NCBI GenBank assembly: GCA_017304675.1
Contig: JAFKLS010000020.1
Location: 54,300 to 118,299, forward strand
Origin: Sphingobacteriia bacterium
GTDB taxonomy: Bacteria > Bacteroidota > Bacteroidia > Chitinophagales > Chitinophagaceae
DNA length: 64,000 nucleotides
Direction: 5' to 3'
In this document: one piece after another, positions 1 through 64,000 of the stretch
Layout: each line of letters begins with the position of its first letter
Position numbering within the stretch: position 1 is the first letter of the stretch
Position numbers and translations under genes: made by a program
The notes under the pieces: generated by a model
Database searches by the model: none
Seen by the model: the letters and a program-made list of their open reading frames with translations, nothing else
Told to the model about the DNA's origin: nothing

Positions 1-216
1 TAAAATTTGAATAAGTACATCGCTTAAAAACAAGGCTACCAAAGGTAAAATGAAAGACTGTGTTTTATCTTTCACCATCATACCGCTGAACAAAGCAATG
101 GCTATAACCGGTGAAATGCCAGCCCATTCTATTTTAGGTGCAAAAAAGAATTTAGACAAAGTGGTTACCAACACCAGTACCATAGTAAAAACAATATCTT
201 TTTTAGAGAACTTCAT
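1..216 (-). CDS. Partial (N-terminal part only) polytopic membrane protein, DUF6580-like; continues off the left edge
   Basis: My own minus-strand translation from the ATG at 216 gives MKFSKKDIVFTMVLVLVTTLSKFFFAPKIEWAGISPVIAIALFSGMMVKDKTQSFILPLVALFLSDVLIQIL. It stays open to base 1 and has hydrophobic helices. It is absent from the ORF track, presumably because there is no stop in the window. Confidence 0.45.
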   Translation of the reverse strand, partial: MKFSKKDIVFTMVLVLVTTLSKFFFAPKIEWAGISPVIAIALFSGMMVKDKTQSFILPLVALFLSDVLIQIL

Positions 217-286
217 GTATTCAATATTTCGTGCAAAAATAAGTTTAAATGGCTATCAGTCAATCTCAATTTTTTCAAATTGCGAA

Positions 287-1504
287 TTATGCCGGCACAA
301 ATGCTTTGATCAGTAAACAATTCCCGGAAGAAGTAATGGTATAATCTTCCCCGGGCAATATGGCCACCACTTCTCCTTGCTTTATGGTCATGTTGGCGCC
401 GCTGCTCCCGTTAATAATTCCGCCACCTTCAACGGCAATGATGATCTCGAAAGAAGAGCTACTGGCACTGGTTGTTTGGCCACCATGCATCTCTATGGCA
501 TTAATCCCGAAATCGGGAACAGGGCAAGGATAATTTTTTTCGCAATCGCCCAGCTTAATACCTTTCATTACATCAGGAGTAACCCCTTCAAATAAAGTAT
601 GCTTCATTAATTCAGAAACATCAATATATTTTGGCGTTAATCCACCTCTCAATACATTATCACTGTTGGCCATCAGTTCTGCATTCTGCCCTTCGAGATA
701 AGCATGCGGTACGCCTGCTTTTTGAAAAACGGCCTCTCCTTTTTCTACTTTTACAATATTGAAAAAATAAATGGAGAAAATGCCCCGGTCAATATTCGTA
801 AAGTCTGTTTTTCCTTCATACAGTTTACAAACCCACCATCCTGGCATTTGTTTGTTCAGGTCTCCGCGAGATTTCCTGCTCAGTTCGTTTTTAATCAGCG
901 GTATGAGCATTCCGTCAACAGTATCCTGCCCCAGTTCCATCACAAATTGATACAAGCCTTTCAGGCCATTCTTTCTCAAAACAGGCAATAAAATATTCAA
1001 CTCGGCAGTATCTTCCAATATTTTTTCAAGGTCGGGCAAATGTTTAAACCCATGCAAAAGCCAGAACTCGCTTAAAGCAATCATTACTTCCGGTTTATGG
1101 TTTTTGTCTTTATAGTTCCGGTTAGGTGCGTTAATAGGAATGCCGGCAGCATTCTCTGCTTCAAATCCCTTTACCGCCTCTTCTTTAGTAGGATGCACCT
1201 GAATGCTCAGCATATCTTTAACATCCAGTATCTTAAACAAATAAGGCAATTCACCAAACTGTTGAAATACCTGTTCTGTAATCATAGTACCGGGGTTTGC
1301 ATTTATAAGGGCCAACAAAGAACTGGCCTGGCCTGTATGGATGATTTCTGAAGAAGCAGATGGGTGAGCACCCATCCAATATTCGGCGCAGGGCTTTCTA
1401 TCTTTATTATCGAAGCCTAACAAATGAGGGATATAATCGTATCCGCCCCATGCATAGTTTTGAACTTTACCTTTCAGTTTAAAAATTTTTCCAATTAATT
1501 CCAT
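287..1504 (-). CDS. manA: Mannose-6-phosphate isomerase, type I
   Basis: 405 aa. N-terminal KGKVQNYAWGG and the QVHP metal-site motif are typical of class I PMI. Confidence 0.9.
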   Translation of the reverse strand: MELIGKIFKLKGKVQNYAWGGYDYIPHLLGFDNKDRKPCAEYWMGAHPSASSEIIHTGQASSLLALINANPGTMITEQVFQQFGELPYLFKILDVKDMLSIQVHPTKEEAVKGFEAENAAGIPINAPNRNYKDKNHKPEVMIALSEFWLLHGFKHLPDLEKILEDTAELNILLPVLRKNGLKGLYQFVMELGQDTVDGMLIPLIKNELSRKSRGDLNKQMPGWWVCKLYEGKTDFTNIDRGIFSIYFFNIVKVEKGEAVFQKAGVPHAYLEGQNAELMANSDNVLRGGLTPKYIDVSELMKHTLFEGVTPDVMKGIKLGDCEKNYPCPVPDFGINAIEMHGGQTTSASSSSFEIIIAVEGGGIINGSSGANMTIKQGEVVAILPGEDYTITSSGNCLLIKAFVPA

Positions 1505-1529
1505 AGGTTAGCATTGATATCAGTTAAAG

Positions 1530-1883
1530 ATGAAATCTAAAGATACAGGCAACTTAGGAGAAAAAATCGCTTCCGATTTTTTGGTGAAAAAAGGGTTTAC
1601 ACTCTTGTTCCATAACTGGCGTTACAAGCAATATGAAATAGACCTGATTGCCCAAAAAGAAAACAGGTTGCATATTATTGAAGTGAAAACAAGGAATGGC
1701 GGAAAATTTGGCTTGCCGGAAGAAAGTATTTCTACAAAAAAAATGAATGCGCTGAAAAAAGCAGCAGCTATTTTTCTTGAATTGAATACAGCATATAAAC
1801 AGCTGCAGATAGATGTAATAGCCATAGTGCTTCACCCGGGCAAGGCCCCTGAGATTATGCTGATTGAAGATGTATTCTTTTAA
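1530..1883 (+). CDS. YraN family (UPF0102) endonuclease-like protein
   Basis: 117 aa. GEKIASDFLVKKGF...YEIDLIA...IIEVKTR matches the YraN/UPF0102 pattern. Confidence 0.85.
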   Translation: MKSKDTGNLGEKIASDFLVKKGFTLLFHNWRYKQYEIDLIAQKENRLHIIEVKTRNGGKFGLPEESISTKKMNALKKAAAIFLELNTAYKQLQIDVIAIVLHPGKAPEIMLIEDVFF

Positions 1884-1886
1884 GCA

Positions 1887-2402
1887 TTATTTTTTCTTTT
1901 CCAGCTTCACTCTATCAATCATTTTTTCTACCATTTTAAAAGTTGCAGGGCAATATTCAATATTCTGCTGGTGCACATGAATATAATCTACCATTTTCTT
2001 TTTCGTTAGATGCGGAAATCCGGCACAATCAGCAGGCCTCACCTCATAAATGCTGCACATATTGGTTTGCAGATCTAAAAACTGGCAGGGTTGCTGTTTG
2101 TTCATCCAATCACCATCTTCTTCATCAAAATACAGCCATTTATCTTTAAACTCCGAAGGTTTTATTTCAAAATGGTCTGCAATACGTTTTATATCTTTTG
2201 TGGTAAACGTTGGGCTCATCTTCTTGCAACAGTTTGCACAGGTAAGGCAATCTACTTCGCGCCATACTTCTTTATCTATTTCCTCGGCCATTGCATCCAG
2301 GTTTTTAGGCGGTTTCTTCTCTATATGCCCCAGGAATTTCTTGAACGCTTTCTTTCGGTGACGTAATCTTTGTTTAAACGAGCGGATATTAACTGGCTGC
2401 AT
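1887..2402 (-). CDS. YkgJ family cysteine-cluster (Fe-S/Zn) protein
   Basis: 171 aa. The CLTCANCCKK cluster plus later Cys residues match UPF0153/YkgJ. Confidence 0.75.
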   Translation of the reverse strand: MQPVNIRSFKQRLRHRKKAFKKFLGHIEKKPPKNLDAMAEEIDKEVWREVDCLTCANCCKKMSPTFTTKDIKRIADHFEIKPSEFKDKWLYFDEEDGDWMNKQQPCQFLDLQTNMCSIYEVRPADCAGFPHLTKKKMVDYIHVHQQNIEYCPATFKMVEKMIDRVKLEKKK

Positions 2403-2504
2403 GCAATGTTTAATTAAAAATTGAAAATCTTATATTTGGTTGATTGCTAAAGTAAGGTATTCTTCACGCAATTTGTAATCTTCAATTTCAAATCGGTATT
2501 TAAC

Positions 2505-3407
2505 ATGTGGGATGCTTATAAGAAAGGCTTTAAAGCTTATTTACAGTTAGAAAAATCGTTAAGCGAAAATTCTGTGGAAGCTTATTTGCGTGATATAGAA
2601 AAATTAACCACTTTCCTGCAGGTAACCGAAAACTTAAAAGCGCCGGATACCATTGAATTGAAAGACCTTCAACAATTTATTAAATGGATTGCAGACCTGG
2701 GCATGACAGCCACATCGCAGGCAAGAATTATTTCGGGCATTCGCGGGTTTTACAAATACTGTTTAACAGAACAGATAACTACAAAAGACCCTTCTGTTTT
2801 ACTGGATGCCCCGAAAACCAGAAGAGCACTCCCGGATTTTTTAACATTCGGAGAAATTGAACACATTATTAGCCAGATAGATTTAAGTAAACCGGAAGGC
2901 CAAAGAAATAAAGCCATCGTTGAGACAATGTATAGCTGTGGCCTAAGGGTAAGCGAATTGGTGAGTTTAAAAATTAGTTGCCTTTATTTGGATATTGGCT
3001 TTATACGTGTTGTGGGTAAGGGCGATAAGGAAAGGCTGGTGCCAATTGGAAGGGAAGCCATCAAGCATATTAAAATTTATTTTAACCAGATAAGAGCTCA
3101 CCAAAATATTGCAAAAGATTATGAAGACATATTATTCCTGAATAAATTCGGCAGGTCGCTTTCCCGTATTATGATCTTTTACATAATTAAAGAGTTGGCA
3201 CAAAAAGCCGGTATCACCAAAACCATTTCACCACATACTTTTAGGCATTCTTTTGCCACTCATTTAGTAGAAGGCGGAGCAGACCTCAGGGCCGTACAGG
3301 AAATGCTTGGACACGAAAGCATTACCACAACAGAAATATACACTCACCTTGACCGCGACTATTTACGAAGTACATTAATGCAGTATCACCCGGCATTTAA
3401 GAAATAA
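2505..3407 (+). CDS. xerD: Site-specific tyrosine recombinase XerD
   Basis: 300 aa. The SAM-like N-terminal domain and the C-terminal HTFRHSFATHL...LGH...TTEIYTH catalytic R-H-R-Y signature are present. Confidence 0.85.
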   Translation: MWDAYKKGFKAYLQLEKSLSENSVEAYLRDIEKLTTFLQVTENLKAPDTIELKDLQQFIKWIADLGMTATSQARIISGIRGFYKYCLTEQITTKDPSVLLDAPKTRRALPDFLTFGEIEHIISQIDLSKPEGQRNKAIVETMYSCGLRVSELVSLKISCLYLDIGFIRVVGKGDKERLVPIGREAIKHIKIYFNQIRAHQNIAKDYEDILFLNKFGRSLSRIMIFYIIKELAQKAGITKTISPHTFRHSFATHLVEGGADLRAVQEMLGHESITTTEIYTHLDRDYLRSTLMQYHPAFKK

Positions 3408-4511
3408 TTATTGAACGCTTATTTTTTCTACATACTGCTTTTGTTGTTTTATGCCTGTAACCTTAACAAAATAAATGCCCGGCGCTAATGTTGATGGCAA
3501 TTGCATCCGAATAGTTTGTGTTTTAATAACAGCAGGCAGTTCTTCGTGTACAAGCAGTTTCCCATGAACATCCAGCAATTGTAATTGCACCTCTCCTGCT
3601 ATTCCCAACTCAATATTTAAAATACCATTTCGCATAATCGGGTTAGGAAATACTTTTAACGGATTAGCAATAATTGTAAATACCGGGTTATCCAAAGCTT
3701 TTCTTACCGCTGCAAGGCTGGTATCTGTAAAAGCAGGCTTACTACAACCAACAACAACAGCACCAACGGTAACAACTTCGCCCATCATTGCTTTGGTATT
3801 GCTATGAATAACGATTTCGGGCAACATTCCGTATTGAGTGTTTAACTTCAATGTATCTTTTGAAACTACAAGAGATACATTCCTGGTAACCGTCTGGTAT
3901 CCTAATGCAGATACCGTTATATCTGCTTTCTCAGAATATTTTCTAAGCTGCAGTTTAAAATTTCCATCTACATCTGTACTTGTTCCCATCTTTGTATCTT
4001 TCAGCATTACTGTTGCATAGGGAATAGGCATACCGTTTTCATCAACAATTTTCCCACAAATAAAATTGGCTTTAAGTAATTCGGGTTTTCGTTGCTTTGT
4101 TGTTAGCACTTCCTTATTGCTTTGTTTTGCTTCCACTACAATAGTATCGCCTAACATTGTTGATTCCGGGTTCACTGTTATTTGTACAGCCTTTGTTTCT
4201 TTTTTTTGTGCATATCCTTTTTTTGTACTTATCATCAATGCCAAAATTGTTGCCACCAACCATTGCCAGCTTTTTTTCTTTTCAATCTTTGTATCGTTCA
4301 AACTGCGCTGTAATTGACTATTATCGAATCGTCCACATATTTTTCCCGTTGCATGTTTAAAATAGTTCAGAATTTCTGCATCGGTCATTACACTAAAATC
4401 CATTACCTGTTTATTACAGCTATCACAAAACCTGCCTTTCTGTGCAGGATGCATTTGATCCCAATTTTCATAGCAAGGCCTGGGAATATTTAATTGAAAT
4501 GTTTTGTTCAT
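3408..4511 (-). CDS. Single-pass membrane protein with four parts: an N-terminal Cys-rich zinc-finger-like module, a TM helix, a CarboxypepD_reg-like domain and a T9SS C-terminal sorting domain
   Basis: N-terminus is PCYENWDQMHPAQKGRFCDSCNKQVMDFS. TM helix is WQWLVATILALMI. The GKIVDENGMPIPYATVMLKDT...SALGYQ segment is the CarboxypepD_reg fold. The C-terminus VFPNPIMRNGILNIEL...GIYFVKV...ISVQ looks like Por_Secre_tail. Confidence 0.7.
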   Translation of the reverse strand: MNKTFQLNIPRPCYENWDQMHPAQKGRFCDSCNKQVMDFSVMTDAEILNYFKHATGKICGRFDNSQLQRSLNDTKIEKKKSWQWLVATILALMISTKKGYAQKKETKAVQITVNPESTMLGDTIVVEAKQSNKEVLTTKQRKPELLKANFICGKIVDENGMPIPYATVMLKDTKMGTSTDVDGNFKLQLRKYSEKADITVSALGYQTVTRNVSLVVSKDTLKLNTQYGMLPEIVIHSNTKAMMGEVVTVGAVVVGCSKPAFTDTSLAAVRKALDNPVFTIIANPLKVFPNPIMRNGILNIELGIAGEVQLQLLDVHGKLLVHEELPAVIKTQTIRMQLPSTLAPGIYFVKVTGIKQQKQYVEKISVQ

Positions 4512-4586
4512 ATGGTTTTTGTTAGCAGGATGCAGTGTTTCAAAAAATTACATAGCAGGTCAGAAAAAAAATTATCTTCATTTCCC

Positions 4587-5150
4587 ATGATTCCGGTAAA
4601 GCACATAACTTCTCCCAGAGAAGACATTGATCTATTACATGAATTCCAATTGAGCGGAGATCAGCAAGTGCTTGCTATACTATACCTGCGCTATGCAGAC
4701 CTTGTATATGGCGTTTGTATCAAATACCTGAAAAACCAGGATGCAGCCAAAGATGCCGTAATGACTATTTATGAAGAATTATTTCAAAAGTTACCTATGC
4801 ACCAGGTAGAGTCCTTTAAAAGCTGGTTATATGTGTTTACTAAAAATCATTGCCTGATGCAACTGAGAAAAGAAAAAAAGGCAGTTATGGTAGAAATAAA
4901 GAACAGCGATATGCAATCCGAAGATTTTTCGCATCTGGATGATGTGCTTGAAAAAGAAAAGGAGCTAAAAAAACTGGAGCGTTGTATTGATACGCTGAAT
5001 ATGGATCAAAATAAAGTGATACGATTGTTTTACCTGGAAAACAAATGCTATAACGATATCGCAGCATGCACCGGATGGGATTGGAATAAGGTAAGAAGCA
5101 CAGTGCAGAACGGAAGAAGAAATTTAAAAAACTGTATGGAGCAAAAATGA
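4587..5150 (+). CDS. RNA polymerase ECF-type sigma-70 factor
   Basis: Sigma region 2 (LYLRYADLVYGVCIKYL...) and region 4 (IRLFYLENKCYNDIA) are present. I moved the start to the ATG at 4587; the ORF-track start at 4494 overlaps the divergent gene. Confidence 0.85.
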   Translation: MIPVKHITSPREDIDLLHEFQLSGDQQVLAILYLRYADLVYGVCIKYLKNQDAAKDAVMTIYEELFQKLPMHQVESFKSWLYVFTKNHCLMQLRKEKKAVMVEIKNSDMQSEDFSHLDDVLEKEKELKKLERCIDTLNMDQNKVIRLFYLENKCYNDIAACTGWDWNKVRSTVQNGRRNLKNCMEQK

Positions 5151-6475
5151 CTGAACAATCTAAACATATTAATTATTCTGCAGCAGATATAGAACGTTAT
5201 TTCAATGGTAAAATGCCTGCTGTGGAAATGTATGCGTTAGAAAAAGCAGCTTTACAAGACCCTCTTCTTGCAGATGCTTTAGAAGGTTATGCCGGTGCAG
5301 ATTTTGAGCAAGCAAAACATCATTTGAAAGATATAGAACAAACTGTGCTGAACGGAAAAAGAAGTGCTAAAGTTGTTCCGTTACTACAGTCTAAATCTTT
5401 TAACCGGATAATTGCCGCATCTGTTATAGTGGTTGCAATTACAGGTATTGTTGTATACGAGGTAATGCAACCTGCTTCAAAAGAACAAAAGCAAACTGTT
5501 GCAATTACACCGGCAGCAGATACAACTTTAATTGCTTCACAAAAACAAAACAATAATAAAACAGGTGCTGTTACACTTGCAGCACCATCCTTCAAAAAAG
5601 AAAAAACAATTAAGCAACATACGCCAACACCACAGCCCGGTTTATTGGCTGCAACCGAAAAGAAAGATACTGAACAAGCAGGCAATAGCGTACAACTACA
5701 GGACGTTGCAACTTTTAAAACTGCCCCGGTTAAAAGCAAAGATGTTGCTGCAGCCATACCACCAATTGCAGACAGCATTGCAATGCCCCATGAGCAGAAA
5801 TCTTTAACGGCATTGGCTGGCCGTGTTGCAGGTATGGAAAGAAGTAAATTACAAAATTATGCCATCAGGGGAAGGGTTACTACAGCAAAAGGGAAACCTA
5901 TTCCGTTTGCAACTATTATGATTCCTGATAAAAAGATCAGCACAACCACTGATGGTAACGGAAGCTTTGAATTATCATTAAGAGACAGTACAGCCAAGGT
6001 ACAAGTAAGCGCTTTAGGATTTGAAGAAATGACTACCGCATTGTCTTTTCAAAGCAACAACCAGGTATCCTTAAAAGAAAGTGAGCAATCACTATCTGAA
6101 GTGGTGGTTACAGCATTAAACACAAAAAAGTCAAAAAAAATATCAGATGCAGGGTTTCTCAAAGAGTCTCTTGCCAAAGATTCATTAATGCCAGACGGAG
6201 GATGGAACGCATACAGGGATTATATCAGATCACAAATAAAAATCGATAGTTTCTTTAATGGTATCCCCTACGCTGAAATAGAGTTTGAGTTTAATATAGA
6301 TAAACAGGGTAAGGCTATGAATGTAGAGATATTAAAATCTCCTTCCACACAAATAAACCCATATTTAATTGAAGCCATTGAAAAAGGGCCAAAATGGCTG
6401 AGTAATTCGGGAAATAAAAAATCAAAAAAGAAAGCAAAGATCAATTTGCAAACAGATAACCCTCCATCAAATTGA
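5147..6475 (+). CDS. Anti-sigma-like single-pass membrane protein with CarboxypepD_reg-like and TonB-C-like domains
   Basis: It overlaps the sigma gene stop by 4 nt. There is a TM helix (IIAASVIVVAITGIVVY), a low-complexity linker, IRGRVTTAKGKPIPFATIMIPD...SALGFEE, and a C-terminal TonB-like fold. Confidence 0.6.
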   Translation: MTEQSKHINYSAADIERYFNGKMPAVEMYALEKAALQDPLLADALEGYAGADFEQAKHHLKDIEQTVLNGKRSAKVVPLLQSKSFNRIIAASVIVVAITGIVVYEVMQPASKEQKQTVAITPAADTTLIASQKQNNNKTGAVTLAAPSFKKEKTIKQHTPTPQPGLLAATEKKDTEQAGNSVQLQDVATFKTAPVKSKDVAAAIPPIADSIAMPHEQKSLTALAGRVAGMERSKLQNYAIRGRVTTAKGKPIPFATIMIPDKKISTTTDGNGSFELSLRDSTAKVQVSALGFEEMTTALSFQSNNQVSLKESEQSLSEVVVTALNTKKSKKISDAGFLKESLAKDSLMPDGGWNAYRDYIRSQIKIDSFFNGIPYAEIEFEFNIDKQGKAMNVEILKSPSTQINPYLIEAIEKGPKWLSNSGNKKSKKKAKINLQTDNPPSN

Positions 6476-6523
6476 TATTGCAGGTGCAAAATCAAACATG
6501 TAGGTTTGTGAAAAATAAAGTTT

Positions 6524-7363
6524 ATGAAAAAAATATTATTGCCGGCCTTATTGCTTGCAACTTCTTTTTGTATTGCCCAGGTTAAAATGCCTGCACCCAG
6601 CACTACACAAACCATAGTACAGGATTTTGGCATGGGCAAATTAGAACTAACTTATTCAAGGCCCAATATAAAAGGCAGAACCCTGTTTAAAGAAAACAGT
6701 GAATTGGCTCCCTTGGGTAAAGTTTGGAGAACCGGTGCCAATAGCGCAACCAAATTAAAAGTTACCGATCCCATTAATATGGCCGGGCATACAATAGATA
6801 CCGGCAGCTATGCCATTTTTACCATTCCGGGTAAAAAAGATTGGACCATTATCATTAACAAAGATTCTAAGAATTGGGGTACACAGTATGCTGAACAAGA
6901 TGATTTGTTTCGCTTTACCGTAACGGCAGACGCCATGAAAGAAAGTATTGAAACATTTACCATGCAATTTGCAGATATTAAAGCCGAAAGTTGCGAGTTA
7001 CATTTAATGTGGGGAAATACATTTGTAAGAATCCCCATTACCACCAATATAAGGGAAAGATTAAGAGCACAGTTTGAAACAGCATTGAATGCAGATAAAG
7101 TAAACCCCGTTGTTTACCAACAGGCAGCAACATTTTATTTTGAGATGGACAAAGACAATAATAAAGCCTTACAATGCGTTGCTAAAGCTTCAGAAGCCAA
7201 CCCTAAAGCATTTTGGCTTTTTTTACAAAAAGCTAAGATAGAAAAAGCCATGGGAGACAAAGCCAGTGCAAAAGCAGATGCTGAAAAATGTATCAGTTTG
7301 GCTACAGAACAGAAAAACGATGATTATGTTAGATCGGCCAAAGAAGTGTTGAAATCTTTGTAG
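6524..7363 (+). CDS. DUF2911 domain-containing secreted protein with a helical-repeat C-terminus
   Basis: Signal peptide, then GKLELTYSRPNIKGR...WRTGANSATKL, which is typical of DUF2911. Confidence 0.7.
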   Translation: MKKILLPALLLATSFCIAQVKMPAPSTTQTIVQDFGMGKLELTYSRPNIKGRTLFKENSELAPLGKVWRTGANSATKLKVTDPINMAGHTIDTGSYAIFTIPGKKDWTIIINKDSKNWGTQYAEQDDLFRFTVTADAMKESIETFTMQFADIKAESCELHLMWGNTFVRIPITTNIRERLRAQFETALNADKVNPVVYQQAATFYFEMDKDNNKALQCVAKASEANPKAFWLFLQKAKIEKAMGDKASAKADAEKCISLATEQKNDDYVRSAKEVLKSL

Positions 7364-7383
7364 GATTTTAAAATAGTATACAA

Positions 7384-7416
7384 CAATAAAGCCCCAGCCA
7401 CACTGGGGCTTTATTG
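7384..7416. terminator. Bidirectional rho-independent terminator between convergent genes
   Basis: A perfect 14-bp stem, CAATAAAGCCCCAG / CTGGGGCTTTATTG, with a 5-nt loop and A/T runs on both sides. Confidence 0.75.
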
Positions 7417-7417
7417 T

Positions 7418-8683
7418 TTAAAATGCAACATTAGTTCTTGAATTAAGATTATAGGCTCCTACTAACTCATCGTACCTGTTGCTTAATGATCTGTAATAAA
7501 CCAAAATTGTATATTGGTTTTCTGTTTCCCAATGGCTTCCATCAATTAAAGATGTTTCAGGTTTGGTATTATCCGTAACATCTTTAGCAATGTAATTGTA
7601 ATTATAGTATCCCTGTTTAAGCAAGATTTTTTTCTCATACACCCCTTTTTCTTTATTGAATTCCATTTTACTGTTTTCGTTCAGTTGGTTGGCAACCAGT
7701 TCTCCTGACAAAAAAATATCTTTCCCTGTATATGGCTGATGGTTGGGAGGAACCAACGTAAACACTACTGTACCATATTCGGTTTGCCACCACGGATTAA
7801 CATTATCTGCCGATGCAATAAAGAACATTCCATCATAATCCTGCCAGTATAAGTATTGTGATGTTTTTCTAGCAGCATCGGGTTGCAATACAATCTCCGA
7901 GCCATTGCTCACTTTAACAATACGATCACTTAAAAAACGAAAGCTTCTCAAATCGGCCCAATGGTACTCGTTGCCCCCCTCAAAAACAAGATCATCATCT
8001 CCATTATATTCTATGGTATTCCCTTTTAAGAATGTAGGTTGCGGATTTATGACAGCATTATCGTACCGGGCATTTTGTAAAACAGTTAACTTTACCTGCT
8101 GCAAAGCATTCACCATATCGTTCTTTTGCAAGTTGATTTTTAACTGAATTTTTTGGTGGGTTAAATAAGTGTCCTGGTTTAAAGGTTGTACTACCCTTGC
8201 TGCAATAGAAGCTTTTTGATCGACCACATAAAACCTTTTTGTAAAAGCCAGTTGTGCCGTGTCGCCATTTAAAAATACCTTCAGCAGGTAATTACCGCTC
8301 TTGGTGGGCTTGCAGTTGTATTCCGGCAACAACGCCTGGTAATGAATATAATTGGTAGCAGCGATAGAAGAATTTCTGTATTGTGTAATTCTCTGTTGTA
8401 TATACCCGCTTATGAAATCGAAAGCAGACAATTGGCAGGGTTGCCAATCTGCATCGCACAACTGAAAAGTATAATAATAAGATTGAATATTTTTTCCAAG
8501 ATCATCGAAATGCAGTTCTATAAGATCGGCAGAGTTTAGTCTGATAACAGGCAGGCTTAACTGGTCGTTCTGCAAAAAAAGTTTCACTGCTTTAACAGTG
8601 GGGGAATAAACCTTATCTGGTTCTGTTTGGGCTGCACCACCTAAAAAAATACAGCAACCCATTAATAAAAGCATATATTTCAT
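7418..8683 (-). CDS. DUF5103 / T9SS plug-like domain protein
   Basis: Signal peptide from the ATG at 8683 (MKYMLLLMGC...). VYSPTVKAVKL...HFDDLG...YYYTFQLCDADW resembles the DUF5103 family as I remember it. The family assignment is from memory only. Confidence 0.55.
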   Translation of the reverse strand: MKYMLLLMGCCIFLGGAAQTEPDKVYSPTVKAVKLFLQNDQLSLPVIRLNSADLIELHFDDLGKNIQSYYYTFQLCDADWQPCQLSAFDFISGYIQQRITQYRNSSIAATNYIHYQALLPEYNCKPTKSGNYLLKVFLNGDTAQLAFTKRFYVVDQKASIAARVVQPLNQDTYLTHQKIQLKINLQKNDMVNALQQVKLTVLQNARYDNAVINPQPTFLKGNTIEYNGDDDLVFEGGNEYHWADLRSFRFLSDRIVKVSNGSEIVLQPDAARKTSQYLYWQDYDGMFFIASADNVNPWWQTEYGTVVFTLVPPNHQPYTGKDIFLSGELVANQLNENSKMEFNKEKGVYEKKILLKQGYYNYNYIAKDVTDNTKPETSLIDGSHWETENQYTILVYYRSLSNRYDELVGAYNLNSRTNVAF

Positions 8684-8761
8684 ACGATCAATAAAATACA
8701 AATTAACTATAAATACTTTTGTTCATTGCATTTATCAATTTAGTTTTGACAATAACAAATT

Positions 8762-9988
8762 TTGAATCTTCCATTTTTCATAGCAGCTAGGGTTGCTTTT
8801 AACAGCAAAAAAACATTTTCCCGTTTTATCATCCGTCTTTCTATTATTGCCACGGCAGTAAGTGTGGCAGCCATGATATTGACTGTTTGTTTTGTGAGCG
8901 GCTTTCAGCAAACCATTTCAAAAAAAGTATTTAGCTTTTGGGGGCATATCCGTGTACAGCATTTCAGTCTGAATAAATCGCTGATAGCGGAAGAAGAAGC
9001 CATTGAATCTAACTCGCTTGTTGAGGATATTATTAAACGCCAGCCGGGCGTGGTATCCGTTCAACCGTTTGCAACCAAAAGCAGCGTAGTTCAGGTTAGT
9101 CAGGAAATAGAAGGTGTTTTGGTAAAAGGTATTTCTAACTCATACGATAGTACACAATTTAAACGCTTTATTAAAGAGGGCAGATGGCTGCACTTCACAG
9201 ATTCGTCTTATTGCAAAGAAATTTTATTACCTCTAAATGTTGCCAGTGCTCTTAAAATACATGCCAATGATTCCGTAAGGGTTTATTTTATCACCAATGG
9301 CAACGGTACTTTCAGGAAACTCAGTGTTGCCGGCATCTATAAAACAGGGATTGAAGAATACGACAATACTTTTGCGCTTGCAGACCTCAAATTAATACAG
9401 CGTGTGAGCAACTGGCAACCGAATGAAATTGGCGGATACGAAGTATTATTAAATAACGCTTCTGAATTAGACAGTATCAGTAGCCACTTACACAGTGAAT
9501 TACCCCAGGTTTGGGAAAGCAGAACCATTAAAGAAGTATATCCTAATATTTTCGACTGGCTGAACATTTTAAATACCAACCGCAACGTTGTATTTATTGT
9601 TATGGGCATTGTGGCCATTATTAACCTGATTACCTGTTTATTGATCCTGGTACTGGAAAGAACTACAATGATAGGCGTATTAAAAGCACTGGGCATGCCG
9701 GATGCATCTTTGCAGAAATTGTTTTTATATTATGCGGGCAGCATTGCTGCAATTGGCATAGGTATTGGGCTTTTTTTTGGTTTAGGCATCTGCATATTGC
9801 AATATTTTTTTGGCATTATTACTTTAGATGAAGTGAATTACTATGTATCGGTAGCTCCTGTTTCGTTTGAATGGGGCTGGATAGTATTGATTGTTTCAGG
9901 CACTATTGTAGTTTGCTTTGCAGCATTACTCATTCCTTCTTTATTTGTAAGAAAAATTGCGGTGGTAAAAGCCATTCAATTCAGGTAA
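8762..9988 (+). CDS. FtsX/LolE-like ABC transporter permease
   Basis: 408 aa with an N-terminal TM, a large periplasmic MacB-like domain and a C-terminal FtsX 3-TM bundle. The start is TTG in the ORF track and is uncertain. Confidence 0.8.
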   Translation: MNLPFFIAARVAFNSKKTFSRFIIRLSIIATAVSVAAMILTVCFVSGFQQTISKKVFSFWGHIRVQHFSLNKSLIAEEEAIESNSLVEDIIKRQPGVVSVQPFATKSSVVQVSQEIEGVLVKGISNSYDSTQFKRFIKEGRWLHFTDSSYCKEILLPLNVASALKIHANDSVRVYFITNGNGTFRKLSVAGIYKTGIEEYDNTFALADLKLIQRVSNWQPNEIGGYEVLLNNASELDSISSHLHSELPQVWESRTIKEVYPNIFDWLNILNTNRNVVFIVMGIVAIINLITCLLILVLERTTMIGVLKALGMPDASLQKLFLYYAGSIAAIGIGIGLFFGLGICILQYFFGIITLDEVNYYVSVAPVSFEWGWIVLIVSGTIVVCFAALLIPSLFVRKIAVVKAIQFR

Positions 9989-9991
9989 TGA

Positions 9992-10717
9992 TTATAAAAC
10001 CAGGTGCGAAAGAATAATACCTGTGGCTACTGCTGCATTTAACGATTCTGCTCCACCCAGCCTGGGAATGGTTATTTTTTGCCCGATAAAAGGTTGAATA
10101 TTCTTGCGGATGCCTTTAGACTCGTTGCCGATAACCAAAATACCTTCTTGAATATGCTTCATAGTAAAGAGGCTGTTACCGTTTAACATAGCACCATAAA
10201 CAGGTTTATCCGTATTTCTTAAAAAGTTTTCAATATCGGTATAAACAATATTTACCCTCACAAAACTGCCCATTGTACTTTGTACCACTTTGGGGTTATA
10301 AAGCTCTGCCGTATCTGCGCTGCAAACAATTTGTTTAACTCCAAACCAGTCTGCAATCCTTATAATGGTGCCTAAATTACCCGGATCCTGAATACCGTCT
10401 AATACAATCGTCCACGAATGCTTCATTGCCTTATCGCTCATTGCTTTTTGCCTTATTAGCAATACCACTTGATTAGGTGTTTGCAATTCGCTTATCTGTG
10501 CCAGCTCTTTCTCAGATACCATTGTTGTTCTTTGCTTAATAGCATCCGGCTGTTGCTCTATCCAGCTTTGCAGTGCATAAATCTTTACAATATCCCAATC
10601 GCTGTTTAGCAATTCTTCCGCTAATTTTGGGCCTTCAGCCAAAAAAAGCTTTTCTTGTTCCCTGTTTTTTTTCTGGCACAGAGATTGAATATATTTGATC
10701 TCACTCCTGGTTAACAT
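9992..10717 (-). CDS. TrmH/SpoU family RNA 2'-O-methyltransferase
   Basis: The SpoU motifs DGIQDPGNLGTIIR, VIGNESKGI and AESLNAAVATGI are present. Confidence 0.85.
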   Translation of the reverse strand: MLTRSEIKYIQSLCQKKNREQEKLFLAEGPKLAEELLNSDWDIVKIYALQSWIEQQPDAIKQRTTMVSEKELAQISELQTPNQVVLLIRQKAMSDKAMKHSWTIVLDGIQDPGNLGTIIRIADWFGVKQIVCSADTAELYNPKVVQSTMGSFVRVNIVYTDIENFLRNTDKPVYGAMLNGNSLFTMKHIQEGILVIGNESKGIRKNIQPFIGQKITIPRLGGAESLNAAVATGIILSHLVL

Positions 10718-10722
10718 TAAAT

Positions 10723-13143
10723 ATGAAATTTAATCTTCATTCAATATACAATATAACTGCTTTACTGGGCCTGGCTCTGTTTATTATTTCTTGTTCTGAG
10801 CAAAGAAGAACAATTATTAAAAACTATCAGCCAAATAAAGCGTTTGCTTACAAAAACACGATAACGGTTAATGGTAATCTCACCAAAGATGAGAAAAAAC
10901 AATTAATTGGTAATCTCGCTAATTATTGGGATGATAGTTTGCAGGTAAAAAAATTACAATCTTTTCTCGTCCTGTACAAGGTTAAGAACCCACCTTTATT
11001 TGATACAGCAAATATTTACCGCTCGCAAAAAAACATGAGCAATTATCTTAATTCTTTGGGATATTATTATTCTGAATTCGATTTTCCTTCCATTCACTTT
11101 GATACTATTAATGCCCCGCACGGATACAACCTGTTAATCTTCCCCAAAAACAGGCTGAGAGACCAGATCAGAACCACCCTATCAATGAACATCAGGCTGG
11201 GCAAAAACATTACGGTTGATTCGGTAAATTATGTAATGGCCGACAGCTCTTTGCAACGGATAGCTAAAAATGCTTTTAAAAATGCATATACTTTACCAGG
11301 TAAACCTTATACCAAACAAGGCATCAGTTCAGACTTAGACAGGCTTGCAAAGCTGTACAGAGACAGTGGATATTATAAAATAAACCGAACAGATTTTTAT
11401 GCTTTGGTAGACTCTACCAATAGAAAATTATTAAAATTAACCTTCGATCAGCATGAGCAGGCTAAGCTGCTGATGGAAGCAACCAAAAGCAAAAAAGAAA
11501 ACCCGCAATGGGATGTAACTTTTTACCAAAAAGATATTGACGACTCTTTAAAAATAAGGCGCTACTATATTAACAAAACATATTTCTATCCGGAAACAAA
11601 AGCTACCGAAATAACCGACAGCCTTATGTTAAGCGATAGATTTTACGAAACGGGTAAGAAAGATCTTATACTGCGTTATAAGGAAGGAAAGTTTAGACTG
11701 AGACCTATGAGGGATAATATTTATTTGCGGAAAGACAGTCTCTATAACGAATCAAAAGTATATCGTTCCATTAACAACCTAAGCCGCATTGGTGCATGGC
11801 AGCAGGTAGACCTGAAGATAAAAGACCTGGGCAACGATTCACTTGACCTGTACTATTTTTTAACTCCCAATATTAAGCAGAATTATGAAGTAACCATTGA
11901 AGGCTCTCAAAACACCGGCGACATTGCATCCAGCAATCTTTTAGGTATCTCCACAACCATCGCTTACCGAAACAGGAATGTATGGAAGCAGGCCACACAA
12001 TCTACCACCAGTTTGCGGGGTGGTATTGAATTGAACACATGGAACAGCAGGAACACTACTAATGATCTCTTGCAAACCATACAAGCCGGTATTGCACATA
12101 CGTATAGTTTTCCGAGATTGATACAGCCATTTAAAAATTGGGATTATCTTAAAACATTCGATAATAAAAAGACCAATATTTCCTTCGCTGCATCTTACAC
12201 AGACAGGAAACAGTATTATGTGATTCGTAACCTGAATGCCTCTTTAGGATACGAATGGCTGAAAGGGCCTTATGCCTGGAGTTTTAAACCATTGAATATA
12301 GAATTATACGGATTAGATACATTGCCCAAATTTGATTCCCTGATTCACAGCAATCCTTTTCTGAAGAACTCTTTCAGAGATGGAAATGTATTTGGCCTGA
12401 TATTAGGTGTTGCCAGAACTTTTATTAGCAAAAGAAATCCCAATATCAATCATTACTTGAGATTGGGGTTTGAAGAATCGGGTACAATTACTTCTTTGTT
12501 GATTAAAAGTGACCGGTTATTTGAATATCAAAAACTGGAAGGAGAATATCGTTTTCATCATAAGTACAAAAAAACCGATTTTGGAGCGAGGTATTTTATG
12601 GGGGTTGTTTTCCCACGCAGAGACCAGCATACACCCGTATATAAACAATTTTTTATGGGGGGGCCAAACAGCATGAGAGCATGGGGCTTAAGGCAATTGG
12701 GGCTTGGCTCATCTATTTTAAGCGATACCAGCACTACCGGCTATACAGACAGGTTTGGCGATTTTGCCATAGAAGCCAATGTTGAATACCGGTTTAACCT
12801 GTTAGAGTTCAGTTCTTTTAAATTAGCCAGTGCCATCTTCGCAGATGCCGGTAATATATGGTCTTTAAAAAATAACCCCACCGACCCTAATGCGCAATTC
12901 AGATTAAACAAATTGTACCAGGATATTGCTCTTGGCGTAGGAACCGGTATAAGAGTAGATTTTTCTTACGTTCTGATCAGATTAGATGTTGGCTATAAAG
13001 TAAAAGACCCCGCCAGGCAAGATGCTAACGGGTTAATTAATAACGGCTGGATGAGTTTCCCTATTAAGTTAAAAGAACAACGTATGAATGGTGTTTCGGT
13101 TAATAATTATACTTTTCAACTGGGTATTAATTTACCGTTTTAA
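10723..13143 (+). CDS. BamA/TamA-family outer-membrane protein (surface antigen D15 barrel)
   Basis: 806 aa with a lipoprotein-like signal, POTRA-like N-terminal region and a C-terminal Omp85 barrel ending ...FQLGINLPF. Confidence 0.75.
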   Translation: MKFNLHSIYNITALLGLALFIISCSEQRRTIIKNYQPNKAFAYKNTITVNGNLTKDEKKQLIGNLANYWDDSLQVKKLQSFLVLYKVKNPPLFDTANIYRSQKNMSNYLNSLGYYYSEFDFPSIHFDTINAPHGYNLLIFPKNRLRDQIRTTLSMNIRLGKNITVDSVNYVMADSSLQRIAKNAFKNAYTLPGKPYTKQGISSDLDRLAKLYRDSGYYKINRTDFYALVDSTNRKLLKLTFDQHEQAKLLMEATKSKKENPQWDVTFYQKDIDDSLKIRRYYINKTYFYPETKATEITDSLMLSDRFYETGKKDLILRYKEGKFRLRPMRDNIYLRKDSLYNESKVYRSINNLSRIGAWQQVDLKIKDLGNDSLDLYYFLTPNIKQNYEVTIEGSQNTGDIASSNLLGISTTIAYRNRNVWKQATQSTTSLRGGIELNTWNSRNTTNDLLQTIQAGIAHTYSFPRLIQPFKNWDYLKTFDNKKTNISFAASYTDRKQYYVIRNLNASLGYEWLKGPYAWSFKPLNIELYGLDTLPKFDSLIHSNPFLKNSFRDGNVFGLILGVARTFISKRNPNINHYLRLGFEESGTITSLLIKSDRLFEYQKLEGEYRFHHKYKKTDFGARYFMGVVFPRRDQHTPVYKQFFMGGPNSMRAWGLRQLGLGSSILSDTSTTGYTDRFGDFAIEANVEYRFNLLEFSSFKLASAIFADAGNIWSLKNNPTDPNAQFRLNKLYQDIALGVGTGIRVDFSYVLIRLDVGYKVKDPARQDANGLINNGWMSFPIKLKEQRMNGVSVNNYTFQLGINLPF

Positions 13144-13962
13144 ATTTTCGTTCATCTGTTCAAAAAATTTATAAAAGAATAACAACTGGTATTGTATGGC
13201 ATTGCTCCAGTAATTCCAATCATGTTTTCCCGGCCTTTCAATATAATCATGTGGTATTTGTAGCTGCAACATTTTTACGTGCAGGGCCTTGTTATCATTA
13301 TAAAAAAAATCGTCCGTTCCGCAATCGAAAATAATCTTCTGTCTGGTTTTAGGGTATTTTTCAACCACCCATAATACAGAATAATTTTTCCAATTATCTG
13401 CGTAATGTGCCGTATCGCCTATCCTTTTAGCCACATCAAATTTCCTGGTGCTATAATGTAAATCCACGCCACCGCTCATGCTGCCACAGGCCCCATATAT
13501 ATCCGCATGCCTTAATCCTAAAAATAGGCCGCCATGCCCGCCCATGCTTAAACCCGTAATAGCTCTGGCGTTGGCAGCAGCAATGGTTTTATAATGGGTA
13601 TCAATATAATTTATCAGTTCATTGGCAACAAAGGTTTCGTATTTAAAAGTTGTGTCTATCGGGCTATCAAAATACCAACTACTGTACCCGCCATCGGGGC
13701 AAACGATCAATAACCGATAATCGCTGGCATATCGCTCTATCTGCGGAACGTTTTTTATCCAATTAGTATAATCTCCACTAAAGCCATGTAAAAGATACAC
13801 TACCGGAAAGCGATCACTTTCTTTCGTGTATGAGTTGGGAGTAATAACAATTGTTTTAATGGTTTTATGCATTGCCTTGCTGTATACCTGTACCGTATCT
13901 ACTCCTGCAATGACAATATTTGCAGCAAGCACCCATGCCGTCAGTAAAAACAATTTTTTCAT
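13132..13962 (-). CDS. Secreted esterase (putative esterase/esterase D family, alpha/beta hydrolase)
   Basis: The GLSMGGHG nucleophile elbow is present. I moved the start to the ATG at 13962 (MKKLFLLTAWVLA signal peptide), 1 nt after the upstream gene's stop. Confidence 0.8.
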   Translation of the reverse strand: MKKLFLLTAWVLAANIVIAGVDTVQVYSKAMHKTIKTIVITPNSYTKESDRFPVVYLLHGFSGDYTNWIKNVPQIERYASDYRLLIVCPDGGYSSWYFDSPIDTTFKYETFVANELINYIDTHYKTIAAANARAITGLSMGGHGGLFLGLRHADIYGACGSMSGGVDLHYSTRKFDVAKRIGDTAHYADNWKNYSVLWVVEKYPKTRQKIIFDCGTDDFFYNDNKALHVKMLQLQIPHDYIERPGKHDWNYWSNAIQYQLLFFYKFFEQMNENLKR

Positions 13963-13963
13963 A

Positions 13964-16075
13964 TCAGAATTTGGGGGTAATGCCCATATTGAATAAAATA
14001 AAAGAATAAATATTCGCAGTTTGCTCAATTGCTTTTGCCGTATTACTTGAACCATGCCCCGAATTGGTATCGATCATGATTAATGTAGGGTTTTTGCTTG
14101 TATTTTTTTCCTGCAAAGTAGCTGCATATTTAAAAGAGTGTGCAGGCACCACCCTATCATCATGATCCGCGGTAGTAATTAATGTTGCGGGATAATCCTG
14201 CGCTTTAATATTGTGTATGGGAGAATAAGCATACAAAGCTTTAAATTCTTCCGCATTATCGCTGCTTCCATAATCAGCAATCCAGTTCCATCCGATTGTG
14301 AATTTTTGAAACCGCAGCATATCCATTACTCCAACTTGCGGAATCGCCACTTTGCACAGGTTGGGGCGTTGATTAATTACTGCGCCTACCAGTAAGCCTC
14401 CATTGCTCCCTCCGCGTAAACTGAGGTAATTATTAGAAGTATAATTGTTTTTAATGAGGTATTCGCCGGCTGCAATAAAATCGTCGAATACGTTTTGCTT
14501 TTTCAGCTTCATTCCGGCTTCATGCCATTTTTCGCCATACTCTCCTCCTCCTCTTAAATTGGCTACTGCATAAACACCGCCTTGTTCTAACCACGGTATT
14601 AAAGAGGCGCTAAAAGCAGGGGTTGAGTTAATATTAAATCCACCATAGCCGTACAAGATGGTTGGATTTTTTCCATTCTTTAGCATATTTTTTTTAGAAA
14701 CAATAAACATAGGCACCCTGGTTCCATCTTTGCTTGTATAAAAAATCTGCTCTACATTATAATCTGAAGGGTTGAAGCTAAGTTCAGGTTTTTGAAAAAC
14801 TTCGCTTTTGCCCGTAGCTATATCGTATTTAAAAATAGTTGGCGGGTAGTTAAATGTAGAGAAAGTATAGAAAGTAAAAGCATCATCCATGTTACCCCCA
14901 AAGCCACTAACATTTCCCAAAGCAGGTAGTTTTACTTCGCCCAATTGTTTCCCCTTAAAATCGTATTCATAAACCCTTCCGGTAACATCTTTCAAATAAG
15001 TTACAAACAACCTGCCGCCAACACTGGAAACATTTTGCATAGGTTCGGCTTTTTCAGCAATAATTTCTTTCCATTCACTCGTAGCAGATACTGTAAATTC
15101 AACGATTTTCCGGTTAGTGGCTTTATCGTTCGTAACAATTAATATTTTGTTTCCAACATTATCTATAACAGAATAAGAGCTCTTTCCTATTTCCTTTATA
15201 ATAGGTTTGAATGTTTTATCAGGAGATTGATTGTCTTTGTACCAAAGTGCATTTCCATCAAGCCCCTTACCCCTATCGCTTATTGTTAAGAAAACAAATC
15301 TTTCATCTTCACTGGTGCCAGCAATATTAAAACGCTGTACATTATTCCTGTCTTCATACACAAGCTCGTCAGCATTTTGAGAAGTGCCTACTTTGTGAAA
15401 CCATACCTGGTGATTTTCGTTTTTACCAGCCAATTCTTTTCCTTTTTCAGGTGTTGGGTAACGGCTGTAATAAAAGCCATTGCCCTGCCATGCGGCGCCA
15501 GATACTTTTACCCAGTTTAACTCATCTGCAAGGTCTTTGCCGGTTTCCATATCTCTTACATAGTATGTTTGCCAGTCGCTACCACCTTTTGAAATTCCCC
15601 AAACAGCATACTTGCCATTCTTGCTCAGATTAAACAGTACCAAGCGGGTAGTGCCATCAGTAGATAATTTATTCGGATCGAGTACCAATTCAGGTGCACC
15701 GTTCAATCCTTTCTGCCTGTATAACACACTCTGGTTTTGTAATCCGTTATTTTTATAGAAATAAAACCAATCTCCTTTTTTTTGCGGTGCAGTATATTTT
15801 GCATAATTACTTACCTGTTCTATTCTTTTTTTGAAGCCGTCTTTAAAAGCAATCTGAGAAAAATAATTGTTGGTTACTTCATTCTCCGCCTTCACCCATG
15901 CTTTGGTATCGTCGCTATTATCGTCTTCCAGCCAGCGATAAGGATCTTCTATTTTTGTTCCATGATACTCATCAACCTGACTTACTTTTTTGGTGACAGG
16001 ATATTTCAGTTGTGCATTAGATGCCAATACTATAAAAAACAAAAATGAAAAGAGGGATGCTTTTCTCATATGCAA
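13964..16075 (-). CDS. Prolyl oligopeptidase (S9A prolyl endopeptidase)
   Basis: 703 aa. An N-terminal beta-propeller (YPVTKK...DPYRWLED) and a catalytic domain with GGSNGGLL are present. Confidence 0.9.
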   Translation of the reverse strand: MHMRKASLFSFLFFIVLASNAQLKYPVTKKVSQVDEYHGTKIEDPYRWLEDDNSDDTKAWVKAENEVTNNYFSQIAFKDGFKKRIEQVSNYAKYTAPQKKGDWFYFYKNNGLQNQSVLYRQKGLNGAPELVLDPNKLSTDGTTRLVLFNLSKNGKYAVWGISKGGSDWQTYYVRDMETGKDLADELNWVKVSGAAWQGNGFYYSRYPTPEKGKELAGKNENHQVWFHKVGTSQNADELVYEDRNNVQRFNIAGTSEDERFVFLTISDRGKGLDGNALWYKDNQSPDKTFKPIIKEIGKSSYSVIDNVGNKILIVTNDKATNRKIVEFTVSATSEWKEIIAEKAEPMQNVSSVGGRLFVTYLKDVTGRVYEYDFKGKQLGEVKLPALGNVSGFGGNMDDAFTFYTFSTFNYPPTIFKYDIATGKSEVFQKPELSFNPSDYNVEQIFYTSKDGTRVPMFIVSKKNMLKNGKNPTILYGYGGFNINSTPAFSASLIPWLEQGGVYAVANLRGGGEYGEKWHEAGMKLKKQNVFDDFIAAGEYLIKNNYTSNNYLSLRGGSNGGLLVGAVINQRPNLCKVAIPQVGVMDMLRFQKFTIGWNWIADYGSSDNAEEFKALYAYSPIHNIKAQDYPATLITTADHDDRVVPAHSFKYAATLQEKNTSKNPTLIMIDTNSGHGSSNTAKAIEQTANIYSFILFNMGITPKF

Positions 16076-16118
16076 GATTTTATATGTGCTAAAGATTGAA
16101 GTTGAAATTTATAAAATT

Positions 16119-18116
16119 TTATTTACGTTTAGCCGTTTTCTTTTCTTTTGTTGCCACATTCAACTGCCACTCATAATCCAACTGTCTTTTCTCAAGGTTA
16201 GCTGCCACTACTTTAATTGTAACCTTATCGCCTATTTTAAATTTCCGGCCACTTCTTTTGCCCACCAGTGAATAATCGCTTTCTATAAGCCTGAAATCAT
16301 CATAATCACTCAGGCTTATAATGCTTACCAATCCTTCGCATTTATGCTCAACTGTTTCTACCCAAAAGCCAAAGCCGGCAACACCACTGATTACTCCATC
16401 AAATACTTCACCCAAATGGCTTTGCATAAATTCAACCTGCTTGTACTTATTCCCGGCCCGCTCACACTCCATTGCAGCCCTTTCTTTATCGCTGCAATGT
16501 TTGCATTCTTCTTCCATTTTTTTATCGATCATCGGTTTATGGTCCAATACGGTTTGCAATACACGGTGCACCAATACATCAGGGTATCTTCTTATAGGTG
16601 AAGTAAAATGACAATAATATTCAAATGCCAGGCCGTAGTGCCCAATGTTCTGTGTGGTATATACTGCTTTTGCCATAGTGCGTATACCCAGTTGCTCTAA
16701 TACATGTTGTTCTGGTTTGCCTTTTGCATTCAGTAACATTTCATTAAAGCTCTCTGCAATTTTTTCAGGAGATGATATATTGAACTGATGCCCATATTTT
16801 CGGGCAAACTCAATAAAAGGTTTTAATTTTTCTTCATCCGGCTGGTCGTGTACCCTATATGGAAAAGGAATAGGTTTATGGTTTAACTCTATCTTGGCAA
16901 TATTTTCTGCAACGGTTCTATTAGCCAACAGCATCAATTCTTCAATCAGCTGGTGTGCTTCTTTACTTTCTTTCACCATAATACCAATGGGTTTTCCCTG
17001 TTCGTCCAGTTTAAAACGCACTTCCTGAGAAGAAAAGTTAATAGCTCCTTTTTTAAACCGTTTTTTCCTTAACCGTTGCGCAATACCGTTTAAGAATAAG
17101 ATTTCCTCTTTATACAAGCCGTCTTCCTGTTCAATAATTTCCTGCACGTCTTCATAAGTAAAACGATGATCGGAATGGGTAACCGTTCTACCCAACCAAT
17201 ATTGTTTCACTTCGCCCTTGTCGTTCATTTGAAATATGGCAGAAAAAGTAAATTTATCTTCATGAGGGCGGAGAGAACATAATTCGTTCGATATTTTTTC
17301 TGGCAGCATTGGGTTTACGCGATCAGGCAAATACACCGATGTTGCCCGTTTATATGCTTCGGCATCTAATGCAGTACCCGGCTGCACATAATAGCTCACA
17401 TCGGCAATATGTACCCCCACTTCATACAACCCATTCTTTAATGTTCTGATTGAAATGGCATCGTCAAAATCTTTTGCATCCACCGGATCAATCGTAAATG
17501 TTAATGTTTCCCTACAATCTTTTCTTTTGGCAATTTCTTTTTTATCCAATACCACCGGCAGTTTTGCAGTTTCTTTTAAAACATCTTCTTCAAACGCAAG
17601 AGGAAAGCCGTTTTCAATCAATAATTCTTTCATTGCCGCATCGTTTGCATTTACTGCATTAATGCTGCCTACCACTTCTCCAACCGGTTTCTTATCATCC
17701 TTATTCCAACGTATTATGCGTACTACAACACGCTCTTTGTTTTTGGCGCCGTTAAGTTTTGGTAGTGGTATAAAAAAGTCCGGCATGGGCCTGTCTGTAT
17801 CCGGAATAAAAAAAGCGAAATTGGTAGATAGCTGAATATACCCTACAAACTCCGTTTGTTTTCGTTCTACCACTTCCACAATCCTTCCTTCCCTTTTTCC
17901 GGTATTTACATTTTCTTTTACAACTTTTGCCCGTACAACATCTCCGTGTAAAGCATTTGTAAAATCGCCGGGCCTTATTAAAATATCATTTTTACCATCG
18001 CCTATAATTACATAACCAACCCCGCTTCTGGTAACATCTAACACACCTTTATAACTGGCTGCAACTTTATGAGTTTGTTTTGAGGTGCTGTGTTTTTTCT
18101 TTTTTGTGTTCTTCAT
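16119..18116 (-). CDS. rnr: Ribonuclease R
   Basis: 665 aa. A cold-shock-like N-terminus, the RNB domain (DPVDAKDFDDAIS) and a C-terminal S1 domain with a basic tail are present. Confidence 0.9.
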   Translation of the reverse strand: MKNTKKKKHSTSKQTHKVAASYKGVLDVTRSGVGYVIIGDGKNDILIRPGDFTNALHGDVVRAKVVKENVNTGKREGRIVEVVERKQTEFVGYIQLSTNFAFFIPDTDRPMPDFFIPLPKLNGAKNKERVVVRIIRWNKDDKKPVGEVVGSINAVNANDAAMKELLIENGFPLAFEEDVLKETAKLPVVLDKKEIAKRKDCRETLTFTIDPVDAKDFDDAISIRTLKNGLYEVGVHIADVSYYVQPGTALDAEAYKRATSVYLPDRVNPMLPEKISNELCSLRPHEDKFTFSAIFQMNDKGEVKQYWLGRTVTHSDHRFTYEDVQEIIEQEDGLYKEEILFLNGIAQRLRKKRFKKGAINFSSQEVRFKLDEQGKPIGIMVKESKEAHQLIEELMLLANRTVAENIAKIELNHKPIPFPYRVHDQPDEEKLKPFIEFARKYGHQFNISSPEKIAESFNEMLLNAKGKPEQHVLEQLGIRTMAKAVYTTQNIGHYGLAFEYYCHFTSPIRRYPDVLVHRVLQTVLDHKPMIDKKMEEECKHCSDKERAAMECERAGNKYKQVEFMQSHLGEVFDGVISGVAGFGFWVETVEHKCEGLVSIISLSDYDDFRLIESDYSLVGKRSGRKFKIGDKVTIKVVAANLEKRQLDYEWQLNVATKEKKTAKRK

Positions 18117-18118
18117 AA

Positions 18119-19201
18119 CTAATCTTGATTAAGGGTGAAATGCCGGATGAAATCGGTAACGATACTATCAAATTGTGCTGCCTCATCAAACAGAAAAAGA
18201 TGTTGTATGGGCAATACATAAAAAGGAATGTCTTTTAATTCTTCCCGAAACTTATGCAATCTAACTGCATCTTTCTCAGTAGTAATGATGGCTTTATGCG
18301 AAGCATCCATTTCATAAAATTTCTGTTTAATTTCATTCAAATCATCAATTGAAAAAATATGATGATCGCCATAAGATTTTTCGTAGTAAGTGGCTGTATG
18401 CTCTACTATATAATTTTTCAGAGGCACAGGATTCGCTATACCACTCACCAGGAGCACTTCCTGCTCGTGAGAAAGTGTTATTGTATTTTGCTGATGGATT
18501 ATATGGTAAGGTTTACCATATTGAATAGTGGTAAAAAAAGCTTTTTGTTTTTTTTGCAAACGCAGGCTTTTAATAATCTTTTGCTTCTTGTCTGCACTTA
18601 GATCCGGCGGGCATTTTGTAATAACAATAATATCAGCTCTTCTTGCAGAGGCCCACTCATCTCTTAACTCGCCTGTAGGCAAGAAGAAATCGTGTATGTA
18701 TTGATTGTTGTAATCGCTCAATAAAATATTCAATCCTGCTTTTACTGCCCTGTGCTGAAAAGCATCGTCTAAAATAATTGCCTGCAACCCTTTTACATCT
18801 TCTATCAGGTATGGAATTGCCACTAAACGCTCTTCGCCAACCGCAACAGCAACATCAGGGAATTTTAAATGGAATTGCATGGGCTCATCTCCAATCTCCA
18901 ACGCGGTAGTTTGTTCACTCGCCAGAGCATAACCTTTTGTTTTGCGTTTATACCCACGGCTTAGGGTGGCAATTTTAAATTGTGGATGCAGTAATTGAAC
19001 AAGGTACTCAACCATTGGAGATTTTCCTGTACCGCCAACGGCAAGGTTACCAATACAAATAACAGGAAAATTAAATGTTGCAGATTTAAGTATGTTCCTA
19101 TCGAACAGCCTGTTCCTGATAATGATGATTAAACCATAGATTAATGACAGAGGCAATAAAACAACACGAAAAGATTTAAGGAACAGGTTATTAAAATTCA
19201 T
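18119..19201 (-). CDS. lpxK: Tetraacyldisaccharide 4'-kinase
   Basis: P-loop GNLAVGGTGKSPMVEYL; length and layout are typical of LpxK. Confidence 0.9.
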   Translation of the reverse strand: MNFNNLFLKSFRVVLLPLSLIYGLIIIIRNRLFDRNILKSATFNFPVICIGNLAVGGTGKSPMVEYLVQLLHPQFKIATLSRGYKRKTKGYALASEQTTALEIGDEPMQFHLKFPDVAVAVGEERLVAIPYLIEDVKGLQAIILDDAFQHRAVKAGLNILLSDYNNQYIHDFFLPTGELRDEWASARRADIIVITKCPPDLSADKKQKIIKSLRLQKKQKAFFTTIQYGKPYHIIHQQNTITLSHEQEVLLVSGIANPVPLKNYIVEHTATYYEKSYGDHHIFSIDDLNEIKQKFYEMDASHKAIITTEKDAVRLHKFREELKDIPFYVLPIQHLFLFDEAAQFDSIVTDFIRHFTLNQD

Positions 19202-19760
19202 AAATATTGTCTGGCGTAATGCAATAATCTAAAGGTACGTCAAATTGGTTTGTATCGTCTATACGATCCACCGCTTCAAAATAACTAAAACCAATGGCAA
19301 GGGTTTCCTGATGGCAATTAATCAGGAACCGGTCATAAAAGCCTTTACCATAACCAACCCTATACCCTTTTTCATCAAAAGCTATCAGTGGAACAAAAAC
19401 GAGGTCTATGTCGAATGGCTGGATCACTACTCCCGTCTTAGGTTCTGTAAGGCCATATTGGTTGTTTATAAAAACAGTATCATCATGTGTTAAATGAGCC
19501 TGCATAGAATGATTGTTAAAGTTGGTTACCGGATAGGCAATCTGCAAGCCGGGAAGCATATGTTTCAGATAGCGAGTAAAAATATGCGTATTGGGTTCGT
19601 TAAAGTTTGTAATAGGCCAGTAGCTCATTACTGAGTGGATAGATTGAAAATTAAGTTGCTGAAACTGGATCAGCATCAAATCATCGAGGCGCAATTTATT
19701 GCTATGCTCTAATGAAAGGCGTTTTTGTTTGTAAATATTTCTCAATTCCTTTTTCGTCAT
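19191..19760 (-). CDS. 5-formyltetrahydrofolate cyclo-ligase
   Basis: 189 aa. The GYGKGFYDRFL motif is present. It overlaps lpxK by 11 nt. Confidence 0.85.
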   Translation of the reverse strand: MTKKELRNIYKQKRLSLEHSNKLRLDDLMLIQFQQLNFQSIHSVMSYWPITNFNEPNTHIFTRYLKHMLPGLQIAYPVTNFNNHSMQAHLTHDDTVFINNQYGLTEPKTGVVIQPFDIDLVFVPLIAFDEKGYRVGYGKGFYDRFLINCHQETLAIGFSYFEAVDRIDDTNQFDVPLDYCITPDNIYEF

Positions 19761-20404
19761 ATGCTAGCCAATAATTTTGTTCTTATTTTTTGCGACTGCA
19801 AGTAAATAGCATTACGATCTGTATTATGTAACAAAGGTATGCTTCCCAGCGATGGAATGCCCGTCCAGCGAACAATGTCTTCTTCATAATCTAAATATTG
19901 ATCATTAAATACCCACCCCAACACTTCAATATTGTATTGCCTGCAAGCAGCGGCAGTTAACAGTGAATGATTGATGCTACCAAGGTAATTCCTGCTCACT
20001 AAAATAACTTTCGCATTTAACTCTTTAATAATATCTACAATAAATTCTTTTTCATTTATGGGAACCATTAACCCTCCGGCGCCTTCTATAATGAGATAAG
20101 GGTTTTCTGATTGTAACCTGGAAAATGCAGATTTTATTTTTTCAATTCTGATAACCTCACCTTCCTCCCTGGCTGCAATATGCGGCGAAGCCGGCATTTT
20201 GAGTTTGTATGTTTCCGGATGAATTTTTGAGAAGCTGTTGCTCAGTAAACCCTTTATGCGCAAGGCATCCGTTCCATCATCAAAACCGGCTTGAACAGGC
20301 TTCCAATAGTCGGCCTGCAAAGCTTCTGTAATGATTGCGCTTACAATGGTTTTACCAATATCTGTTCCTATACCTGTTATAAAAATAGGTGTCATCATAA
20401 ACAA
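19757..20404 (-). CDS. bioD: Dethiobiotin synthase
   Basis: ITGIGTDIGKT P-loop and IEGAGGLMVP are present. The start may be one of the downstream Met codons. Confidence 0.85.
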   Translation of the reverse strand: MFMMTPIFITGIGTDIGKTIVSAIITEALQADYWKPVQAGFDDGTDALRIKGLLSNSFSKIHPETYKLKMPASPHIAAREEGEVIRIEKIKSAFSRLQSENPYLIIEGAGGLMVPINEKEFIVDIIKELNAKVILVSRNYLGSINHSLLTAAACRQYNIEVLGWVFNDQYLDYEEDIVRWTGIPSLGSIPLLHNTDRNAIYLQSQKIRTKLLASI

Positions 20405-20459
20405 TAACGGGCAATTAGCATTAAAAAATTATCTGTTATTTATGAGCCGGAATATTTTT

Positions 20460-21002
20460 CTAAGGTTCACACGTAAAAAAACTGAAAAGAGTGGTTCCAT
20501 AATTCCTGACAAATTTAAATCCATTGAAAGACTCATAACCATTGCGGGGGGTATGTTCCAATACAAAATACCCACCTTCTGCAATCAGTTTTTGAGAAAC
20601 AATTATTTTAGGAAGTTCATCTATAGCTCCCAGGGCGTAAGGCGGCCCTGCAAAAATAAAATCATATTGTTCTTTACAGGTTGATAAGAAAGTAAACACA
20701 TCCATCTTTAATACTTTAGCATTTTCTGCTCCCAGCATTTCCAGGTTTTTCCTGATGAAATCATACATTACATGGTCTTTCTCTACAATAGTAAGGTCTT
20801 CTGCCCCACGTGAAGCCAGTTCATAGCTAATACAACCGGTTCCGCCAAAAAGGTCGAGTGTTTTGATACCTGTGAAATCAATCCTGTTCTGTAAAATATT
20901 GAACAAACCTTCTTTTGCAATATCAGTTGTAGGCCTTGTGTGAGGCATTTTTGCAGGAGGGCTTATTCTTCTTCCTCCCCATTTTCCTGAAATAATCCTC
21001 AT
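20460..21002 (-). CDS. rsmD: 16S rRNA (guanine966-N2)-methyltransferase RsmD
   Basis: MRIISGKWGGRRI...DLFGGTG...FAGPPY are the classic RsmD motifs. Confidence 0.9.
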   Translation of the reverse strand: MRIISGKWGGRRISPPAKMPHTRPTTDIAKEGLFNILQNRIDFTGIKTLDLFGGTGCISYELASRGAEDLTIVEKDHVMYDFIRKNLEMLGAENAKVLKMDVFTFLSTCKEQYDFIFAGPPYALGAIDELPKIIVSQKLIAEGGYFVLEHTPRNGYESFNGFKFVRNYGTTLFSFFTCEP

Positions 21003-21847
21003 GCCAAAACTTTAAAGAAAGGTGACAAATAGTGAGCGGGGTATTGTTCAACCAATTCAGGCAATGCAATAGCAGTATTCAGTGTATCGAAGCTAATATG
21101 TGGAAAGAGTTTTCTTAAGAAATCGTAATCCTGGGTTCTTGTATCTATTATCCCTGCCACTTCCAGTTGCACTTCGCTTGGTTTATACCGGTACTGTTCT
21201 AGTACACTTAAAACATAATACAGCATATCGTCTGCATTTGTAATATTATACTGCTGTACCAATTGTAATCGGCGCTCATGAATAAGCACCAACACTAAAG
21301 TGTTTTTATAAAACTCTAACCTGAGAAAGGTGCCTGAAGGCAATACTGAATCATGCAACAATACATTTAATAACATGGAATAATAATGCCGTGCTTCTAC
21401 CATTAGAAAATTAGAGCCTACAATATCGAACAAAGACCGCTTAATACCATATGCATTCACAACAGGTTCATTAATATTAAAAGTATCCGTATTAATTAGT
21501 TGATTAAAATGCTCCCCGAAAACGGTGGTCAGAAAATCTGAAGCGCTTTCGGCCGAATATTTTTCTGCCGGTATTAAAACAGATTCAGGCATATTATACA
21601 AAACAGTGGTATGGTTGTAGCTTCTGTCTAATATTTTAGACTGGTTCTTTACATTATAAAAAACATCATACCAGTTATCCAATACTTTATCGAACTCAAA
21701 TAGTTCAAAGGCGGCAATTTCTTCTTTTCCATGCAGCCTTACAATAAAGCACATGTATGTAGGCCCAACATTAACAACCAGTTTATCGCTGTTAAAAGGC
21801 GACTGCGATGTTAAATCTCCATAACTGCTAATACTTTTCTCAACCAT
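20999..21847 (-). CDS. DUF3822 family protein
   Basis: 282 aa and translationally coupled to rsmD (4-nt overlap), a conserved Bacteroidota gene pair as I remember it. No motif check is possible here. Confidence 0.55.
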   Translation of the reverse strand: MVEKSISSYGDLTSQSPFNSDKLVVNVGPTYMCFIVRLHGKEEIAAFELFEFDKVLDNWYDVFYNVKNQSKILDRSYNHTTVLYNMPESVLIPAEKYSAESASDFLTTVFGEHFNQLINTDTFNINEPVVNAYGIKRSLFDIVGSNFLMVEARHYYSMLLNVLLHDSVLPSGTFLRLEFYKNTLVLVLIHERRLQLVQQYNITNADDMLYYVLSVLEQYRYKPSEVQLEVAGIIDTRTQDYDFLRKLFPHISFDTLNTAIALPELVEQYPAHYLSPFFKVLA

Positions 21848-21909
21848 TATTCAAATATAGTTGATGCAATGATAAAAAATAATTACCAAGCATATAAATC
21901 GGCTTTTAC

Positions 21910-23286
21910 ATGCTCAAAAGCATAGTTTTGCCAACTATGAGCACTGCAATGAATTTGAGGGTACAAATCACCAATAAACAGATTTTAGGTATTGCATTAC
22001 CCATTGCCTTAGCCATTCTGGTACCCCAGATTAACTTTATTACCAATAATATTTTTTTAGGCAGGCTGAATGAAAAGGCATTGGCAGTGGCCGGTATTAC
22101 AGGTGTTTACTATCTAATATTTGCTGTAATCGGCAATGGATTAAATAACGGTTTGCAGGCGCTTATTGCCCGCAGAGCCGGCGAGAACAGGATTGATGAG
22201 ATAGGAAATCTTTTTGTACAAGGTATCAGAATAGCATTTGTGATGGCTTTTTTGGGGATTCTCGTAACATGGTTTATTGCGCCACAAATACTTCACTGGG
22301 CCATTCATGATGAAGATACTTATACCATGTCCATCGCTTTTTTGCGTATAAGGATTTTTGGTCTCTTTTTTTTGTACCTATACCAAATGCGTAACGCGGT
22401 TTTGGTAGGCACCAACCAAAGCAAATACCTGATTATTGGAACGGGAACGGAAGCCCTTGTAAACATTGTGTTAGATTATTGTTTTATTTATGGAAAATTA
22501 GGTTTCCCATCCTTAGGTTTCAATGGCGCTGCAATAGCTTCGGTAATTGCAGAAGGTGCAGGTTTATTAAGTATTTTTATTGTATTGCATGTAAAAGGCA
22601 TAGGCCAACAGTTGCAATTATTTAAAAGCTTTGCGTTTGATAAAAGAACAACCAGGCTTATTCTTGTACAATCGAGCCCACTGATAGGCCAATATGCCTT
22701 AAGTATTATTACCTGGGAATTCTTTTATATATTGATTGAGCATCATGGCTCAAGGGATCTTGCCATTTCTAATACCATGCGTAATATTTTTGGCTTTTTC
22801 GGTTGCTTTACCTGGGCTTTTGCAGCTACAACCAATACGATGGTAAGCAATATTATCGGGCAGGGAATGCACGATAAAGTAATTTATCTTGTTCACAGAA
22901 TTATAAGGCTCTCTCTTTTATTTGCCGGCTGTATTTGTTTGTTATTAAATTTATTGCCACATCTGTTCTTGTCCATTTATGGCCAGGAAGAAAGTTTTAT
23001 CACTGCCGCTATGCCGGTATTAAGAATTGTTTCAACAGCATTGGTTTTAATGAGTGTTGCCACCATTTGGTTAAATGCAGTTACCGGAACAGGAAGCAGT
23101 AAAATGAATTTATTGATTGAAATGATCGCCGTTAGTTTTTACATTACCTATGTATATCTGGTGCTGGAAAAGTGGAAATTATCCATCGTCATTGGCTGGG
23201 GCAGCGAATGGGTATATTGGATATGCACTTTCATCCCTTCATATTTGTTTATGCAAAGCAATAAATGGAAAAGTAAAAAGATATAG
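21910..23286 (+). CDS. MATE family efflux transporter
   Basis: About 12 TM helices with a NorM-like N-terminus. The real start is probably MSTAMNL or MNL, a few codons in. Confidence 0.85.
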   Translation: MLKSIVLPTMSTAMNLRVQITNKQILGIALPIALAILVPQINFITNNIFLGRLNEKALAVAGITGVYYLIFAVIGNGLNNGLQALIARRAGENRIDEIGNLFVQGIRIAFVMAFLGILVTWFIAPQILHWAIHDEDTYTMSIAFLRIRIFGLFFLYLYQMRNAVLVGTNQSKYLIIGTGTEALVNIVLDYCFIYGKLGFPSLGFNGAAIASVIAEGAGLLSIFIVLHVKGIGQQLQLFKSFAFDKRTTRLILVQSSPLIGQYALSIITWEFFYILIEHHGSRDLAISNTMRNIFGFFGCFTWAFAATTNTMVSNIIGQGMHDKVIYLVHRIIRLSLLFAGCICLLLNLLPHLFLSIYGQEESFITAAMPVLRIVSTALVLMSVATIWLNAVTGTGSSKMNLLIEMIAVSFYITYVYLVLEKWKLSIVIGWGSEWVYWICTFIPSYLFMQSNKWKSKKI

Positions 23287-23289
23287 GCA

Positions 23290-23553
23290 TTAATTGTTTC
23301 CTTTCAATACATTCACCAGGTTAATATATTGTTGCATGGCATCTTCTTTAGAAGTGCCTTTTAAAGATTGCCATGCATTGTATTTTGCTTTTGCTACAAA
23401 GTCAAAAGGATTGGCAGGTGTATCTCCATTATTATCTCCTTCTGTGGCTTGTTTGTACAGAGAATACAATTTTAACAATGTTTCATTATCTGGTTTTGCA
23501 GGTAAAGTTTTGCTTTCTGCTACTGCTGTTTCAAATAAGTGTTGTAATTCCAT
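23290..23553 (-). CDS. Acyl-CoA-binding protein
   Basis: 87 aa. LKLYSLYKQATEGD...KAKYNAW is the ACBP signature. Confidence 0.85.
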   Translation of the reverse strand: MELQHLFETAVAESKTLPAKPDNETLLKLYSLYKQATEGDNNGDTPANPFDFVAKAKYNAWQSLKGTSKEDAMQQYINLVNVLKGNN

Positions 23554-23559
23554 AAATTT

Positions 23560-24315
23560 TTATTGTAGGCTATCTAATATTTTTTGCGCTTCTGCTTTTA
23601 GTACGGGGTCATCCATTGTTCTTGTTGGCAACTTTACACAACGTTGTAGTGTTTCCATAGCTTTTGCCGGGTTCCTGTTTTCTTTATATGCTTTTCCAAG
23701 CGTTAGCATATTTAATACAAAGTAGGGATTTAAAGCCTTGCACTTTTCCATATATGCAATCGCATCATCTAGGCTGGGTTCAGGTAATCCGCCATACAAA
23801 GTTTTTACCGCCAATTTTTTGGCCCAGTTTAAAGTAACCATTTCATAATGCCATTTCCCTTCTATAAAATTGGCCATAGCATGGTTGGGATTTAATTTCA
23901 GAGCTTTATCTGCATTTATTTTAATATCACGTACAAACTGTACTGTTTTCTTGTTTTCTGTTTCCACTTCGGTCATTTTGCCAGATACCAAAGCTATTGC
24001 ATAATATCCCTCGGCATTGGCACTGTCTGTTGTTACCATTCTTTTAGCATAACTCATAGCAGATTCAAATGTTATTCGCTTATCGTTTTTAAGCGGCAGG
24101 CGTTCGCCAGTTGAGCAACTTAGCTCAACAGCTTTAAGCAAGGCTTTCATATTACCTGGCTCGTTCAATAAAATCTGCCTGTATTTATCTAATGCTTCCT
24201 GTTCTTTATACTGTGTTTCTAAATTAACAGCTTCTTTAAATAAAAGAGTTGTTTCCTGCGCAATTGAAAAAAAAGGGATACAACAAAACAATATCATCCA
24301 TTTATACTTCATCAT
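23560..24315 (-). CDS. Secreted TPR-like repeat protein
   Basis: Signal peptide plus repeated helical TPR-like segments. Function unknown. Confidence 0.6.
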   Translation of the reverse strand: MMKYKWMILFCCIPFFSIAQETTLLFKEAVNLETQYKEQEALDKYRQILLNEPGNMKALLKAVELSCSTGERLPLKNDKRITFESAMSYAKRMVTTDSANAEGYYAIALVSGKMTEVETENKKTVQFVRDIKINADKALKLNPNHAMANFIEGKWHYEMVTLNWAKKLAVKTLYGGLPEPSLDDAIAYMEKCKALNPYFVLNMLTLGKAYKENRNPAKAMETLQRCVKLPTRTMDDPVLKAEAQKILDSLQ

Positions 24316-24670
24316 TAGCTTTTCTTTTTAAATGATAGTGCACGCCAACGGAACCGTTCATTCCTTCAATAGGCGGGTTTATTTTTTTTATGGAAACAGT
24401 CACTTCTTCCGCCAGTTCAAATTTGTGTAAAATTTGCCCGGCTATTTCCATTACAATTGTTTCCAATAAAGGTGTGGGTATTTGCATCCTTTCTTCAATC
24501 AGCCTGTACACCAATTCGTAATTAATGGTTTCCTGTATATTTTTAATGGTAGAAACAGGATGGTGATAAATTTCTGCATTCACCTCAAAATCGTTTCCAT
24601 TGATTTTTTCCTGCTCATACAAACCATGGTATGCTTTAAACTGAAGATGATGTAACCGGATAATTAGCAT
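24302..24670 (-). CDS. folB: Dihydroneopterin aldolase
   Basis: 122 aa. LQFKAYHGLYEQEKINGNDFEVN is typical of FolB. Confidence 0.85.
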   Translation of the reverse strand: MLIIRLHHLQFKAYHGLYEQEKINGNDFEVNAEIYHHPVSTIKNIQETINYELVYRLIEERMQIPTPLLETIVMEIAGQILHKFELAEEVTVSIKKINPPIEGMNGSVGVHYHLKRKANDEV

Positions 24671-24717
24671 AAAGCGAAGATAAGTGCTGGGCCTGTGTAA
24701 ATGAACCCTGTACTAAA

Positions 24718-27246
24718 TTGTTTAACTTATTTTTGATGTGTATGTTGCAAAACACCATAGGATATAGAATTGTTACACAATGGATGCACAGCAAAGGCCT
24801 GAAACCATTTGCTTTTCAGGAAGAAACCTGGCAACATGTTCTTAAAACGGAAAGTGGTTTGGTAAATGCACCAACCGGCTGTGGCAAAACATATGCTGTT
24901 TTTTTAGGGAGCATTATCCGGTTTATTAATACTCACCCGCAAAGTTATCAGCAACTAAAATATAATGGATTACAATTACTTTGGATTACCCCTCTAAGAG
25001 CGTTGGCCAAAGATATAGCCAGGGCAATGCAGGAAGTCATTACTGAATTGAATATGTCATGGGAAGTGGGCATAAGAAACGGAGATACAACTATCGCAGA
25101 ACGCAACAGACAGAAAAAAAACACACCTGAGATTTTAATTATCACACCCGAAAGCCTCCATTTACTTCTGGCTCAGAAAAACAACCACTCTTTTTTTGCC
25201 TCTTTAGAAACAATTGCAATAGATGAGTGGCATGAGTTAATGGGAAGCAAAAGAGGTGTGCAAACAGAGCTGGCGTTAAGCAGGATCATACCTATTGCTG
25301 CGCACAATAAATCGGGTGTATCTGTTTGGGGAATTAGTGCCACCATTGGCAACTTAGAGGAAGCTAAAGAAGTATTATTAAGCCCGTTGCACCGCTCTAA
25401 GCTTATAGAAACTTTTGTTATACAGGCGAATCTTCCCAAACAAACGGAAATCATTTCCATCATTCCCGATGAAATAGAAAAATATCCCTGGGCCGGGCAT
25501 TTGGGTATAAAGCTGGCCGAAAAAATTGTTCCCATAATTGAGCAAAGCAATACCACACTTATATTCATCAATACAAGAGGCATGAGTGAAATGTGGTATC
25601 AAACATTATTAAATATTGCCCCTCAACTGGCAGGAGCTATTGCTTTGCATCATGGAAGTATTGAACAGGAATTAAGGCTTTGGGTGGAAGAGTCTTTACA
25701 TACAAAAAAACTTAAAGCGGTTGTTTGTACGGCCAGCCTGGATCTCGGTGTTGATTTCAGGCCGGTTGATACGGTTATTCAGGTAGGTTCTCCTAAAGGC
25801 ATTTCCCGTTTTTTGCAACGAGCCGGAAGAAGCGGCCATCAACCCGGAGATACGAGTAAAATCTATTTCCTTCCTACACATTCTCTGGAATTAGTAGAGG
25901 CCGCTGCTTTAAAAAAAGCCGTAAGCAGCCGCATAATAGAAAGTAAAGAACCACTGGTTTTATGTTTTGATGTACTGATGCAGTATATGTGTACCCTTGC
26001 AGTAGGAGACGGATTTGTACCAGAACAGTTATTGCCCGAAATAAGGAGTACCTATAGTTTTTCAGAAATAACCGATACTGAATGGAAAGAAATATTACAG
26101 CACCTCAGTACCGGAGGCACAGCTTTACAGCATTATGATGATTATAAGAAAATAGAGATAACGGATGATGGTGTTTATACTATAAAGAACAGGAGAATGG
26201 CTATGCGCCATCGTATGCATATAGGCACAATAGTAAGCGATGCGATGCTTAAAGTAAAACTGTTGAATGGTAAATATATAGGTGTAATTGAGGAATGGTT
26301 CGTTAGTCGCCTGGAAACAGGTACCACTTTTACGCTGGCAGGAAGAAACCTGGAGCTGGTAGGCATAAAAGATATGAGTGTAATTGTTAAGCCATCTGCT
26401 TCCAAGAAAACAATTGTTCCCAGCTGGATGGGGGGAAGAATGAGTTTATCTGCAAACCTTGGTAAAATATTAAGGGAAACTTTTGCAGAAGCAGAAGCAA
26501 TGGTCAATGGACAATTGACAATGGACAATTCTTGCAATGAGCTACAAGCTTTGCAACCGCTCTTTCAACTTCAACAAGAATTATCACATATTCCATCCGA
26601 TAAAGAAACTTTAATTGAACAGATAGAAAGTAAAGACGGTTACCATCTTTTGGTATATCCTTTTGAAGGAAGGCAGGTACATGAAGCTATGAGTGCACTC
26701 ATAGCTTACAGGATAAGCCGGATAACACCCATTACTTTTTCAATAGCTATGAACGATTATGGTTTTGAACTGCTCAGCGATCAACCCATACCTGTTGATG
26801 ATACCAATGTTCATGAACTTTTCTTTACCAACCATCTGTTGAATGATATTCAAAAAAGCGTAAACAGTACAGAGATGGCAAGGAGAAAATTCAGAGATAT
26901 TGCGGCAATAGGCGGCCTTATTTTTCAGGGATACCCGGGTGAGCATAAAAAAGCAAGGCACCTGCAATCTTCAGCCGGGTTACTTTTCAATGTATTTGAA
27001 GAATATGAGCCCAATAATATTTTACTCAGGCAGGCATATAACGAAGTGCTGGAACAACAGATGGAAGAAGTTAGGCTAAGGAGTGCATTGAACAGGATTG
27101 CGGGCAATAAGATTGTGCTTACTTTTCCTGAAAAGTTTACACCGCTATCTTTTCCTATAGTTGTTGATGGGCTTAACCGAAACAACCTGTCTTCAGAAAA
27201 AATGGAAGAAAGGGTTAAAAGAATGCAGCAACAATTAAACAAATAA
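24718..27246 (+). CDS. Ligase-associated DNA damage response DEXH-box helicase (Lhr-core-like)
   Basis: Contains NAPTGCGKT (motif I), DEWHE (motif II) and QRAGRSGH (motif VI), plus a long C-terminal Lhr-type extension. The start is uncertain (TTG in the track). Confidence 0.85.
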   Translation: MFNLFLMCMLQNTIGYRIVTQWMHSKGLKPFAFQEETWQHVLKTESGLVNAPTGCGKTYAVFLGSIIRFINTHPQSYQQLKYNGLQLLWITPLRALAKDIARAMQEVITELNMSWEVGIRNGDTTIAERNRQKKNTPEILIITPESLHLLLAQKNNHSFFASLETIAIDEWHELMGSKRGVQTELALSRIIPIAAHNKSGVSVWGISATIGNLEEAKEVLLSPLHRSKLIETFVIQANLPKQTEIISIIPDEIEKYPWAGHLGIKLAEKIVPIIEQSNTTLIFINTRGMSEMWYQTLLNIAPQLAGAIALHHGSIEQELRLWVEESLHTKKLKAVVCTASLDLGVDFRPVDTVIQVGSPKGISRFLQRAGRSGHQPGDTSKIYFLPTHSLELVEAAALKKAVSSRIIESKEPLVLCFDVLMQYMCTLAVGDGFVPEQLLPEIRSTYSFSEITDTEWKEILQHLSTGGTALQHYDDYKKIEITDDGVYTIKNRRMAMRHRMHIGTIVSDAMLKVKLLNGKYIGVIEEWFVSRLETGTTFTLAGRNLELVGIKDMSVIVKPSASKKTIVPSWMGGRMSLSANLGKILRETFAEAEAMVNGQLTMDNSCNELQALQPLFQLQQELSHIPSDKETLIEQIESKDGYHLLVYPFEGRQVHEAMSALIAYRISRITPITFSIAMNDYGFELLSDQPIPVDDTNVHELFFTNHLLNDIQKSVNSTEMARRKFRDIAAIGGLIFQGYPGEHKKARHLQSSAGLLFNVFEEYEPNNILLRQAYNEVLEQQMEEVRLRSALNRIAGNKIVLTFPEKFTPLSFPIVVDGLNRNNLSSEKMEERVKRMQQQLNK
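26499..26533. repeat. Heptamer tandem array, AATTGAC family, inside the helicase CDS
   Basis: AATGGTC AATGGAC AATTGAC AATGGAC AATTCTT, five units, encoding MVNGQLTMDNS. Confidence 0.7.
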
Positions 27247-27250
27247 AAAA

Positions 27251-27274
27251 GGTAGCAACAAAATAGCTGCTACC
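27251..27274 (-). terminator. Weak terminator hairpin for the minus-strand membrane-protein gene
   Basis: GGTAGCA / TGCTACC 7-bp stem. On the minus strand it is followed by TTTTTT. Confidence 0.4.
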
Positions 27275-27294
27275 CTCCTTAAAATGCGTGTGCA

Positions 27295-27792
27295 TTATTT
27301 ATTGGTAAGATACTTACGTTGTAATGTATACAGGATAATGAACAATAACATAAATGCAAACCCTATTAAAGCGCCAAATCCGCTCACTGCTGCTTTTCCA
27401 AGCAATACGATCGTGCATATTGCCGGAACAATTTCGCCCATCAGCCAAATATAATATCCCTGCATTTTAAGTTTACGCATTTGCACCGCGCCAATAATAC
27501 AAAGTACACCACCCACAATGGTTACAATTAAAATAGGTAGCTTATTAGTAGCTGCAAGCCTTGCCTGTTCCAGTGCTTCCGGTGTAATCATTTTTTTTGC
27601 AAAATCAGGAAGTTTATCAAAGTCGGGGCTGTTTAAGGCTTTATCAAGATCTTCAACAGCTTTATCTGCACGAACAAATTGCCAGAATGCTCCGGCCAGG
27701 TTGAATAAACCGCTTCCAATAAAAGTTAAAATGGTTAATACATTAAGCGATGAAGGCAGCTTTCCTTCTTCAGGGTTGAAATTGGTGGTCAT
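27295..27792 (-). CDS. Hypothetical 4-TM membrane protein
   Basis: 165 aa with four hydrophobic helices. No family recognised. Confidence 0.5.
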   Translation of the reverse strand: MTTNFNPEEGKLPSSLNVLTILTFIGSGLFNLAGAFWQFVRADKAVEDLDKALNSPDFDKLPDFAKKMITPEALEQARLAATNKLPILIVTIVGGVLCIIGAVQMRKLKMQGYYIWLMGEIVPAICTIVLLGKAAVSGFGALIGFAFMLLFIILYTLQRKYLTNK

Positions 27793-27892
27793 TGTTATTT
27801 CGATTTTAATATGTTAAATGTAATTGCTTTCCTTTAAATAGTAAAGTGTAAAAAATGATTACTGAATGAAATGTGGATAATAGATTTGCAAC

Positions 27893-28558
27893 ATGCAGCA
27901 ACCGGTACCATTTATATTGGCAGAACAACAGTTATGGCTTAGCGAACAAAGATGTATTTTTTGGGAAACACACAAAGCACTGATTGTTTCAGATATTCAT
28001 TTTGGCAAAACCGGTCATTTCAGAAAAAGTGGAATAGCCATACCACAGGCGGTTTTCAAAGAAGACTTACAAAGGTTGGTTGATTGCATCAGTTTCTTTA
28101 AAGCAGAACAATTAATAGTTGTTGGAGATCTTTTTCACAGTATTGCCAATAAAGAGTTGGACCTTTTTGTAAAATGGCGCAACGATTTATCTCATTTACA
28201 TATACACCTCATTAAAGGTAATCATGATATTTTAAAAGATGAATGGTATGCAAGTGCAGGAATACAAATTACAGAACATAGATTACAGATGGCAGATTTT
28301 TGTTTTGTGCATTCAATTGAAGAAATCAATCTTGAAGAAGAACAAAACAATTTCTTTTTTTCAGGGCATATTCATCCGGGTATCAGCATCAAAGGCAACA
28401 GTAAACAAACATTGCGATTCCCTTGTTTCTATTTCACCAAACAATATGCAGTATTGCCGGCATTCAGCAGGTTCACAGGTTTAGCAGCCATCAAACCAAA
28501 AAAGAATGAAAAAGTTTTTGCAATCGTGAATGAAAATGTAATGTCATTGAATGATTAA
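27893..28558 (+). CDS. pdeM: Ligase-associated DNA damage response endonuclease PdeM (metallophosphoesterase)
   Basis: The calcineurin-like motifs SDIHFGK, VGDLFH, GNHD and GHIHP are present in PdeM order. Confidence 0.8.
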   Translation: MQQPVPFILAEQQLWLSEQRCIFWETHKALIVSDIHFGKTGHFRKSGIAIPQAVFKEDLQRLVDCISFFKAEQLIVVGDLFHSIANKELDLFVKWRNDLSHLHIHLIKGNHDILKDEWYASAGIQITEHRLQMADFCFVHSIEEINLEEEQNNFFFSGHIHPGISIKGNSKQTLRFPCFYFTKQYAVLPAFSRFTGLAAIKPKKNEKVFAIVNENVMSLND

Positions 28559-29450
28559 AATTGCTTACGATACCATTTATGCTCATCCTTTACCCGAAGG
28601 GCACCGGTTTCCCATGTTGAAATATGAATTGATTCCTGAACAATTATTACATGAAGGAACCATTACACAGGAAAATATTTTTAAACCAAGAGCATGTGAA
28701 GAAGAGCTTGTATTGCTTACACATGCAGAAGAATATTTCAATAAGCTAAAACATCAAACATTAACAGCATCAGAACAAAGAAAGATCGGCTTTCCGCAGT
28801 CACCGCAATTAACACAAAGAGAATTAATAATCACGCAAGGATCAATTGATTGTTGTTATCATGCCATGAAAAACGGCGTGGCATTAAATATTGCCGGAGG
28901 AACACACCATGCTTTTGCAAATCGTGGCGAAGGCTTTTGTTTGTTGAATGATTTTGCCGTTGCAGCAAACTATTTATTGCACCAAAAAGATGCGAAACAA
29001 ATTCTAATTATCGACCTGGATGTTCATCAGGGAAACGGAACTGCCAAGCTTTTTGAAAAGAATAAAAACGTTTTCACATTCAGTATGCATGGAGCACACA
29101 ATTATCCTTTTCACAAAGAAAAAAGTGATCTGGATATTGGATTGAAAGATGGTACCACCGGAAAAGAATATTTGGAAATATTAAAAACTACTCTACCACA
29201 ATTAATTGAACGAGTGAAACCCGATTTTGCTTTTTATTTATCGGGAGTGGATATTCTTGAGACAGACAAATTCGGGAAACTAAAAGTAAACATAGACGAA
29301 TGCAAACAAAGAGATGCGTTCGTTTTCACACAATTGAAAAAACATAATATTCCCGTAACAGTGGCTATGGGTGGCGGTTATTCACCCGAAATAAAAACGA
29401 TTGTAGAAACCCATTGCAATACGTTCAGAATAGCTGGTTCCCTGTATTAA
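28551..29450 (+). CDS. Histone deacetylase family (AcuC/HDAC-like) protein
   Basis: GGTHHAFANRGEGFCLLND and DLDVHQGNGT are present. The start overlaps the pdeM stop by 8 nt (ATGATTAA). Confidence 0.85.
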   Translation: MIKIAYDTIYAHPLPEGHRFPMLKYELIPEQLLHEGTITQENIFKPRACEEELVLLTHAEEYFNKLKHQTLTASEQRKIGFPQSPQLTQRELIITQGSIDCCYHAMKNGVALNIAGGTHHAFANRGEGFCLLNDFAVAANYLLHQKDAKQILIIDLDVHQGNGTAKLFEKNKNVFTFSMHGAHNYPFHKEKSDLDIGLKDGTTGKEYLEILKTTLPQLIERVKPDFAFYLSGVDILETDKFGKLKVNIDECKQRDAFVFTQLKKHNIPVTVAMGGGYSPEIKTIVETHCNTFRIAGSLY

Positions 29451-29454
29451 AAAA

Positions 29455-29472
29455 GGCCGGTAGACACCGGCC
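29455..29472. terminator. Terminator hairpin between convergent genes
   Basis: GGCCGGT / ACCGGCC 7-bp GC stem with a 4-nt loop. The T-run is on the minus strand, so it serves the XRE/S24 gene. Confidence 0.6.
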
Positions 29473-29492
29473 CTTATTACTAACTAACCCAA

Positions 29493-30248
29493 CTAATTCA
29501 ATTTCTTTTTTAAACTGCTTACCTGCTCTTGCAGATTATTGACCATTCCGGCAAGTGAGTTTACATCCCAATGTTGAATAGTGTTTGCTTTTTGCAAAAC
29601 GTATACCGCCTTCCACATTTCCAATACATCCTCTGCATTTACATTGTATGGTTCATATTGTGGATTATCACTGACAAGTGTAAGCTTGTTCTTAGTGCGA
29701 TTATTCTTCATCACCCGTTTATACACTACACCTTCGTTCCTGCTCAAAACAATATAGGTATTGCTGCTTTTCAGGCTTTCCAGATCATCTACCTTCTCCC
29801 CTACAATCACACTGCCGCTGGGGGTAGGCAACATACTATCACCTATAATTTCAAAGGCACGATATTGTCCCGGAGCCAGCATTGGTAAAGTAAACGTATT
29901 CAATTCATCTATAAAATCAGGATCTGCATAACCGGCCAAATAGCCTGCAGCCGCTTTTACAGGTACAAACTGTATTTCCGCACTACTTAATGCCGCCATT
30001 TTTTGTTTTCGGCGTTGTTCTATATAACTACTTCCTTTTGCAGCACTAAGATCTTTTAATAATAGATCATCCAAACTCAATTTAAAAATAGTACAGACTT
30101 CTTCCAATGCTTCTAATCGTGGCTCTGCACGTTCTTCTTCATAGGCACCTACCAAAGATCGTTTTACATTAATCTTTTGGGCAAATTCTTCCTGAGTCCA
30201 CCCTCTTAATTTTCTGAGATAGCGAAAATTTTTTCCTGCATAACTCAT
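29493..30248 (-). CDS. LexA-like repressor: XRE-family HTH plus S24 autopeptidase domain
   Basis: HTH segment FRYLRKLRGWTQEEFAQKINV. A possible Ala-Gly cleavage site lies in VKAAAGY. Ser is in GDSM and Lys in VYKRV. A C-terminal coiled-coil tail is extra. I moved the start to the ATG at 30248. Confidence 0.8.
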   Translation of the reverse strand: MSYAGKNFRYLRKLRGWTQEEFAQKINVKRSLVGAYEEERAEPRLEALEEVCTIFKLSLDDLLLKDLSAAKGSSYIEQRRKQKMAALSSAEIQFVPVKAAAGYLAGYADPDFIDELNTFTLPMLAPGQYRAFEIIGDSMLPTPSGSVIVGEKVDDLESLKSSNTYIVLSRNEGVVYKRVMKNNRTKNKLTLVSDNPQYEPYNVNAEDVLEMWKAVYVLQKANTIQHWDVNSLAGMVNNLQEQVSSLKKKLN

Positions 30249-30473
30249 AACTAATAAATTTAGATTCAAGTGCAAAATACTAAAAAAATTAGTTTTTCAA
30301 AAAAAAATTTTACTCCTATCAAAATATTTTACTCCAACCGTTTCATAAACTTATGGCAACAGGTGATAATTTAGAATGAGCGGTATACAAATAAACTTTA
30401 ATCCGGCATAATGATTCAGCCATTTAGCAGTTGATGAAAATTTTGCTACGTTTTTTGCTTGTATCTTGCACCC

Positions 30474-31259
30474 ATGGCAACCAGAAAAAAAGAAGAGCCG
30501 GTTATTTTAATTACGAACGATGATAGTATTTATGCTCCCGGCATTAAAGCATTAACAGAAGCAGTAATGCACTTGGGCAGAGTGGTGGTGGTGGCGCCAG
30601 ACAAGCCTCAAAGCGGTATGGGGCATGCCATTACCATTGGCCATCCACTGCGTTTGCAAAAAACCGTTTTTGTAGAAGGCACAGAAGCTTATACCTGTAA
30701 CGGTACGCCTGTTGATTGTGTAAAACTGGCAGTAGATAAAGTATTGCACCGGAAACCGGATATCTGTTTAAGCGGAATAAATCATGGCGCCAATCACAGC
30801 ATCAATGTTATTTACAGCGGTACAATGAGCGCTGCAATGGAAGCGGCCATTGAAAGTATTCCAAGCATCGGTTTCAGTTTACTGGATTATTCGATGGAGG
30901 CAGATTTCGATCCTGCAAAAAAAATTGTTGAAAAAATCACAGCCAAAGTTTTAAGTCAGAAAAAAACTCCTACTCACTTTTTGTTGAATGTAAATATTCC
31001 TGCGGTTGATGAAGAGTTGATCAAAGGCATAAAAATTTGCAAACAGGCTTATGCCAAATATGAGGAAGATTTTATTGAACGAAAAGATCCGCATGGAAGA
31101 AAGTATTATTGGCTAACAGGTGAATTTGTAAATTTCGATAAAGGCAAAGACACCGATGTTTGGGCGCTGGCTAATAATTATGTAAGTGTTGTGCCTGTAC
31201 AGTTTGATTTAACCAATTATCAATTGAAAGAACAATTAGAAAAAAACTGGAAATTTTAA
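30474..31259 (+). CDS. surE: 5'/3'-nucleotidase SurE
   Basis: ILITNDDSIYAPGI...SGINHGAN...YSGTMSAAMEA are present. I moved the start to the ATG at 30474. Confidence 0.9.
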   Translation: MATRKKEEPVILITNDDSIYAPGIKALTEAVMHLGRVVVVAPDKPQSGMGHAITIGHPLRLQKTVFVEGTEAYTCNGTPVDCVKLAVDKVLHRKPDICLSGINHGANHSINVIYSGTMSAAMEAAIESIPSIGFSLLDYSMEADFDPAKKIVEKITAKVLSQKKTPTHFLLNVNIPAVDEELIKGIKICKQAYAKYEEDFIERKDPHGRKYYWLTGEFVNFDKGKDTDVWALANNYVSVVPVQFDLTNYQLKEQLEKNWKF

Positions 31260-31338
31260 ACACAGATTGCACAGATTTTTGCAGATATGAAAGCAAAATA
31301 AATTCGTGTAATTCGATAGAATTAGTGAAAAAAAAGAA

Positions 31339-31632
31339 ATGTTGAAGAAAGACAACCTTAAATTAGGCTTACTACTCGGCTTGTTAGCACCCTTATTGGG
31401 AATGCTGGGTTTTTATTTTTATAAATTCAGAAGATTGAGTTTTGCTGAATTCATTCAATATCTGGGAATAGAAAGGCACTTGCTTACAGCGATGATCAGT
31501 TTTTCACTTTTGGCAAATGCCATCATTTTTACAGTTTATATCAATGCACAAAAAGACAAAACAGCAAGAGGCATTTTTATCATTACAATAATTTATGCCA
31601 TTGCTGCTTTGTTATTAAAATGGTTGTATTAA
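31339..31632 (+). CDS. Small hypothetical 3-TM membrane protein
   Basis: 97 aa and hydrophobic. No family recognised. Confidence 0.45.
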   Translation: MLKKDNLKLGLLLGLLAPLLGMLGFYFYKFRRLSFAEFIQYLGIERHLLTAMISFSLLANAIIFTVYINAQKDKTARGIFIITIIYAIAALLLKWLY

Positions 31633-31633
31633 G

Positions 31634-31661
31634 GATGTACGATGGCTGATGTATGATTTTT
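31634..31661. repeat. Heptamer tandem array (GATGNNN)
   Basis: GATGTAC GATGGCT GATGTAT GATTTTT, in the spacer between convergent genes. Confidence 0.55.
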
Positions 31662-31676
31662 GTTTATGAAAATTTA

Positions 31677-33824
31677 TTATTCTTCTGACACTTGAAAAGT
31701 AATTGTCTTTTCCATTTTGGCAACTACATTTTTACCATTCTGAACAGCAGGCTTCCAAGGAATACAGTTTTTCATTAATCTAACAGCTTCTTCTTTTGTT
31801 CCATAACCTGGATCGTTCAATGCCGTGACATTGTTTATATCTCCTTTATCATTTACAATAAAAGATAAGTTAACAATATATTTTCCCGGAGGAGCACCTT
31901 TGTTTACAGGAATATCTCTATTTAGTTTTTGTTCCAAATATTTAATCCACTCTTTATGCCCACCCGGAAATTCTGCAGGTATTTCTACCTGTGTGAAGAT
32001 TTTATTATTGATGTTTTGATTGGAAGATTCATTTACATTCTTCCCTAAATCTTTTACTTCCTGTGGTTTGTTTTCTTCTGCAAATTTTTTGGTTGTAATT
32101 TCTACTACACCTTTTTTACCTGCATCGCCATATTTATTTATTGCCTGTTCATCCTTCAAAACGTCAATTCTGCTTATTGTATTCGGGTTCATTGAATTGA
32201 TAACATTTGCATCTTCCCCCCTACCCATAACTTTTCCATCCACAACAAACAAGACATTGTTCATATCTGTTTTTGGATGCATTCTCGGCACACTTGGATC
32301 AATTACAATGGTTGTATCTTTTTTTGCAACAGTATTAGTATTATTATCTGTTTTGGTTATGTTTTTAAGTGTGATTGTGGGTTTGATAGTGGTATCTGCA
32401 TTTGTTGTTATCGGTTTAGCCATAAACAAGGTTAATGAGGTATCCCTTCTTCTTGTTTTTTCAAAGTATGCATTCGTATATAAATCTACCTGAACAAAAT
32501 GTTTTCCATAATTAATGGCATTAGGCGCCAATTTGCTTTCAAAAAACTTTGAGAAATCAGCTGCTTTATAATTACTCAAAATTTTATTCTCTATACGTTT
32601 ATCATCTACCCACAATCCATACATTTTGGCATCTTTCCATTTTGAGATTTTAGTTTCTGATGGAACCGCTTTTACATCAGGAGGTATTTTATAGAACTTA
32701 ACTCCTGTTCTCGCCTGTTGTGATGTATTCATTTCCGAGTATAACTTAAAAAGTTCTTTAAGCTTATTCTGATCATTAATTATCACTATTGCCGTTTTAC
32801 CATTAGGCAGTGTTTTTTCTTTTTGAATTGAATGCAGCATTTCAGAAAAATGCTTCATAGTTTCAGAGGAAGCGCTATCCACTCCAGCATTTGCAACAAG
32901 TGGCAATGCGTTTTCATTTAATAAAAATTTTTCATTCAGATGTTGAGTATTTTCTTTCATTCGGAATGCAAACAATAAAGCAACCATTGCAAAAAGCGGA
33001 AGTATTAGAACTCTTCTCAGATAAGAGAATTTTGGATTTGAATTATTGGAGATCATAACAAGTCTTCGTTTTATAGGTGAAAAGAAAAATGGATTGGTTA
33101 TACTAATTTGATGATTTGGATAAACAGATTTTAAAAGCATAGCCGCCAAAGCAGAAGCATCTCCGTTGTGAATGGCTTTTTTGTCTGCAATAAATTCATG
33201 TATCATGGATAGTTCTTTATTCATCAGCCAGAAGAAAATATTCCACCAGCCAAATACATGATTTATCTGCATGAATAATTTATCGTAACTATGTTTTTCT
33301 CTAACATGGGTAAGTTCATGCTCTAAAACTTGTTTTCCCGCTTCAGAAGCAATATCTATCTCTTCGTTCCAGAAAATAAACTTTAAAAAAGAGAAAGGTG
33401 TTCCTGCTGTGTTTGCCAAAACAAGCACCACATCTTTATAGGTTTTACAGGGATGCTTTCTCAACAATTTCCTGATCTGTAAAAGCGACCACACAAACAC
33501 TATAAAAAACGATATACAAACTATACTAAACAAAGTTTCAAAGAATAATTCCCAGGAAAATTGAAGCCCTTTGGTATTAATTTCTATCAGTGTGTTTTGT
33601 GTGGCTATAGAATAAGCCAGGTAGCTTACAGGCCGTTCTTTTCTAAACAAAGCACTCAGATCTATTTTAATGAGCGGGATTAGCCAGCTCAACATTACAG
33701 CCGCAAGCAAATAAAACCTATTATACTGGTGAAATCTTTTATTACGAAGTACAGCATAATAATAACCAAACAACAAGCCGCTGCAAAGCATTACTTTTAA
33801 AAAGTATAGAGCAATTGTTGCCAT
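31677..33824 (-). CDS. BlaR1-like M56 family peptidase/signal transducer with a C-terminal TonB-like domain
   Basis: Multi-TM N-terminus with the HELTHVREKH zinc motif. The C-terminus has FTQVEIPAEFPGGHKEW... (TonB_C). Confidence 0.8.
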   Translation of the reverse strand: MATIALYFLKVMLCSGLLFGYYYAVLRNKRFHQYNRFYLLAAVMLSWLIPLIKIDLSALFRKERPVSYLAYSIATQNTLIEINTKGLQFSWELFFETLFSIVCISFFIVFVWSLLQIRKLLRKHPCKTYKDVVLVLANTAGTPFSFLKFIFWNEEIDIASEAGKQVLEHELTHVREKHSYDKLFMQINHVFGWWNIFFWLMNKELSMIHEFIADKKAIHNGDASALAAMLLKSVYPNHQISITNPFFFSPIKRRLVMISNNSNPKFSYLRRVLILPLFAMVALLFAFRMKENTQHLNEKFLLNENALPLVANAGVDSASSETMKHFSEMLHSIQKEKTLPNGKTAIVIINDQNKLKELFKLYSEMNTSQQARTGVKFYKIPPDVKAVPSETKISKWKDAKMYGLWVDDKRIENKILSNYKAADFSKFFESKLAPNAINYGKHFVQVDLYTNAYFEKTRRRDTSLTLFMAKPITTNADTTIKPTITLKNITKTDNNTNTVAKKDTTIVIDPSVPRMHPKTDMNNVLFVVDGKVMGRGEDANVINSMNPNTISRIDVLKDEQAINKYGDAGKKGVVEITTKKFAEENKPQEVKDLGKNVNESSNQNINNKIFTQVEIPAEFPGGHKEWIKYLEQKLNRDIPVNKGAPPGKYIVNLSFIVNDKGDINNVTALNDPGYGTKEEAVRLMKNCIPWKPAVQNGKNVVAKMEKTITFQVSEE

Positions 33825-33828
33825 TGTT

Positions 33829-34194
33829 TTATTTTTTTGTTTTTAGATGTTGAAGCAAAAGTTCAAGGTCTTTCAGTTTTAGTTTTTTTTGATTCACCAT
33901 AAAAGAAACAGCATCTGCAAAAGAGCCTTCAAAATAACTGTCCACCAAATTATTCATGGTATTGGAAGAATAATCCTCTTTGGAAACCACCGGAAAATAA
34001 CTGTACACTCTCCCATGCACTTCAACATCTACAAACCCCTTTTCCATCAGTATCTTCAAAACAGTGGCAACTGTATTGGAGTGTGGCCTGGGTTCCGGCT
34101 GATCCTCTACCACATCTTTTAAATAAGCTCTTTGCAGTTTCCAAAGCGATTGCATGATCTGCTCTTCCGCTTTTGTAAGTTGTTTTATTTCCAT
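33829..34194 (-). CDS. BlaI/MecI/CopY family transcriptional repressor
   Basis: About 121 aa winged helix (LTKAEEQIMQSLW...NTVATVLKILMEKGF), sitting immediately upstream of the M56 gene. Confidence 0.85.
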   Translation of the reverse strand: MEIKQLTKAEEQIMQSLWKLQRAYLKDVVEDQPEPRPHSNTVATVLKILMEKGFVDVEVHGRVYSYFPVVSKEDYSSNTMNNLVDSYFEGSFADAVSFMVNQKKLKLKDLELLLQHLKTKK

Positions 34195-34195
34195 C

Positions 34196-34259
34196 AACTA
34201 AATATTTAGTTATTCAAACGTAAAACTATTATTTTAGTTATGCAACTATTTTTTTAGTT
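34196..34259. promoter_or_regulatory. Three AACTA-N6-TAGTT inverted-repeat sites, candidate BlaI-family operators
   Basis: AACTAAATATTTAGTT (34196-34211, a perfect 16-bp palindrome), AACTATTATTTTAGTT (34224-34239) and AACTATTTTTTTAGTT (34244-34259), directly upstream of the repressor start codon. Confidence 0.45.
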
Positions 34260-34318
34260 TTTTTTTAAAAAAAAGTTTCTGCTCTAATTAATAGGCTTTG
34301 GTTATTTTGCAGAAAATT

Positions 34319-34343
34319 AAAATTCCCCTTTAGGGGTTAGGGG
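34319..34343. repeat. C4/G4 mini hairpin element (CCCCTTTAGGGGTTAGGGG), abutting the lpxB start codon
   Basis: AAATTCCCCTTTAGGGGTTAGGGG. 21 of 24 nt are identical to 56153-56176. It is related in reverse complement to the CCCCTGAAGGGG copies. Confidence 0.75.
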
Positions 34344-34344
34344 T

Positions 34345-35460
34345 ATGAAGTATTACATCATTGCAGGAGAAGCCAGCGGAGATTTACACGGAAGCAATCT
34401 GATAAAAAAATTGCACTTGTTAGATGAAAGTGCAGACATAAGATGCTGGGGCGGCGACTTAATGCAGGAAGCAGGCGCCACTGTAGTAAAACACTACAGA
34501 GATCTTGCATTCATGGGCTTTGCTGAAGTAGTTAAAAATCTTCCTACCATTTTAAACAATATTAAATTTTGCAAAAAGGATATATTGAGTTTTAAACCCG
34601 ATGTATTGGTATTGGTAGATTATCCTGGATTTAACTTACGTATTGCAGATTGGGCAAAGAAACAGGGATTTAAAGTGGCATATTATATTTCTCCGCAGGT
34701 ATGGGCATGGAAAGAAAACAGGGTAAAAAAAATGAAGCAATGCATAGATAAAATGCTCTGTATTCTTCCATTTGAAAAAGAGTATTTTAAGGATAAATGG
34801 AATTGGGAGGTGGAATATGTTGGGCACCCGTTGGTTGAAGTGATTGATGAAAGCATAAAAAAAGGAGCTGAAAATAAACTAAGCGAACGCCCTGTAATTG
34901 CCTTATTGCCCGGAAGCAGGAAACAGGAGATCGCCAAAAAATTACCGGTAATGCTATCGGTAAACAAGCACTTTCCAAATTACCATTTTATTGTTGCGCA
35001 GGCTCCCGGGCAGGATGATGCTTTTTACAAACCTTTTTTAGAACAGTATGCAAATGTTTCCCTTGTTAAAAATCAAACATATAACTTATTAAAACAGAGT
35101 GTGGCTGCGCTGGTTACCAGTGGCACGGCTACTTTAGAAACTGCCCTATTCAATGTTCCGGAAGTGGTTTGCTATAAAGGAAGCAATATAAGTTACCAAA
35201 TAGCTAAACGGTTGATCAGCATTAAATATATATGCCTGGTAAACCTTATTATGGATAAGCCGGTAGTAAAAGAACTGATCCAAAACGAGCTTAACGAAAA
35301 AAACTTGACTGAAGAATTGAATTTATTATTAAATAATTCCGAAAGGCAATTACAACTTTCTTCAGATTATTCCGCTTTACACAAATTATTATCGCTCGGC
35401 GGCAATGCCTCGGCTAAAGCGGCCACTGCTATCTATAAAATGGTTTCTCCGAAAGGGTAA
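34345..35460 (+). CDS. lpxB: Lipid-A-disaccharide synthase
   Basis: MKYYIIAGEASGDLHGSNLI and the overall GT19 layout. Confidence 0.9.
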   Translation: MKYYIIAGEASGDLHGSNLIKKLHLLDESADIRCWGGDLMQEAGATVVKHYRDLAFMGFAEVVKNLPTILNNIKFCKKDILSFKPDVLVLVDYPGFNLRIADWAKKQGFKVAYYISPQVWAWKENRVKKMKQCIDKMLCILPFEKEYFKDKWNWEVEYVGHPLVEVIDESIKKGAENKLSERPVIALLPGSRKQEIAKKLPVMLSVNKHFPNYHFIVAQAPGQDDAFYKPFLEQYANVSLVKNQTYNLLKQSVAALVTSGTATLETALFNVPEVVCYKGSNISYQIAKRLISIKYICLVNLIMDKPVVKELIQNELNEKNLTEELNLLLNNSERQLQLSSDYSALHKLLSLGGNASAKAATAIYKMVSPKG

Positions 35461-35490
35461 AAAAGTTAGTACTACAAATACCCTTATCCT

Positions 35491-35700
35491 CTATTTCTTC
35501 ATTAATGGCAGTAATACGAGCCTTATTAATATAATAATCAGGGCAATTAAAAACATAAACAGGGATATTCTGTTCATCCCGTGCATGTACTTGGTCCACC
35601 TTGTAATAGGTTTGTTCGGGTCTCTCTTTTTTATAAAAAGGTATTCTGCAAATTGTCTTAATATACCCATTGCCTTTTTTTGCAAAGGTAATACGGGCAT
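35491..35700 (-). CDS. Small membrane protein (resembles DUF6728-type proteins)
   Basis: 69 aa. KKRDPNKP...MHGMNRISLFMFLIALIIIL gives one TM. I prefer it over the overlapping plus-strand 111-aa ORF. Confidence 0.4.
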   Translation of the reverse strand: MPVLPLQKKAMGILRQFAEYLFIKKRDPNKPITRWTKYMHGMNRISLFMFLIALIIILIRLVLLPLMKK

Positions 35701-35746
35701 AAAAATTAACCCTATAAATATTCAGGATAATTTTTTTTAAGTAAAC

Positions 35747-35776
35747 TTTGCCGCAACAAAAATCATCTTATATTCG
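35747..35776 (+). promoter_or_regulatory. Candidate Bacteroidota sigma-A promoter for etfBA
   Basis: TTTG (35747-35750), an 18-nt spacer, then TATATTCG (35769-35776), compared with the consensus -33 TTTG / -7 TAnnTTTG. Confidence 0.35.
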
Positions 35777-35820
35777 CAATAGTTGCATAAACAACTAATT
35801 TATTATAGAAATTGTTTCGT

Positions 35821-36564
35821 ATGAAAATTTTAGTCTGCATCAGTAAAACACCGGATACAACTTCAAAAATTGCTTTTAAAGAAGGCAATACCAAGTTTGA
35901 TGATAATGGTGTTCAATGGATCATCAATCCTTACGACGAGTGGTATTCACTGGTACGTGCCATTGAATTAAAAGAAAAAGACGCAAGTATTGTTTTGCAT
36001 CTTGTTACAGTTGGCCTTGCCGATTGTGATCCGGTTATCCGAAAAGCTTTGGCATTAGGTGGAGATGAAGCCATCAGAATCAACACAGACAGTAGCGACA
36101 GCTATTACATTGCTGCTCAAATTGCAGAAGTAGCCAAACAAGGCAATTACGATCTTGTTTTAACAGGTAAGGAAACAATTGATTATAACGGGTCTTCTGT
36201 AGGAGCCATGGTAGCTGAACTGTTAGACATCCCCTACATTTCACTGGCTACCAAATTAGAGCTGAATGGTAGTACAGCAATCATTAACAGGGAAATTGAA
36301 GGCGGGGAAGAAGTAAATGAAGTAATATTACCACTTGCCGTTAGCTGCCAGAAAGGAGTTGCAGAACAACGTATACCGAATATGCGGGGTATAATGGCTG
36401 CAAGAACCAAACCTTTAAAAGTAGTGGAGCCTGTACAGATAAACGAACTTACAAGTATAACCGGTTTTGAATTACCTCCGGCAAAAGCAGGAGTAAAACT
36501 GGTTGCCCCGGATAACGTGGCAGAACTGGTACGTTTATTACACGAAGAAGCAAAGGCTATTTAA
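35821..36564 (+). CDS. etfB: Electron transfer flavoprotein subunit beta
   Basis: MKILVCISKTPDTTSKI... is typical of EtfB. I moved the start to the ATG at 35821. Confidence 0.9.
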   Translation: MKILVCISKTPDTTSKIAFKEGNTKFDDNGVQWIINPYDEWYSLVRAIELKEKDASIVLHLVTVGLADCDPVIRKALALGGDEAIRINTDSSDSYYIAAQIAEVAKQGNYDLVLTGKETIDYNGSSVGAMVAELLDIPYISLATKLELNGSTAIINREIEGGEEVNEVILPLAVSCQKGVAEQRIPNMRGIMAARTKPLKVVEPVQINELTSITGFELPPAKAGVKLVAPDNVAELVRLLHEEAKAI

Positions 36565-36637
36565 ATTATTACAGGCGCTGGGTAATGGTTTCAATCCACT
36601 ACCTTAAACACCAACTTCAAATTTTAAATTTTAGAAA

Positions 36638-37600
36638 ATGTCAGTTTTAATATTTGTTGATCAGGCTGAAGGTCAAATTAAAAAATCTTCTTATGAAGTA
36701 TTAACCTATGGCGCAGCTTTGGCCGCTCAATTAGGCACTCAGGCCCAAGCACTGGTGCTGGGTACGGTAAAAGACGATTTAAGCACACTGGGCAAATATG
36801 GTATTTCTAAAGTATTTACAATAAACAATACTTCCTTAGATCACCTGGATGCACAAGTATATGCCAGGGCAATTGCAGATGCTGCTACAATAACACAGGC
36901 TACCGTGATAGTAATCTCGCATAACCAAACAGGCAAAGCTGTAGCAGGCAGGGTGGCGGCCCGTTTAAAAGCCGGATTGGTAACCGGCGCTATTGCACTA
37001 CCCGATACTACAAATGGTTTTGTAGTAAAAAAATCTGTATTCAGTGGTAAAGCTTATGCCAATGTAAGCATTAAGAGTACCGTAAAAATCATTTCACTTA
37101 ATCCCAATAGTTTCCACACCAAAACAGTGGATGGTACTGCAAGCATTGAAGCATTGCCAGTTAATGTTGACGCATCTAAAGTAAAAACCGTTGCAGTGAA
37201 TAAAGTAAGTGGTGAAGTACCACTCACCGAAGCAGAAATTGTAGTAAGTGGTGGAAGAGGTTTAAAGGGCCCTGAAAATTGGGGAATGATAGAAGACCTT
37301 GCTCACGTATTACATGCAGCTACTGCCTGCAGCAGGCCGGTGGCAGATGCACACTGGAGGCCCCACCATGAACACGTTGGGCAAACCGGCGTTCAAATAG
37401 CTCCTAACCTGTATTTTGCTATTGGCATCAGCGGCGCTATACAACACCTTGCAGGCGTTAACAGAAGCAAAGTGATTGTGGTAATTAACAAAGACCCTGA
37501 AGCGCCATTCTTTAAAGCTGCAGACTACGGTATAGTAGGCGATGCCTTTGAGGTTGTGCCGCAATTAACCGCAGAAATTAAAAAGCTAAAAGGATTATAA
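36638..37600 (+). CDS. etfA: Electron transfer flavoprotein subunit alpha
   Basis: The C-terminal FAD-binding region is present: VVSGGRGLKGPENW...QVGQTG...YFAIGISGAIQH. Confidence 0.9.
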   Translation: MSVLIFVDQAEGQIKKSSYEVLTYGAALAAQLGTQAQALVLGTVKDDLSTLGKYGISKVFTINNTSLDHLDAQVYARAIADAATITQATVIVISHNQTGKAVAGRVAARLKAGLVTGAIALPDTTNGFVVKKSVFSGKAYANVSIKSTVKIISLNPNSFHTKTVDGTASIEALPVNVDASKVKTVAVNKVSGEVPLTEAEIVVSGGRGLKGPENWGMIEDLAHVLHAATACSRPVADAHWRPHHEHVGQTGVQIAPNLYFAIGISGAIQHLAGVNRSKVIVVINKDPEAPFFKAADYGIVGDAFEVVPQLTAEIKKLKGL

Positions 37601-37613
37601 TATAAATGCCCTG

Positions 37614-37642
37614 CCCCCATTCATTACCGAATGGGGGTTTTT
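37614..37642 (+). terminator. Rho-independent terminator of etfBA
   Basis: CCCCCATTC / GAATGGGGG 9-bp stem with a 6-nt loop, followed by TTTTT. Confidence 0.8.
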
Positions 37643-37706
37643 GTATCTGTAAGCTGATACTTACAACTTCTTTTTAAACTAATTTCATTTATTTTCGTAT
37701 CCTCTT

Positions 37707-38297
37707 ATGAAGAAAATAGAACTCGAAATAGTTGCCTTATCGCACAGTATTACACAAACACATTCTTATGCTGTTGTATTGGGAGAGGTAAATGGTTTAA
37801 GAAGATTGCCTATAGTAATAGGCGGCTTCGAGGCACAGGCTATTGCTGTTGCCCTGGAAAGAATGCAGCCCAGCAGGCCCCTTACCCATGATCTGATGAA
37901 AAACTTTATGAATGCATTTAATGTAGAGTTACAGGAAATTGTAATAAATGATTTGCAGGAAGGAATTTTTTATTCAAAGCTGGTTTGCTCCACAGAAAAC
38001 GACACAGTTGAAATAGACAGCAGAACCAGCGATGCACTTGCCTTGGCTGTACGCTTTGGGTGCCCTATTTATACATACGAGAATATTTTAGAAAGCGCTG
38101 GTATTTTGATGGATGAAAATACGGCCGGTAAAAAGAAAAAACAGGAAGCTGTTGGCGTTACAGATGAAGAGTCTTCTCTGGAAGACCTGAGCTCACTAAG
38201 CCTAGAAGACCTTCAAAATCTCTTGAACGAGGTATTAGAAAACGAGGATTATATACGGGCCATTGCCATAAGAGATGAGATCAACAAAAGAAAATAA
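37707..38297 (+). CDS. Bifunctional nuclease family protein (DUF151) with a UVR-like C-terminus
   Basis: RLPIVIGGFEAQAIAVAL...RPLTHDLM, plus a C-terminal ...EDYIRAIAIRDEINKR. Confidence 0.8.
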   Translation: MKKIELEIVALSHSITQTHSYAVVLGEVNGLRRLPIVIGGFEAQAIAVALERMQPSRPLTHDLMKNFMNAFNVELQEIVINDLQEGIFYSKLVCSTENDTVEIDSRTSDALALAVRFGCPIYTYENILESAGILMDENTAGKKKKQEAVGVTDEESSLEDLSSLSLEDLQNLLNEVLENEDYIRAIAIRDEINKRK

Positions 38298-38373
38298 ATA
38301 AGCACTGCTGATAAAATAACAATATAGGTAGCCATAAACGTTCTTTTTTCAATTCCTCCAAAACATATTAATC

Positions 38374-39201
38374 GTGGTTGTTTTTCCTAACTGTAAAATA
38401 AACCTGGGTTTACATATTACGAGTAAAAGAACAGATGGCTTTCATAATCTTGAAACCATTTTTTTCCCGGTAGCTATTCATGATTGTTTAGAAATTATCT
38501 ATGCAAATAAAACAGAAAGCACTCATTTCAGTCAAACAGGACTTAACATAGATACAACTTCAGATAACAATCTCTGTGTTAAAGCATACCACCTGCTAAA
38601 GAAAGATTTTCCCCTACTCCCCTCCATTCAAATACACTTGCACAAGACCATCCCGATGGGTGCAGGTTTGGGAGGCGGTAGTGCAGATGGTGCATTTGCG
38701 CTGAAGTTAATGAATGACCAATTCCATCTTCACCTTTCCGATGATGAATTGATTCATTATGCATTACAGTTAGGAAGCGATTGCCCTTTCTTTATAATTA
38801 ACAAACCCTGTTTTGCTTCTTCAAGAGGAGAAATCTTAACTCCGATTACTTTAACAGGGCTTACAGCTTACCAGCTATTAATTGTAAACCCGGGTATTCA
38901 TATTTCAACAGCCTGGGCCTTTGCCAATATTAAACCCAAACAACCTCTTCAATCGCTGAAGGAAGTTATTCAACAACCTGTTGATACTTGGAAGCAACTC
39001 CTTTTCAACGATTTTGAAGTGCCGGTGTTACAACAATTTCCTGAATTAAAACAATTGAAAGAGGTGCTTTACCAATCGGGTGCCGCATATGTTTCTATGA
39101 GTGGAAGCGGGAGCACTTTTTTCGCTTTCTTCAAAAATAATATCCCGGAAAACTTATCGCTTCCGGCACACTATTTTATAAAAATGGTTACACCGTTATA
39201 A
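38374..39201 (+). CDS. ispE: 4-(cytidine 5'-diphospho)-2-C-methyl-D-erythritol kinase
   Basis: FPNCKINLGLHI and the GHMP motif IPMGAGLGGGSADGA are present. GTG start. Confidence 0.85.
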   Translation: MVVFPNCKINLGLHITSKRTDGFHNLETIFFPVAIHDCLEIIYANKTESTHFSQTGLNIDTTSDNNLCVKAYHLLKKDFPLLPSIQIHLHKTIPMGAGLGGGSADGAFALKLMNDQFHLHLSDDELIHYALQLGSDCPFFIINKPCFASSRGEILTPITLTGLTAYQLLIVNPGIHISTAWAFANIKPKQPLQSLKEVIQQPVDTWKQLLFNDFEVPVLQQFPELKQLKEVLYQSGAAYVSMSGSGSTFFAFFKNNIPENLSLPAHYFIKMVTPL

Positions 39202-39205
39202 ATTA

Positions 39206-39952
39206 ATGAAGTATATAATAGCCATACCCCGATATATATATACAACATATGCATTAATTGCCTTTGTACTCATTATGCTGGTGCTGTTACCCTTTGTAAT
39301 CATTGCATCTTTCTTTGGCATAAATGGCGGTAATTTTATTTATAAGCTTTGCAACATATGGGGCAGCATTTGGTATTTTTTTGTAGGCATTTGGCACAAA
39401 GAAATTTATGAAGTGCCGCATACTACCCAAAAGCCGTTGATTTTTGTTGCTAATCATATATCGTATTTAGATATTCCCGCTATTGTAAAAGGCATCCATC
39501 AACCCTATCGGGCATTAGGTAAATATGAAATGGTGAAGATTCCTGTTTTTGGGTGGATATACCGGTCAGCCGTTATTTTGGTAGACAGGAGCAGCCATGA
39601 AAAAAGAGCCAGAAGTGTTCGGGCCTTAAAAGCAGCGCTGGCAAAAGATATTTCTATTCTTCTTTTCCCAGAAGGAACATTTAATGAAACCGGCAAACCA
39701 CTGAAATTCTTTTACGACGGGGCTTTCAGAATTGCCATAGAAACCCAAACCAATATTAAACCGTTGATATTGCCAGATACCGTTAACAGGCTTCATTATA
39801 CAAATATCTTTTCACTTACGCCCGGCATTAACCGGGTAATTTACCTGGAAGAAATATCTGTGCAAGGCTATACGCTGAAAGATATAGAGCAACTGAAAGA
39901 AACTGTTTTTGCTGCCATGCAAAAAGCATTATTAAAATATGGAAGTTGGTAA
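39206..39952 (+). CDS. 1-acyl-sn-glycerol-3-phosphate acyltransferase
   Basis: The NHISYLD (HX4D) and FPEGT motifs are present, with an N-terminal TM. Confidence 0.8.
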   Translation: MKYIIAIPRYIYTTYALIAFVLIMLVLLPFVIIASFFGINGGNFIYKLCNIWGSIWYFFVGIWHKEIYEVPHTTQKPLIFVANHISYLDIPAIVKGIHQPYRALGKYEMVKIPVFGWIYRSAVILVDRSSHEKRARSVRALKAALAKDISILLFPEGTFNETGKPLKFFYDGAFRIAIETQTNIKPLILPDTVNRLHYTNIFSLTPGINRVIYLEEISVQGYTLKDIEQLKETVFAAMQKALLKYGSW

Positions 39953-40006
39953 TTTCTATTCATGTATTCTCCTGTTACACTTAATTTAGTACGGTAATTC
40001 ATCAAT

Positions 40007-42484
40007 TTGCAGGAAGAACTTTTTCATACCGATATTACTACCGCTTTGTTTGCAGAGGTTATTATTCCTTTGGCTTTGCCTACAACGTATACCTGGCGCA
40101 TTCCCCAGCATTTTCAACAATCTGTAACCATAGGTATACGCGTAGAGGTGCAATTGAGAAATAAAAAATATTCAGGGATCATCAGATCATTACACAAAGA
40201 AAAGCCTTCTGCATTCAAGCCTAAAGAAATATTGAATGTGTTAGATGATGAGCCGCTTCTCTATCCGCAGCAATTACAATTATGGCAGTGGATTGCTAAC
40301 TATTATTTATGTAGTGAAGGGGAAGTAATGCAGGCCGCCATTCCATCTAACTTAAAACTTTCAAGCGAAAGCGTTCTCATTCATAATGAAGAATTCGGCG
40401 TTGACTATTCTTCTCTTAACGATGAAGAATTTATTGTTGCAGAAGCACTGGAATTGAAAAAAGAGCTGCGTTTAAGTGAAGTGCAACAGTTATTGGATAT
40501 ATCGCATGTTTATCCAGTCATCAAAAAGCTGATTGATAAGGGTGTGTGCTTTATATGGGAAGAATTGAAAGAAAAATACAAAGAGAAAAAAGAGAATTTT
40601 GTTATACTTACTACAACATACCATAACGAAGATAAGTTAGCCGATTTGCTGAATAATTGGAGCAAAGCCCCCAGGCAAATGGAGCTTTTATTGGCTTACC
40701 TCCATTTATTAAAAACCAATGGAGAAGTAAAACAATCAGACCTGTTAAAAAAAGCCAATGCTTCTCTTGCACAACTAAAAGGCCTGCAAGATAAAGGTGT
40801 TGTTAGAATTGAAGCAAGATCTGTAAACAGGCTTAAGCCCATTAACGAAAAAGAAAGATCAGGCTTCAGTTTATCTCCTGCACAACAAAATGCACTTGCG
40901 GGAATACAAGAAAATTTTACGGAAAAAAATACCTGTTTACTGCACGGTGTAACAGCCAGCGGCAAAACACAGATTTATATTAAACTAATAGAATCTGTTA
41001 TAGAAAAAGGCGAACAGGTTTTGTATATGCTTCCTGAAATTGCTTTAACAGCACAAATCATCAGGCGCCTGCAGGAATATTTCGGTAATAGTATTGCCGT
41101 TTATCATTCCAAATTCAACCCGAACGAAAGAGTGGAGTTATGGAACAAAGTAAAAGAAGGTACTATTAAGATTGTATTGGGTGCCAGAAGTGCATTGTTC
41201 CTCCCGTTTAAACACATAGGACTTATTATTATAGACGAAGAACACGATGCGAGTTACAAACAACAAGACCCCGCACCAAGATACAATGCACGTGATGCGG
41301 CTATTTATTATGCCTCTTTATTCAATGCAAAAGTTTTACTGGGAAGTGCCACTCCTTCTGTAGACACTTATTACAATTGCATACATAACAAATACGGCTT
41401 GGTTGAACTCACAGAGCGGTTTGGGAATGTTTCTTTACCTGCTATAGAGATCATTGACCTGAAAAAAACCGTTCAGCAGCAAAAAGAAAAAATTGTTTTA
41501 ACCCAACCTCTAAAAGAAGCCATAGCACAATCGTTACATGAAAAAAAACAAATAATCATCTTTCAAAACAGAAGAGGTTATAGCCCCTATATATTATGCA
41601 ATACCTGTGGCTGGATACCTCAATGCAAACATTGCGATGTTACTTTAACTTACCACAAATCTAAAAATACACTGAGTTGTCACTATTGCGGAACATCTTA
41701 CCCTGTTTTGCAAACCTGTGCTGCCTGTGGAAGCCACAATTTCATTCAGAAAAATTTCGGTACCGAGAAAATAGAGGAATTGATAGCAGAAACATTTTCC
41801 GATGCCAAAACAGCCAGGATGGATTATGATACGGTAAAAGGAAAACACGACTATGATGCGCTGATCAGGCTATTTGAACAACAAAGAATAGATATCCTGG
41901 TAGGAACACAAATGGTAGTTAAAGGGCTCGATTTTGAGCATGTGAACCTTGTTGGTATTACAGATGCAGATGGCATTTTAAATTTTGCAGATTTCAGGGT
42001 TAATGAAAGAGCTTTTCAATTAATGGAGCAGGTTAGCGGCAGGGCCGGTAGAAAAGATGGCAATGGTAAAGTACTGATCCAGGTAAGTAACGTGCAACAT
42101 CCTGTACTTCATTTTGTAAAAGAACATAATTATAAGCAGTTTTTTGAGCATGAAATATTGGCAAGAAAAATGTATCATTATCCTCCTTACTCAAGAATCA
42201 TCAATATTGTTTTCAAACATAAGCTTAACCATATTGCAGAAGAAGCTGCCAACATTATGAAAGGAGGCTTAAGCAGCACTTTTGGGCTATATATAAACGG
42301 TCCTGCGCAGCCGATGGTTAACAGAATACGAAACCAGTATCTTTGGGAATTGCAGCTTAAACTTCCTAAAAACACTGCTTTAATACAGCATTGTAAAACG
42401 GCCATTCTGCAACAATCAACCATTATTCAATCTAACAAACAATACAGCGCCGTATCTATCATTGCAGATGTAGACCCGGTCTAA
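40007..42484 (+). CDS. priA: Primosomal replication restart protein N'
   Basis: GVTASGKT, DEEHD, a Cys-rich zinc insert (CNTCGW...CKHCD...CHYCG...CAACG) and QVSGRAGR are present. The TTG start is uncertain. Confidence 0.9.
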   Translation: MQEELFHTDITTALFAEVIIPLALPTTYTWRIPQHFQQSVTIGIRVEVQLRNKKYSGIIRSLHKEKPSAFKPKEILNVLDDEPLLYPQQLQLWQWIANYYLCSEGEVMQAAIPSNLKLSSESVLIHNEEFGVDYSSLNDEEFIVAEALELKKELRLSEVQQLLDISHVYPVIKKLIDKGVCFIWEELKEKYKEKKENFVILTTTYHNEDKLADLLNNWSKAPRQMELLLAYLHLLKTNGEVKQSDLLKKANASLAQLKGLQDKGVVRIEARSVNRLKPINEKERSGFSLSPAQQNALAGIQENFTEKNTCLLHGVTASGKTQIYIKLIESVIEKGEQVLYMLPEIALTAQIIRRLQEYFGNSIAVYHSKFNPNERVELWNKVKEGTIKIVLGARSALFLPFKHIGLIIIDEEHDASYKQQDPAPRYNARDAAIYYASLFNAKVLLGSATPSVDTYYNCIHNKYGLVELTERFGNVSLPAIEIIDLKKTVQQQKEKIVLTQPLKEAIAQSLHEKKQIIIFQNRRGYSPYILCNTCGWIPQCKHCDVTLTYHKSKNTLSCHYCGTSYPVLQTCAACGSHNFIQKNFGTEKIEELIAETFSDAKTARMDYDTVKGKHDYDALIRLFEQQRIDILVGTQMVVKGLDFEHVNLVGITDADGILNFADFRVNERAFQLMEQVSGRAGRKDGNGKVLIQVSNVQHPVLHFVKEHNYKQFFEHEILARKMYHYPPYSRIINIVFKHKLNHIAEEAANIMKGGLSSTFGLYINGPAQPMVNRIRNQYLWELQLKLPKNTALIQHCKTAILQQSTIIQSNKQYSAVSIIADVDPV

Positions 42485-42497
42485 AGAAATTTTAAAA

Positions 42498-43517
42498 ATG
42501 ACGATACTGCAAAACATTTCCCTTAAACCTTACAATACTTTCGGTATAGATGTTACTGCAAAACAATTCGCAACATTTACATCTGTTGAAGAATTAAAAG
42601 AATTGATTTCAAATTCAAAGTTCAAAACGCAAAATTCAAAATTGATTCTTGGTGGCGGAAGCAATATTCTTTTCACAAAAGATTTTGACGGCATCATTTT
42701 AAAAAATGAACTGAAAGGAATTGAACTGGTTCATCAGGATGAAGAATATTTTTATATAAAAGCTGCTGCCGGAGAAAACTGGCATTCTTTTGTTTTGCAT
42801 TGCTTAAATCACAATTATGCAGGCATTGAAAACCTAAGCCTTATTCCCGGAACAGTTGGAGCCAGCCCCATGCAAAACATAGGTGCATATGGCATTGAAA
42901 TAAAAGATATTTTTTATCAGTTAGAAGCGCTGCATATTACCACACAAACGGTTCAAACATTTAACATAGAAGATTGTGGCTTTGGTTATAGAACCAGTGT
43001 TTTTAAAACCAAACTCAAAAATGAGTTCATTATTCTGAACGTTACCTATAAACTTCGCAAAAAAGCAGTGCTGAATACCAGCTACGGAGCTATTGAAAAA
43101 GAGTTAGAGGCCATGCATATTGCCGAGCCAAATATTCAATCGGTTGCAGATGCTGTTATCCGTATCCGTTCATCCAAGTTACCCGATCCTGCAAGAATTG
43201 GCAATGCCGGTAGCTTCTTTAAAAACCCTGTAATATCAAAATTCAGGCGGCATGCTATTGCAGAGCGTTTTAAAGATCTGCCATCTTTTGTAATTGACGA
43301 CATGCATTATAAGATTGCAGCAGGATGGTTAATTGAAAAGTGTGGTTTTAAAGGATTTAGAAAGGGTGATGCAGGCTGTCATAAAGATCAGGCCCTGGTA
43401 CTGGTAAATTATGGCCACGCCAAGGGCTCTGAGATATTTGATTTAAGTGAAACCATAATCAGCGCAGTAAAAAAAGAATTTGGTATAGAACTGGAAAGGG
43501 AAGTGAACATTTATTAA
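42498..43517 (+). CDS. murB: UDP-N-acetylmuramate dehydrogenase
   Basis: LKPYNTFGI...GGGSNILF...AGSFFKNP are typical of MurB. Confidence 0.9.
   Translation: MTILQNISLKPYNTFGIDVTAKQFATFTSVEELKELISNSKFKTQNSKLILGGGSNILFTKDFDGIILKNELKGIELVHQDEEYFYIKAAAGENWHSFVLHCLNHNYAGIENLSLIPGTVGASPMQNIGAYGIEIKDIFYQLEALHITTQTVQTFNIEDCGFGYRTSVFKTKLKNEFIILNVTYKLRKKAVLNTSYGAIEKELEAMHIAEPNIQSVADAVIRIRSSKLPDPARIGNAGSFFKNPVISKFRRHAIAERFKDLPSFVIDDMHYKIAAGWLIEKCGFKGFRKGDAGCHKDQALVLVNYGHAKGSEIFDLSETIISAVKKEFGIELEREVNIY
42604..42648. repeat. Heptamer tandem array (TTCAAAA family) inside murB
   Basis: AAATTCA AAGTTCA AAACGCA AAATTCA AAATTGA, encoding SNSKFKTQNSKL. Confidence 0.65.
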
Positions 43518-43545
43518 CCCGCAGGCATATAAGGTTTTTAACAAA

Positions 43546-43583
43546 AAGGATAAGGCCCGCCGGTAGGCGGGCCTTATCCTTTT
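43546..43583. terminator. Strong bidirectional terminator between murB and the ompA-like gene
   Basis: A perfect 16-bp stem, AAGGATAAGGCCCGCC / GGCGGGCCTTATCCTT, with loop GGTA and A/T runs on both sides. Confidence 0.85.
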
Positions 43584-43608
43584 CAGAACCGGCATAAAAC
43601 GGATCCGG

Positions 43609-44943
43609 TTATTTTTTAGTTTTAAATTCTACTCTTCTGTTCTCTGCTCTGCCTTTTACTGTTTTGTTATCGGCAACTGGCTGAGAAGAACCAAAACCTG
43701 CAGCACTTAATCTTTCAGCGGCAATACCATTTTTCACAAAATAATCTTTTACTGCATCAGCACGTTTTTGAGATAATGCAAGGTTTGTTTTATCAGAACC
43801 TGTATTATCGGTATAACCTTCAATAATCAAATTCAAAGAAGCATGGTCTTTTAATATAGTAACGGCTTTATCAAGTTCTGCTTTAGCCACTTTTGTTAAT
43901 ACGGCAGTGCCTGTAGCAAACTGAACCTGTTTGTAGTTGAAGCCAAAGTCTTTAATTTCAGGGCAACCTGCATTAGAAGCTGGTCCTTTTTCAGTAGGGC
44001 ATTTATCTTCTTCATCGTTTACACCATCACCATCGGTATCAGGGATAGGACAACCCTGGTAACGTGCAACACCGGGTACAGTAGGGCATTTATCTTCTTC
44101 ATCGTTAATACCATCACCATCGGTATCAGGAATTGGGCAACCTTGGTATTTTGCCACACCCGGTACGGTTGGGCATTTGTCGTTCTCATCATTAATACCA
44201 TCACCATCGGTATCAGGAACAGGACAACCCTGGTATTTTGCCACACCCGGTACAGTAGGGCATTTATCCTGATCATCAGGAATACCATCTTTGTCTGTAT
44301 CTACCACAACTGGAGCCGGAGGTGGTGGTGGAGTTGGAGCCAACACAGGAGCAGCTTTTTTCTCAGTTAATGGTGATGAGAAACCTAGAGAATAATGGAA
44401 ATTATAGTTAGAAAGATCACTAACTCTTAAATGGTAATTCCATTGCAGGTTAATAAAAGAACCTTCGCCTAATTTAAATTGTAAACCGGTTCCAACAGGA
44501 ATATACGCATAATAATATGTACCTCCTACCATACCAGCACCAACACCGGCAGACAAATAAGGTACTACCGCATAGTTATCTGTTAACAGTTTTAAGTTAA
44601 CATTGGCATCTGATTCTAGTAAGAACTTATCGGTTCCAACCTTTGTTCCATTATAAAAAGGGTAGTTTACAAAAGTGCCATGCAAACTGGCCATAAAATC
44701 AATGTAATCGTTCAATCCCTGAAAATAGGATATAGACATACCCGGATTCATATTAGATACTTTATTCCAGCTACCATCTCTTAACACAGAGCCTAATCCA
44801 TTCTGGCCGATCAAATCCGGAGTTACATAATCTTTCAAAAAAAAGTTGATGCCTAATGTAGGGCGTTTTGTTAAGTCTGTTTTTTGGCTAAATGCAATTA
44901 CTGTCGAAAATAATACCACCAGTAAAGAAGCAATTTTTCTCAT
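43609..44943 (-). CDS. OmpA family outer-membrane protein with thrombospondin type-3 repeats
   Basis: An N-terminal beta-barrel, a Pro-rich linker, repeated DKCPTVPGVAKYQGCP.PDTDGDGINDE units, and a C-terminal OmpA domain (NTGSDKTNLALSQKRADAV). Confidence 0.85.
   Translation of the reverse strand: MRKIASLLVVLFSTVIAFSQKTDLTKRPTLGINFFLKDYVTPDLIGQNGLGSVLRDGSWNKVSNMNPGMSISYFQGLNDYIDFMASLHGTFVNYPFYNGTKVGTDKFLLESDANVNLKLLTDNYAVVPYLSAGVGAGMVGGTYYYAYIPVGTGLQFKLGEGSFINLQWNYHLRVSDLSNYNFHYSLGFSSPLTEKKAAPVLAPTPPPPPAPVVVDTDKDGIPDDQDKCPTVPGVAKYQGCPVPDTDGDGINDENDKCPTVPGVAKYQGCPIPDTDGDGINDEEDKCPTVPGVARYQGCPIPDTDGDGVNDEEDKCPTEKGPASNAGCPEIKDFGFNYKQVQFATGTAVLTKVAKAELDKAVTILKDHASLNLIIEGYTDNTGSDKTNLALSQKRADAVKDYFVKNGIAAERLSAAGFGSSQPVADNKTVKGRAENRRVEFKTKK
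44002..44290. repeat. 87-bp tandem repeat, about 3.3 copies, encoding the TSP3 calcium-binding units
   Basis: Units start at 44002, 44089, 44176 and 44263 and are roughly 85 percent identical by eye. Confidence 0.8.
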
Positions 44944-45027
44944 AATGATTTTTTTGGTTGGGCAAAAATAGAGTGTTCCGTTTATTTAATGAAAAAATAC
45001 AAAATATTCATTTATTCACATAAAATA

Positions 45028-45516
45028 CTAATCCACAGTTCCTTTTGGTAATTCTTCTACCAAAACTTTGGTTAATCCTTTCTTTATGAAGTTTAGTTTT
45101 TGGGCTGCAAGCCTTGTTACATCAATCACCCTGCCTTTTCTGGCCATACGGGGGTGCATCCTATCGTTAATACGTATAATGACCGATTTACCGTTACTCA
45201 GGTTGGTGACTCTTACCCAAGAATTTAACCTAAAGTTATTACTGGCACCCGTAAGCTTATCGTGCCTGAATCGCTCTCCCGTAGCAGTTTTGGTGCCTTC
45301 CAGGTTTCTACTGTAAAAGCTTGCAATGCCCTTAAGCACTTTAAATATATGTCCGTTACTATCGGCTTTAGCTACAATAGTATCTATTGAAGAAGGGATG
45401 TTGATGGTGTCCCTGAACAATATGAGTGAATCATTCTTTTTTATGCTCGTATCTGCTTGGCTCCAAGCAGTACTTGCACAAATACATACCGCAATAAGGC
45501 TTAATAGTTTTTTCAT
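45028..45516 (-). CDS. rlpA: Septal ring lytic transglycosylase RlpA family (DPBB) protein
   Basis: Signal peptide plus GIASFYSRNLEGTKTATGERF...VRVTNLSNGKSVIIRINDR. Confidence 0.8.
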   Translation of the reverse strand: MKKLLSLIAVCICASTAWSQADTSIKKNDSLILFRDTINIPSSIDTIVAKADSNGHIFKVLKGIASFYSRNLEGTKTATGERFRHDKLTGASNNFRLNSWVRVTNLSNGKSVIIRINDRMHPRMARKGRVIDVTRLAAQKLNFIKKGLTKVLVEELPKGTVD

Positions 45517-45691
45517 GCTTTATTGTTTCGTTATATGCCGGCCTGTATTTTTTATGAAAATACTTTATAGTTTTTACAAACTATCGGCAAATAATTCCAT
45601 GCCTTTTGCCAACTATTGTGCCAAAACTGTAATAAAATCACTCAATTCTAATCAGGTAATTTATAAAACACTGAAAATCAGTTACGATATT

Positions 45692-45994
45692 TTAAGAGTG
45701 TTTAAATTTTCCTGTTTTTTCCTCACCGGTAACAGCTCCCTGGCTCCTTATTTGGATTTGTAAATTGCTAATCCATTCTGCACAATTCCTGTTGTACAAA
45801 TACTCATTCACCTGGTGAATTACACCCATAACCTCCTCATAAGTTCCTTCCAAAACAGTTGAAAAAGCCCCAACCTCATATTTAATTCCTGATTTTTGAA
45901 TGATGGCAATGGCCTCATCAACCCATTCGTAAGGATGCTTATCTAAAACCACGGGAACAATTTGAATGGATGCGTTGATGATATATGAATGCAT
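45692..45994 (-). CDS. MTH1187/YkoF-like (UPF0045) thiamine-binding family protein
   Basis: 100 aa. NASIQIVPV...AIAIIQKSGIKYEVGAFSTVLEG. Confidence 0.75.
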   Translation of the reverse strand: MHSYIINASIQIVPVVLDKHPYEWVDEAIAIIQKSGIKYEVGAFSTVLEGTYEEVMGVIHQVNEYLYNRNCAEWISNLQIQIRSQGAVTGEEKTGKFKHS

Positions 45995-46001
45995 ATATAG
46001 A

Positions 46002-46036
46002 GAATTATGGATTAAGAATTATGAGTTATTAAGATT
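46002..46036. repeat. Heptamer tandem array (GAATTAT family), intergenic
   Basis: GAATTAT GGATTAA GAATTAT GAGTTAT TAAGATT. Confidence 0.55.
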
Positions 46037-46044
46037 GGAGCTTT

Positions 46045-46362
46045 TTATTTGGAATTTATTAGCTCAATTTTTATCACAGCGTCAATATTAATGGTTCCAA
46101 AAACATGAGGAAATTCTTCATTAACAGATGGAGCCAGTTCAAATTTCAATTCGTTTTGCAATTTTGAAATATCAATATGCAATTTCACAAGATCATTCTT
46201 CCCTTGAAAGTATCTTCCTAAAACACCTGCAACTTGTTCTGCTTTGCTGCAATGAATAAAGCCTTCTGTGTGCAATGATGCTGCTTCATAAAATCCTTTC
46301 TGCAAAGCTGTTTCCCATTCTTGTTTTGTGGTTACATGATAGATCACTTCCATTTCTTCCAC
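46045..46362 (-). CDS. DUF952 domain-containing protein
   Basis: 105 aa. IYHVTTKQEWE...EGFIHCS...FPHVFG is the DUF952 pattern. It overlaps the aroC stop by 1 nt. Confidence 0.75.
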   Translation of the reverse strand: MEEMEVIYHVTTKQEWETALQKGFYEAASLHTEGFIHCSKAEQVAGVLGRYFQGKNDLVKLHIDISKLQNELKFELAPSVNEEFPHVFGTINIDAVIKIELINSK

Positions 46363-47357
46363 TATTTAATTACTCTAGAAATTCTTTGTTCTAATAACAT
46401 TGCATCTGCTAAAACAATAGCTGTTGCTGCTTCTACAATCACTGGCGCTCTTAATGCAACACAGAGATCATGCCTTCCTTTAATAGAAAAAGTTTCTTGT
46501 TGTTCTGTATCCCAATTCGAGCTTGTTTGTTCTTTTGGCGTTGATGAAGTTGGTTTAATAGCAATTCTGAAAACAAGATCGTTGCCATTACTGATACCAC
46601 CAACAATTCCACCGGCATGATTTGTTCTAGTTGCACCTTGCATATTTTCAATAGCATCGTTGTGTTCACTACCGAACATTTTTGCAGCAGCAAAACCTGC
46701 TCCGAACTCTACTCCTTTTACTGCAGGAATCGTAAACATCATATGCGCTAAAGAAGATTCCAACGAATCAAAATAAGGTTCGCCTAAACCAACCGGCATT
46801 CCTGTTACAACACATTCAACAATACCACCAACAGAATCTTTTGCATCAATTGCTTTTTGCAATCCTGCTTCAATATCTTTCAATCCAGCAACTTCTGTTA
46901 TGATTGCTGTAATTTGTAATTGCGATAATAATTTTTTTGCAATAGCGCCTGCAGCCACTAATCCGGTTGTTAATCTTGCACTGAAATGCCCACCACCTCT
47001 ATAATCTTCATTACCACCGAATTTTTCATGAGCCACCCAATCGGCATGTCCCGGTCTTGGAATACTTCTTTGTTTTTGATAATCTTCACTTCTTGTATTG
47101 TTATTCTCAAACAAAATAGTGATGGGAAATCCGGTTGTTTTTCCATTGAATATCCCACTCTTGAAAATTGGATAATCCGCTTCCTGACGAGGTGTTGTTC
47201 CTTTTTGTTTGCCACCTTTTCTCCTTTCCAAATCGAACAACAGGTCTTCTTCATTCAATGATAAACCTGCAGGACAACCATCAACAGTTATTCCAACACA
47301 TTCACCATGTGATTCACCAAAAATGGATACACGAAATATGCGACCGAATGAATTCAT
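46362..47357 (-). CDS. aroC: Chorismate synthase
   Basis: MNSFGRIFRVSIFGESHG and GRHD are present. I moved the start to the ATG at 47357; the track start at 47378 is TTG. Confidence 0.9.
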   Translation of the reverse strand: MNSFGRIFRVSIFGESHGECVGITVDGCPAGLSLNEEDLLFDLERRKGGKQKGTTPRQEADYPIFKSGIFNGKTTGFPITILFENNNTRSEDYQKQRSIPRPGHADWVAHEKFGGNEDYRGGGHFSARLTTGLVAAGAIAKKLLSQLQITAIITEVAGLKDIEAGLQKAIDAKDSVGGIVECVVTGMPVGLGEPYFDSLESSLAHMMFTIPAVKGVEFGAGFAAAKMFGSEHNDAIENMQGATRTNHAGGIVGGISNGNDLVFRIAIKPTSSTPKEQTSSNWDTEQQETFSIKGRHDLCVALRAPVIVEAATAIVLADAMLLEQRISRVIK

Positions 47358-47386
47358 TTTATAATTTTCAAATGACAATTTACGAA

Positions 47387-48703
47387 TTACAAGTGATTTA
47401 CTGAGGCTCCCAATTTTTGCAAATGCTCATAAAAGTTGGGATACGATTTATTGATGGCATTCGCTTCTTCAATTGCTGTATTGCCTTCTGCTCTTAACGC
47501 TGCGACAGCACAAGCCATTGCAATACGATGATCGTGACGAGAATGCACTGTTGCTCCTTTCAATCCGTTGCCACCTTTTATCATCATCAGGTCATCCTGC
47601 AATTCTATTTCAACACCTAACTTTTTAAATTCTTCCTGTAAGGTTAATCCTCTGTCACTTTCTTTATGCGCCAATCTTGAAACACCTTCTATCACTGTTG
47701 TTCCTTCGCAATAAGATGCTAATGCAACAAGCGGCGGAAATAAATCCGGACAATCAGTTGCATTAAAATGAAATGCTTTACCCCTAGCCCCTGAAGGGGG
47801 ATTAGAGATTTCAATTTCATTATCTCTAATAGAAATTTTGCAACCACAATCTTGCAAAGCTTCAATAATTTTTTTATCTGCCTGTGTTGATTGAATATCT
47901 AATCCTTTCACTACAATCCCATTTTGTGCAGCAACAGCACCAGCCACTAATAAAAATGCACCTCCACTCCAATCGCTTTCAACAGTGTAATTGACAATTG
48001 ACAATTGACGATTGACAATTGACGATTGAAAAATAAATTTTTCATAATTATGATTAACCGGAACATTCAAACCGAAGTCTTCCATCACTTTTAGAGTGAG
48101 ATCAACATAAGGTTTGCTCTTCAGATTATTCACTGAAATACTAACACCATCAGCGTTTGAAGCCGCATAGGCCAACAAAAATCCTGTTAAGAATTGAGAA
48201 CTTAAACTGCCATCGATTGTGATGTTTTTTGGTTGTAACGGACCTTTTACAACTAACGGAAGTTTCCCTTGATTCGATTGAATGAAAACATCTAACTGCG
48301 GAAGAATTTCATCAAAAAAATTCATCGGCCTTGTTGTTAAACTTCCCGAACCGTTGATCGTAATTTCACTTGAACTCAATGCAACCAATGGTGTGAACAT
48401 TCTAATGCTTAATCCGCTTTCACCACAATTGATAGATATAGGTGAATGGTGAGTGGTGAATGGTGAATGAATAATAGCATTCGTGCTATCTATCAATAAT
48501 TGACCATTTACAATTGACCATTCACATCCCATTTCTTTAATGATGCTTAACGCCGCTTTATCATCGTTACTGATGCCGGGATTATGTATGATTGATTTTC
48601 CTTTTCGCACCAAAGCCGCCGCACATGCCCTTTGCATAGAGCTTTTAGATGCAGGTGCAGTAATGGTTCCGGAAACAAATGAAGGTTGTATTTGAACGAT
48701 CAC
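47387..48703 (-). CDS. aroA: 3-phosphoshikimate 1-carboxyvinyltransferase (EPSP synthase), carrying three mini-repeat segments
   Basis: APASKSSMQRA, LAHKESDR and HDHRIAMA are present. At 438 aa it is longer than I expect for the family. Confidence 0.9.
   Translation of the reverse strand: MIVQIQPSFVSGTITAPASKSSMQRACAAALVRKGKSIIHNPGISNDDKAALSIIKEMGCEWSIVNGQLLIDSTNAIIHSPFTTHHSPISINCGESGLSIRMFTPLVALSSSEITINGSGSLTTRPMNFFDEILPQLDVFIQSNQGKLPLVVKGPLQPKNITIDGSLSSQFLTGFLLAYAASNADGVSISVNNLKSKPYVDLTLKVMEDFGLNVPVNHNYEKFIFQSSIVNRQLSIVNYTVESDWSGGAFLLVAGAVAAQNGIVVKGLDIQSTQADKKIIEALQDCGCKISIRDNEIEISNPPSGARGKAFHFNATDCPDLFPPLVALASYCEGTTVIEGVSRLAHKESDRGLTLQEEFKKLGVEIELQDDLMMIKGGNGLKGATVHSRHDHRIAMACAVAALRAEGNTAIEEANAINKSYPNFYEHLQKLGASVNHL
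47781..47800. repeat. C4/G4 mini hairpin element inside aroA
   Basis: CCCCTAGCCCCTGAAGGGGG, encoding PPSGARG. It shares the 11-mer CCCCTGAAGGG with 55558 and 56067. Confidence 0.75.
47989..48030. repeat. Heptamer tandem array, AATTGAC x6 (42 bp), inside aroA
   Basis: AATTGAC AATTGAC AATTGAC GATTGAC AATTGAC GATTGAA, encoding QSSIVNRQLSIVNY. Confidence 0.85.
48431..48472. repeat. Heptamer tandem array, AATGGTG family (42 bp), inside aroA
   Basis: GATAGAT ATAGGTG AATGGTG AGTGGTG AATGGTG AATGAAT, encoding HSPFTTHHSPISI. Confidence 0.75.
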
Positions 48704-48705
48704 GT

Positions 48706-49725
48706 TTATAAAGATTGAATGATTTGCTCCAGCTCACTTAAAGGAATTTGTTTGATCACTCCTTTACCAATCTTCTCCAATAAAATATAGTTGATGGTTG
48801 TTCTTTCTCGTTTCTTGTCCATTTTCAACACATCAAAAACCTTTTGTTTGTCAAACTGAACATAGGTTGGCAAGCCATATTGCTCCAATATTTTTACAAC
48901 AGTTTCAGTTTGTTTGAACTTAAGTAATTGATGAGAAATATGCGAAGCATAAGTCATGCCGATTGAAACCGCTTGCCCATGCATTAAATCGTATTGATTT
49001 TCCAAAGCATGTCCAAGTGTATGACCAAAGTTTAAAAGTTTTCTTTCACCTTGTTCAAATTCATCGTTCTGAACTACTTTTAATTTTATTTTGGCATTCC
49101 GCTGAATAAGCAAACAAGCCTCTTTTTTTCTTTTAGTGTAAAAGTTTACATCATGCTTTTGTAGCTCTTTAAACATAGCAGCATCTTTAATGCATGCATG
49201 CTTAATAATTTCTGCAAAACCATTCTGCCATTCTTTCTCTGGTAATGTATTTAGAAAAATCAGGTCGTGCAGAATGAAGGAGGGTTGCTTCGTAACACCA
49301 ATAACATTTTTATATATATCAACATCAATTCCGTTTTTACCGCCAATGCTTGCATCCACTAAAGCAAGCAATGTTGTTGGCACAAAACCAAATTGTATCC
49401 CACGCATATAAATACTGGCAACATAACCGGTGATATCTGTAATAACACCACCGCCAACGCCTACCAGAAAAGTTTTTCTATCAGCTTCTAATTCTATTAA
49501 TTGTTGAATAATGGAATCAACAGTTGCCTGAACTTTATATTCTTCTCCTGCTTTTAAAACAATGGTCTTATAATTTTTGAACCGCTTTGCGTGTGCTTCA
49601 AAAATATTTTCATCGGTAATAAAAATGGTATTCTTAATATCGATCAACTCTTTGAGATGGCTGATACCATTTGCGAAATAAAAATCGGTTGAACTATTAT
49701 TGAATTTGAAAGTTTGCTTAAACAT
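48706..49725 (-). CDS. aroB: 3-dehydroquinate synthase
   Basis: GGGVITDITGYVA, DASIGGKNG and LNFGHTLGHALE are present. I moved the start to the ATG at 49725. Confidence 0.9.
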   Translation of the reverse strand: MFKQTFKFNNSSTDFYFANGISHLKELIDIKNTIFITDENIFEAHAKRFKNYKTIVLKAGEEYKVQATVDSIIQQLIELEADRKTFLVGVGGGVITDITGYVASIYMRGIQFGFVPTTLLALVDASIGGKNGIDVDIYKNVIGVTKQPSFILHDLIFLNTLPEKEWQNGFAEIIKHACIKDAAMFKELQKHDVNFYTKRKKEACLLIQRNAKIKLKVVQNDEFEQGERKLLNFGHTLGHALENQYDLMHGQAVSIGMTYASHISHQLLKFKQTETVVKILEQYGLPTYVQFDKQKVFDVLKMDKKRERTTINYILLEKIGKGVIKQIPLSELEQIIQSL

Positions 49726-49753
49726 GGTCAATAGTCAATAGTCCATTGTCAAT
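49726..49753. repeat. Heptamer tandem array (GTCAATA, the AATTGAC family in reverse complement), intergenic
   Basis: GGTCAAT AGTCAAT AGTCCAT TGTCAAT. Confidence 0.65.
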
Positions 49754-49770
49754 ATTTATGAATCAACGAT

Positions 49771-49798
49771 CGTGGACTGTCGACCGTTGACCGTTAAC
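49771..49798. repeat. Heptamer tandem array (CGTTGAC family), intergenic
   Basis: CGTGGAC TGTCGAC CGTTGAC CGTTAAC, ending at the stop codon of the upstream gene. Confidence 0.65.
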
Positions 49799-50884
49799 TT
49801 ATGAATTCATAATCCTATTTTGATGGCTGATACTTTCCATATGCACCGCATCAAAATATTTAGTGATGAACTCTTTACTTAAACCTAATTTCTCACCTTT
49901 TGCAAACGCTCTTTCCAAAATGGAGTTCCAACGATTGGTTTGTAAAATGGTGATGTTATTATCTTTTTTATACTGACCGATTTTTTCAGCAACTTTCATA
50001 CGTTGACCAAGAATTTGCATCAACTCATCATCCAAATGATTGATTTGTTGACGTAATTTTTCCAAAGCCGCATGATATTCTTCATTGGCAACATCTTCTT
50101 TTCTCCAATGAATATTGCTGATCATTTCACCCAGGCGTTCAGGTGTAATTTGTTGTTTGGCATCACTCCATGCATTATCAGGATCAATATGGCTTTCAAT
50201 GATCAATCCGTCATAATGTAAATCAATTGCTTTTTGTGCAACATCCTGTAAAATATCTCTTCTGCCACAAATGTGAGAAGGATCGTTAATCATCATTAAT
50301 TCAGGATTTCTTCTTTTCATTTCAATCGCTAAATGCCACATAGGAGCATTGCGATATTCTGTATTGCCGTAAGAAGAAAATCCACGGTGAATTAATCCGA
50401 TTTTATTAATACCTGCTTTTGCTACACGTTCAACAGCACCCAGCCATAATTCCAAATCTGGATTGATCGGATTTTTAATTAATACAGGAACATCAACACC
50501 TTTCAACGCATCAGCAACTTCTTGCACACTGAATGGATTAACAGTTGTTCTTGCACCGATCCATAAAATATCAACATCAAAATGCAAAGCATCTTCTACC
50601 TGCTTACCTGTTGCCACTTCAATTGCTACGGGCAAGCCTGATAAAGCTTTTGCTTTTTGCAACCAAGGCAAGCCTTTTGTACCAACGCCTTCAAAAGTTC
50701 CGGGACGGGTACGAGGTTTCCAAATACCTGCACGAAGTACATCTACTTTACCTGTAGCAGCCAAACGTGTTGCAGTTGCCACTACTTGCTCTTCTGTTTC
50801 TGCACTGCAGGGGCCGCTGATGATAAGCGGGCGTTTATTCCAAACTTCACTGATTGATTTTGATAATGTTTCTGTTTGTTCCAT
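49799..50884 (-). CDS. Bifunctional 3-deoxy-7-phosphoheptulonate synthase (KDO8PS-like class I-beta) / chorismate mutase type II
   Basis: An N-terminal DAHPS barrel (ISGPCSAE...RAGIWKPRT...DPSH) and a C-terminal CM2 helix bundle (LRQQINHLDDELMQILGQRM). Confidence 0.85.
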   Translation of the reverse strand: MEQTETLSKSISEVWNKRPLIISGPCSAETEEQVVATATRLAATGKVDVLRAGIWKPRTRPGTFEGVGTKGLPWLQKAKALSGLPVAIEVATGKQVEDALHFDVDILWIGARTTVNPFSVQEVADALKGVDVPVLIKNPINPDLELWLGAVERVAKAGINKIGLIHRGFSSYGNTEYRNAPMWHLAIEMKRRNPELMMINDPSHICGRRDILQDVAQKAIDLHYDGLIIESHIDPDNAWSDAKQQITPERLGEMISNIHWRKEDVANEEYHAALEKLRQQINHLDDELMQILGQRMKVAEKIGQYKKDNNITILQTNRWNSILERAFAKGEKLGLSKEFITKYFDAVHMESISHQNRIMNS

Positions 50885-50941
50885 TTCGAAATGTTTAAGA
50901 TTAGAATGTTTTAGTTTAATTCTATCTCAGGTGTGTATTGT

Positions 50942-51020
50942 AAGTCAAAATTCAAAAGTGAAAAGTCAAAACCCAAAGCAATAAACTTTTTCTTTTCACT
51001 TTTGCCTTTTTACTTTTTAT
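50942..51020. repeat. Inverted pair of heptamer arrays (GTSAAAA x5 / TTTTSAC x5) forming a long hairpin
   Basis: GTCAAAA TTCAAAA GTGAAAA GTCAAAA CCCAAAG, then CTTTTTC TTTTCAC TTTTGCC TTTTTAC TTTTTAT. The perfect 13-bp core is CAAAAGTGAAAAG (50953-50965) pairing with CTTTTCACTTTTG (50992-51004). Confidence 0.75.
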
Positions 51021-52676
51021 TTATCTGCTATTCGCATCATTCATTCTGATTCTTCTGCCACGATAGTTTTTACCATCAATTGCAGCGATCATTTGCTTTG
51101 CAGCTTTTTTCTCAATTTCAACCCAGCTGTTCATTTCTTTCATATCAATTCTTCCCAACACTTCTTTACGCAAATCACTCATATCTAAAATGAACTGTAA
51201 AAAACTTGCTTTATAAAAACCATCTTTCGTTCCAAGGTTTACAAACAATCTTGCATAATCGCTGCCGCCATGTTGAGCGCCTCTGTTATCTCTGCCTCTG
51301 CTTCTTCCCTGATCTCTTCCATCACCCGCATCTCTTCTTTCTCTGCGTTGTTCACGAATATTCAAATCACCTGCATTTTCATAATATTTCAAGAAACGAT
51401 CAAACTCAGTTGCTGCCATTCTTGTAAGAATTTCTTCTTTAGTAACGTCTGCAAATTTTTCCTGCAGCATTGGTAAATAAGTTTGATAATCTCCATGGGA
51501 AATATCTACCTGCAATAATTTATCCATGAAATGATAAAACTGTTTTCTGCAAACATCTTTACCACTTGGAATTTCCAGTTTATGAAAAGTGGCTTGCACC
51601 ATTTTTTCAATCGAACGAATCTTGTACACATCTTTTGTATGCACGATACTCATACAAATACCTGTGCTTCCAGCCCTACCCGTACGGCCGCTTCTGTGTG
51701 TATACACTTCAATATCGTCAGGTAATTCAAAATTGATAACGTGTGTAATTTCTTTCACATCAATACCACGAGCCGCAACATCTGTTGCCACCAACAACTG
51801 CAAGGTTTTATCGCGAAACTCACCCATTACTTTATCACGTTGTTGCTGCGTTAAATCGCCATGCAAAGCATCAATATCGTAACCATCTCTGGTTAATTTT
51901 TCAGCAATATTTTGTGCATCAACTTTGGTACGAGTGAAAATGATACCATACATTCCCGGATTGAAATCAATCAATCTTTTTAATGCTTCGTAACGTTGAC
52001 TGGCATTTACAACAAAGTATTGATGATCGATACTTTTGTTGGTCGTATTCATTTTACCAACCGTTACTTCCACGGGATCTTTCATGTAACGCTTACTAAC
52101 TCTGCGAATTTCAGCTGGCATAGTTGCGCTGAATAACCAGGTAGATTCACGCTTTGGAGTATTTTCTAAAATGAATTCAATATCATCTTTAAAACCCATG
52201 TTCAGCATTTCATCTGCTTCATCTAAAACCACATAACTGATCTGTTCTAAGTTGATGGCTTTCCTTTCGATTAAATCAATCAATCTCCCCGGAGTTGCCA
52301 CCACTATCTGAACGCCTCTTCTCAAGTCGCGGATCTGCATACTGATAGATGCACCACCATACACCGCCACAACGTGTAGCCCTGGCATGAACTTTTTAAA
52401 CCCTTCAATTTCTGTTACGATCTGCATACACAATTCACGTGTAGGGCAAACCACCAATGCTTGCGGATATCTCTGAGAAGCATCTACTAATTGTAATAAT
52501 GGCAAGCCAAATGCTGCCGTTTTTCCTGTGCCTGTTTGAGCCAATCCAATTAAATCCTTCGTACCGTTTAGCAATACAGGAATAGCCTTTTCCTGTATTA
52601 AAGTTGGGTTCACAAACCCCAACGCATCGGTAGCTTTAATCAAATTCGCATCCAAGCCTAACTCACTAAATGTCAT
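51021..52676 (-). CDS. DEAD-box ATP-dependent RNA helicase with an RG-rich linker and DbpA-like C-terminal RNA-binding domain
   Basis: Q-motif, AQTGTGKT, DEADEM, SAT and HRSGRTGRAG are present. The C-terminus is ...RRERRDAGDGRDQGRSRGRDNRG... followed by the DbpA fold. Confidence 0.9.
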   Translation of the reverse strand: MTFSELGLDANLIKATDALGFVNPTLIQEKAIPVLLNGTKDLIGLAQTGTGKTAAFGLPLLQLVDASQRYPQALVVCPTRELCMQIVTEIEGFKKFMPGLHVVAVYGGASISMQIRDLRRGVQIVVATPGRLIDLIERKAINLEQISYVVLDEADEMLNMGFKDDIEFILENTPKRESTWLFSATMPAEIRRVSKRYMKDPVEVTVGKMNTTNKSIDHQYFVVNASQRYEALKRLIDFNPGMYGIIFTRTKVDAQNIAEKLTRDGYDIDALHGDLTQQQRDKVMGEFRDKTLQLLVATDVAARGIDVKEITHVINFELPDDIEVYTHRSGRTGRAGSTGICMSIVHTKDVYKIRSIEKMVQATFHKLEIPSGKDVCRKQFYHFMDKLLQVDISHGDYQTYLPMLQEKFADVTKEEILTRMAATEFDRFLKYYENAGDLNIREQRRERRDAGDGRDQGRSRGRDNRGAQHGGSDYARLFVNLGTKDGFYKASFLQFILDMSDLRKEVLGRIDMKEMNSWVEIEKKAAKQMIAAIDGKNYRGRRIRMNDANSR

Positions 52677-52828
52677 ATTCTGTTTTTAAAATTTGCGGCA
52701 AAGGTAACTAAAACCACTCCGTTGCCCTGTTTTATTTAGTAAAGTGTTGTTTAGCAAGCTTTTACCTTCATGGCATCGCCTGTTGCGTCGCACTCTTCAA
52801 CGCTTTGAACTTTACTTGTCAATTTTTT

Positions 52829-52897
52829 TGTCATGCTGAGATCGTCAAAGCATTTGCTACTTTTATTCTCAGATTCTTCGCTTCGCTCAGAATGACA
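52829..52897. repeat. REP/MITE-like palindromic intergenic element (GTCATTCTGAGCGAAGCGAAGAATC type)
   Basis: The terminal inverted repeat is TGTCATGCTGAG ... CTCAGAATGACA (11/12). It generates the spurious peptide HSERSEESE, which I remember as typical of a widespread Bacteroidota repeat. Confidence 0.6.
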
Positions 52898-52898
52898 A

Positions 52899-53627
52899 TT
52901 ATTGTAAAAATTTCCTCCAATTATTTTTCCAATAAGTTGAATAATCAAAGCCATGCTCACCTACTCGCTCAATTGTTTTCACAATATTTTCTTTAACCAT
53001 AGCTAATTGATTGTTATTAATCTTATAAATTATACCGTTTTTTGGTTCATATTTTTTATTCCTCTCAGAATAAATTGCAAATTGAAAAATTACACCCAGC
53101 TCTATTCTTTTATAATTTTTAATCTGGAATAAATGAGATACAAATTGTCCACTTTTTTCAGGTTGATAATCAAAAAACAACCCTAAATCCTTATCTATTA
53201 ATTGCATTTTTTGTTCATCAAATTCTTTTCCTGTATAAGTAAGATCATAATAAATTGAATCATTCAAATCTCTTGTCGAATATTCCCCACTTGAAACAAA
53301 TATGTTGTTTTGTGGATTAAAAAGATAAACATCATAACTTAATTTCTGCCAAACAGCAATATCAGGGAATCCGTTTTTATCAATATCTATACTTCTAATA
53401 TATTTCGCAGCATCAAAAAAAGAATCAATGGTCTTCCATTTATTGTTTTCAAATTTTTCAATTACAACATTTTCTTTTGTAGTATCCTCCAAGCGAATTT
53501 TAAATTTTACTTTATTAACATAAAATGTATCTCCTTTTACAGAAGGCCAATGAAAATCACTTGCTTGCCCTTTGCAAAAAGGATTGCAAAAAGTAAAAGT
53601 CAATAGTATCGTAAATACTTTTTTCAT
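52899..53627 (-). CDS. Hypothetical secreted protein, AT-rich, inserted within the aromatic gene cluster
   Basis: 242 aa. Signal peptide MKKVFTILLTFTF and one DIDKNGFPDIAV (FG-GAP/VCBS-like) segment. No family recognised. Confidence 0.5.
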   Translation of the reverse strand: MKKVFTILLTFTFCNPFCKGQASDFHWPSVKGDTFYVNKVKFKIRLEDTTKENVVIEKFENNKWKTIDSFFDAAKYIRSIDIDKNGFPDIAVWQKLSYDVYLFNPQNNIFVSSGEYSTRDLNDSIYYDLTYTGKEFDEQKMQLIDKDLGLFFDYQPEKSGQFVSHLFQIKNYKRIELGVIFQFAIYSERNKKYEPKNGIIYKINNNQLAMVKENIVKTIERVGEHGFDYSTYWKNNWRKFLQ

Positions 53628-53641
53628 TTTCCACTTTCCAT

Positions 53642-54535
53642 TTACTTAATAATTTTTCTGATCTTATTTGCCTTCTCCATCAGCTCATTTAAAAATTCAA
53701 GGTTCTCTTTTTCCAAAGCGCTTTTAAATTTCCTGAGTTGAGAAATATGTTCATTTAAAACATCCAATACATTTTCTTTGTTCTGCATAAAAATCGGCGC
53801 CCACATAGCTGGATTACTTTTTGCCAAACGAACGGTGCTTTCAAAACCACCACCGGCCAATTCAAAAATGGCATCTTCTTCTTTTTCTTTCTCTAAAACC
53901 GTATTCGCCAAAGCAAAAGAAGTGATGTGTGAAATATGGCTTACATAAGCCGCATGCATATCGTGATCATGTGCATTCATATACACCAAATGCATTCCCA
54001 ATTCTTTATAAATATTTTCAACAATCTCAACTGCTGTTGCATCACTTTTTTCTTTTTCACAGATCACACAAGCCCTGCCTGCAAACGCATTTTGCACAGC
54101 TGCTTCCGGACCACTATATTCTGTTCCCCACATAGGATGTGTTGCAACAAATCTTTTTCTGTTTGCATGATTTTCTAAAGCCTCGCATAAAGCAAATTTT
54201 GTAGACCCCGCATCCACCACAATTTGTTTGTCATTCACCAAATCCATTATTTGTTGCATAATAGGAATGGTAGCATCAACAGGAATGGCCACATAAATCA
54301 AATCAGCTTTTTTAACGGCTTCTTCCAAAGGCAATACTTCATCTACCAAATTCAATTGCAACACTTTTTGCTTTGTTTCTTCTCTATTGCACACACCAAT
54401 GATATGCGATGCCAACTTTTTATTTTTTAAAGCCAACGCAAATGAACCACCAATTAATCCAACACCCACGACACAAACTGACAATTGAGAATTGACAATT
54501 GACAATTGGAGATTATTATCTGTACTATTTGTCAT
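53642..54535 (-). CDS. tyrA: Prephenate dehydrogenase
   Basis: The Rossmann segment VVGVGLIGGSFALAL and HPMWG are present. The first ~18 codons are encoded by a heptamer array, so the true start is uncertain. Confidence 0.85.
   Translation of the reverse strand: MTNSTDNNLQLSIVNSQLSVCVVGVGLIGGSFALALKNKKLASHIIGVCNREETKQKVLQLNLVDEVLPLEEAVKKADLIYVAIPVDATIPIMQQIMDLVNDKQIVVDAGSTKFALCEALENHANRKRFVATHPMWGTEYSGPEAAVQNAFAGRACVICEKEKSDATAVEIVENIYKELGMHLVYMNAHDHDMHAAYVSHISHITSFALANTVLEKEKEEDAIFELAGGGFESTVRLAKSNPAMWAPIFMQNKENVLDVLNEHISQLRKFKSALEKENLEFLNELMEKANKIRKIIK
54476..54517. repeat. Heptamer tandem array, AATTGAC family, encoding the tyrA N-terminus
   Basis: AACTGAC AATTGAG AATTGAC AATTGAC AATTGGA GATTATT, encoding NNLQLSIVNSQLSV. 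Confidence 0.8.
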
Positions 54536-54581
54536 TACTCTGTTTGCTTGATTTAATGATACTAATTAATAATTTCAGCAA

Positions 54582-54887
54582 CTATTTACAATCAGAATTA
54601 AGGCTTTCAAAGAGCTTTTGATCCAAATAACCTGATTGATGCAATAATTCTAACCAATATTCAGTTTCATTTGCTTCTTTCAGTGCAATTGATAATTTAT
54701 GAATAAAATCAGTTTTACTTTGAGCTTGTTCTGCTTCTCGAATATTTGCTCCAATTGAAGTTCCACTTCGCAACAATTGCTTTGACAAAATATGTTCTTG
54801 CTTCTCCGAACACAAATATTGATTGCATTTAACTATTCTAAGTGCAAAGGCAAAACTTTTCTCTTTTAAAATATTTTCTTTCTTCAT
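54582..54887 (-). CDS. Four-helix-bundle protein (23S rRNA intervening-sequence protein / Avd family)
   Basis: About 101 aa. SFAFALRIVK...QLLRSGTSIGANIREA...F..KLSIALKEANETEYWLELL is the TIGR02436/PF05635 pattern. ATG at 54887. Confidence 0.8.
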   Translation of the reverse strand: MKKENILKEKSFAFALRIVKCNQYLCSEKQEHILSKQLLRSGTSIGANIREAEQAQSKTDFIHKLSIALKEANETEYWLELLHQSGYLDQKLFESLNSDCK

Positions 54888-54888
54888 T

Positions 54889-54916
54889 GTCAATTATCAA
54901 TTGTCAATTTTTAATT
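54889..54916. repeat. Heptamer tandem array GTCAATT (inverted relative to 54476-54517)
   Basis: GTCAATT ATCAATT GTCAATT TTTAATT. It spans the gap between the aminotransferase stop and the four-helix-bundle start. Confidence 0.75.
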
Positions 54917-56121
54917 CTTCTGATTGCTTCTTCAAAACGCTCAATACTTCCGCACAAACTCACTCTTATATAACCATCTCCTGCCGTTCCAAAAATTCCA
55001 CCCGGAGTGATGAACACATTTGAGTTGTATAAAACTTCATCACTCAATTCATATCCGTTTTTATATGTTGAAGGGATCTTTGCCCACACAAACATTCCAA
55101 CTTGTTTTGTAGAATATTCACATTGCAATAGATCCAACAATTCAAAAACCTTTGTTCTTCTTTCTGTGTAAATTTTATTCACGCTATCGTACCAATCTTT
55201 ATCCAAGCTCAACGCTTTTGCGGCAGCCAATTGTACCGGCAAGAACATACCGCTATCCATATTGCTTTTAAACTTCAATACTTCATCAATTCTTTCTTTA
55301 GCACCACACAACATACCAACACGCCATCCCGCCATATTAGATGATTTACTTAATGAGTTTAATTCTAACACAACATCTTTTGCGCCATCTACACTCAACA
55401 AACTTTTAGGATTATTATTCAAAATAAAACTGTAGGGATTATCGTGAATGATGAGGATATTATTCTTCCTCCCAAATGCAACAATTTTTTTAAACAATGC
55501 ATCATTAGCATTTTGTCCGGTTGGCATTTGCGGATAATTCACAAAAAGCCCCTTAATCCCCTGAAGGGGAAATGATGAAATCAATTTTTCTAATTCAGCA
55601 AAATCGGGTTCATAATTATTTTCTTCTTTTAAATTATAATATACAGGCGTAGCTCCTGAAAGCTTTACTGCACTTGAATAAGTTGGATATCCAGGATTGG
55701 GCACCAATACTCCCACTCCTTCTTCAAAATACGTCATACAGATATGCATGATGCCTTCTTTACTTCCAATCAATGGCAAAATTTCTGTATCCGCATTCAA
55801 CTCAACATTGTACCATTTCTTATACCAATCCTTCACTGCATTTCTCAATACAGGAGAACCTTTGTAAGATTGATAAGCATGAACATTAGGCTTTGCGCTT
55901 TCTTCCTGCAACACTTTTATAACATCAGGGTGTGGTGGTAAATTCGGACTACCAATTCCCAAATTGATGATATTCTTTCCTTGCTTATTCAACTCATCAA
56001 TCTCTCTTAATTTTTGAGAGAAGTAATATTCGCCTATACCTTCTAAACGTTTGGCCACCCCCCACCCCCCTGAAGGGAGAGTTAATATAGATTCTGTTTC
56101 GCTTGTTGTATTTGATTTCAT
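54904..56121 (-). CDS. Class I/II PLP-dependent aminotransferase (probable aromatic/aspartate aminotransferase of the operon)
   Basis: SLSKSSNMAGWRVG (PLP lysine) and NPGYPTY are present. It carries two mini hairpin elements. Confidence 0.85.
   Translation of the reverse strand: MKSNTTSETESILTLPSGGWGVAKRLEGIGEYYFSQKLREIDELNKQGKNIINLGIGSPNLPPHPDVIKVLQEESAKPNVHAYQSYKGSPVLRNAVKDWYKKWYNVELNADTEILPLIGSKEGIMHICMTYFEEGVGVLVPNPGYPTYSSAVKLSGATPVYYNLKEENNYEPDFAELEKLISSFPLQGIKGLFVNYPQMPTGQNANDALFKKIVAFGRKNNILIIHDNPYSFILNNNPKSLLSVDGAKDVVLELNSLSKSSNMAGWRVGMLCGAKERIDEVLKFKSNMDSGMFLPVQLAAAKALSLDKDWYDSVNKIYTERRTKVFELLDLLQCEYSTKQVGMFVWAKIPSTYKNGYELSDEVLYNSNVFITPGGIFGTAGDGYIRVSLCGSIERFEEAIRRIKN
55549..55569. 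repeat. C4/G4 mini hairpin element inside the aminotransferase
   Basis: CCCCTTAATCCCCTGAAGGGG, encoding FPLQGIKG. Confidence 0.75.
56055..56077. repeat. C4/G4 mini hairpin element inside the aminotransferase N-terminal region
   Basis: CCACCCCCCACCCCCCTGAAGGG, encoding LPSGGWGV. Confidence 0.7.
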
Positions 56122-56152
56122 AAATAATTTATGATAATTTTTATAAATGTTT

Positions 56153-56176
56153 AAATTCTCCTTTAGGGGTTAGCGA
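56153..56176. repeat. C4/G4 mini hairpin element overlapping the pheA stop codon
   Basis: AAATTCTCCTTTAGGGGTTAGCGA. 21 of 24 nt are identical to 34320-34343. Confidence 0.75.
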
Positions 56177-56997
56177 TTACCGTTTTTATAAATTCCAAAA
56201 ACTGTTAACTCTTCTATCAACGATTGGATTTTATCCATTGCTTTATTGAATTGCTGAATGTTTTCAAATTCCAGATCAGCATGAAAACTGTATTTAAAAT
56301 TTGTTCCGGCAATTGGCATGCTTTGCAGTTTACTAAGATTAATATCTGCTTCAGCGATCTTTGTTAATACTTTTGCCAAACTTCCTTTTGTATGATTTGT
56401 TTGAAAATTGATAGACGCTTTATTTGCGTCATTCACAACAACTTCTTCATCTTTTCTTTTCAGAACTAAAAATCTTGTGTAGTTATTCTTTTGCGTGTGA
56501 ATGTTGGGAGCAGCAATTTCTAAATTGAATAATTCTGCCGCCAGTTTCCCTGCTACAGCCGCTATATGTTTGCTTTTGTGCTGATGAACATGTTTGGCAC
56601 TTAAGGCTGTATCTTCTGTATCCACTAATTTCCAATGATATTTATCTAAATAATCCATGCATTGCTGAATGGCCATTGGATGAGAATGCACTTCTTTAAT
56701 GTCTTCAAGCTTTACTCCGGGATTCACGAGTAAATGTTGTTTGATGGGCAAATACACTTCACCAACAATTTTCAAATTACCCTTTTGTAACAAAGTATAA
56801 TTGGGAAGAATGCTTCCGGCAATGGAATTTTCAATAGCCATTACACCACCATTACTTTCTTTTTTGTTGGAAGCAATTTTCACCACTTCTCTGAAAGTGC
56901 CACAGGGAATAACTTCTACATTATTTCCGAAGTACTGCCTTGCAGCCATTTGATGAAAACTGCCTTCATAACCTTGTATGGATACTTTAACTGACAT
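56170..56997 (-). CDS. pheA: Prephenate dehydratase
   Basis: The PDT domain (IQGYEGSFH...ENSIAGSI) and a C-terminal ACT domain are present. Confidence 0.9.
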   Translation of the reverse strand: MSVKVSIQGYEGSFHQMAARQYFGNNVEVIPCGTFREVVKIASNKKESNGGVMAIENSIAGSILPNYTLLQKGNLKIVGEVYLPIKQHLLVNPGVKLEDIKEVHSHPMAIQQCMDYLDKYHWKLVDTEDTALSAKHVHQHKSKHIAAVAGKLAAELFNLEIAAPNIHTQKNNYTRFLVLKRKDEEVVVNDANKASINFQTNHTKGSLAKVLTKIAEADINLSKLQSMPIAGTNFKYSFHADLEFENIQQFNKAMDKIQSLIEELTVFGIYKNGNR

Positions 56998-57005
56998 AAA
57001 TTAAA

Positions 57006-57028
57006 AATCCCGGCTTTTGACCGGGATT
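57006..57028 (-). promoter_or_regulatory. Attenuator terminator hairpin immediately upstream of pheA
   Basis: On the minus strand the RNA reads AAUCCCGG-UCAAAAG-CCGGGAUU, followed by UUUAAUUU and then the pheA AUG at 56997. Confidence 0.6.
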
Positions 57029-57054
57029 GTATTTTGATTTTTTATTTGCTTTAG

Positions 57055-57141
57055 TTACGCTTTTACAAATACTACCCGGCTACTTGGTTTAAAGTAGTAA
57101 TAAAAAAAATAAAAGAAAGTATTTGCAATTGTTTGTTTCAT
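57055..57141 (-). CDS. Phe/Tyr-rich leader peptide of the aromatic operon (28 aa)
   Basis: My own codon-by-codon translation gives MKQTIANTFFYFFYYYFKPSSRVVFVKA followed by a stop. Nine consecutive aromatic codons lie 27 nt upstream of a terminator hairpin. Confidence 0.6.
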   Translation of the reverse strand: MKQTIANTFFYFFYYYFKPSSRVVFVKA

Positions 57142-57245
57142 AACTGTGTGAAAATACTAACATTTTAATACTGACAAAATATTTTTTTGTTAGCCATTAA
57201 AAAAAATTATGAATAAACGTTTGTTAGTTTTAAATAAAAGACATT

Positions 57246-57271
57246 AAAAAAGCCGCTCTGAGAGCGGCTTT
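57246..57271 (-). terminator. Rho-independent terminator of clpC
   Basis: AAGCCGCTC / GAGCGGCTT 9-bp stem, followed by TTTTTT on the minus strand. Confidence 0.75.
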
Positions 57272-57282
57272 CAGTTTGATTA

Positions 57283-59862
57283 TTATTTTTCAGCTCCGGC
57301 ACTTGCGTTTTCTTCTGCTGTTGTTTCTTTTAATGTAAAAGTTATTTTACCATTCTCTTTATCTAAACCTGCCACCAGTACATCACCGTTTTTTATATGC
57401 ATATTTAAAATTTCTTCTGCTAAAGGATCTTCCAAATATTTTTGAATAGCCCTATGCAATGGTCTTGCACCGAATTGCACATCGTATCCTTTATCTGCAA
57501 TGAATGATTTAGCATCTTCCGTTAATTCTAAACTGAATCCAAGATTCGCTAATCTCTTTGTTACACCTTTCATTAGGATGTCAATGATGCTGAAAATGTT
57601 TTCTTTGCTAAGTGAATTGAAAATAACCACATCATCTATTCTGTTCAAGAACTCAGGAGAAAAAGTTCTCTTCAATGCTTTCTCAATAACTGCTTTATTA
57701 TTTTCTTCCTGGTTTTGTACTCTTGCGGCTGTTGCAAAACCAACACCATCGCCAAACTCTTTCAATTGGCGAACACCAATGTTCGAAGTCATGATAATAA
57801 GCGTATTCTTGAAATCAACTTTTCTACCCAAGCCATCTGTTAGCTGACCATCATCTAATACCTGCAATAAAATGTTGTAAATATCAGGATGCGCTTTTTC
57901 AATTTCATCCAACAGAATTACACAATAGGGTTTGCGGCGAACTTTCTCCGTTAATTGCCCGCCTTCTTCATAACCCACATAGCCCGGAGGAGCACCAATT
58001 AAACGGCTAACAGTAAATTTTTCCATGTATTCGCTCATGTCGATTCTTATTAAAGAATCTTCACTATCGAACATGTAACGAGCTAAACTTCTTGCCAGCT
58101 CTGTTTTACCAACACCAGTTGGCCCTAAGAAGATAAATGTACCAATAGGTTTCTTCGGATCTTTTAAGCCAACCCTGTTACGTTGAATAGCTTTCACCAC
58201 TTTCTGAATAGCTTCATCCTGGCCAATTACCATTCCCCGCATATCATCACTCATTCTACGCAGCTTTTCTGTTTCTGCCTGCACCATTCTTTTTACAGGA
58301 ATACCGGTCATCATACTCACTACCTCAGCAATATTTTCTTCATTGATAGGGTAGCGTTTATTTTTACTTTCCTCTTCCCACTGCGTTTTTGCAGTTTCCA
58401 GTTCTTCCCCTAAACGTTTTTCTTTATCGCGTAACGCTGCAGCTTCTTCGAAGCGCTGGCTTTTTACAACTTTATTTTTTTCATTCTTGATTTCCTCAAT
58501 CTGTTTTTCCAGTTCAACAATATTTTGAGGAACATTGATGTTCTTTAAGTGCACTCTTGCTCCAACTTCATCCAACACATCAATGGCTTTATCAGGTAAT
58601 AACCTGTCGGTCATATACCTGTCGCTCAATTTCACACAAGCTTCAATGGCTTCTGCATCGTATTCAACATTATGGTAATCTTCGTACTTGTTTTTTATAT
58701 TGTTTAATATCTGAATGGTTTCTTCAACACTTGGCGGTTCTACCAATACTTTTTGAAAACGACGATCCAGTGCACCATCTTTTTCAATGTACATTCTATA
58801 CTCATCTAAAGTAGAAGCACCAATACATTGCAATTCTCCTCTTGCCAAAGCAGGTTTAAAAATATTGGAAGCATCCAACGAACCGCTGGCACCACCCGCA
58901 CCAACAATGGTATGAATTTCATCGATGAACAAAATCACATCCCTATTCTTTTCCAATTCGTTCATAATGGCCTTCATTCTTTCTTCAAACTGTCCGCGAT
59001 ATTTTGTTCCTGCCACCAATGCAGCCAAATCTAAACTAATCACACGCTTATCAAATAAAACCCTTGAAACTTTTCTTTGTACAATACGCAATGCCAATCC
59101 TTCAACGATTGCTGTTTTACCCACACCCGGCTCTCCAATTAAAATCGGGTTATTTTTTTTGCGGCGTGAAAGTATTTGAGAAACTCTTTCAATTTCTGCT
59201 TCTCTTCCAACAATAGGATCTAGAGAGCCTGTTTCGGCGAGCTTTGTAATGTCTCTGCCAAAATTGTCTAATACAGGCGTTTTACTTTTGGTATTGGAAG
59301 CTTGTTTACTTCCTGCACCGCGGGGTTGCTGAAAACCGCCTCTTTGTTTCTCATCATCAAAATCATCATCATCATTTTCTGTGAATTCAGATTTTGGTGA
59401 AGAAGTGCCGCTACCAGGTTGTGTACTACCTACAACACCCAATTCGTTCCTGAAAATATCATAGTCCACATCAAACTGGTTTAAAATCTGAGTGGCAATG
59501 TTTTCCTTATTCTTTAAGATACTGAGTAACAAATGCTCTGTTTCTACCAGAGGACTTTTTAAAGCTTTTGCTTCCAGAACGGTAACACGAATTACCTTTT
59601 CTGCCTGCTTGGTTAAGGGAAGGCTGTTAATATTAGCAATATTCTTTCCCGTTTTATCTTTTACTGCCAGTTCTATCTCTTTACGCAATTCGTAAAGATC
59701 AACATTCAATTGCTTTAAAACTTTTATAGCTATATTATCTCCATCTCTTATTAAACCAAGCAGTAAATGCTCTGTGCCGATGAAATCGTTGCCCAACCTC
59801 AATGCTTCTTCCCTGCTGAACGAGATGATTTCTTTTACCTGAGCTGAAAAATTATTATCCAT
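57283..59862 (-). CDS. clpC: ATP-dependent Clp protease ATP-binding subunit (ClpC/ClpA-B family, two AAA+ modules)
   Basis: Clp_N repeats, GEPGVGKT and GPTGVGKT Walker A motifs and a UVR-like middle segment are present. I moved the start to the ATG at 59862 (MDNNFSAQV). Confidence 0.9.
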
Positions 59863-59944
59863 ATTCTTTTTGGATTTATACAATGATAACGAATATTTTT
59901 GATGATAGTTGTGACCCATTTATGCACAACTGTGACTGATTATT

Positions 59945-60352
59945 ATGATACAGTTCAAAATTGATACCAAGGAGAAATTTACTGTTGTTCATGTGACTGA
60001 ACCACATGTTAATGACAATATGGCTGCCGATTTAGCTGCCGAATGCCTAAAAGTTTTATCGTCTTCCGTAAAAAATCTGGTGCTCAATCTTCAAAGTGTT
60101 GAAAGTGTTGAAAAGGGAGTAGCAGAAAAAATAGCCCGGCTTCAACAAACCTTCTATGAACAAAATACTTCGTTTGTAATTTGTTGCCTTCAGGAAGTGG
60201 TTGAAAAAACATTTGAAGATGAAGATCTGCTTGATTTTTTAAACATCACCCCTACAGAAAGCGAAGCATGGGATATAGTGCAAATGGAAGAAATTGAAAG
60301 AGAATTGCTTGATGGAGGAAACATTGAGTTTGAAGATCATTCAGAAGAATAA
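59945..60352 (+). CDS. STAS-like (anti-sigma-factor-antagonist fold) protein with an acidic tail
   Basis: 135 aa. The pattern FTVVHVTEPHV...LVLNLQSVESV...FVICCL resembles a STAS domain. This is a weak call made from pattern only. Confidence 0.5.
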   Translation: MIQFKIDTKEKFTVVHVTEPHVNDNMAADLAAECLKVLSSSVKNLVLNLQSVESVEKGVAEKIARLQQTFYEQNTSFVICCLQEVVEKTFEDEDLLDFLNITPTESEAWDIVQMEEIERELLDGGNIEFEDHSEE

Positions 60353-60361
60353 TTTAAACCA

Positions 60362-61252
60362 ATGCGATACACATTATTTTTTTTATTCGTCATGAGTGTT
60401 ATAAAAACCCTGCCTCAGAAAGAAATTAGTTTGTATGAAGGCAATATTCCTAACGCAATTCCCTGCGGTAAAAAAGAATTTTCATCCGCACCTGGGAGAA
60501 TCAATAACATCACTACACCAACACTTACAGCTTATCTTCCTGCTAAAACAGATAGTTTAAGCACAGCTGTAATTATTTGCCCGGGCGGTGGTTATGCAAG
60601 GCTGGCCATAGAGCATGAAGGGCATGAAGTAGCAAAAAGATTTAATGAATTGGGCATGGCTGCTTTTGTTTTGAAATACAGAATTCCTAATGATACTTGC
60701 ATGACGAACAAAGAAATTGTTCCGTTACAGGATGCACAAAGAGCCATTCAATTCGTGAGAGAAAAAGCAACAGAATGGAAAATCAATCCACAAAAAACAG
60801 GTATCATGGGATTTTCAGCAGGCGGGCATTTAGCTTCAACCGCAGGAACACATTTTACAGAAACCACTATTGACAATCCTAAACAAATTTCTTTGCGGCC
60901 TGATTTTTTAATTCTTGCTTATCCTGTTATCAGTTTTGAAAATAATGTTCATGAAGGTTCAAGAGATAATTTGATTGGAAAGAATGCATCAGTTGAAAAA
61001 ATTAAATACTATTCGAACGAACAACAGGTAACTGCACAAACACCAATCACTTTTTTGGTGCATGCTGCAGATGATAAAACCGTTCCGGTACAAAACAGTA
61101 TTGATTTCTTTACCGCATTGAAAAAACATAATGTGAAAGCAGAATTGCATATTTATGAAAGAGGCGGGCATGGCTTTGGCTTGCATAATCCAACAACAAA
61201 AGATGAATGGTTTGAAAGATTGATCAATTGGATGAAAGCAAATCAGTTATAA
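60362..61252 (+). CDS. Secreted alpha/beta hydrolase (esterase/lipase-like)
   Basis: PGGGY oxyanion region, the GFSAGGHLA nucleophile elbow, and a C-terminal GGHGF. Confidence 0.8.
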   Translation: MRYTLFFLFVMSVIKTLPQKEISLYEGNIPNAIPCGKKEFSSAPGRINNITTPTLTAYLPAKTDSLSTAVIICPGGGYARLAIEHEGHEVAKRFNELGMAAFVLKYRIPNDTCMTNKEIVPLQDAQRAIQFVREKATEWKINPQKTGIMGFSAGGHLASTAGTHFTETTIDNPKQISLRPDFLILAYPVISFENNVHEGSRDNLIGKNASVEKIKYYSNEQQVTAQTPITFLVHAADDKTVPVQNSIDFFTALKKHNVKAELHIYERGGHGFGLHNPTTKDEWFERLINWMKANQL

Positions 61253-61270
61253 ATAATAGACTTTAAGTTT

Positions 61271-61313
61271 AAAAAAAAAAGGTCAGCTTAATTACGAGCT
61301 GACCTCTTTTTTT
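61271..61313. terminator. Bidirectional rho-independent terminator
   Basis: A10, then an AGGTCAGCT / AGCTGACCT 9-bp stem, then CTTTTTTT. Confidence 0.8.
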
Positions 61314-61337
61314 AACTTATGATTGTTTACTTTTTAC

Positions 61338-62975
<1,638 letters not shown>

Positions 62976-63049
62976 TTAAATTGTTCTGAAAAGTGCCGCA
63001 AAAGTAAGGGTTACAGAAGAAACGGCGCTTTAAGTATTTTATGAAAGCA

Positions 63050-63742
63050 TTATTTTACCTCTTTAATCACATTCCATAATTCAGTTGCTACAAGATCGGT
63101 TCCTTTATCGTTCAGGTGCACGCCATCGGTGGTAAGCAAGCCTCTGTCTGTATTATTGGCATTATTAGCAGCCTCATAGTTAATGAAATAACTTCTGAGA
63201 TCACAAACCGGCAGGCTTAAATCCTGGCCAATTTTTTTAACAATATAGCCATAGCCATCCAGGTCTTTATCCTGTTTATTATCTCCGTCTTTTTTTTCGC
63301 CAATAGCTGCCGGCGTTGCCAGTACCACTTTAATATTGTTGGCCTGTAATTTTTTAATGATGGCCCTGTAGAATTTTTCAAATTTATCCATATCTGTTCC
63401 TGTTCCGGCCAAAACCTTATGCCATACATCATTTACACCAATATAAATTACAACGATATCAGGGTTCTTGGCCAATACATCATCTTCCAAACGCAAATAA
63501 AGATCGTACACTTTGTTACCGCTAATTCCTGCGCCTAGTAATTCATAATTGGTAATATTTTGCTGTTGCAGCAATAATTTCATTTTTGTAATATACCCAC
63601 CTGGCTGAATACCCATTTCCGTAATAGAATCTCCAAAAAAAATTACTTTTCTATTTTTTTGTGTGCTGAAGCCCATAATAAACAGTGAAAATACAAAGAG
63701 TGCAAGCCAAATGATCTTATTGCTCATACAAATTTCTTTCAA
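63050..63742 (-). CDS. SGNH/GDSL hydrolase family protein
   Basis: FFGDSIT (block I), GxND (IGVNDV) and DGVHLN (block V) are present. Confidence 0.8.
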   Translation of the reverse strand: MKEICMSNKIIWLALFVFSLFIMGFSTQKNRKVIFFGDSITEMGIQPGGYITKMKLLLQQQNITNYELLGAGISGNKVYDLYLRLEDDVLAKNPDIVVIYIGVNDVWHKVLAGTGTDMDKFEKFYRAIIKKLQANNIKVVLATPAAIGEKKDGDNKQDKDLDGYGYIVKKIGQDLSLPVCDLRSYFINYEAANNANNTDRGLLTTDGVHLNDKGTDLVATELWNVIKEVK

Positions 63743-63788
63743 GAAAGATACAGATATGTTGAGTGAAAAAAATTTATTGCATAGTTTT

Positions 63789-63820
63789 TTTGGAACATTT
63801 TTGCTGCACCCCTATTTTTG
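63789..63820 (+). promoter_or_regulatory. Candidate Bacteroidota promoter for tRNA-Gln
   Basis: TTTG (63789-63792), a 20-nt spacer, then TATTTTTG (63813-63820), a perfect TAnnTTTG box about 30 nt before the tRNA. Confidence 0.4.
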
Positions 63821-63851
63821 CACCCCAATCGAGAAATTGATGGCTAAGGAT

Positions 63852-63922
63852 TGGGTTATGGTGTAACGGTAGCACTACAGATTTTGGTTCTGTCTGTCTA
63901 GGTTCGAATCCTAGTAACCCAA
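63852..63922 (+). tRNA. tRNA-Gln (anticodon UUG)
   Basis: Manual cloverleaf. Acceptor is TGGGTTA/TAACCCA, D stem GTGT/GCAC, anticodon stem ACAGA/TCTGT with loop TTTTGGT, and T arm CTAGG-TTCGAAT-CCTAG. No CCA is encoded. Confidence 0.85.
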
Positions 63923-63925
63923 CAA

Positions 63926-63959
63926 AAGACCCCGCTGTACAGCGGGGTCTTTGTTTTTT
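63926..63959 (+). terminator. Rho-independent terminator after tRNA-Gln
   Basis: AAGACCCCGCTG / CAGCGGGGTCTT stem, followed by TGTTTTTT. Confidence 0.75.
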
Positions 63960-64000
63960 GCTTTCTTTCTTAAAAGAAGCGTATGCATTAACAATGCTTT

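Follow-up and report, generated by a model that had tools for sequence, protein, structure and literature searches.

Heptanucleotide tandem arrays in and around an aromatic amino acid operon of a Chitinophagaceae-like Bacteroidota genome

Period-7 arrays in the window and in related genomes

The window, a single 64 kb stretch of a Chitinophagaceae-like Bacteroidota genome, carries tandem arrays of seven-base units in the genes for an Lhr-like helicase, MurB and AroA, in two spacers next to the DAHP synthase gene, and on both sides of a small four-helix-bundle gene upstream of tyrA (Table 1). A lag scan (score of at least 12) detected five strong period-7 arrays in the window and 0.0 in 50 dinucleotide-preserving shuffles, and the other periods between 4 and 15 gave 0–1 arrays each, with the exception of period 14, which is twice seven. 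TRF returned ten period-7 or period-14 rows for the window, consisting of head-to-tail 7-nt units in 3.4–5.9 copies. The arrays are 71% A+T, half of them are non-coding, and an inverted partner is present for about a third. The seven-base tandem repeats of the window are real and belong to a known bacterial repeat class.

A previous reading of the sequence alone had reported at least eleven arrays distributed over the whole window. About ten are solid; the two at 31634 and 46002 are weak, with approximately four of seven positions repeating and no TRF report at a score of 30. The window-wide spread was overstated: nine of the eleven arrays lie within 47.9–54.9 kb, a 7-kb aromatic amino acid (aro) operon, and no array of three or more copies was found in 1–26 kb or 55–64 kb of the window. 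The CGTTGAC array at 49771 proved genuine, with four units read directly in the sequence, and translation reproduced the 7-residue periodic peptides that had been quoted (SIVNRQLSIVN and LQLSIVNSQLS). The excess of period 7 over shuffled sequence, on which that reading had made its proposal depend, is present within the window, and period 7 is special in relatives too. In 965 kb of related genomes and loci, 57 arrays were found at period 7, compared with 5, 14, and 8 at periods 6, 8, and 9, respectively, and the period-7 unit families match those of the window. Among 75 distinct arrays, the AATTGAC, AATGGTG, and AAAAGTC families account for 16, 10, and 6, respectively, and array density is 11–20 times higher outside long ORFs.

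Table 1. Positions of the arrays, the inverted pairs, and the four-helix-bundle gene in the window.
Feature	Position	Strand	TRF	Remarks
AATGGAC/AATTGAC array, 4.6 units, Lhr-like helicase	26498..26529	+	reported	encodes MVNGQLTMDN
GATGNNN repeat, weak	31634..31660	.	no row	intergenic; doubtful
ATTCAAA array, degenerate, murB	42604..42643	+	42611-42643, ~4.7 copies, only 76% matches	encodes SNSKFKTQNSK
GAATTAT repeat, weak	46002..46036	.	no row	intergenic; doubtful
GTCAATY array, 6 units (42 nt, 14 codons), aroA loop 2	47988..48029	-	47989-48029, 5.9 copies	encodes QSSIVNRQLSIVN
CATTCAC array, ~4 units, aroA loop 1	48441..48469	-	4.1 copies	encodes HSPFTTHHSP
Period-14 segment, aroA	48498-48526	-	reported	encodes conserved beta-hairpin EWSIVNGQL
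Inverted pair TATTGAC x3.5 / CGGTCAA x4 (mRNA sense)	49727..49798	-	49727-49754, 4.0 copies	CGTTGAC partner at 49771
Inverted pair, AAAAGTC-family arrays	50942..51019	-	50942-50971, 4.3 copies; 50985-51019, 5.1 copies	
Cassette 3' arm, AATTGTC x4.3	54476..54510	-	54479-54508	within tyrA N-terminal extension
Four-helix-bundle gene, 101 aa	54582..54887	-		PF05635 23S_rRNA_IVP, TIGR02436
Cassette 5' arm, AATTGAC x3.5	54884..54918	-	54886-54909, 3.4 copies	

Arrays within coding sequences

The length of exactly 42 bp that had been attributed to the cleanest coding arrays applies to AroA loop 2 only, the other coding arrays measuring 29–33 nt. Comparison with solved homologs identified loop 2 as a native loop, just 2 aa longer than in E. 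coli-type EPSPS, and the structure model predicts it to be coil (pLDDT 76–82). Other lineages carry different period-7 or period-8 units at this loop, the aroA genes of L149 and L192 differ by a three-unit step, and orthologous loops differ in peptide and keep the DNA period. AroA loop 2 is a family-wide hot spot at which differing units, even of period 8, are swapped at constant length, and it documents how arrays are born, homogenised, and altered in three-unit steps under purifying selection. The loop 1 array lies inside an extension of approximately 8 aa that the ortholog comparison showed to be peculiar to the clade; it is coil, and the confidence of the model is lowest in this block (pLDDT 60). 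The loop 1 units change in concert at one site, being CATTCAC in the window, CATTCAA, or GACTCCC, the last of which occupies the matching site in L124.

The third aroA segment, at 48498-48526, shows 78% complementarity to the array of loop 1 and corresponds to modelled strands 61–65 and 68–72. Orthologs with near-identical residues lack the DNA periodicity, and judged from these orthologs the segment is ordinary conserved coding sequence. An explanation in which the periodicity follows from codon usage and from peptide repeats that are conserved or under selection fits this segment, in which conserved NGQLIIE-type residues and AT-rich codons give AATGGAC AATTGAT AATTGAA (also in L132). For every other array the same explanation is refuted: the shuffles yielded 0.0 arrays, a 7-nt period reads the unit in all three frames, a pattern that protein-level selection is unable to generate, orthologous loops change their peptide and retain the DNA period, and half of the arrays are non-coding. 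As a general account of the arrays, we regard it as practically negligible.

The array of the Lhr-like helicase sits in the linker joining the WH_Lhr and DEAD_assoc domains (Pfam domains at 401–566 and 625–811, respectively). This linker is approximately 9 aa longer than in most orthologs and its length is hypervariable, and the Lhr array is a lineage-specific insertion within it. In-frame insertion is not supported as a general description, because the arrays in AroA loop 2 and in MurB, which at the array is one residue longer, and no more, than P. aeruginosa MurB, fill segments that are native by comparison with solved homologs. The longest tyrA ORF has an N-terminal extension in which the tyrA array encodes LQLSIVNSQLS; this array is at the same time the 3' arm of the inserted four-helix-bundle cassette and is translated only when the upstream ATG serves as the start. 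Among relatives, the tyrA of L203 has no alternative start, and that of L187 starts after the array. The coding arrays are confined to coil, linker, or terminal segments.

The suggestion that the arrays are prone to slippage was confirmed for intergenic arrays only: strain L123 (97.4% identity) lacks exactly one 7-nt unit at 50951, and two Coleofasciculus strains (L278 and L279) carry 5 versus 8 and 4 versus 5 units, respectively. In regard to the coding arrays, no change in unit number was found across eight related assemblies (L120 at 96.6%, L123 at 97.4%, and six at 100% identity), and the substitution rate is ordinary (2.9% versus 3.4% elsewhere). These results bear on the proposal that the arrays are contingency loci, in which gain or loss of one unit would frameshift aroA, murB, lhr, or tyrA and give reversible knock-outs. 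Indels of one unit are indeed seen in this class of arrays, and any such change in a coding array is expected to shift the frame. However, the unit number of the coding arrays is fixed in these eight assemblies, their differences between lineages are three-unit steps, the arrays are impure, and the host genes belong to core biosynthesis and the cell wall. We therefore consider contingency loci very unlikely. Phase-variable loci are characterized by frame-switching unit variation among close strains, which is absent from the coding arrays, and by an extended tract of pure units in a gene for surface structures, restriction-modification, or virulence, in place of which we found at most six units, including variant units, in aroA, murB, lhr, and tyrA. 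As far as the compared assemblies indicate, the coding arrays do not look like gene on/off switches. The strain contrasts separate mutable intergenic arrays from frozen coding arrays and argue against phase variation. The preference for 3n units is a selection filter and provides no evidence on mechanism.

Inverted pairs and the four-helix-bundle cassette

The inverted pair upstream of aroB fills the entire spacer between the stop codon of the DAHP synthase gene and the ATG of aroB and is predicted to fold as a hairpin with unit-by-unit pairing (−26.5 kcal/mol, z −3.9). The AAAAGTC-family pair, located between the DEAD-box helicase and DAHP synthase genes, gave a similar prediction (−23.2 kcal/mol, z −4.3); both energies were calculated from one sequence each, without covariation. 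The inverted pairs of the window are thus predicted to form hairpins spanning whole spacers of the co-directional operon.

A cis-regulatory role, which MacGregor put forward for the TAACTGA repeats (PMC4679880), was also considered for the arrays. It is consistent with the A+T-richness of the arrays and with array ends 0–2 nt 5' of the ATG codons that open aroB and the four-helix-bundle gene, a placement also seen in Beggiatoaceae and Flexibacter (PMC4679880). Nevertheless, the orientation is inconsistent, being forward before these two genes and reverse before tyrA, most arrays are paired in predicted stems that would hide rather than expose the leader, and the coding arrays are left unexplained. 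We thus judge regulatory sites to be an unlikely general explanation.

The four-helix-bundle gene matches PF05635 (E 5.6e-28, 97.7 bits, cut-off 33.8) and TIGR02436 (E 1.8e-29, 102.2 bits, cut-off 24, model positions 2–94 of 109), and its product is shortened by a TAG to 101 aa, compared with 116–120 aa in homologs. The first unit of the 5' arm provides the TGA stop of the aminotransferase gene, and this arm adjoins the ATG of the four-helix-bundle gene. The two arms pair in a 24-bp stem in both the minimum-energy and the centroid predicted folds. The z values of the flank duplex are −5 to −12 in six contexts from other phyla and weak in Chitinophagaceae (−2.5 to +0.3).

An intervening sequence (IVS) consists of an ORF between inverted repeats that form a long stem and is excised by RNase III. 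The cassette resembles an IVS in having an ORF within inverted repeats and a long, here predicted, stem, and differs in its location in operon spacers instead of an rRNA gene and in its arms, which are heptamer arrays. PF05635 ORFs are known from IVSs and as Avd of diversity-generating retroelements (PMC10053308), and the window gene likewise belongs to PF05635/TIGR02436. A 23S rRNA intervening sequence proper was rejected since the cassette lies between the aminotransferase gene and tyrA and the window contains no rRNA; a diversity-generating retroelement was rejected since no reverse transcriptase and no template/variable repeats lie nearby.

The AATTGAC arrays might have been spread by, or be landing pads or footprints of, a horizontally mobile IVS-like TIGR02436 element with inverted AATTGAN arms, an origin that we regard as doubtful; on this view, solo arrays and empty hairpins would represent relics or target sites, or else sites bound by the Avd-like protein that the element encodes. 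The same architecture, inverted AATTGAN arrays around a TIGR02436 gene, was found in 11 contexts (Chitinophagaceae, Flavobacteriaceae, three cyanobacterial genera, Anaerolineae, Hydrogenedentota and a related 59% GC genome, and Oscillospiraceae), covering at least five phyla (Bacteroidota, Cyanobacteria, Chloroflexota, Hydrogenedentota, and Bacillota). In five independent contexts (six loci) the flank pair represents the sole period-7 arrays within 3.3–4.4 kb, and the proteins share 67–84% identity across phyla. The cassette occupies the operon spacers aminotransferase–tyrA, hsdS–hsdR, and histidine kinase–response regulator; its neighbours are PDT, aminotransferase, PDH, and DEAD helicase genes here and type I restriction-modification genes in other phyla. 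Most relatives have no cassette at the aminotransferase–tyrA junction, the spacer being 14–40 nt, and empty hairpins of cassette-like polarity occur in L196 and viral contigs, among others. Together with the predicted pairing of the arms, these observations favour mobility. On the other hand, the gene adjoins an array in just 2 of at least 119 (AATTGAC)x3 loci, the other unit families of the window are not accompanied by such a gene, the window copy is shortened, and within Chitinophagaceae the cassette is found at one locus, where it appears to be vertically inherited. A MITE or small dispersed repeat would have terminal inverted repeats, a target-site duplication, and many near-identical copies. 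The cassette arms are inverted, but no target-site duplication was evident at the cassette junctions, and neither a transposase nor a reverse transcriptase was found among the neighbour genes.

The sequence-only reading had also proposed, as one option, a mechanism that propagates the arrays. The array-bounded cassette supplies a vehicle for at least part of the AATTGAC family. The TIGR02436 gene and its inverted AATTGAN arrays may, with low probability, constitute a horizontally mobile IVS-like element that fits seamlessly into operon spacers of at least five phyla, its arms providing the stop codon of the preceding gene and the N-terminus of the next, and that, itself or through its Avd-like protein, seeds, spreads, or maintains the AATTGAC family; if true, the cassette would provide the first gene associated with heptamer arrays. 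The cross-phylum cassette links one heptamer family to a particular gene family, which is related to Avd and to the rRNA intervening-sequence ORF, and if the link is causal, the puzzles of both the heptamer repeats and the gene family become open to experiment.

Relation to known repeats and origin of the arrays

Heptanucleotides are reportedly the dominant class of long simple-sequence repeats in bacteria, known since 2007. The classical STRR1-3 units of heterocystous cyanobacteria are CCCCAGT, TTGGTCA, and CAACAGT, unlike the AATTGAC, AATGGTG, and AAAAGTC units of the window, whose host is a member of the Bacteroidota (Chitinophagaceae). STRRs and the window arrays share 7-nt tandem units in 3–8 copies, many dispersed arrays drawn from few units, a strong excess of period 7, a mostly intergenic location, and strain-variable unit numbers. 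In contrast to STRRs, several window arrays lie inside core enzymes, and one protein loop carries differing units by lineage. STRRs and prokaryotic heptanucleotide long simple-sequence repeats were described by Mazel 1990 and Mrazek 2007, as cited in PMC4692102 and PMC4679880, and heptamer repeats have been reported in Xanthomonas and Nostoc (Rehm 2015, PMC4692102) and in Beggiatoaceae and five Bacteroidetes (PMC4679880). The impression in the earlier reading that no equivalent had been described for Bacteroidota is thus not supported, as heptamer direct repeats are on record for five Bacteroidetes, including next to start codons and inside ORFs (MacGregor 2015, PMC4679880).

The TAACTGA repeats of Beggiatoaceae, Cyanobacteria, and five Bacteroidetes (PMC4679880) are heptamers with a base composition equal to that of the unit found here. 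As in the window, every frame of the forward orientation has stops, whereas the reverse encodes a peptide with a period of 7 residues; arrays lie a few nt from start codons or overlap stop codons, the coding copies are rare and located at the protein periphery, and the distribution is patchy across phyla, which suggests horizontal transfer. The window differs in its unit, in its many inverted hairpin pairs, in some internal enzyme loops, and in the associated gene cassette. The GGGAATC / GGGGAYT repeats of Xanthomonas and Nostoc (PMC4692102) are likewise heptameric, are located between co-directional ORFs no more than 50 bp from starts or stops, include some inverted pairs, and differ in length between close species; however, they are G-rich and quadruplex-forming with a preference for four units, whereas the A+T-rich window arrays are unable to form G4. 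REP/BIME and REPIN elements (PMC3116915) are similar to the window pairs in being short repeats of dispersed families that form hairpins in co-directional operon spacers; the window stems consist of tandem 7-nt units rather than a fixed palindrome, and no RAYT transposase was seen. Borg tandem repeats (PMC9879509) also occur inside ORFs, always keep the frame, evolve fast, and lie in low-complexity or disordered segments, but their units are longer and their in-gene lengths are multiples of three, whereas a 7-nt unit requires three-unit steps. Heptanucleotide repeats have no accepted mechanism or function (PMC4679880, PMC4692102).

We consider the arrays to be heptanucleotide simple-sequence repeats of the STRR kind, abundant in the Chitinophagaceae lineage, of slippage origin, filtered by selection, and without a switching role, a reading to which we assign a probability of approximately 0.65. 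The recurrent unit families drawn on are AATTGAC, AATGGTG/ACTCACC, and AAAAGTC. The arrays would originate when replication slips or switches template in a 7-nt register, possibly seeded by chance proto-repeats such as AATTAAAAATTAA, which is present at the 3' end of the window's aminotransferase gene; L135 carries a solo AATTAAG expansion. Units would be homogenised within each array, and selection would retain only versions that preserve frame and loop length. Such selection would account for the three-unit steps in genes and for the finding that ORFs contain the orientation without stops, GTCAATT, or a variant that likewise lacks them, AATGGAC. The coding arrays would be tolerated passengers without a switching role, and the intergenic pairs would likely have a structural role, forming mRNA hairpins between cistrons much as REP/BIME elements do.

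Two observations count against slippage as a complete explanation. It leaves unexplained the clean 42-nt array in a native AroA loop of almost unchanged length, and alone it does not account for the recurrence of AATTGAC across many phyla: (AATTGAC)x3 was found at at least 119 loci, including in Anabaena, Calothrix, Microcoleus, and Crocosphaera, and 33 viral stretches were found for it, versus 4, 13, and 1 for permuted units of identical composition.

Period-7 arrays and the known heptamer class

We scanned the window by lag matching, using an array threshold score of ≥12 and 50 dinucleotide-preserving shuffles as the control. Five period-7 arrays reached the threshold, against 0.0 in the shuffles, and each other period from 4 to 15 gave 0–1 arrays, with the exception of period 14 (2 × 7). 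The array excess proposed by the sequence-only reading is therefore genuine and confined to period 7. The peptides quoted in that reading were correct, and the CGTTGAC array at 49771 was readable directly in the sequence. The arrays claimed at 31634 and 46002 were weak and unreported by TRF. Nine of the 11 arrays lay within 47.9–54.9 kb, so that the spread was not window-wide, and the length of exactly 42 bp given for arrays in coding sequences applied to one array only. The stretch at 48498–48526 (EWSIVNGQL), also counted as an array, encodes a conserved β-hairpin, which was confident in the AlphaFold model of AroA. No Rfam family overlapped any array in the window.

Arrays in the window (window positions), repeat units of AroA loop 2 and loci with the four-helix-bundle cassette (L-handles, comparison loci)
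Feature	Position or locus	Unit or setting	Period	Source
Array	26498		7	TRF
Array	42611		7	TRF
Array	47989		7	TRF
Array	48441		7	TRF
Array	49727		7	TRF
Array	50942		7	TRF
Array	50985		7	TRF
Array	54479		7	TRF
Array	54886		7	TRF
Array	48498		14	TRF
AroA loop 2	window, 47988–48029	GTCAATT	7	
AroA loop 2	L149, L192	GTCAACN	7	
AroA loop 2	L126, L137	ATCACAA	7	
AroA loop 2	L145, L147, L148	ACTCACC / GACTCAC	7	
AroA loop 2	L132	ACTATCA	7	
AroA loop 2	L124, L127, L163, L201	CAATCAAC / AACCAATN	8	
Cassette	L187, L202, L203–L212 (Chitinophagaceae)	junction as in window		
Cassette	L275 (Flavobacteriaceae)	between kinase and response regulator genes		
Cassette	L213, L276 (Hydrogenedentota and related genome with 59% GC)			
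Cassette	L216 (Anaerolineae)	between hsdS and hsdR		
Cassette	L220 (Myxosarcina)	type I restriction-modification operon; hsdS upstream, hsdR further downstream		
Cassette	L278, L279 (Coleofasciculus)	downstream of hsdS; hsdR then in L279		
Cassette	L057 (Hormoscilla)			
Cassette	L045 (Oscillospiraceae)			

The relatives were sampled as 80 metagenomic aroA loci, which totalled 965 kb and contained 57 arrays of period 7, 5 of period 6, 14 of period 8 and 8 of period 9; after period 7, period 8 is the most common in the family. When 75 distinct arrays were clustered, the top three unit families (AATTGAC, 16; AATGGTG/ACCACTC, 10; AAAAGTC, 6) were the three of the window. The array density was 11–20 times higher outside long ORFs, and about one third of the arrays had an inverted partner ≤700 nt away.

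According to the papers that cite it, Mrazek 2007 reported heptameric repeats as over-represented in many prokaryotic genomes and proposed polymerase slippage as their cause (cited in PMC4692102, PMC4679880). In Xanthomonas and Nostoc, GGGAATC/GGGGAYT repeats are located close to the ends of ORFs, at times as inverted pairs (PMC4692102). TAACTGA repeats, which occur in Beggiatoaceae, Cyanobacteria and five Bacteroidetes, adjoin start codons; one orientation provides stops in all frames, and the other is found at protein peripheries (PMC4679880). The earlier belief that Bacteroidota have no equivalent is outdated because of these accounts. The heptamer class is family-wide and previously known, and the arrays of the window are real members of it, here in Chitinophagaceae.

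The window also contains an 87-nt tandem repeat (43992–44289; 3.4 copies, 85% matches) in the gene of a 444-aa OmpA-family outer-membrane protein (43609–44943, minus strand). It corresponds to a 29-residue protein repeat and is unrelated to the heptamers.

Gene setting and unit number between strains

The G+C content of the window was 34–40%, and the best matches of AroA were from Chitinophagaceae and other Bacteroidota (up to 97% identity). The majority of the arrays lie in one co-directional minus-strand cluster in the order pheA, aminotransferase, small gene, tyrA, 242-aa ORF, DEAD-box helicase, DAHP synthase/chorismate mutase, aroB, aroA and aroC. A role of the arrays as an aro-specific operator was rejected because arrays with the identical unit adjoin unrelated genes elsewhere. 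TTGACA is contained in the AATTGAC-unit array; over 46–57.5 kb, a sigma-70 promoter scan, which does not cover Bacteroidota promoters, and an intrinsic terminator scan performed no better than on shuffles. The 242-aa ORF (52899–53627, minus), which separates tyrA from the DEAD-box helicase gene, had no match in Pfam or NCBIfam; comparison locus L121 lacks it, and in L203 its position is occupied by a GNAT acetyltransferase gene.

The comparison of strains separated intergenic from coding arrays. L123 (97.4% identity to the window across 9.3 kb) differed by a sole multi-base indel, which was one 7-nt unit (TTCAAAA) in the intergenic array at 50951, and two Coleofasciculus strains had 5 vs 8 and 4 vs 5 units in intergenic arrays. 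The unit-number polymorphism expected between strains was thus found in intergenic arrays only, where these differences show single-unit slippage. L120 was gapless against the window across 3827 nt (96.6% identity), with substitutions of 2.9% in arrays and 3.4% elsewhere, and six assemblies from other sequencing runs (100% identity) showed no difference through all the arrays covered. No unit-number change was seen in coding arrays in L120, L123 or the six assemblies. Variable intergenic arrays together with unchanged coding arrays are the prediction of purifying selection and the opposite of that for a contingency locus. Reversible knock-outs by gain or loss of units, as originally suggested, are therefore unsupported, since the coding arrays were unchanged between strains. 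The best fit is that arrays arise and turn over by slippage or template switching, with selection acting as a filter on the products. Coding arrays fit best as tolerated passengers.

Arrays inside Lhr, MurB and AroA

The proposal that coding arrays are insertions held for Lhr and was ruled out for AroA loop 2 and MurB, where the arrays match native stretches of the solved EPSPS (+2 residues) and MurB (+1 residue) structures, respectively. The Lhr array sits in the linker between WH_Lhr (401–566) and DEAD_assoc (625–811), which has about 19 residues in the window vs about 10 in most orthologs. Further lineages have linker insertions of their own, one of which holds NGQWKMGNGELKIG and LPLTTHHSPL (the latter in the ortholog P0246). 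The Lhr array is a lineage-specific insertion. A PDB search with the linker segment found nothing. LPLTTHHSPL corresponds to the heptamer-derived peptide of AroA loop 1 in the window (SPFTTHHSPI), and L145 and L148 have the same type of peptide in AroA loop 2, so that different genes share the ACTCACC family.

In regards to loop 1 (48441–48469), HSPFTTHHSP lies within an extension of about 8 residues confined to the nearest clade. The AlphaFold model (mean pLDDT 88.5) showed both AroA arrays as coil; the block containing loop 1 was its least confident (pLDDT 60), and the blocks containing loop 2 scored 82 and 76. For loop 1, the window has the unit CATTCAC, L125 has CATTCAA and L124 has GACTCCC. 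The length of loop 2 was nearly constant over the 80 loci, yet its DNA was periodic with differing units, and L149 exceeded L192 by 21 nt, which is exactly three units. Since all the units of a loop 1 array were altered together between lineages, the sequences point to within-array homogenisation, or repeated replacement, under a loop-length constraint. Loop 2 of AroA is a hot spot for repeats, and the recurrent replacement of arrays in a single AroA loop is new here. The period-8 arrays CAATCAAC or AACCAATN encode NQPINQLT in the loop that carries the period-7 array of the window.

Inverted array pairs and the four-helix-bundle cassette

The arrays at 54884–54918 and 54476–54510 are inverted relative to each other and bound a 101-aa gene (54582–54887, minus) that matches PF05635 (23S_rRNA_IVP) and the TIGR02436 four-helix-bundle family. 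The aminotransferase TGA stop (54904–54906) is part of the first AATTGAC unit, and the longest tyrA ORF has an N-terminal extension that contains the 3' arm. The array reported at tyrA doubles as an arm of an inserted cassette. The two arms, which serve as coding punctuation, paired around the whole ORF in the minimum-energy and centroid folds. In a crude duplex test on 100-nt flanks, the Chitinophagaceae copies scored weakly (z −2.5 to +0.3). In L216 and L278, from other phyla, the arms span the upstream stop to the downstream ATG, and the cassette fills the spacer seamlessly.

The aminotransferase-tyrA junction is just 14–40 nt in most relatives. The architecture [AATTGAN]n-ORF-[NTCAATT]n recurs in several phyla, with cassette proteins 67–84% identical between them, and the flanking pair was the only period-7 signal in 3.3–4.4 kb (five independent contexts, six loci). 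Such an array-bounded cassette common to several phyla is new here. Relatives of PF05635 include Avd, the DGR accessory protein, and rRNA intervening-sequence ORFs (PMC10053308); in our literature search, neither PF05635 nor TIGR02436 was connected with heptamer repeats.

(AATTGAC)x3 occurred in at least 119 loci of species-representative genomes. The matches listed, a sample only, included Cyanobacteria, Bacteroidota, Clostridia, Chloroflexota, Planctomycetota, Hydrogenedentota and others. A Pfam scan of 130 ORFs adjoining the repeat in these loci gave 2 four-helix-bundle genes, the remainder being assorted housekeeping genes. The cassette fails to explain most arrays because the gene adjoins an array in 2 of about 119 listed loci; the reach of this explanation is limited, and the window copy is moreover truncated. 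This copy ends at TAG where homologs have GAG and run about 17–19 residues further (116–120 aa), and the truncation was common to 6/6 assemblies at 100% identity. Downstream of a more distant homolog (L108, 3741–4091; 52% identity) are CTTTTAT heptamers instead of AATTGAN arms, without a clear inverted partner.

Other inverted pairs probably act as mRNA hairpins where they are intergenic, judging from the predicted folds. The DAHP synthase-aroB spacer is made up entirely of two inverted arrays that pair unit by unit (−26.5 kcal/mol, z −3.9), and the pair at 50942–51019 gave −23.2 kcal/mol (z −4.3). Within aroA, an inverted pair (48442–48477 and 48490–48525) had 78% complementarity. The aminotransferase-tyrA junction of L162, L163 and L149 carries a different hairpin element with the arms GGCCTCCCCTAAATCCCCTCC...GGGGGAGGTTTGG, and its motif TCTCCCCTTCAGGGGGGCAGGGGG recurs inside AroA loop 1 of L187, L196 and L202.

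Viral contigs contained 33 (AATTGAC)x3 stretches, against 4, 13 and 1 for three permutations of the same composition, and a search of these contigs with a wider four-helix-bundle HMM yielded no copy. The preference for AATTGAC is unexplained by pure slippage.

Many intergenic hairpin elements were present in four phage-like IMG/VR contigs (L228, L236, L243 and L255; 57–58% G+C). In each element, about 52 nt of spacer with a GTCGCC-TTCG-GGCGAC stem-loop separate (AATTGAC)4 from the following (ATTGTCC)4. Each contig has two near-identical copies 659 nt apart, and AAAACGC and AATTGAA pairs also occur. At the aminotransferase-tyrA junction of L135, a solo AATTAAG array (x4.5) is continuous with the conserved 3' end of the aminotransferase gene, which reads AGAATTAAAAATTAA in relatives; by its sequence, this array looks like one born in place from a proto-repeat.

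Follow-up and report, generated by a model that had tools for sequence, protein, structure and literature searches.

The window, as we call the whole stretch of DNA analysed (64,000 nt), contains an aroB-aroA-aroC cluster whose aroA gene, coding for EPSP synthase, includes four segments of short repeated sequence, designated 0, A, B and C:

47387..48703, minus strand: aroA coding sequence (EPSP synthase), 438 aa, GTG start, identified from its open reading frame and from Pfam, PDB and model matches
48498..48526, minus strand: segment 0, a repeat with a period of 14 nt composed of AATGGTC/AATTGTA heptamers, detected by TRF
48431..48472, minus strand: segment A, a heptamer array with the sense unit CATTCAC, detected by TRF
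47989..48030, minus strand: segment B, six heptamer units, in sense (GTCAATT/GTCAATC)6, detected by TRF
47781..47800, minus strand: segment C, a dispersed C4/G4 element of 19 nt, exact match to CCCCTTYAGGGGNTRGGGG

The deduced AroA is a full-length member of Pfam family EPSP_synthase (PF00275; E = 4e-84), with residues 8–428 matching positions 5–417 of the 417 in the profile. Alignments to the structures 5xwb and 7tm4 place K20, S21, R25, R125, S168-S169-Q170, D320, K347, E348, R351, H392, R393 and K419 opposite the catalytic residues of E. coli-type enzymes; those binding S3P and PEP are K22, S23, R27, R124, S169–Q171, D313, K340, E341, R344, H385, R386 and K411 in E. coli numbering. The AlphaFold (AF2) model of the protein has a pLDDT of 87.7 and adopts the two-domain, inside-out alpha/beta fold, with TM-scores of 0.85–0.87 to the closed EPSP synthases 1g6s, 3fk0 and 7tm5 in Foldseek.

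The first-pass annotation had reported three repeat segments, corresponding to A, B and C, in an aroA reading frame of 438 aa. This frame length was recovered here, and the three segments are indeed repeat DNA through which the frame stays open. Segment C agrees with its earlier description as a C4/G4 hairpin element with the peptide PPSGARG: it reads CCCCTAGCCCCTGAAGGGGG in the plus strand and CCCCCTTCAGGGGCTAGGGG in sense, that is, CCCCTTCAGGGGCTAGGGG with one additional C in front, and codes for (P)PSGARG (residues 301–308), which is some 4 aa above the family baseline GPAPLK. Segment B was likewise found to be a six-unit AATTGAC array (AATTGAC x5.9 with 91 % matches in TRF or, as a 14-nt unit, AATTGACGATTGAC with 96 %), with a self-identity at lag 7 (p7) of 0.86; its peptide is QSSIVNRQLSIVNY, and the sense repeat is read as SSIVNRQLSIVNY (residues 226–239). 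For segment A, the AATGGTG array exists, but the six clean units attributed to it do not: TRF reports GGTGAAT x4.1 at 48441–48469, and there are four clean units (48438–48469) flanked by two degenerate ones. Its peptide, HSPFTTHHSPISI (residues 79–91), exceeds the baseline GVxPVSNE by about 8 aa. Segment 0, absent from the earlier annotation, is a repeat of AATTGACCATTCAC (x2.1, 93 % matches in TRF) coding for EWSIVNGQLL.

In the model, all the segments are placed in beta-hairpin loops or turns. Segment A corresponds to the least confident loop of the model (residues 80–88; pLDDT 65 for the block 81–90), segment B to a loop and the following strand (residues 226–235 and 236–240; pLDDT 82 and 75), and segment C to the loop after strand 296–300 (pLDDT 72), so that the three previously described segments map to loops between strands. 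Segment 0 would form a well-ordered beta-hairpin (residues 61–72, with strands 61–65 and 68–72 and the turn at 66–67; pLDDT ca. 95), suggesting that repeat DNA can encode even such a structure. We apply the term surface loop on the basis of the secondary structure and pLDDT of the model and of what is generally known about how EPSP synthases fold.

The repeats had been estimated to add about 35 residues to an enzyme of 403 aa. Comparison with 26 close homologues and 80 species representatives does not sustain this estimate: the stretch bounded by conserved anchors is 395 aa in the window protein and has a mode of 380–382 aa in the family, leaving an excess of ca. 14 aa; a typical AroA of the family has around 421–424 aa. 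The view of the segments as insertions holds in part, because the alignment to orthologues displays a gain in length, relative to most relatives, at A and C but not at B, which is a native loop as long as that of all the relatives (12–15 aa in every family member). Segments A and B are also nearly free of gaps when aligned with the Gammaproteobacterial EPSP synthases of solved structure (5xwb, 7tm4).

The repeats recur at the same sites in the family. Among 81 Chitinophagaceae aroA genes, a lag-7 self-identity of at least 0.68 in 35-nt windows (background rate, 0.18 % of windows) was reached only at residues 60–74, 80–89 and 225–239. The idea of a single enzyme tolerating three inserts is thus too narrow, since the sites are hotspots shared by the family and their repeats are members of families dispersed over the genome. 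Arrays of differing units occupy the segment B site in L005, L009, L024, L031, L036, L037 and L040 (handles of this type denote loci in the comparison), and L039 contains a perfect (CAATGGT)3, read as QWSMVNG, at the site of segment 0. At segment A, the unit is CATTCAC in the window and L205, CATTCAA in L001 and GACTCCC in L204, all in phase from one shared His codon, and the orthologous array of L204 and L205 has exactly six units (42 nt). This retention of the register while the units vary across species suggests a concerted turnover. The nucleotide difference between the window and L081 is of 36–70 % within the segments and 17 % elsewhere, with segments of nearly equal length. Homologue P0046 has 21 aa at segment A and PPSGGGG at segment B. 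Array length was constant among five sequences (three haplotypes) that are 97 % identical or more, nor were there differences of ±21 nt within the 90 % cluster, whose 416-aa members differ only in the start codon that was called.

Heptamer arrays are also frequent outside aroA. The window contains 11 arrays with a period of 7 nt and 0–3 for each of the periods 6 and 8–12; there are 37 in 737 kb of DNA from the family (0–2 for periods 5, 6 and 9–12) and, again, 37 in 713 kb of independent contigs. The sequence AATTGACAATTGAC has 24 matches in the window with up to two mismatches (1.47 expected), and AATTGAC-type arrays occur at six loci of the window (26498, 47989, 48498, 49727, 54476 and 54883). 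The AATGGTG unit alone gives a weaker signal in the window (4 occurrences versus 0.77 expected, a number reached in 2 of 100 shuffles) and is supported by the family data. Outside aroA, the arrays of the window include:

26498..26529, plus strand: CAATGGA/CAATTGA array, read as AMVNGQLTMDN in the WH_Lhr/DEAD_assoc linker of an Lhr-type helicase
49727..49754, minus strand: intergenic TATTGAC/AATGGAC array, 1 nt ahead of the aroB ATG (49725)
49772–49795: a second array
54476..54508, minus strand: array of the GTCAATT family (NLQLSIVNSQLSV), situated in prephenate dehydrogenase within the N-terminal tail and directly before the Rossmann motif
54883..54916, minus strand: AATTGAC/AATTGAT array, 1 nt ahead of the ATG of a 23S_rRNA_IVP-family ORF

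The preferred units are mainly AATTGAC/AATGGTC and AATGGTG, and units are shared more often within a locus (21 %) than between loci (8 %; permutation p ca. 0.002). In the 81 aroA-centred loci, which are for this reason a biased sample, 18 arrays fall inside reading frames of 120 aa or more, and another 18 between genes. The strand read in sense is free of stop codons in all 18 coding arrays, compared with 6 of the 18 antisense strands of these arrays and 13 of 36 strands of the intergenic ones.

Segment C belongs to a second family, an element of ca. 19 nt with the consensus CCCCTTYAGGGG-N-T-R-GGGG. The 19-mer CCCCTTYAGGGGNTRGGGG has five copies in the 64-kb window (0.05 expected), where the pattern CCCC-N4-GGGG is found three times (0.35 expected), and is present, with unrelated flanks, in no fewer than 120 metagenome contigs with a GC content of 34–45 %. 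These contigs are Bacteroidota-like and environmental, and the family is abundant in them. Besides segment C, the copies in the window include:

34325..34343, plus strand: perfect copy CCCCTTTAGGGGTTAGGGG, 1 nt ahead of an ATG at 34345
55551..55569, minus strand: copy CCCCTTCAGGGGATTAAGG, in frame as FPLQGIKG in a class I/II aminotransferase
56060..56078, minus strand: degenerate copy TCCCTTCAGGGGGGTGGGG, translated as LPSGGWGV within that aminotransferase, in its N-terminal tail

The placement of the element is biased in orientation: among 151 copies, the ATG opening an ORF is no more than 15 nt away from the G-rich end in 19 cases and from the other side in three; 16 copies are deep within long ORFs. 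Copies in genes are read exactly in the open frames, as PSGxxG, PLQG or PLGV. Metagenome loci L094, L122, L142 and L179 include a few inverted doublets. At gathering thresholds, Rfam identified a single tRNA in the whole window and no match in the aroA segments, and full-text searches of the literature with the core 12-mers of CCCCTTYAGGGGNTRGGGG retrieved no bacterial report. The idea that the element forms a G-quadruplex was discarded, most copies having only two G-runs.

Long simple-sequence repeats built of heptamers are known as STRRs in cyanobacteria and as TAACTGA arrays in Beggiatoaceae, cyanobacteria and a few Bacteroidetes (Mrazek 2007, via PMC4679880; PMC4692102). The repeats described here resemble them in that the heptamer is by far the commonest unit length, the same unit recurs at numerous loci within a genome and the arrays often precede start codons by a few nucleotides. 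They differ in their units (AATTGAC, AATGGTC and AATGGTG), the canonical CCCCAGT, TTGGTCA, CAACAGT and TAACTGA being absent from our unit lists as compiled, and in their host, a member of the Chitinophagaceae. According to PMC4679880, published arrays are overwhelmingly intergenic and the coding example from Bacteroidetes is a set of two units near the end of purC. Here, in contrast, four to six units are found in the middle of a gene, in the loops of an enzyme that is essential, and they recur at equivalent positions of the structure across the family. A search of the literature on heptanucleotide repeats in Bacteroidetes/Chitinophaga returned only the TAACTGA paper.

The C4/G4 element, in turn, is very small, can form a hairpin, coexists with heptamer arrays and is sometimes found in genes, as are the SDR4-6 of Nostoc punctiforme. 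These are reportedly hairpin-capable repeats of around 20–27 nt with hundreds of copies, and are said to co-occur with heptamer arrays, to be intragenic at times and to be present or absent at orthologous sites. Our element, 19 nt long, with five copies per 64 kb and found in at least 120 metagenome contigs, comes from another phylum. A further parallel is found in the RPEs of Rickettsia, reportedly inserted in frame in protein-coding genes, where selfish or neutral repeat DNA is translated as an added peptide at permissive surface positions of housekeeping proteins. RPEs are palindromes of 100–150 bp that add 30–50 aa in the reduced genomes of intracellular bacteria; the aroA segments are also in frame, but they span 19–42 nt and are not long palindromes, their units being of 7 and 19 nt and the gain of 0–8 aa, in a free-living member of the Bacteroidota. 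Finally, HIP1 of cyanobacteria and the DNA uptake sequences of Pasteurellaceae and Neisseria are over-represented single motifs of 8–12 nt, also in coding regions. Our repeats share with them the maintenance of a short motif beyond codon constraints and its tolerance where the protein is under weaker constraint, and differ in the tandem arrays and in the design of a hairpin plus G-runs.

Local slippage alone does not account for the recurrence of identical heptamer units at unlinked loci and across genera, for the occurrence of the same units, within a genome, in arrays inside genes and in intergenic ones, or for the identity of the synonymous positions of segment C in four lineages whose proteins share only 63–70 % identity. 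These facts point to dispersal, to conversion between copies or to selection at the DNA or RNA level. We consider it probable, at around 0.6 for the reading as a whole, that AroA is a working EPSP synthase in which all four segments are translated, and that these are local copies of two genome-wide families of short repeats of the Chitinophagaceae lineage, one of heptanucleotide tandem arrays similar to cyanobacterial STRRs and the other the dispersed C4/G4 element. Both families would reside mainly at gene boundaries, often stopping 1–4 nt ahead of start codons, and copies within genes would survive only where the protein can accommodate them (loops and turns of beta-hairpins, linkers, terminal tails), where all frames of their orientation are free of stop codons and where their length preserves the frame, which for arrays would mean steps of three units (21 nt, 7 aa). 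The aroA arrays may have persisted at the same three structural sites over family-level time, being renewed by replication slippage or short-tract conversion, with a unit variant spreading through the array and replacements staying in register. Selection would keep the length of the loops roughly constant, for which reason segment B has the appearance of an overwritten loop and not of an insertion. The element copy of segment C probably derives from one old insertion and would remain perfect only where the family of elements is abundant.

A possible but, in our opinion, distinctly less probable explanation is that the C4/G4 element, and perhaps also the heptamer arrays, are non-autonomous mobile DNA copied by an enzyme, comparable to the Nostoc SDRs, REPINs and Rickettsia RPEs, with the aroA loops among their targets; the equal-length overwriting would then reflect an insertion followed by a compensating deletion. 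The near-identical 19-mers at unrelated loci of the window and in the metagenome contigs, and the sharing of units within genomes, would be expected from it. It also agrees with the location of the perfect copies of segment C in the loci richest in further copies (L004, L008, L033 and the window), with the C4/G4 copies at segments A and C of L004, each a net +15 nt with respect to its near relative L006, and with other in-frame hairpin inserts in homologues, such as CTCCCTCCAAAGGAGGGAG in L205. However, although sites A and C are occupied in some relatives and vacant in others, there was no clean empty site, and neither clean filled/empty pairs nor target-site duplications could be defined at these segments because the junctions are too diverged (window–L081 and L004–L006). 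In the aroA tree, furthermore, the insert of segment C has an essentially monophyletic distribution with a few losses, which fits one old event and not repeated hits, and the change of units in register at segment A fits evolution in situ.

It is rather unlikely that the repeats are signals acting at the DNA or RNA level, as binding sites or structures, so that the copies in aroA are kept or tolerated for that role; examples would be leader elements for SD-independent translation initiation in Bacteroidota, or sites for nucleoid or repair proteins. Their strong bias towards sites just ahead of start codons, with a single orientation, and the conservation of the segment C hairpin at synonymous positions in four diverged lineages are consistent with such a role, and the similarly placed TAACTGA arrays of Beggiatoaceae have been proposed to participate in translational regulation (PMC4679880). 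The predicted RNA of the CATTCAC array is fully unstructured (0 kcal/mol) and that of the C4/G4 copies folds with –7 to –13 kcal/mol, but these hairpin energies are ordinary when compared with shuffled sequences (z from –1.0 to +0.8), and structure by itself neither supports nor excludes a function. Additionally, copies have decayed or disappeared in many orthologues without visible consequence, and the variation of the units at a given site from species to species fits poorly with a single conserved binding site. We know of no factor for which the repeats would be binding sites. We also hold as improbable, to a similar degree, that the arrays and the 19-mer are actively propagated, or homogenised from copy to copy, by a sequence-specific machinery of the Chitinophagaceae, which may operate by conversion, template-switching or transposition, repeatedly rewriting permissive loops and even a beta-hairpin of essential enzymes with no change in length. 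In that case a mobile microsatellite system would be the author of a portion of the proteome, with the translated heptad peptides SIVNGQL, HSPFTTH and PSGxxG as its footprint.

There is very little to recommend the arrays as a contingency locus in which the gain or loss of units switches the pathway off and on. A slippage of one unit would shift the frame, because 7 nt is not a multiple of three, and heptanucleotide repeats cause phase variation in some pathogens (PMC4692102). Nevertheless, aroA is in frame in 80 of 80 orthologues and in 120 of 120 among the homologues listed, a list that derives from a predicted-protein database in which frameshifted alleles would be under-represented, and there is no polymorphism in unit number among the five sequences with 97 % identity or more. 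The arrays are also short (4–6 units) and partly degenerate, the same arrays recur in intergenic DNA as well as in unrelated housekeeping genes, where they lie in linkers and tails, and aroA is a core biosynthetic gene of free-living bacteria. Least credible of all, excision of the segments from the mRNA, or their splicing from the protein to leave an enzyme of family-typical length, has in its favour only the excess length, whereas the segments (20–42 nt) possess neither intron or intein features nor an Rfam match, maintain the frame and the stop-free orientation everywhere and, in the case of B and 0, could not be removed without deleting native structure, since they stand for a loop plus strand and a hairpin needed by every homologue. 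The predicted placement in loops, the intact catalytic motifs and the 80 open frames therefore make translation of the segments far more likely than their removal.

If the segments are translated, as in the reading we prefer, repeat DNA usually regarded as junk would be shaping a protein, which is unusual though with precedent, and non-triplet microsatellites and a tiny hairpin repeat, commonly seen as oddities of intergenic DNA, could last over family-level time in an essential and structurally well-understood enzyme. The three hotspots would mark loops of EPSP synthase that accept arbitrary sequence, which could be useful for engineering this herbicide-target enzyme. With their orthologous arrays and in-register turnover, they also offer a tractable system to study how dispersed heptamers, STRRs and TAACTGA arrays among them, spread. 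As to annotation, low-complexity peptides derived from repeats may mislead gene callers. The array at 54476..54508, for instance, would be a 5′ leader and not part of prephenate dehydrogenase if the downstream TTG is the true start codon, and the first unit of the array at 54883..54916 provides the TGA stop codon of the aminotransferase gene.

The gene that carries the repeats is flanked by aroB and aroC. Its product can be aligned over its full length to solved EPSP synthases, with conservation of the S3P/PEP-binding residues, and matches Pfam PF00275 with E = 4e-84 (residues 8–428); by these comparisons, it is a bona fide EPSP synthase. The GTG start abuts the aroB stop (48635–48703), and several database entries of this protein are 416 aa long because gene callers began at Met23, with similarly short start calls in the homologues P0002, P0012 and P0077. 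The three mini-repeat segments flagged in the first-pass annotation (A, B and C) were all present as described, as judged by re-reading the sequence and by tandem-repeat detection, and a further one (segment 0) was added:

46362–47378: aroC, flanking aroA on the side opposite aroB
47387–48703, minus strand: aroA (EPSP synthase), 438 aa, GTG start
48706–49725: aroB, flanking aroA
47781–47800: segment C, sense strand CCCCCTTCAGGGGCTAGGGG, encoding PPSGARG
47989–48030: segment B, sense (GTCAATT/GTCAATC)6, encoding SSIVNRQLSIVNY
48431–48472: segment A, sense with four clean CATTCAC units and degenerate flanks, encoding HSPFTTHHSPISI
48498–48526: segment 0, 14-nt period from AATGGTC/AATTGTA heptamers, encoding EWSIVNGQLL

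These repeats are not a chance product, because the window contains 24 matches to AATTGAC dimers (1.47 expected), three C4-N4-G4 patterns (0.35 expected) and 11 period-7 arrays, with 0–3 arrays for the neighbouring periods. Segment A ends two residues ahead of the motif NCGESGLSIRMF (48410–48430, residues 92–103), which occurs throughout the Chitinophagaceae AroA family and which we take to be the counterpart of the glyphosate-determining loop LGNAGTAMRPL of class I enzymes.

The repeats had been proposed to add some 35 residues to a baseline of about 403 aa. We compared the protein with its closest homologues, which are Chitinophagaceae AroA of 402–455 aa, aligning first 26 of them and then 80 species representatives with DNA. 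The distance between conserved anchors is 395 residues in the window AroA versus a family mode of 380–382, an excess of only around 14 aa, and the 403-aa baseline does not hold for this family, with typical lengths of 421–424 aa. Segments A and C are indeed longer than in most relatives: A has 16 residues versus the eight of the family baseline G-V-x-P-V-S-N-E (+8), and C reads SNPPSGARGK versus GPAPLK (+4). Segment B, with a loop of 12–15 residues in every family member, brings no net gain and appears from the alignment to be a native loop that has been rewritten.

An AlphaFold2 model of the protein, built from a 27-sequence alignment, had a mean pLDDT of 87.7 and TM values of 0.85–0.87 against the closed E. 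coli and Klebsiella enzymes. Segment A was modeled as a loop (80–88) running into strand 89–92, with the lowest block pLDDT of the protein (65); segment B as loop 226–235 and strand 236–240 (82 and 75); segment C as loop 301–308 behind strand 296–300 (72); and segment 0 as strands 61–65 and 68–72 joined by an NG turn (around 95). In the EPSPS/MurA fold, helices are buried and beta-hairpins face the solvent. The frame is open in all 80 aroA orthologues and the C4/G4 copies occupy precisely the open frames. Arrays inside ORFs are stop-free in sense in 18 of 18 cases, partly by construction because they were classed as inside open frames; their antisense strands are stop-free in 6 of 18, and intergenic strands in 13 of 36. 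The segments are thus most likely translated, as loops and a hairpin turn in the model, which retains the earlier reading of translated loops without the added length claimed for them. Their removal from mRNA or protein appears very unlikely: segments B and 0 encode structure common to every homologue, and no Rfam family matched the segment region of aroA.

The arrays recur at fixed sites. In a scan of 81 aroA genes (35-nt windows, lag-7 self-identity of at least 0.68; background, 0.18 % of windows), positive windows were confined to residues 60–74, 80–89 and 225–239, in about 5, about 3 and about 11 or more species, respectively, with none elsewhere in these genes. Segment B units vary by species, from GTCAATT in the window to AATCAGA, CAACCAC, ATTCAAA, CAAACTA, CATACTC, AACTCCA and CCAAACT in the relatives' loci L005, L009, L024, L031, L036, L037 and L040, respectively. 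Segment A arrays in the window's clade share a His-codon start and the 7-nt phase and differ in their units (CATTCAC in the window and, four times, in L205; CATTCAA in L001; GACTCCC following an initial CATTCAC in L204). At segment 0, L039 carries a perfect (CAATGGT)3 encoding QWSMVNG, a few substitutions away from the EWSIVNG of the window. Compared to the aroA of L081 (82 % identical), nucleotide difference is 17 % outside the segments and 36–70 % inside them, with near-equal lengths. We read these hotspots, in-phase unit differences and divergence as old arrays whose units would be replaced in situ through concerted evolution, with selection probably acting on loop length and open frame. 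Among five sequences at least 97 % identical, segment A showed amino acid changes and no length change, and no slippage event was observed. In-situ slippage plus selection is our preferred account of the arrays; dispersal or conversion between copies is a serious rival, above all for the C4/G4 element.

Segment C is one copy of a defined 19-mer family, CCCCTTYAGGGGNTRGGGG, with five copies in the window (0.05 expected). Two are in frame in the neighbouring aminotransferase (FPLQGIKG and LPSGGWGV), one (34325–34343) ends 1 nt ahead of the ATG at 34345, and the fifth, degenerate (CTCCTTTAGGGGTTAGCGA, 56158–56176, plus strand), lies between two minus-strand genes. Among relatives, the 19-mer is directly ahead of the aroA start codon in L006 and L035, and within aroA, at sites A and C, in L004, L008 and L033. 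An exact-pattern scan also found it in at least 120 metagenome contigs (L084–L203), nearly all of 34–45 % GC among the matches listed. Also among the matches listed, an ORF-opening ATG lay no more than 15 nt from the G-rich end in 19 of 151 copies (7 at +1) and from the opposite end in 3 of 151, and 16 of 151 were deep inside long ORFs. Very often the element ends 1–4 nt ahead of an ATG (34325–34343 in the window; L004 1788; L006 3981; L035 2934 and 3982; metagenome loci L084–L203), its G-rich end facing the start codon, and the 19-mer may be a leader element. When the segments were masked for an aroA tree, the segment C insert was nearly monophyletic, with a few losses. Perfect copies are kept in the loci with most other copies, and four lineages with proteins of only 63–70 % identity have identical synonymous positions in segment C. 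These patterns are a hint of inter-copy conversion, of re-insertion or of selection at the nucleic-acid level.

A subset of metagenomic copies (L097, L098, L100, L140, L155, L170, L176, L186, L196 and L199) has a longer conserved upstream part, approximately AAACTAACTTAGTT, palindromic (AACTAA/TTAGTT), which suggests a larger composite element. Tandems of three copies with conserved spacers and periods of ca. 30–41 nt occur in L127 (1643–1723) and L153 (2334–2434). The aroA of L205 (P0024) contains one more hairpin insert that keeps the frame, CTCCCTCCAAAGGAGGGAG, which encodes LQLPPKEGEQE and aligns between window residues 182 and 183; P0028 and P0046 also carry an insert (columns 200–214 of the protein alignment), and the related peptides are PSQGG and PSEGG. 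This is a separate hairpin family (C/T-arm, G/A-arm) at another aroA loop.

Beyond aroA, 737 kb of Chitinophagaceae DNA contained 37 period-7 arrays versus 0–2 for periods 5, 6 and 9–12, an excess that recurs in 713 kb of independent contigs. Units are shared more within a locus (21 %) than between loci (8 %; permutation p ~0.002), and AATGGTG is among those recurring in several genera. AATTGAC-type arrays have three further settings in the window: the interdomain linker of an Lhr helicase, the prephenate dehydrogenase N-terminal tail and spacers between genes of the aro cluster. In-frame repeat insertions within housekeeping proteins are known from the Rickettsia RPEs, and very small dispersed repeats were reportedly associated with heptamer arrays in Nostoc by Elhai in 2008. 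A heptanucleotide SSR excess and its placement just upstream of start codons are already documented, according to the summary of Mrazek (2007) in PMC4679880. Known examples are the TAACTGA arrays of Beggiatoaceae, cyanobacteria and five Bacteroidetes (PMC4679880) and the G-rich heptamers of Xanthomonas and Nostoc (PMC4692102). Published cases are overwhelmingly intergenic, the sole Bacteroidetes coding case being a set of two units close to the purC end (PMC4679880). Literature searches found no report of coding heptamer arrays in Chitinophagaceae, nor a full-text search any of the C4/G4 motif. The families described here are STRR/SDR-like repeats in a new phylum, and what they add is their recurrence, within coding sequence, at one set of permissive sites in an essential enzyme.

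Heptamer arrays are present in nearly all intergenic spacers of the aro cluster (49727–49754, 49772–49795, 50942–51019 and 54883–54916). One stops 1 nt short of the aroB ATG; the aminotransferase takes its TGA stop from another, which ends 1 nt ahead of the next ATG, that of a 23S_rRNA_IVP-family ORF (54580–54887), a placement similar to that of the Beggiatoaceae TAACTGA arrays before start codons. An 87-nt tandem repeat in an OmpA-family protein gene (43609–44943, minus strand; 3.4 copies at 43992–44289, 85 % matches) matches thrombospondin type 3 repeats and is an ordinary protein-repeat array with no relation to the heptamers. The same unit occurs in an aroA loop and the adjoining spacer in L024 (AAATTCA; 4661–4691, 5287–5330) and, at segment A, in L037 (AAAACTx; 3909–3998, 4669–4693). 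In L071, an array of CGTGAAC/CGTGAAT (6947–6981) adjoins one of the reverse-complementary units CTCACGT/ATTCACG (6995–7038), forming a long inverted pair of heptamer arrays.

Follow-up and report, generated by a model that had tools for sequence, protein, structure and literature searches.

Rickettsia palindromic elements (RPEs), reportedly described by Ogata and colleagues in 2000, are said to lie in frame within genes for conserved proteins, at surface positions compatible with function, and to occur between genes as well. In Nostoc and other cyanobacteria, SDR repeats of 21-27 nt with hairpin potential have reportedly (Elhai and colleagues, 2008) been found apparently inserted at orthologous sites, open reading frames included; the cyanobacterial genomes that bear SDRs are also rich in tandem heptamer repeats. 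RPEs are mentioned in PMC1458961, in-frame insertions of REP sequences into genes are known (PMC6006769), and the REPs on either side of subclass 2.6 RAYT genes in Bacteroidetes are atypical, being weakly structured and devoid of GTAG (Quentin et al. 2018, PMC6006769). A role in translational regulation has been proposed for heptamer repeats, TAACTGA among them, that lie just upstream of start codons in Beggiatoaceae, cyanobacteria and some Bacteroidetes (MacGregor 2015, PMC4679880).

We find that the window, which is the whole 64-kb stretch of DNA analyzed here, contains three exact copies of the 11-mer CCCCTGAAGGG where 0.01 are expected, and that 0 of 100 dinucleotide shuffles of the window reach three, which gives numbers to the judgement of the first-pass annotation that this recurrence exceeds chance. 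Exact matching returns the same three positions given there, all covered by minus-strand ORFs. In gene orientation the copies share the layout CCCC-TTCA-GGGG-N(1-5)-GGGG, with a second C-run ahead of each 11-mer as previously noted, and their translations confirm that two reading frames are in use. The earlier count was nevertheless incomplete, as two further arms are present at 34325-34344 and, in decayed form, at 56158-75. The total in the window is thus five, comprising two in-frame singlets, a decayed doublet of two arms and one singlet ahead of lpxB, and four of the five lie in the aromatic operon. The features are as follows.

47788, 55558 and 56067, plus strand: the three copies of CCCCTGAAGGG
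aroA copy, gene orientation: CCCCCTTCAGGGGCTAGGGGT, peptide PPSGARG
aminotransferase copy, gene orientation: CCCCTTCAGGGGATTAAGGGG, peptide FPLQGIKG
aminotransferase-ORF copy (56067), gene orientation: CTCCCTTCAGGGGGGTGGGGGG, peptide LPSGGWGV
34325..34344, plus strand: singlet arm before lpxB, CCCCTTTAGGGGTTAGGGGT, ending 1 nt before the ATG at 34345
47780..47800, minus strand: singlet arm in aroA, (AAT) CCC CCT TCA GGG GCT AGG GGT, encoding P302-G308
55549..55569, minus strand: singlet arm in the class I/II aminotransferase, (TTT) CCC CTT CAG GGG ATT AAG GGG, encoding FPLQGIKG
56058..56079, minus strand: sense arm of an intercistronic doublet, CTCCCTTCAGGGGGGTGGGGGG, including the 11-mer copy at 56067
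56158..56175, plus strand: decayed partner arm, CTCCTTTAGGGGTTAGCG, antisense to the operon
56058..56175, no strand assigned: whole doublet of 118 nt, arm plus 78-nt AT-rich spacer plus arm, filling the pheA/aminotransferase junction

The 11-mer is the core of an arm of roughly 22-26 nt with the consensus aaCTCCCC-TT(T/C)A-GGGG-NTR-GGGGG-cat, and this arm belongs to a repeat family dispersed through the Chitinophagaceae (Bacteroidota) and many metagenomes. The pattern CCC-N3-6-GGGG-N2-4-GGGG matches 40 times, versus once in the reversed sequence, in a 1.36-Mb sample composed of 80 Chitinophagaceae aroA loci and the window; the strict pattern has at least 139 exact instances in at least 120 metagenome stretches and is also matched in 41 IMG/VR stretches. 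An average species carries about 0.8 arms per 100 kb outside the aromatic operon; the density is about 3.5 over the aroA loci as a whole and reaches 13-30 in contigs rich in the element. Across many genera, arms occupy intergenic DNA, either strand and three different reading frames, and this distribution upholds the first-pass proposal that it is a nucleotide element rather than a peptide that is conserved. Their orientation tracks the neighboring gene and not one DNA strand, and the genes that follow them have many unrelated functions. Among the metagenome matches listed, about 88% of instances are not mid-CDS, about one-third adjoin a start codon in the sense orientation, and the 16 mid-CDS instances divide into 12 sense and 4 antisense, a 3:1 excess for which stop codons do not account. 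A search of Rfam gives no family at any arm, at the gathering threshold or at E<=5, over the whole window or over 46-57.5 kb.

The 20-nt motif is usually one arm of a doublet, with a typical unit of 60-300 nt. Arm pairs within 400 nt are divergent in 49 cases and convergent in 1, their AT-rich spacers measure 6-271 nt, and the two arms of a pair have the same variable spacer in 16 of 49 pairs versus 6 expected (p<0.0005). Intact doublets fold into 20-25 bp hairpins with z of -5 to -14. A single arm can indeed form the 4-5 bp C4/G4 stem noted in the first-pass annotation, but shuffled sequence folds equally well (z -1.0 to +0.8). Mismatches between arms are of the G·U type about 8 times versus about 4 for A·C, counted by eye, too few to use. 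Arms abut upstream stop codons and downstream start codons at 0-6 nt and sometimes supply them. One contig (L104) carries two 125-nt doublets that are 89% identical, spacer included, and the identity ends at the outer ends of the arms; that is, the unit as a whole has been duplicated. Between genomes the spacer sequence is not conserved and is without promoter boxes. A mobile promoter was considered and set aside, with only 1 forward and 2 reverse TAnnTTTG boxes in 39 doublet spacers.

In the doublet at the pheA|aminotransferase junction, the TTA at 56170-72 within the partner arm is, read on the minus strand, the TAA that terminates pheA; the sense arm ends at a GTG aligned with the start codon of aminotransferase orthologs, and an in-frame ATG is found at 56121 within the 118 nt. 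The 56067 copy sits in a 21-codon N-terminal extension; most orthologs do without it and start M-x-T-A-K-R-L-E-G. Because the extension is missing from most orthologs and a GTG directly follows the motif, this copy is probably intercistronic or within a lineage-specific extension; the first-pass placement of all copies inside aromatic-pathway coding sequences therefore holds for aroA and for 55558, and probably not for 56067. The long hairpin of this doublet is predicted to be weak (z -1.4), consistent with decay, and a strain variant in run X14 restores CCCC at 56159 in the decayed arm. The same doublet is present in the close relative L201, and the L202 junction is TAA-TTT-ATG only. The spacer weakly resembles the original pheA-end/aminotransferase-start junction (score 44 versus a shuffle mean of 33.7, p about 0.04). 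The remaining intergenic arm, that of lpxB, is in a divergent intergenic region adjoining a BlaI-type repressor gene.

Coding copies occupy surface loops where basal orthologs are shorter. Most are single 21-nt arms, and some genes, e.g., in L124, L130 and L179, hold a whole doublet of about 100 nt. The aroA arm encodes a beta-hairpin turn that immediately precedes the conserved NATDCPD segment, and an AlphaFold model of AroA places residues 301-311 in a coil between strands 296-300 and 312-314; in a codon alignment, basal AroA orthologs are 4-5 residues shorter here and read GPxPLKAF. The aminotransferase arm, in a different frame from that of aroA, is likewise located in a protein loop, and orthologs free of the arm read K-TDLSKVKLMF. 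Three genomes have this arm intact, and in L202 it has decayed; at the nucleotide level it is identical in L201 and L203, where 7/8 and 8/8 third codon positions match, versus 58-61% gene-wide. In L203 the stop codon of the aminotransferase gene comes from an arm. Coding copies consistently use the rare codons GGG and CCC, and decayed copies keep the loop length and lose both motif and peptide. The same loops and junctions are occupied by arms in many genera, and many orthologs carry the related peptides PSGVRG, PLGLRG and FPLQGVRG at matching loop positions. The first-pass annotation had taken a shared peptide in distant orthologs to speak against a nucleotide element; formally, the orthologs found do count against it in this way, but their DNA at these positions is the same element, intact or decayed. 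Its picture of a very small dispersed element able to land in coding sequence agrees with the loop placement and with the differences among relatives, but the unit is usually an inverted doublet.

Empty orthologous sites, which the first-pass annotation had proposed to look for, do exist: presence or absence differs at four window sites among close relatives. Of these genomes, only that of the window has the aroA arm, and the closest relatives L201, L202 and L203 are all without it. The aroB|aroA junction reads TAA-N-GTG in its basal form, and about seven species have it filled with an arm plus ATG. The target-site duplications sought at the flanks are not visible, as no direct repeat bounds the L104 copies or the window doublet relative to the empty L202 site; their absence is compatible with HUH-type transposition without being proof of it. 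Neither a transposase nor a RAYT was detected, with 0 matches to an HUH/Y-motif regular expression in 2.5 Mb of fetched loci, a weak test for a gene that normally occurs about once per genome, and in a limited sample, the DNA between paired arms 400-3500 nt apart contains either ordinary genes or no long ORF, and in no case a transposase-like one. Small cassette genes (the 23S-IVS protein gene, DUF559) were rejected as drivers, since they adjoin arms only in isolated cases. Public runs that contain the strain (about 100% identity, even depth) reveal no indel at any arm, and runs marked as possible RNA are indistinguishable from DNA. The motif is absent from the supplements of PMC6006769.

With moderate confidence, we interpret the 11-mer as the arm core of a dispersed inverted-repeat family of REP/REPIN-like or MITE-like character, with coding insertions that resemble those of RPEs. 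In the usual unit, a reverse-complement arm directly follows a stop codon and a sense arm directly precedes the next start, with an AT-rich spacer between them; as a single strand, the intact unit folds into a long hairpin, which is the REPIN/MITE architecture. Units are duplicated within genomes and are gained, lost and left to decay at orthologous sites, and we infer a transposition-like spread driven in trans, e.g., by a Bacteroidetes RAYT/HUH enzyme acting on single-stranded hairpins. They would persist only where they do little harm, in the few bases between cistrons or in protein surface loops. Between cistrons an arm can supply a new ATG (GGGGGCATG) or a new TAA; in surface loops, a single arm (7-8 codons) or a whole doublet is translated in whichever frame is open, and the AroA and aminotransferase arms of the window are in-frame passengers of this kind. 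Most copies would then be neutral or selfish.

Several observations hint at function or targeting over pure drift, among them start-codon adjacency, the sense bias within coding sequences, the reuse of loops and junctions in many genera, the conserved nucleotide island in the aminotransferase arm and the 6-fold enrichment of arms in the aromatic operon.

An unlikely alternative is that doublets are functional intercistronic RNA modules, of which single arms and coding copies are remnants. In one version, the stop-side arm pairs with the start-side arm and masks initiation until a terminating ribosome melts the stem, resulting in coupling free of Shine-Dalgarno sequences; in another, the stem is a processing or stabilizing hairpin. 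The 0-6 nt distances from stop and start codons, the almost invariably divergent geometry, the very stable stems of intact doublets and spacers that are neither conserved between genomes nor equipped with promoter boxes are all consistent with such a module, as are the heptamer arrays found at the same junctions in the same inverted geometry, the enrichment of arms in a long polycistronic biosynthetic operon and the precedent of start-proximal heptamers proposed as translational regulators (PMC4679880). However, the 2-10 nt gaps of packed operons force any insertion against both codons, so a selection filter would also yield the stop- and start-abutting geometry; moreover, most species, close relatives included, have empty orthologous junctions, many arms are singlets, lie inside coding sequences or occupy promoter-proximal leaders such as that of lpxB, and the window doublet is itself decayed. 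A broader proposal, which we consider decidedly improbable, is that paired arms and heptamer arrays together constitute a general Shine-Dalgarno-independent operon device of Bacteroidota, in which a stop-to-start stem couples translation or RNase processing and which is mobile and donates starts and stops; if true, a selfish repeat family would have become a reusable piece of operon architecture.

We regard as very improbable a cis-regulatory role confined to the aromatic amino acid operon, for instance as the binding site of a TRAP-like or repressor protein acting on each cistron. Besides four of five window arms falling in this operon, the interval from -8.3 to +2.3 kb relative to the aroA start contains 35 of the 40 arms in 80 species, with 5 outside (p = 3.6e-6), and arms precede pheA, aminotransferase, tyrA, DAHP synthase, aroB, aroA and aroC in different species. 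The family is enriched 5-8-fold in the operon but not restricted to it: among the 120 listed element-bearing metagenome loci, an unbiased sample, aromatic-operon genes appear only in L189 and L192, which also overturns the first-pass restriction of the element to aromatic-pathway genes. Together with the diversity of downstream genes, this led us to reject an aromatic regulon; in addition, no junction is consistently filled across species, and a terminator and a classical leader peptide rich in Phe/Tyr are already present in the operon. We give still less credence to another genome-wide signal, for example a DNA uptake sequence or a motif that orients replication or recombination, which would account for over-representation, for occurrence within and between genes and for the frequent inverted pairs downstream of genes, as seen for uptake sequences, but not for the low density, both outside the operon and in element-rich contigs, an orientation set by the neighboring gene or the duplication of whole units, spacer included. 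A selected peptide motif (P-S/L-G-x-x-G turns) or plain chance is scarcely credible: related peptides do recur at the same loop positions, but the presence of the same nucleotides between genes and in three frames refutes this reading. Copies on both strands, rare GGG/CCC codons throughout and decay that spares loop length alone also speak against it, and chance would provide 0.01 copies.

Arms create false N-terminal extensions, here in the aminotransferase and tyrA ORFs, and shift the genuine starts and stops of genes, which systematically misleads gene callers and ortholog alignments in Chitinophagaceae. Their tight placement against stops and starts stands out in a phylum that does not use Shine-Dalgarno sequences, and bears on gene expression. 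EPSP synthase is essential, and the refilling of three of its loops with repeat-derived sequence again and again across the family offers a natural map of insertion-tolerant positions. If a Bacteroidetes RAYT or other enzyme were tied to the family, it would provide a cognate repeat for HUH enzymes with poorly defined substrates.

Set against known systems, heptamer repeats (PMC4679880; cyanobacterial STRR) share with the arms a position a few nt upstream of start codons, a forward orientation and phyla that rarely use Shine-Dalgarno sequences; STRR and TAACTGA are tandem 7-nt arrays, whereas the element here is a C4-loop-G4-N-G4 hairpin arm whose longest heptamer-like stretch, GGGGTTA-GGGG(T), amounts to about 1.5 units. 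The genuine heptamer arrays of the window are a separate family that, in the window and its relatives, fills the same junctions and loops as the G-rich arms. SDRs, reportedly similar to the arms in their very short length, hairpin potential and apparent insertion at orthologous sites, belong to another phylum and have unrelated sequences. RPEs measure 100-150 bp and are confined to Rickettsia, whereas the arms are about 21 nt (7-8 residues), from Bacteroidota and unrelated in sequence; the in-frame copies at surface positions of AroA (the 302-308 turn) and the aminotransferase behave in an RPE-like manner. MITEs have terminal inverted repeats, an AT-rich non-coding interior and multiple copies per genome, as does this family at 60-300 nt; unlike MITEs, it has no target-site duplication, no parent IS with matching ends was found in the limited sample of arm pairs, and the interior is not conserved between genomes. 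REP sequences, imperfect palindromes of 20-40 nt, carry a 5' GT[AG]G or CGTC tag at the foot of the hairpin, and the arm consensus has neither (flank aaCT...cat); unlike in REPs, a second G-run follows the arm's own stem of only 4-5 bp, and unlike in REPINs, spacers range widely and no RAYT gene is linked to the family in the loci examined. Like REPs and REPINs (Bertels & Rainey 2011, PMC3116915; PMC6006769), the arms appear to be short GC-rich dispersed repeats with hairpin potential, mostly extragenic and often intercistronic, without target-site duplication and occasionally inserted in frame within genes, and as in REPINs, which move as inverted doublets able to fold into a long hairpin, they are paired and duplicated as units. 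By this comparison, the family appears to resemble the known REP/REPIN and MITE classes rather than a new kind of element.

We find that the 11-mer CCCCTGAAGGG is present in three exact copies in the window, at 47788, 55558 and 56067, where 0.01 are expected and none of 100 shuffles reaches three; the first-pass annotation, which had reported these occurrences, was also right in its peptide translations and in the use of two reading frames. The window has a G+C content of 37%, with 74 C-runs (at least four C) and 48 G-runs (at least four G). Minus-strand ORFs cover each of the copies, whose likeness extends beyond the 11-mer, reading CCCC-TTCA-GGGG, 1-5 nt and GGGG in gene orientation. Two further copies of this GC-rich unit, here called an arm, are present, and are given here together with the ORFs that host CCCCTGAAGGG:

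34325-34344, arm CCCCTTTAGGGGTTAGGGGT, ending 1 nt 5' of the lpxB ATG
47387-48703, minus strand, EPSP synthase gene aroA, hosting one copy of CCCCTGAAGGG
54904-56121, minus strand, class I/II aminotransferase ORF, hosting two copies of CCCCTGAAGGG
56158-56175, decayed arm CTCCTTTAGGGGTTAGCG, antisense to the operon, its TTA being the pheA stop codon on the opposite strand

The generic pattern CCC-N3-6-GGGG-N2-4-GGGG gives 40 matches in 1.36 Mb (the window and 80 aroA loci from Chitinophagaceae) versus one in the reversed sequence, and the extended consensus is aaCTCCCC-TT(T/C)A-GGGG-N-T-R-GGGG(G)-(c/t)at. A strict pattern, CTCCCCTTYAGGGGNTRGGGG, is found in at least 120 metagenome stretches (at least 139 instances) and in 41 IMG/VR stretches. 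The AroA of the source lineage, a member of the Chitinophagaceae, is 74-76% identical to that of the best species representatives, and the source strain is itself found in metagenomes, from a bioreactor and elsewhere. Five loci from human gut and other metagenomes (L106, L129, L135, L181 and L195) carry the strict motif in a GC-rich conserved context, tttctctc..cctttCTCCCCTTCAGGGGNTGGGGGcgggg.., that is probably an unrelated conserved locus of other phyla.

The pairing of arms is the decisive feature of the family. Among arms less than 400 nt apart, 49 pairs are divergent (a reverse-complement arm, then a sense arm), one is convergent and 21 are tandem. The spacers of these inverted doublets are 6-271 nt long, AT-rich and unconserved between genomes, and lack Bacteroidetes -7 promoter boxes. 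Both arms share the variable inter-G spacer in 16 of the 49 pairs versus 6.0 expected (p<0.0005). Intact doublets have predicted stems of 20-25 bp (z -5.4 to -14), and single arms fold no better than shuffles; recognisable doublets hold ~37% of arms. One locus, L104, contains a 125-nt doublet twice, at 89% identity including the spacer, with likeness that stops exactly at the outer arm ends and no target-site duplication at either copy. Sense arms also form short tandem arrays at L104 2332-2434 and L097 1641-1691 (periods 41 nt and 30 nt), the L104 unit being an arm plus the adjacent end of a doublet spacer. At L017 1180-1960, a related arm, CCCACCCCAAACCCCTCCCGGGAGGGGATAGCCCG, is directly repeated on either side of a DUF559 gene (Vsr-like endonuclease fold), which may be a small cassette using a sister repeat family.

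Arm positions were classed in the unbiased metagenome sample (at least 139 instances), with these counts among the matches listed:

Sense, 1-30 nt (mostly 1-6) ahead of the start ATG of ORFs with at least 80 codons: 28
Sense, at the 5' end of an open frame: 19
Sense, in the middle of a CDS: 12
Antisense, in the middle of a CDS: 4
Across the 3' end of an opposite-strand gene, the arm's TAA being its stop codon: 11
Antisense, at the 5' end of an opposite-strand frame: 5
Contig ends and other intergenic positions: 60

The genes downstream of arms are diverse and of housekeeping type. The aroB|aroA junction is TAA-N-GTG in its basal form; an arm fills this gap in about seven species, where the ATG of ...GGGGCATG is the start.

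The pheA|aminotransferase junction is TAA-TTT-ATG in L202 (aminotransferase identity 90%), one of the three closest relatives fetched (L201-L203). In the window and L201, ~118 nt stand in its place, composed of a reverse-complement arm lying across the stop codon of pheA, an AT-rich spacer of 78 nt containing an in-frame ATG, and a sense arm leading into a GTG where the orthologs start, so that a single doublet has the third CCCCTGAAGGG copy at one end and the decayed arm at 56158 at the other. This doublet is now degenerate in the window (folding z -1.4), and its spacer is weakly similar to the original junction (p about 0.04). The third copy sits in a 21-codon N-terminal extension of the aminotransferase that most orthologs lack.

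The coding arms lie in loops. AroA reads I-E-I-S-N-P-P-S-G-A-R-G-K-A-F in the window versus I-E-I-G-P-x-P-L-K-A-F in basal orthologs, and the arm-encoded residues 302-308 form a beta-hairpin turn in the AlphaFold model (mean pLDDT 89). The arm is intact at the DNA level in five lineages (the window, L002, L005, L009 and L035), about a dozen have equal-length versions with the C and G runs gone, and the site is short in three species nested among the arm-length lineages (L003, L007 and L072); L201, L202 and L203 lack the arm. At the internal aminotransferase site, K-TDLSKVKLMF in orthologs without the arm corresponds to KLxxExx-FPLQG[IV][KR]G in a longer-loop clade. The eight codons of the arm are near-identical in nucleotides across the window, L201 and L203, with third positions matching at 8/8 and 7/8 versus 58-61% gene-wide (at identical residues), and are decayed in L202 (TCA CAT CAA TCA ATT AAA GGC). 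Two more AroA loops, at 47975-48041 and 48440-48469, have tandem heptamer DNA as their coding sequence, with (TTGACAA)n giving SIVNRQLSIVN and (TTCACCA)n giving HSPFTTHHSPI; orthologs have different heptamer-like peptides there (PINQSTNQPIN, SEITNQKSQIE, LPTPDSRL).

Of the 40 arms in the 80 species, 35 fall within -8.3 to +2.3 kb of the aroA start and five outside (p = 3.6e-6, which is optimistic because orthologous positions are only partly independent between related species). Among the matches listed for the unbiased metagenome sample, aromatic-operon genes occur in 2 of 120 element-bearing loci (L189 and L192) versus about 0.4 expected. The family is therefore enriched 5-8-fold in the aromatic operon, yet is not specific to it. 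The operon also gathers heptamer arrays arranged as inverted pairs and, in the window, two inserted genes of small size, one for a 23S-IVS protein and the other a 242-residue ORF. These and other features of the window are:

43994-44301, an 87-nt unit three times in tandem, 81-87% identical (repeat finder)
49726-49798, DAHP-synthase|aroB junction, filled by an inverted heptamer-array pair
50942-51018, DEAD|DAHP-synthase junction, likewise filled
52765-52798, minus strand, DEAD-box helicase 5' leader with conserved motif GAAGAGTGCGACGCAAC...GATGCCATGAA
52899-53627, minus strand, 242-residue ORF between tyrA and the helicase gene, N-terminus resembling a signal peptide, no Pfam match
54476-54528, tyrA ORF start, its first 19 codons a heptamer array (Pfam domain from residue 20)
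54582-54884, minus strand, 23S-rRNA-intervening-sequence protein gene (100 residues; PF05635, E 5e-28), between aminotransferase and tyrA
57003-57028, minus strand, GC hairpin and T-run after the leader ORF, directly 5' of the pheA ATG
57055-57141, minus strand, pheA leader ORF of 28 codons, MKQTIANTFFYFFYYYFKPSSRVVFVKA, with nine consecutive Phe/Tyr codons

The filled DEAD|DAHP-synthase and DAHP-synthase|aroB junctions (pair types AAAAGTG/CACTTTT and CAACGGT/ATTGAC) have the same geometry as the G-rich doublets and carry other arrays or none in relatives. Inverted (AATTGAC)n arrays at 54476-54506 and 54886-54916 (31 nt, 84% complementary) lie on either side of the 23S-IVS-protein gene, a geometry that recalls rRNA intervening sequences; both this gene and the 242-residue ORF are missing at these positions in L201-L203, and in L203 an inserted MNT/HepT toxin-antitoxin pair separates the helicase gene from the DAHP synthase gene. 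The pheA leader ORF and hairpin, kept in L201 and L202, resemble a classical aromatic-operon attenuator, with a weak Phe_leader match only in Rfam (E 0.26). The helicase leader motif recurs in L036, L059, L143, L177, L198, L202 and L203, sometimes adjoining arms; nothing in Rfam matches it, and it may represent a leader RNA not yet described.

These arms constitute a dispersed inverted-repeat family in which whole units are duplicated and turn over at orthologous sites. Spread would be transposition-like and act in trans, with arms surviving only at harmless positions; in tightly packed operons they would then have to lie directly against stop and start codons. For the enzyme that mobilises them, a Bacteroidetes RAYT would be a reasonable candidate. 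Genes of RAYT subclass 2.6 are reported to have atypical REPs on either side, weakly structured and lacking GTAG, and in-frame insertions of REPs into genes have been noted (PMC6006769). No HUH-type ORF was found in 2.5 Mb of loci, nor a transposase between distant arm pairs. That intercistronic doublets are functional, for example in coupling, processing or stability, seems to us unlikely, despite the 3:1 bias to the sense orientation even within CDSs (among the matches listed), which stop codons do not explain, the nucleotide-level conservation of the aminotransferase arm, and a parallel with heptamer repeats 5' of start codons (PMC4679880). Such a role would be compatible with selfish spread.

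In behaviour the arm family is closest to REP/REPINs and MITEs. The coding copies most closely resemble Rickettsia RPEs and cyanobacterial SDRs. Canonical REPs, however, carry a GTAG tag that the arms lack, and MITEs are recognised by a target-site duplication, which the arms do not show. Our search turned up no account of these sequences in the searchable literature, and we rate them as a new sequence family of an already known repeat type.
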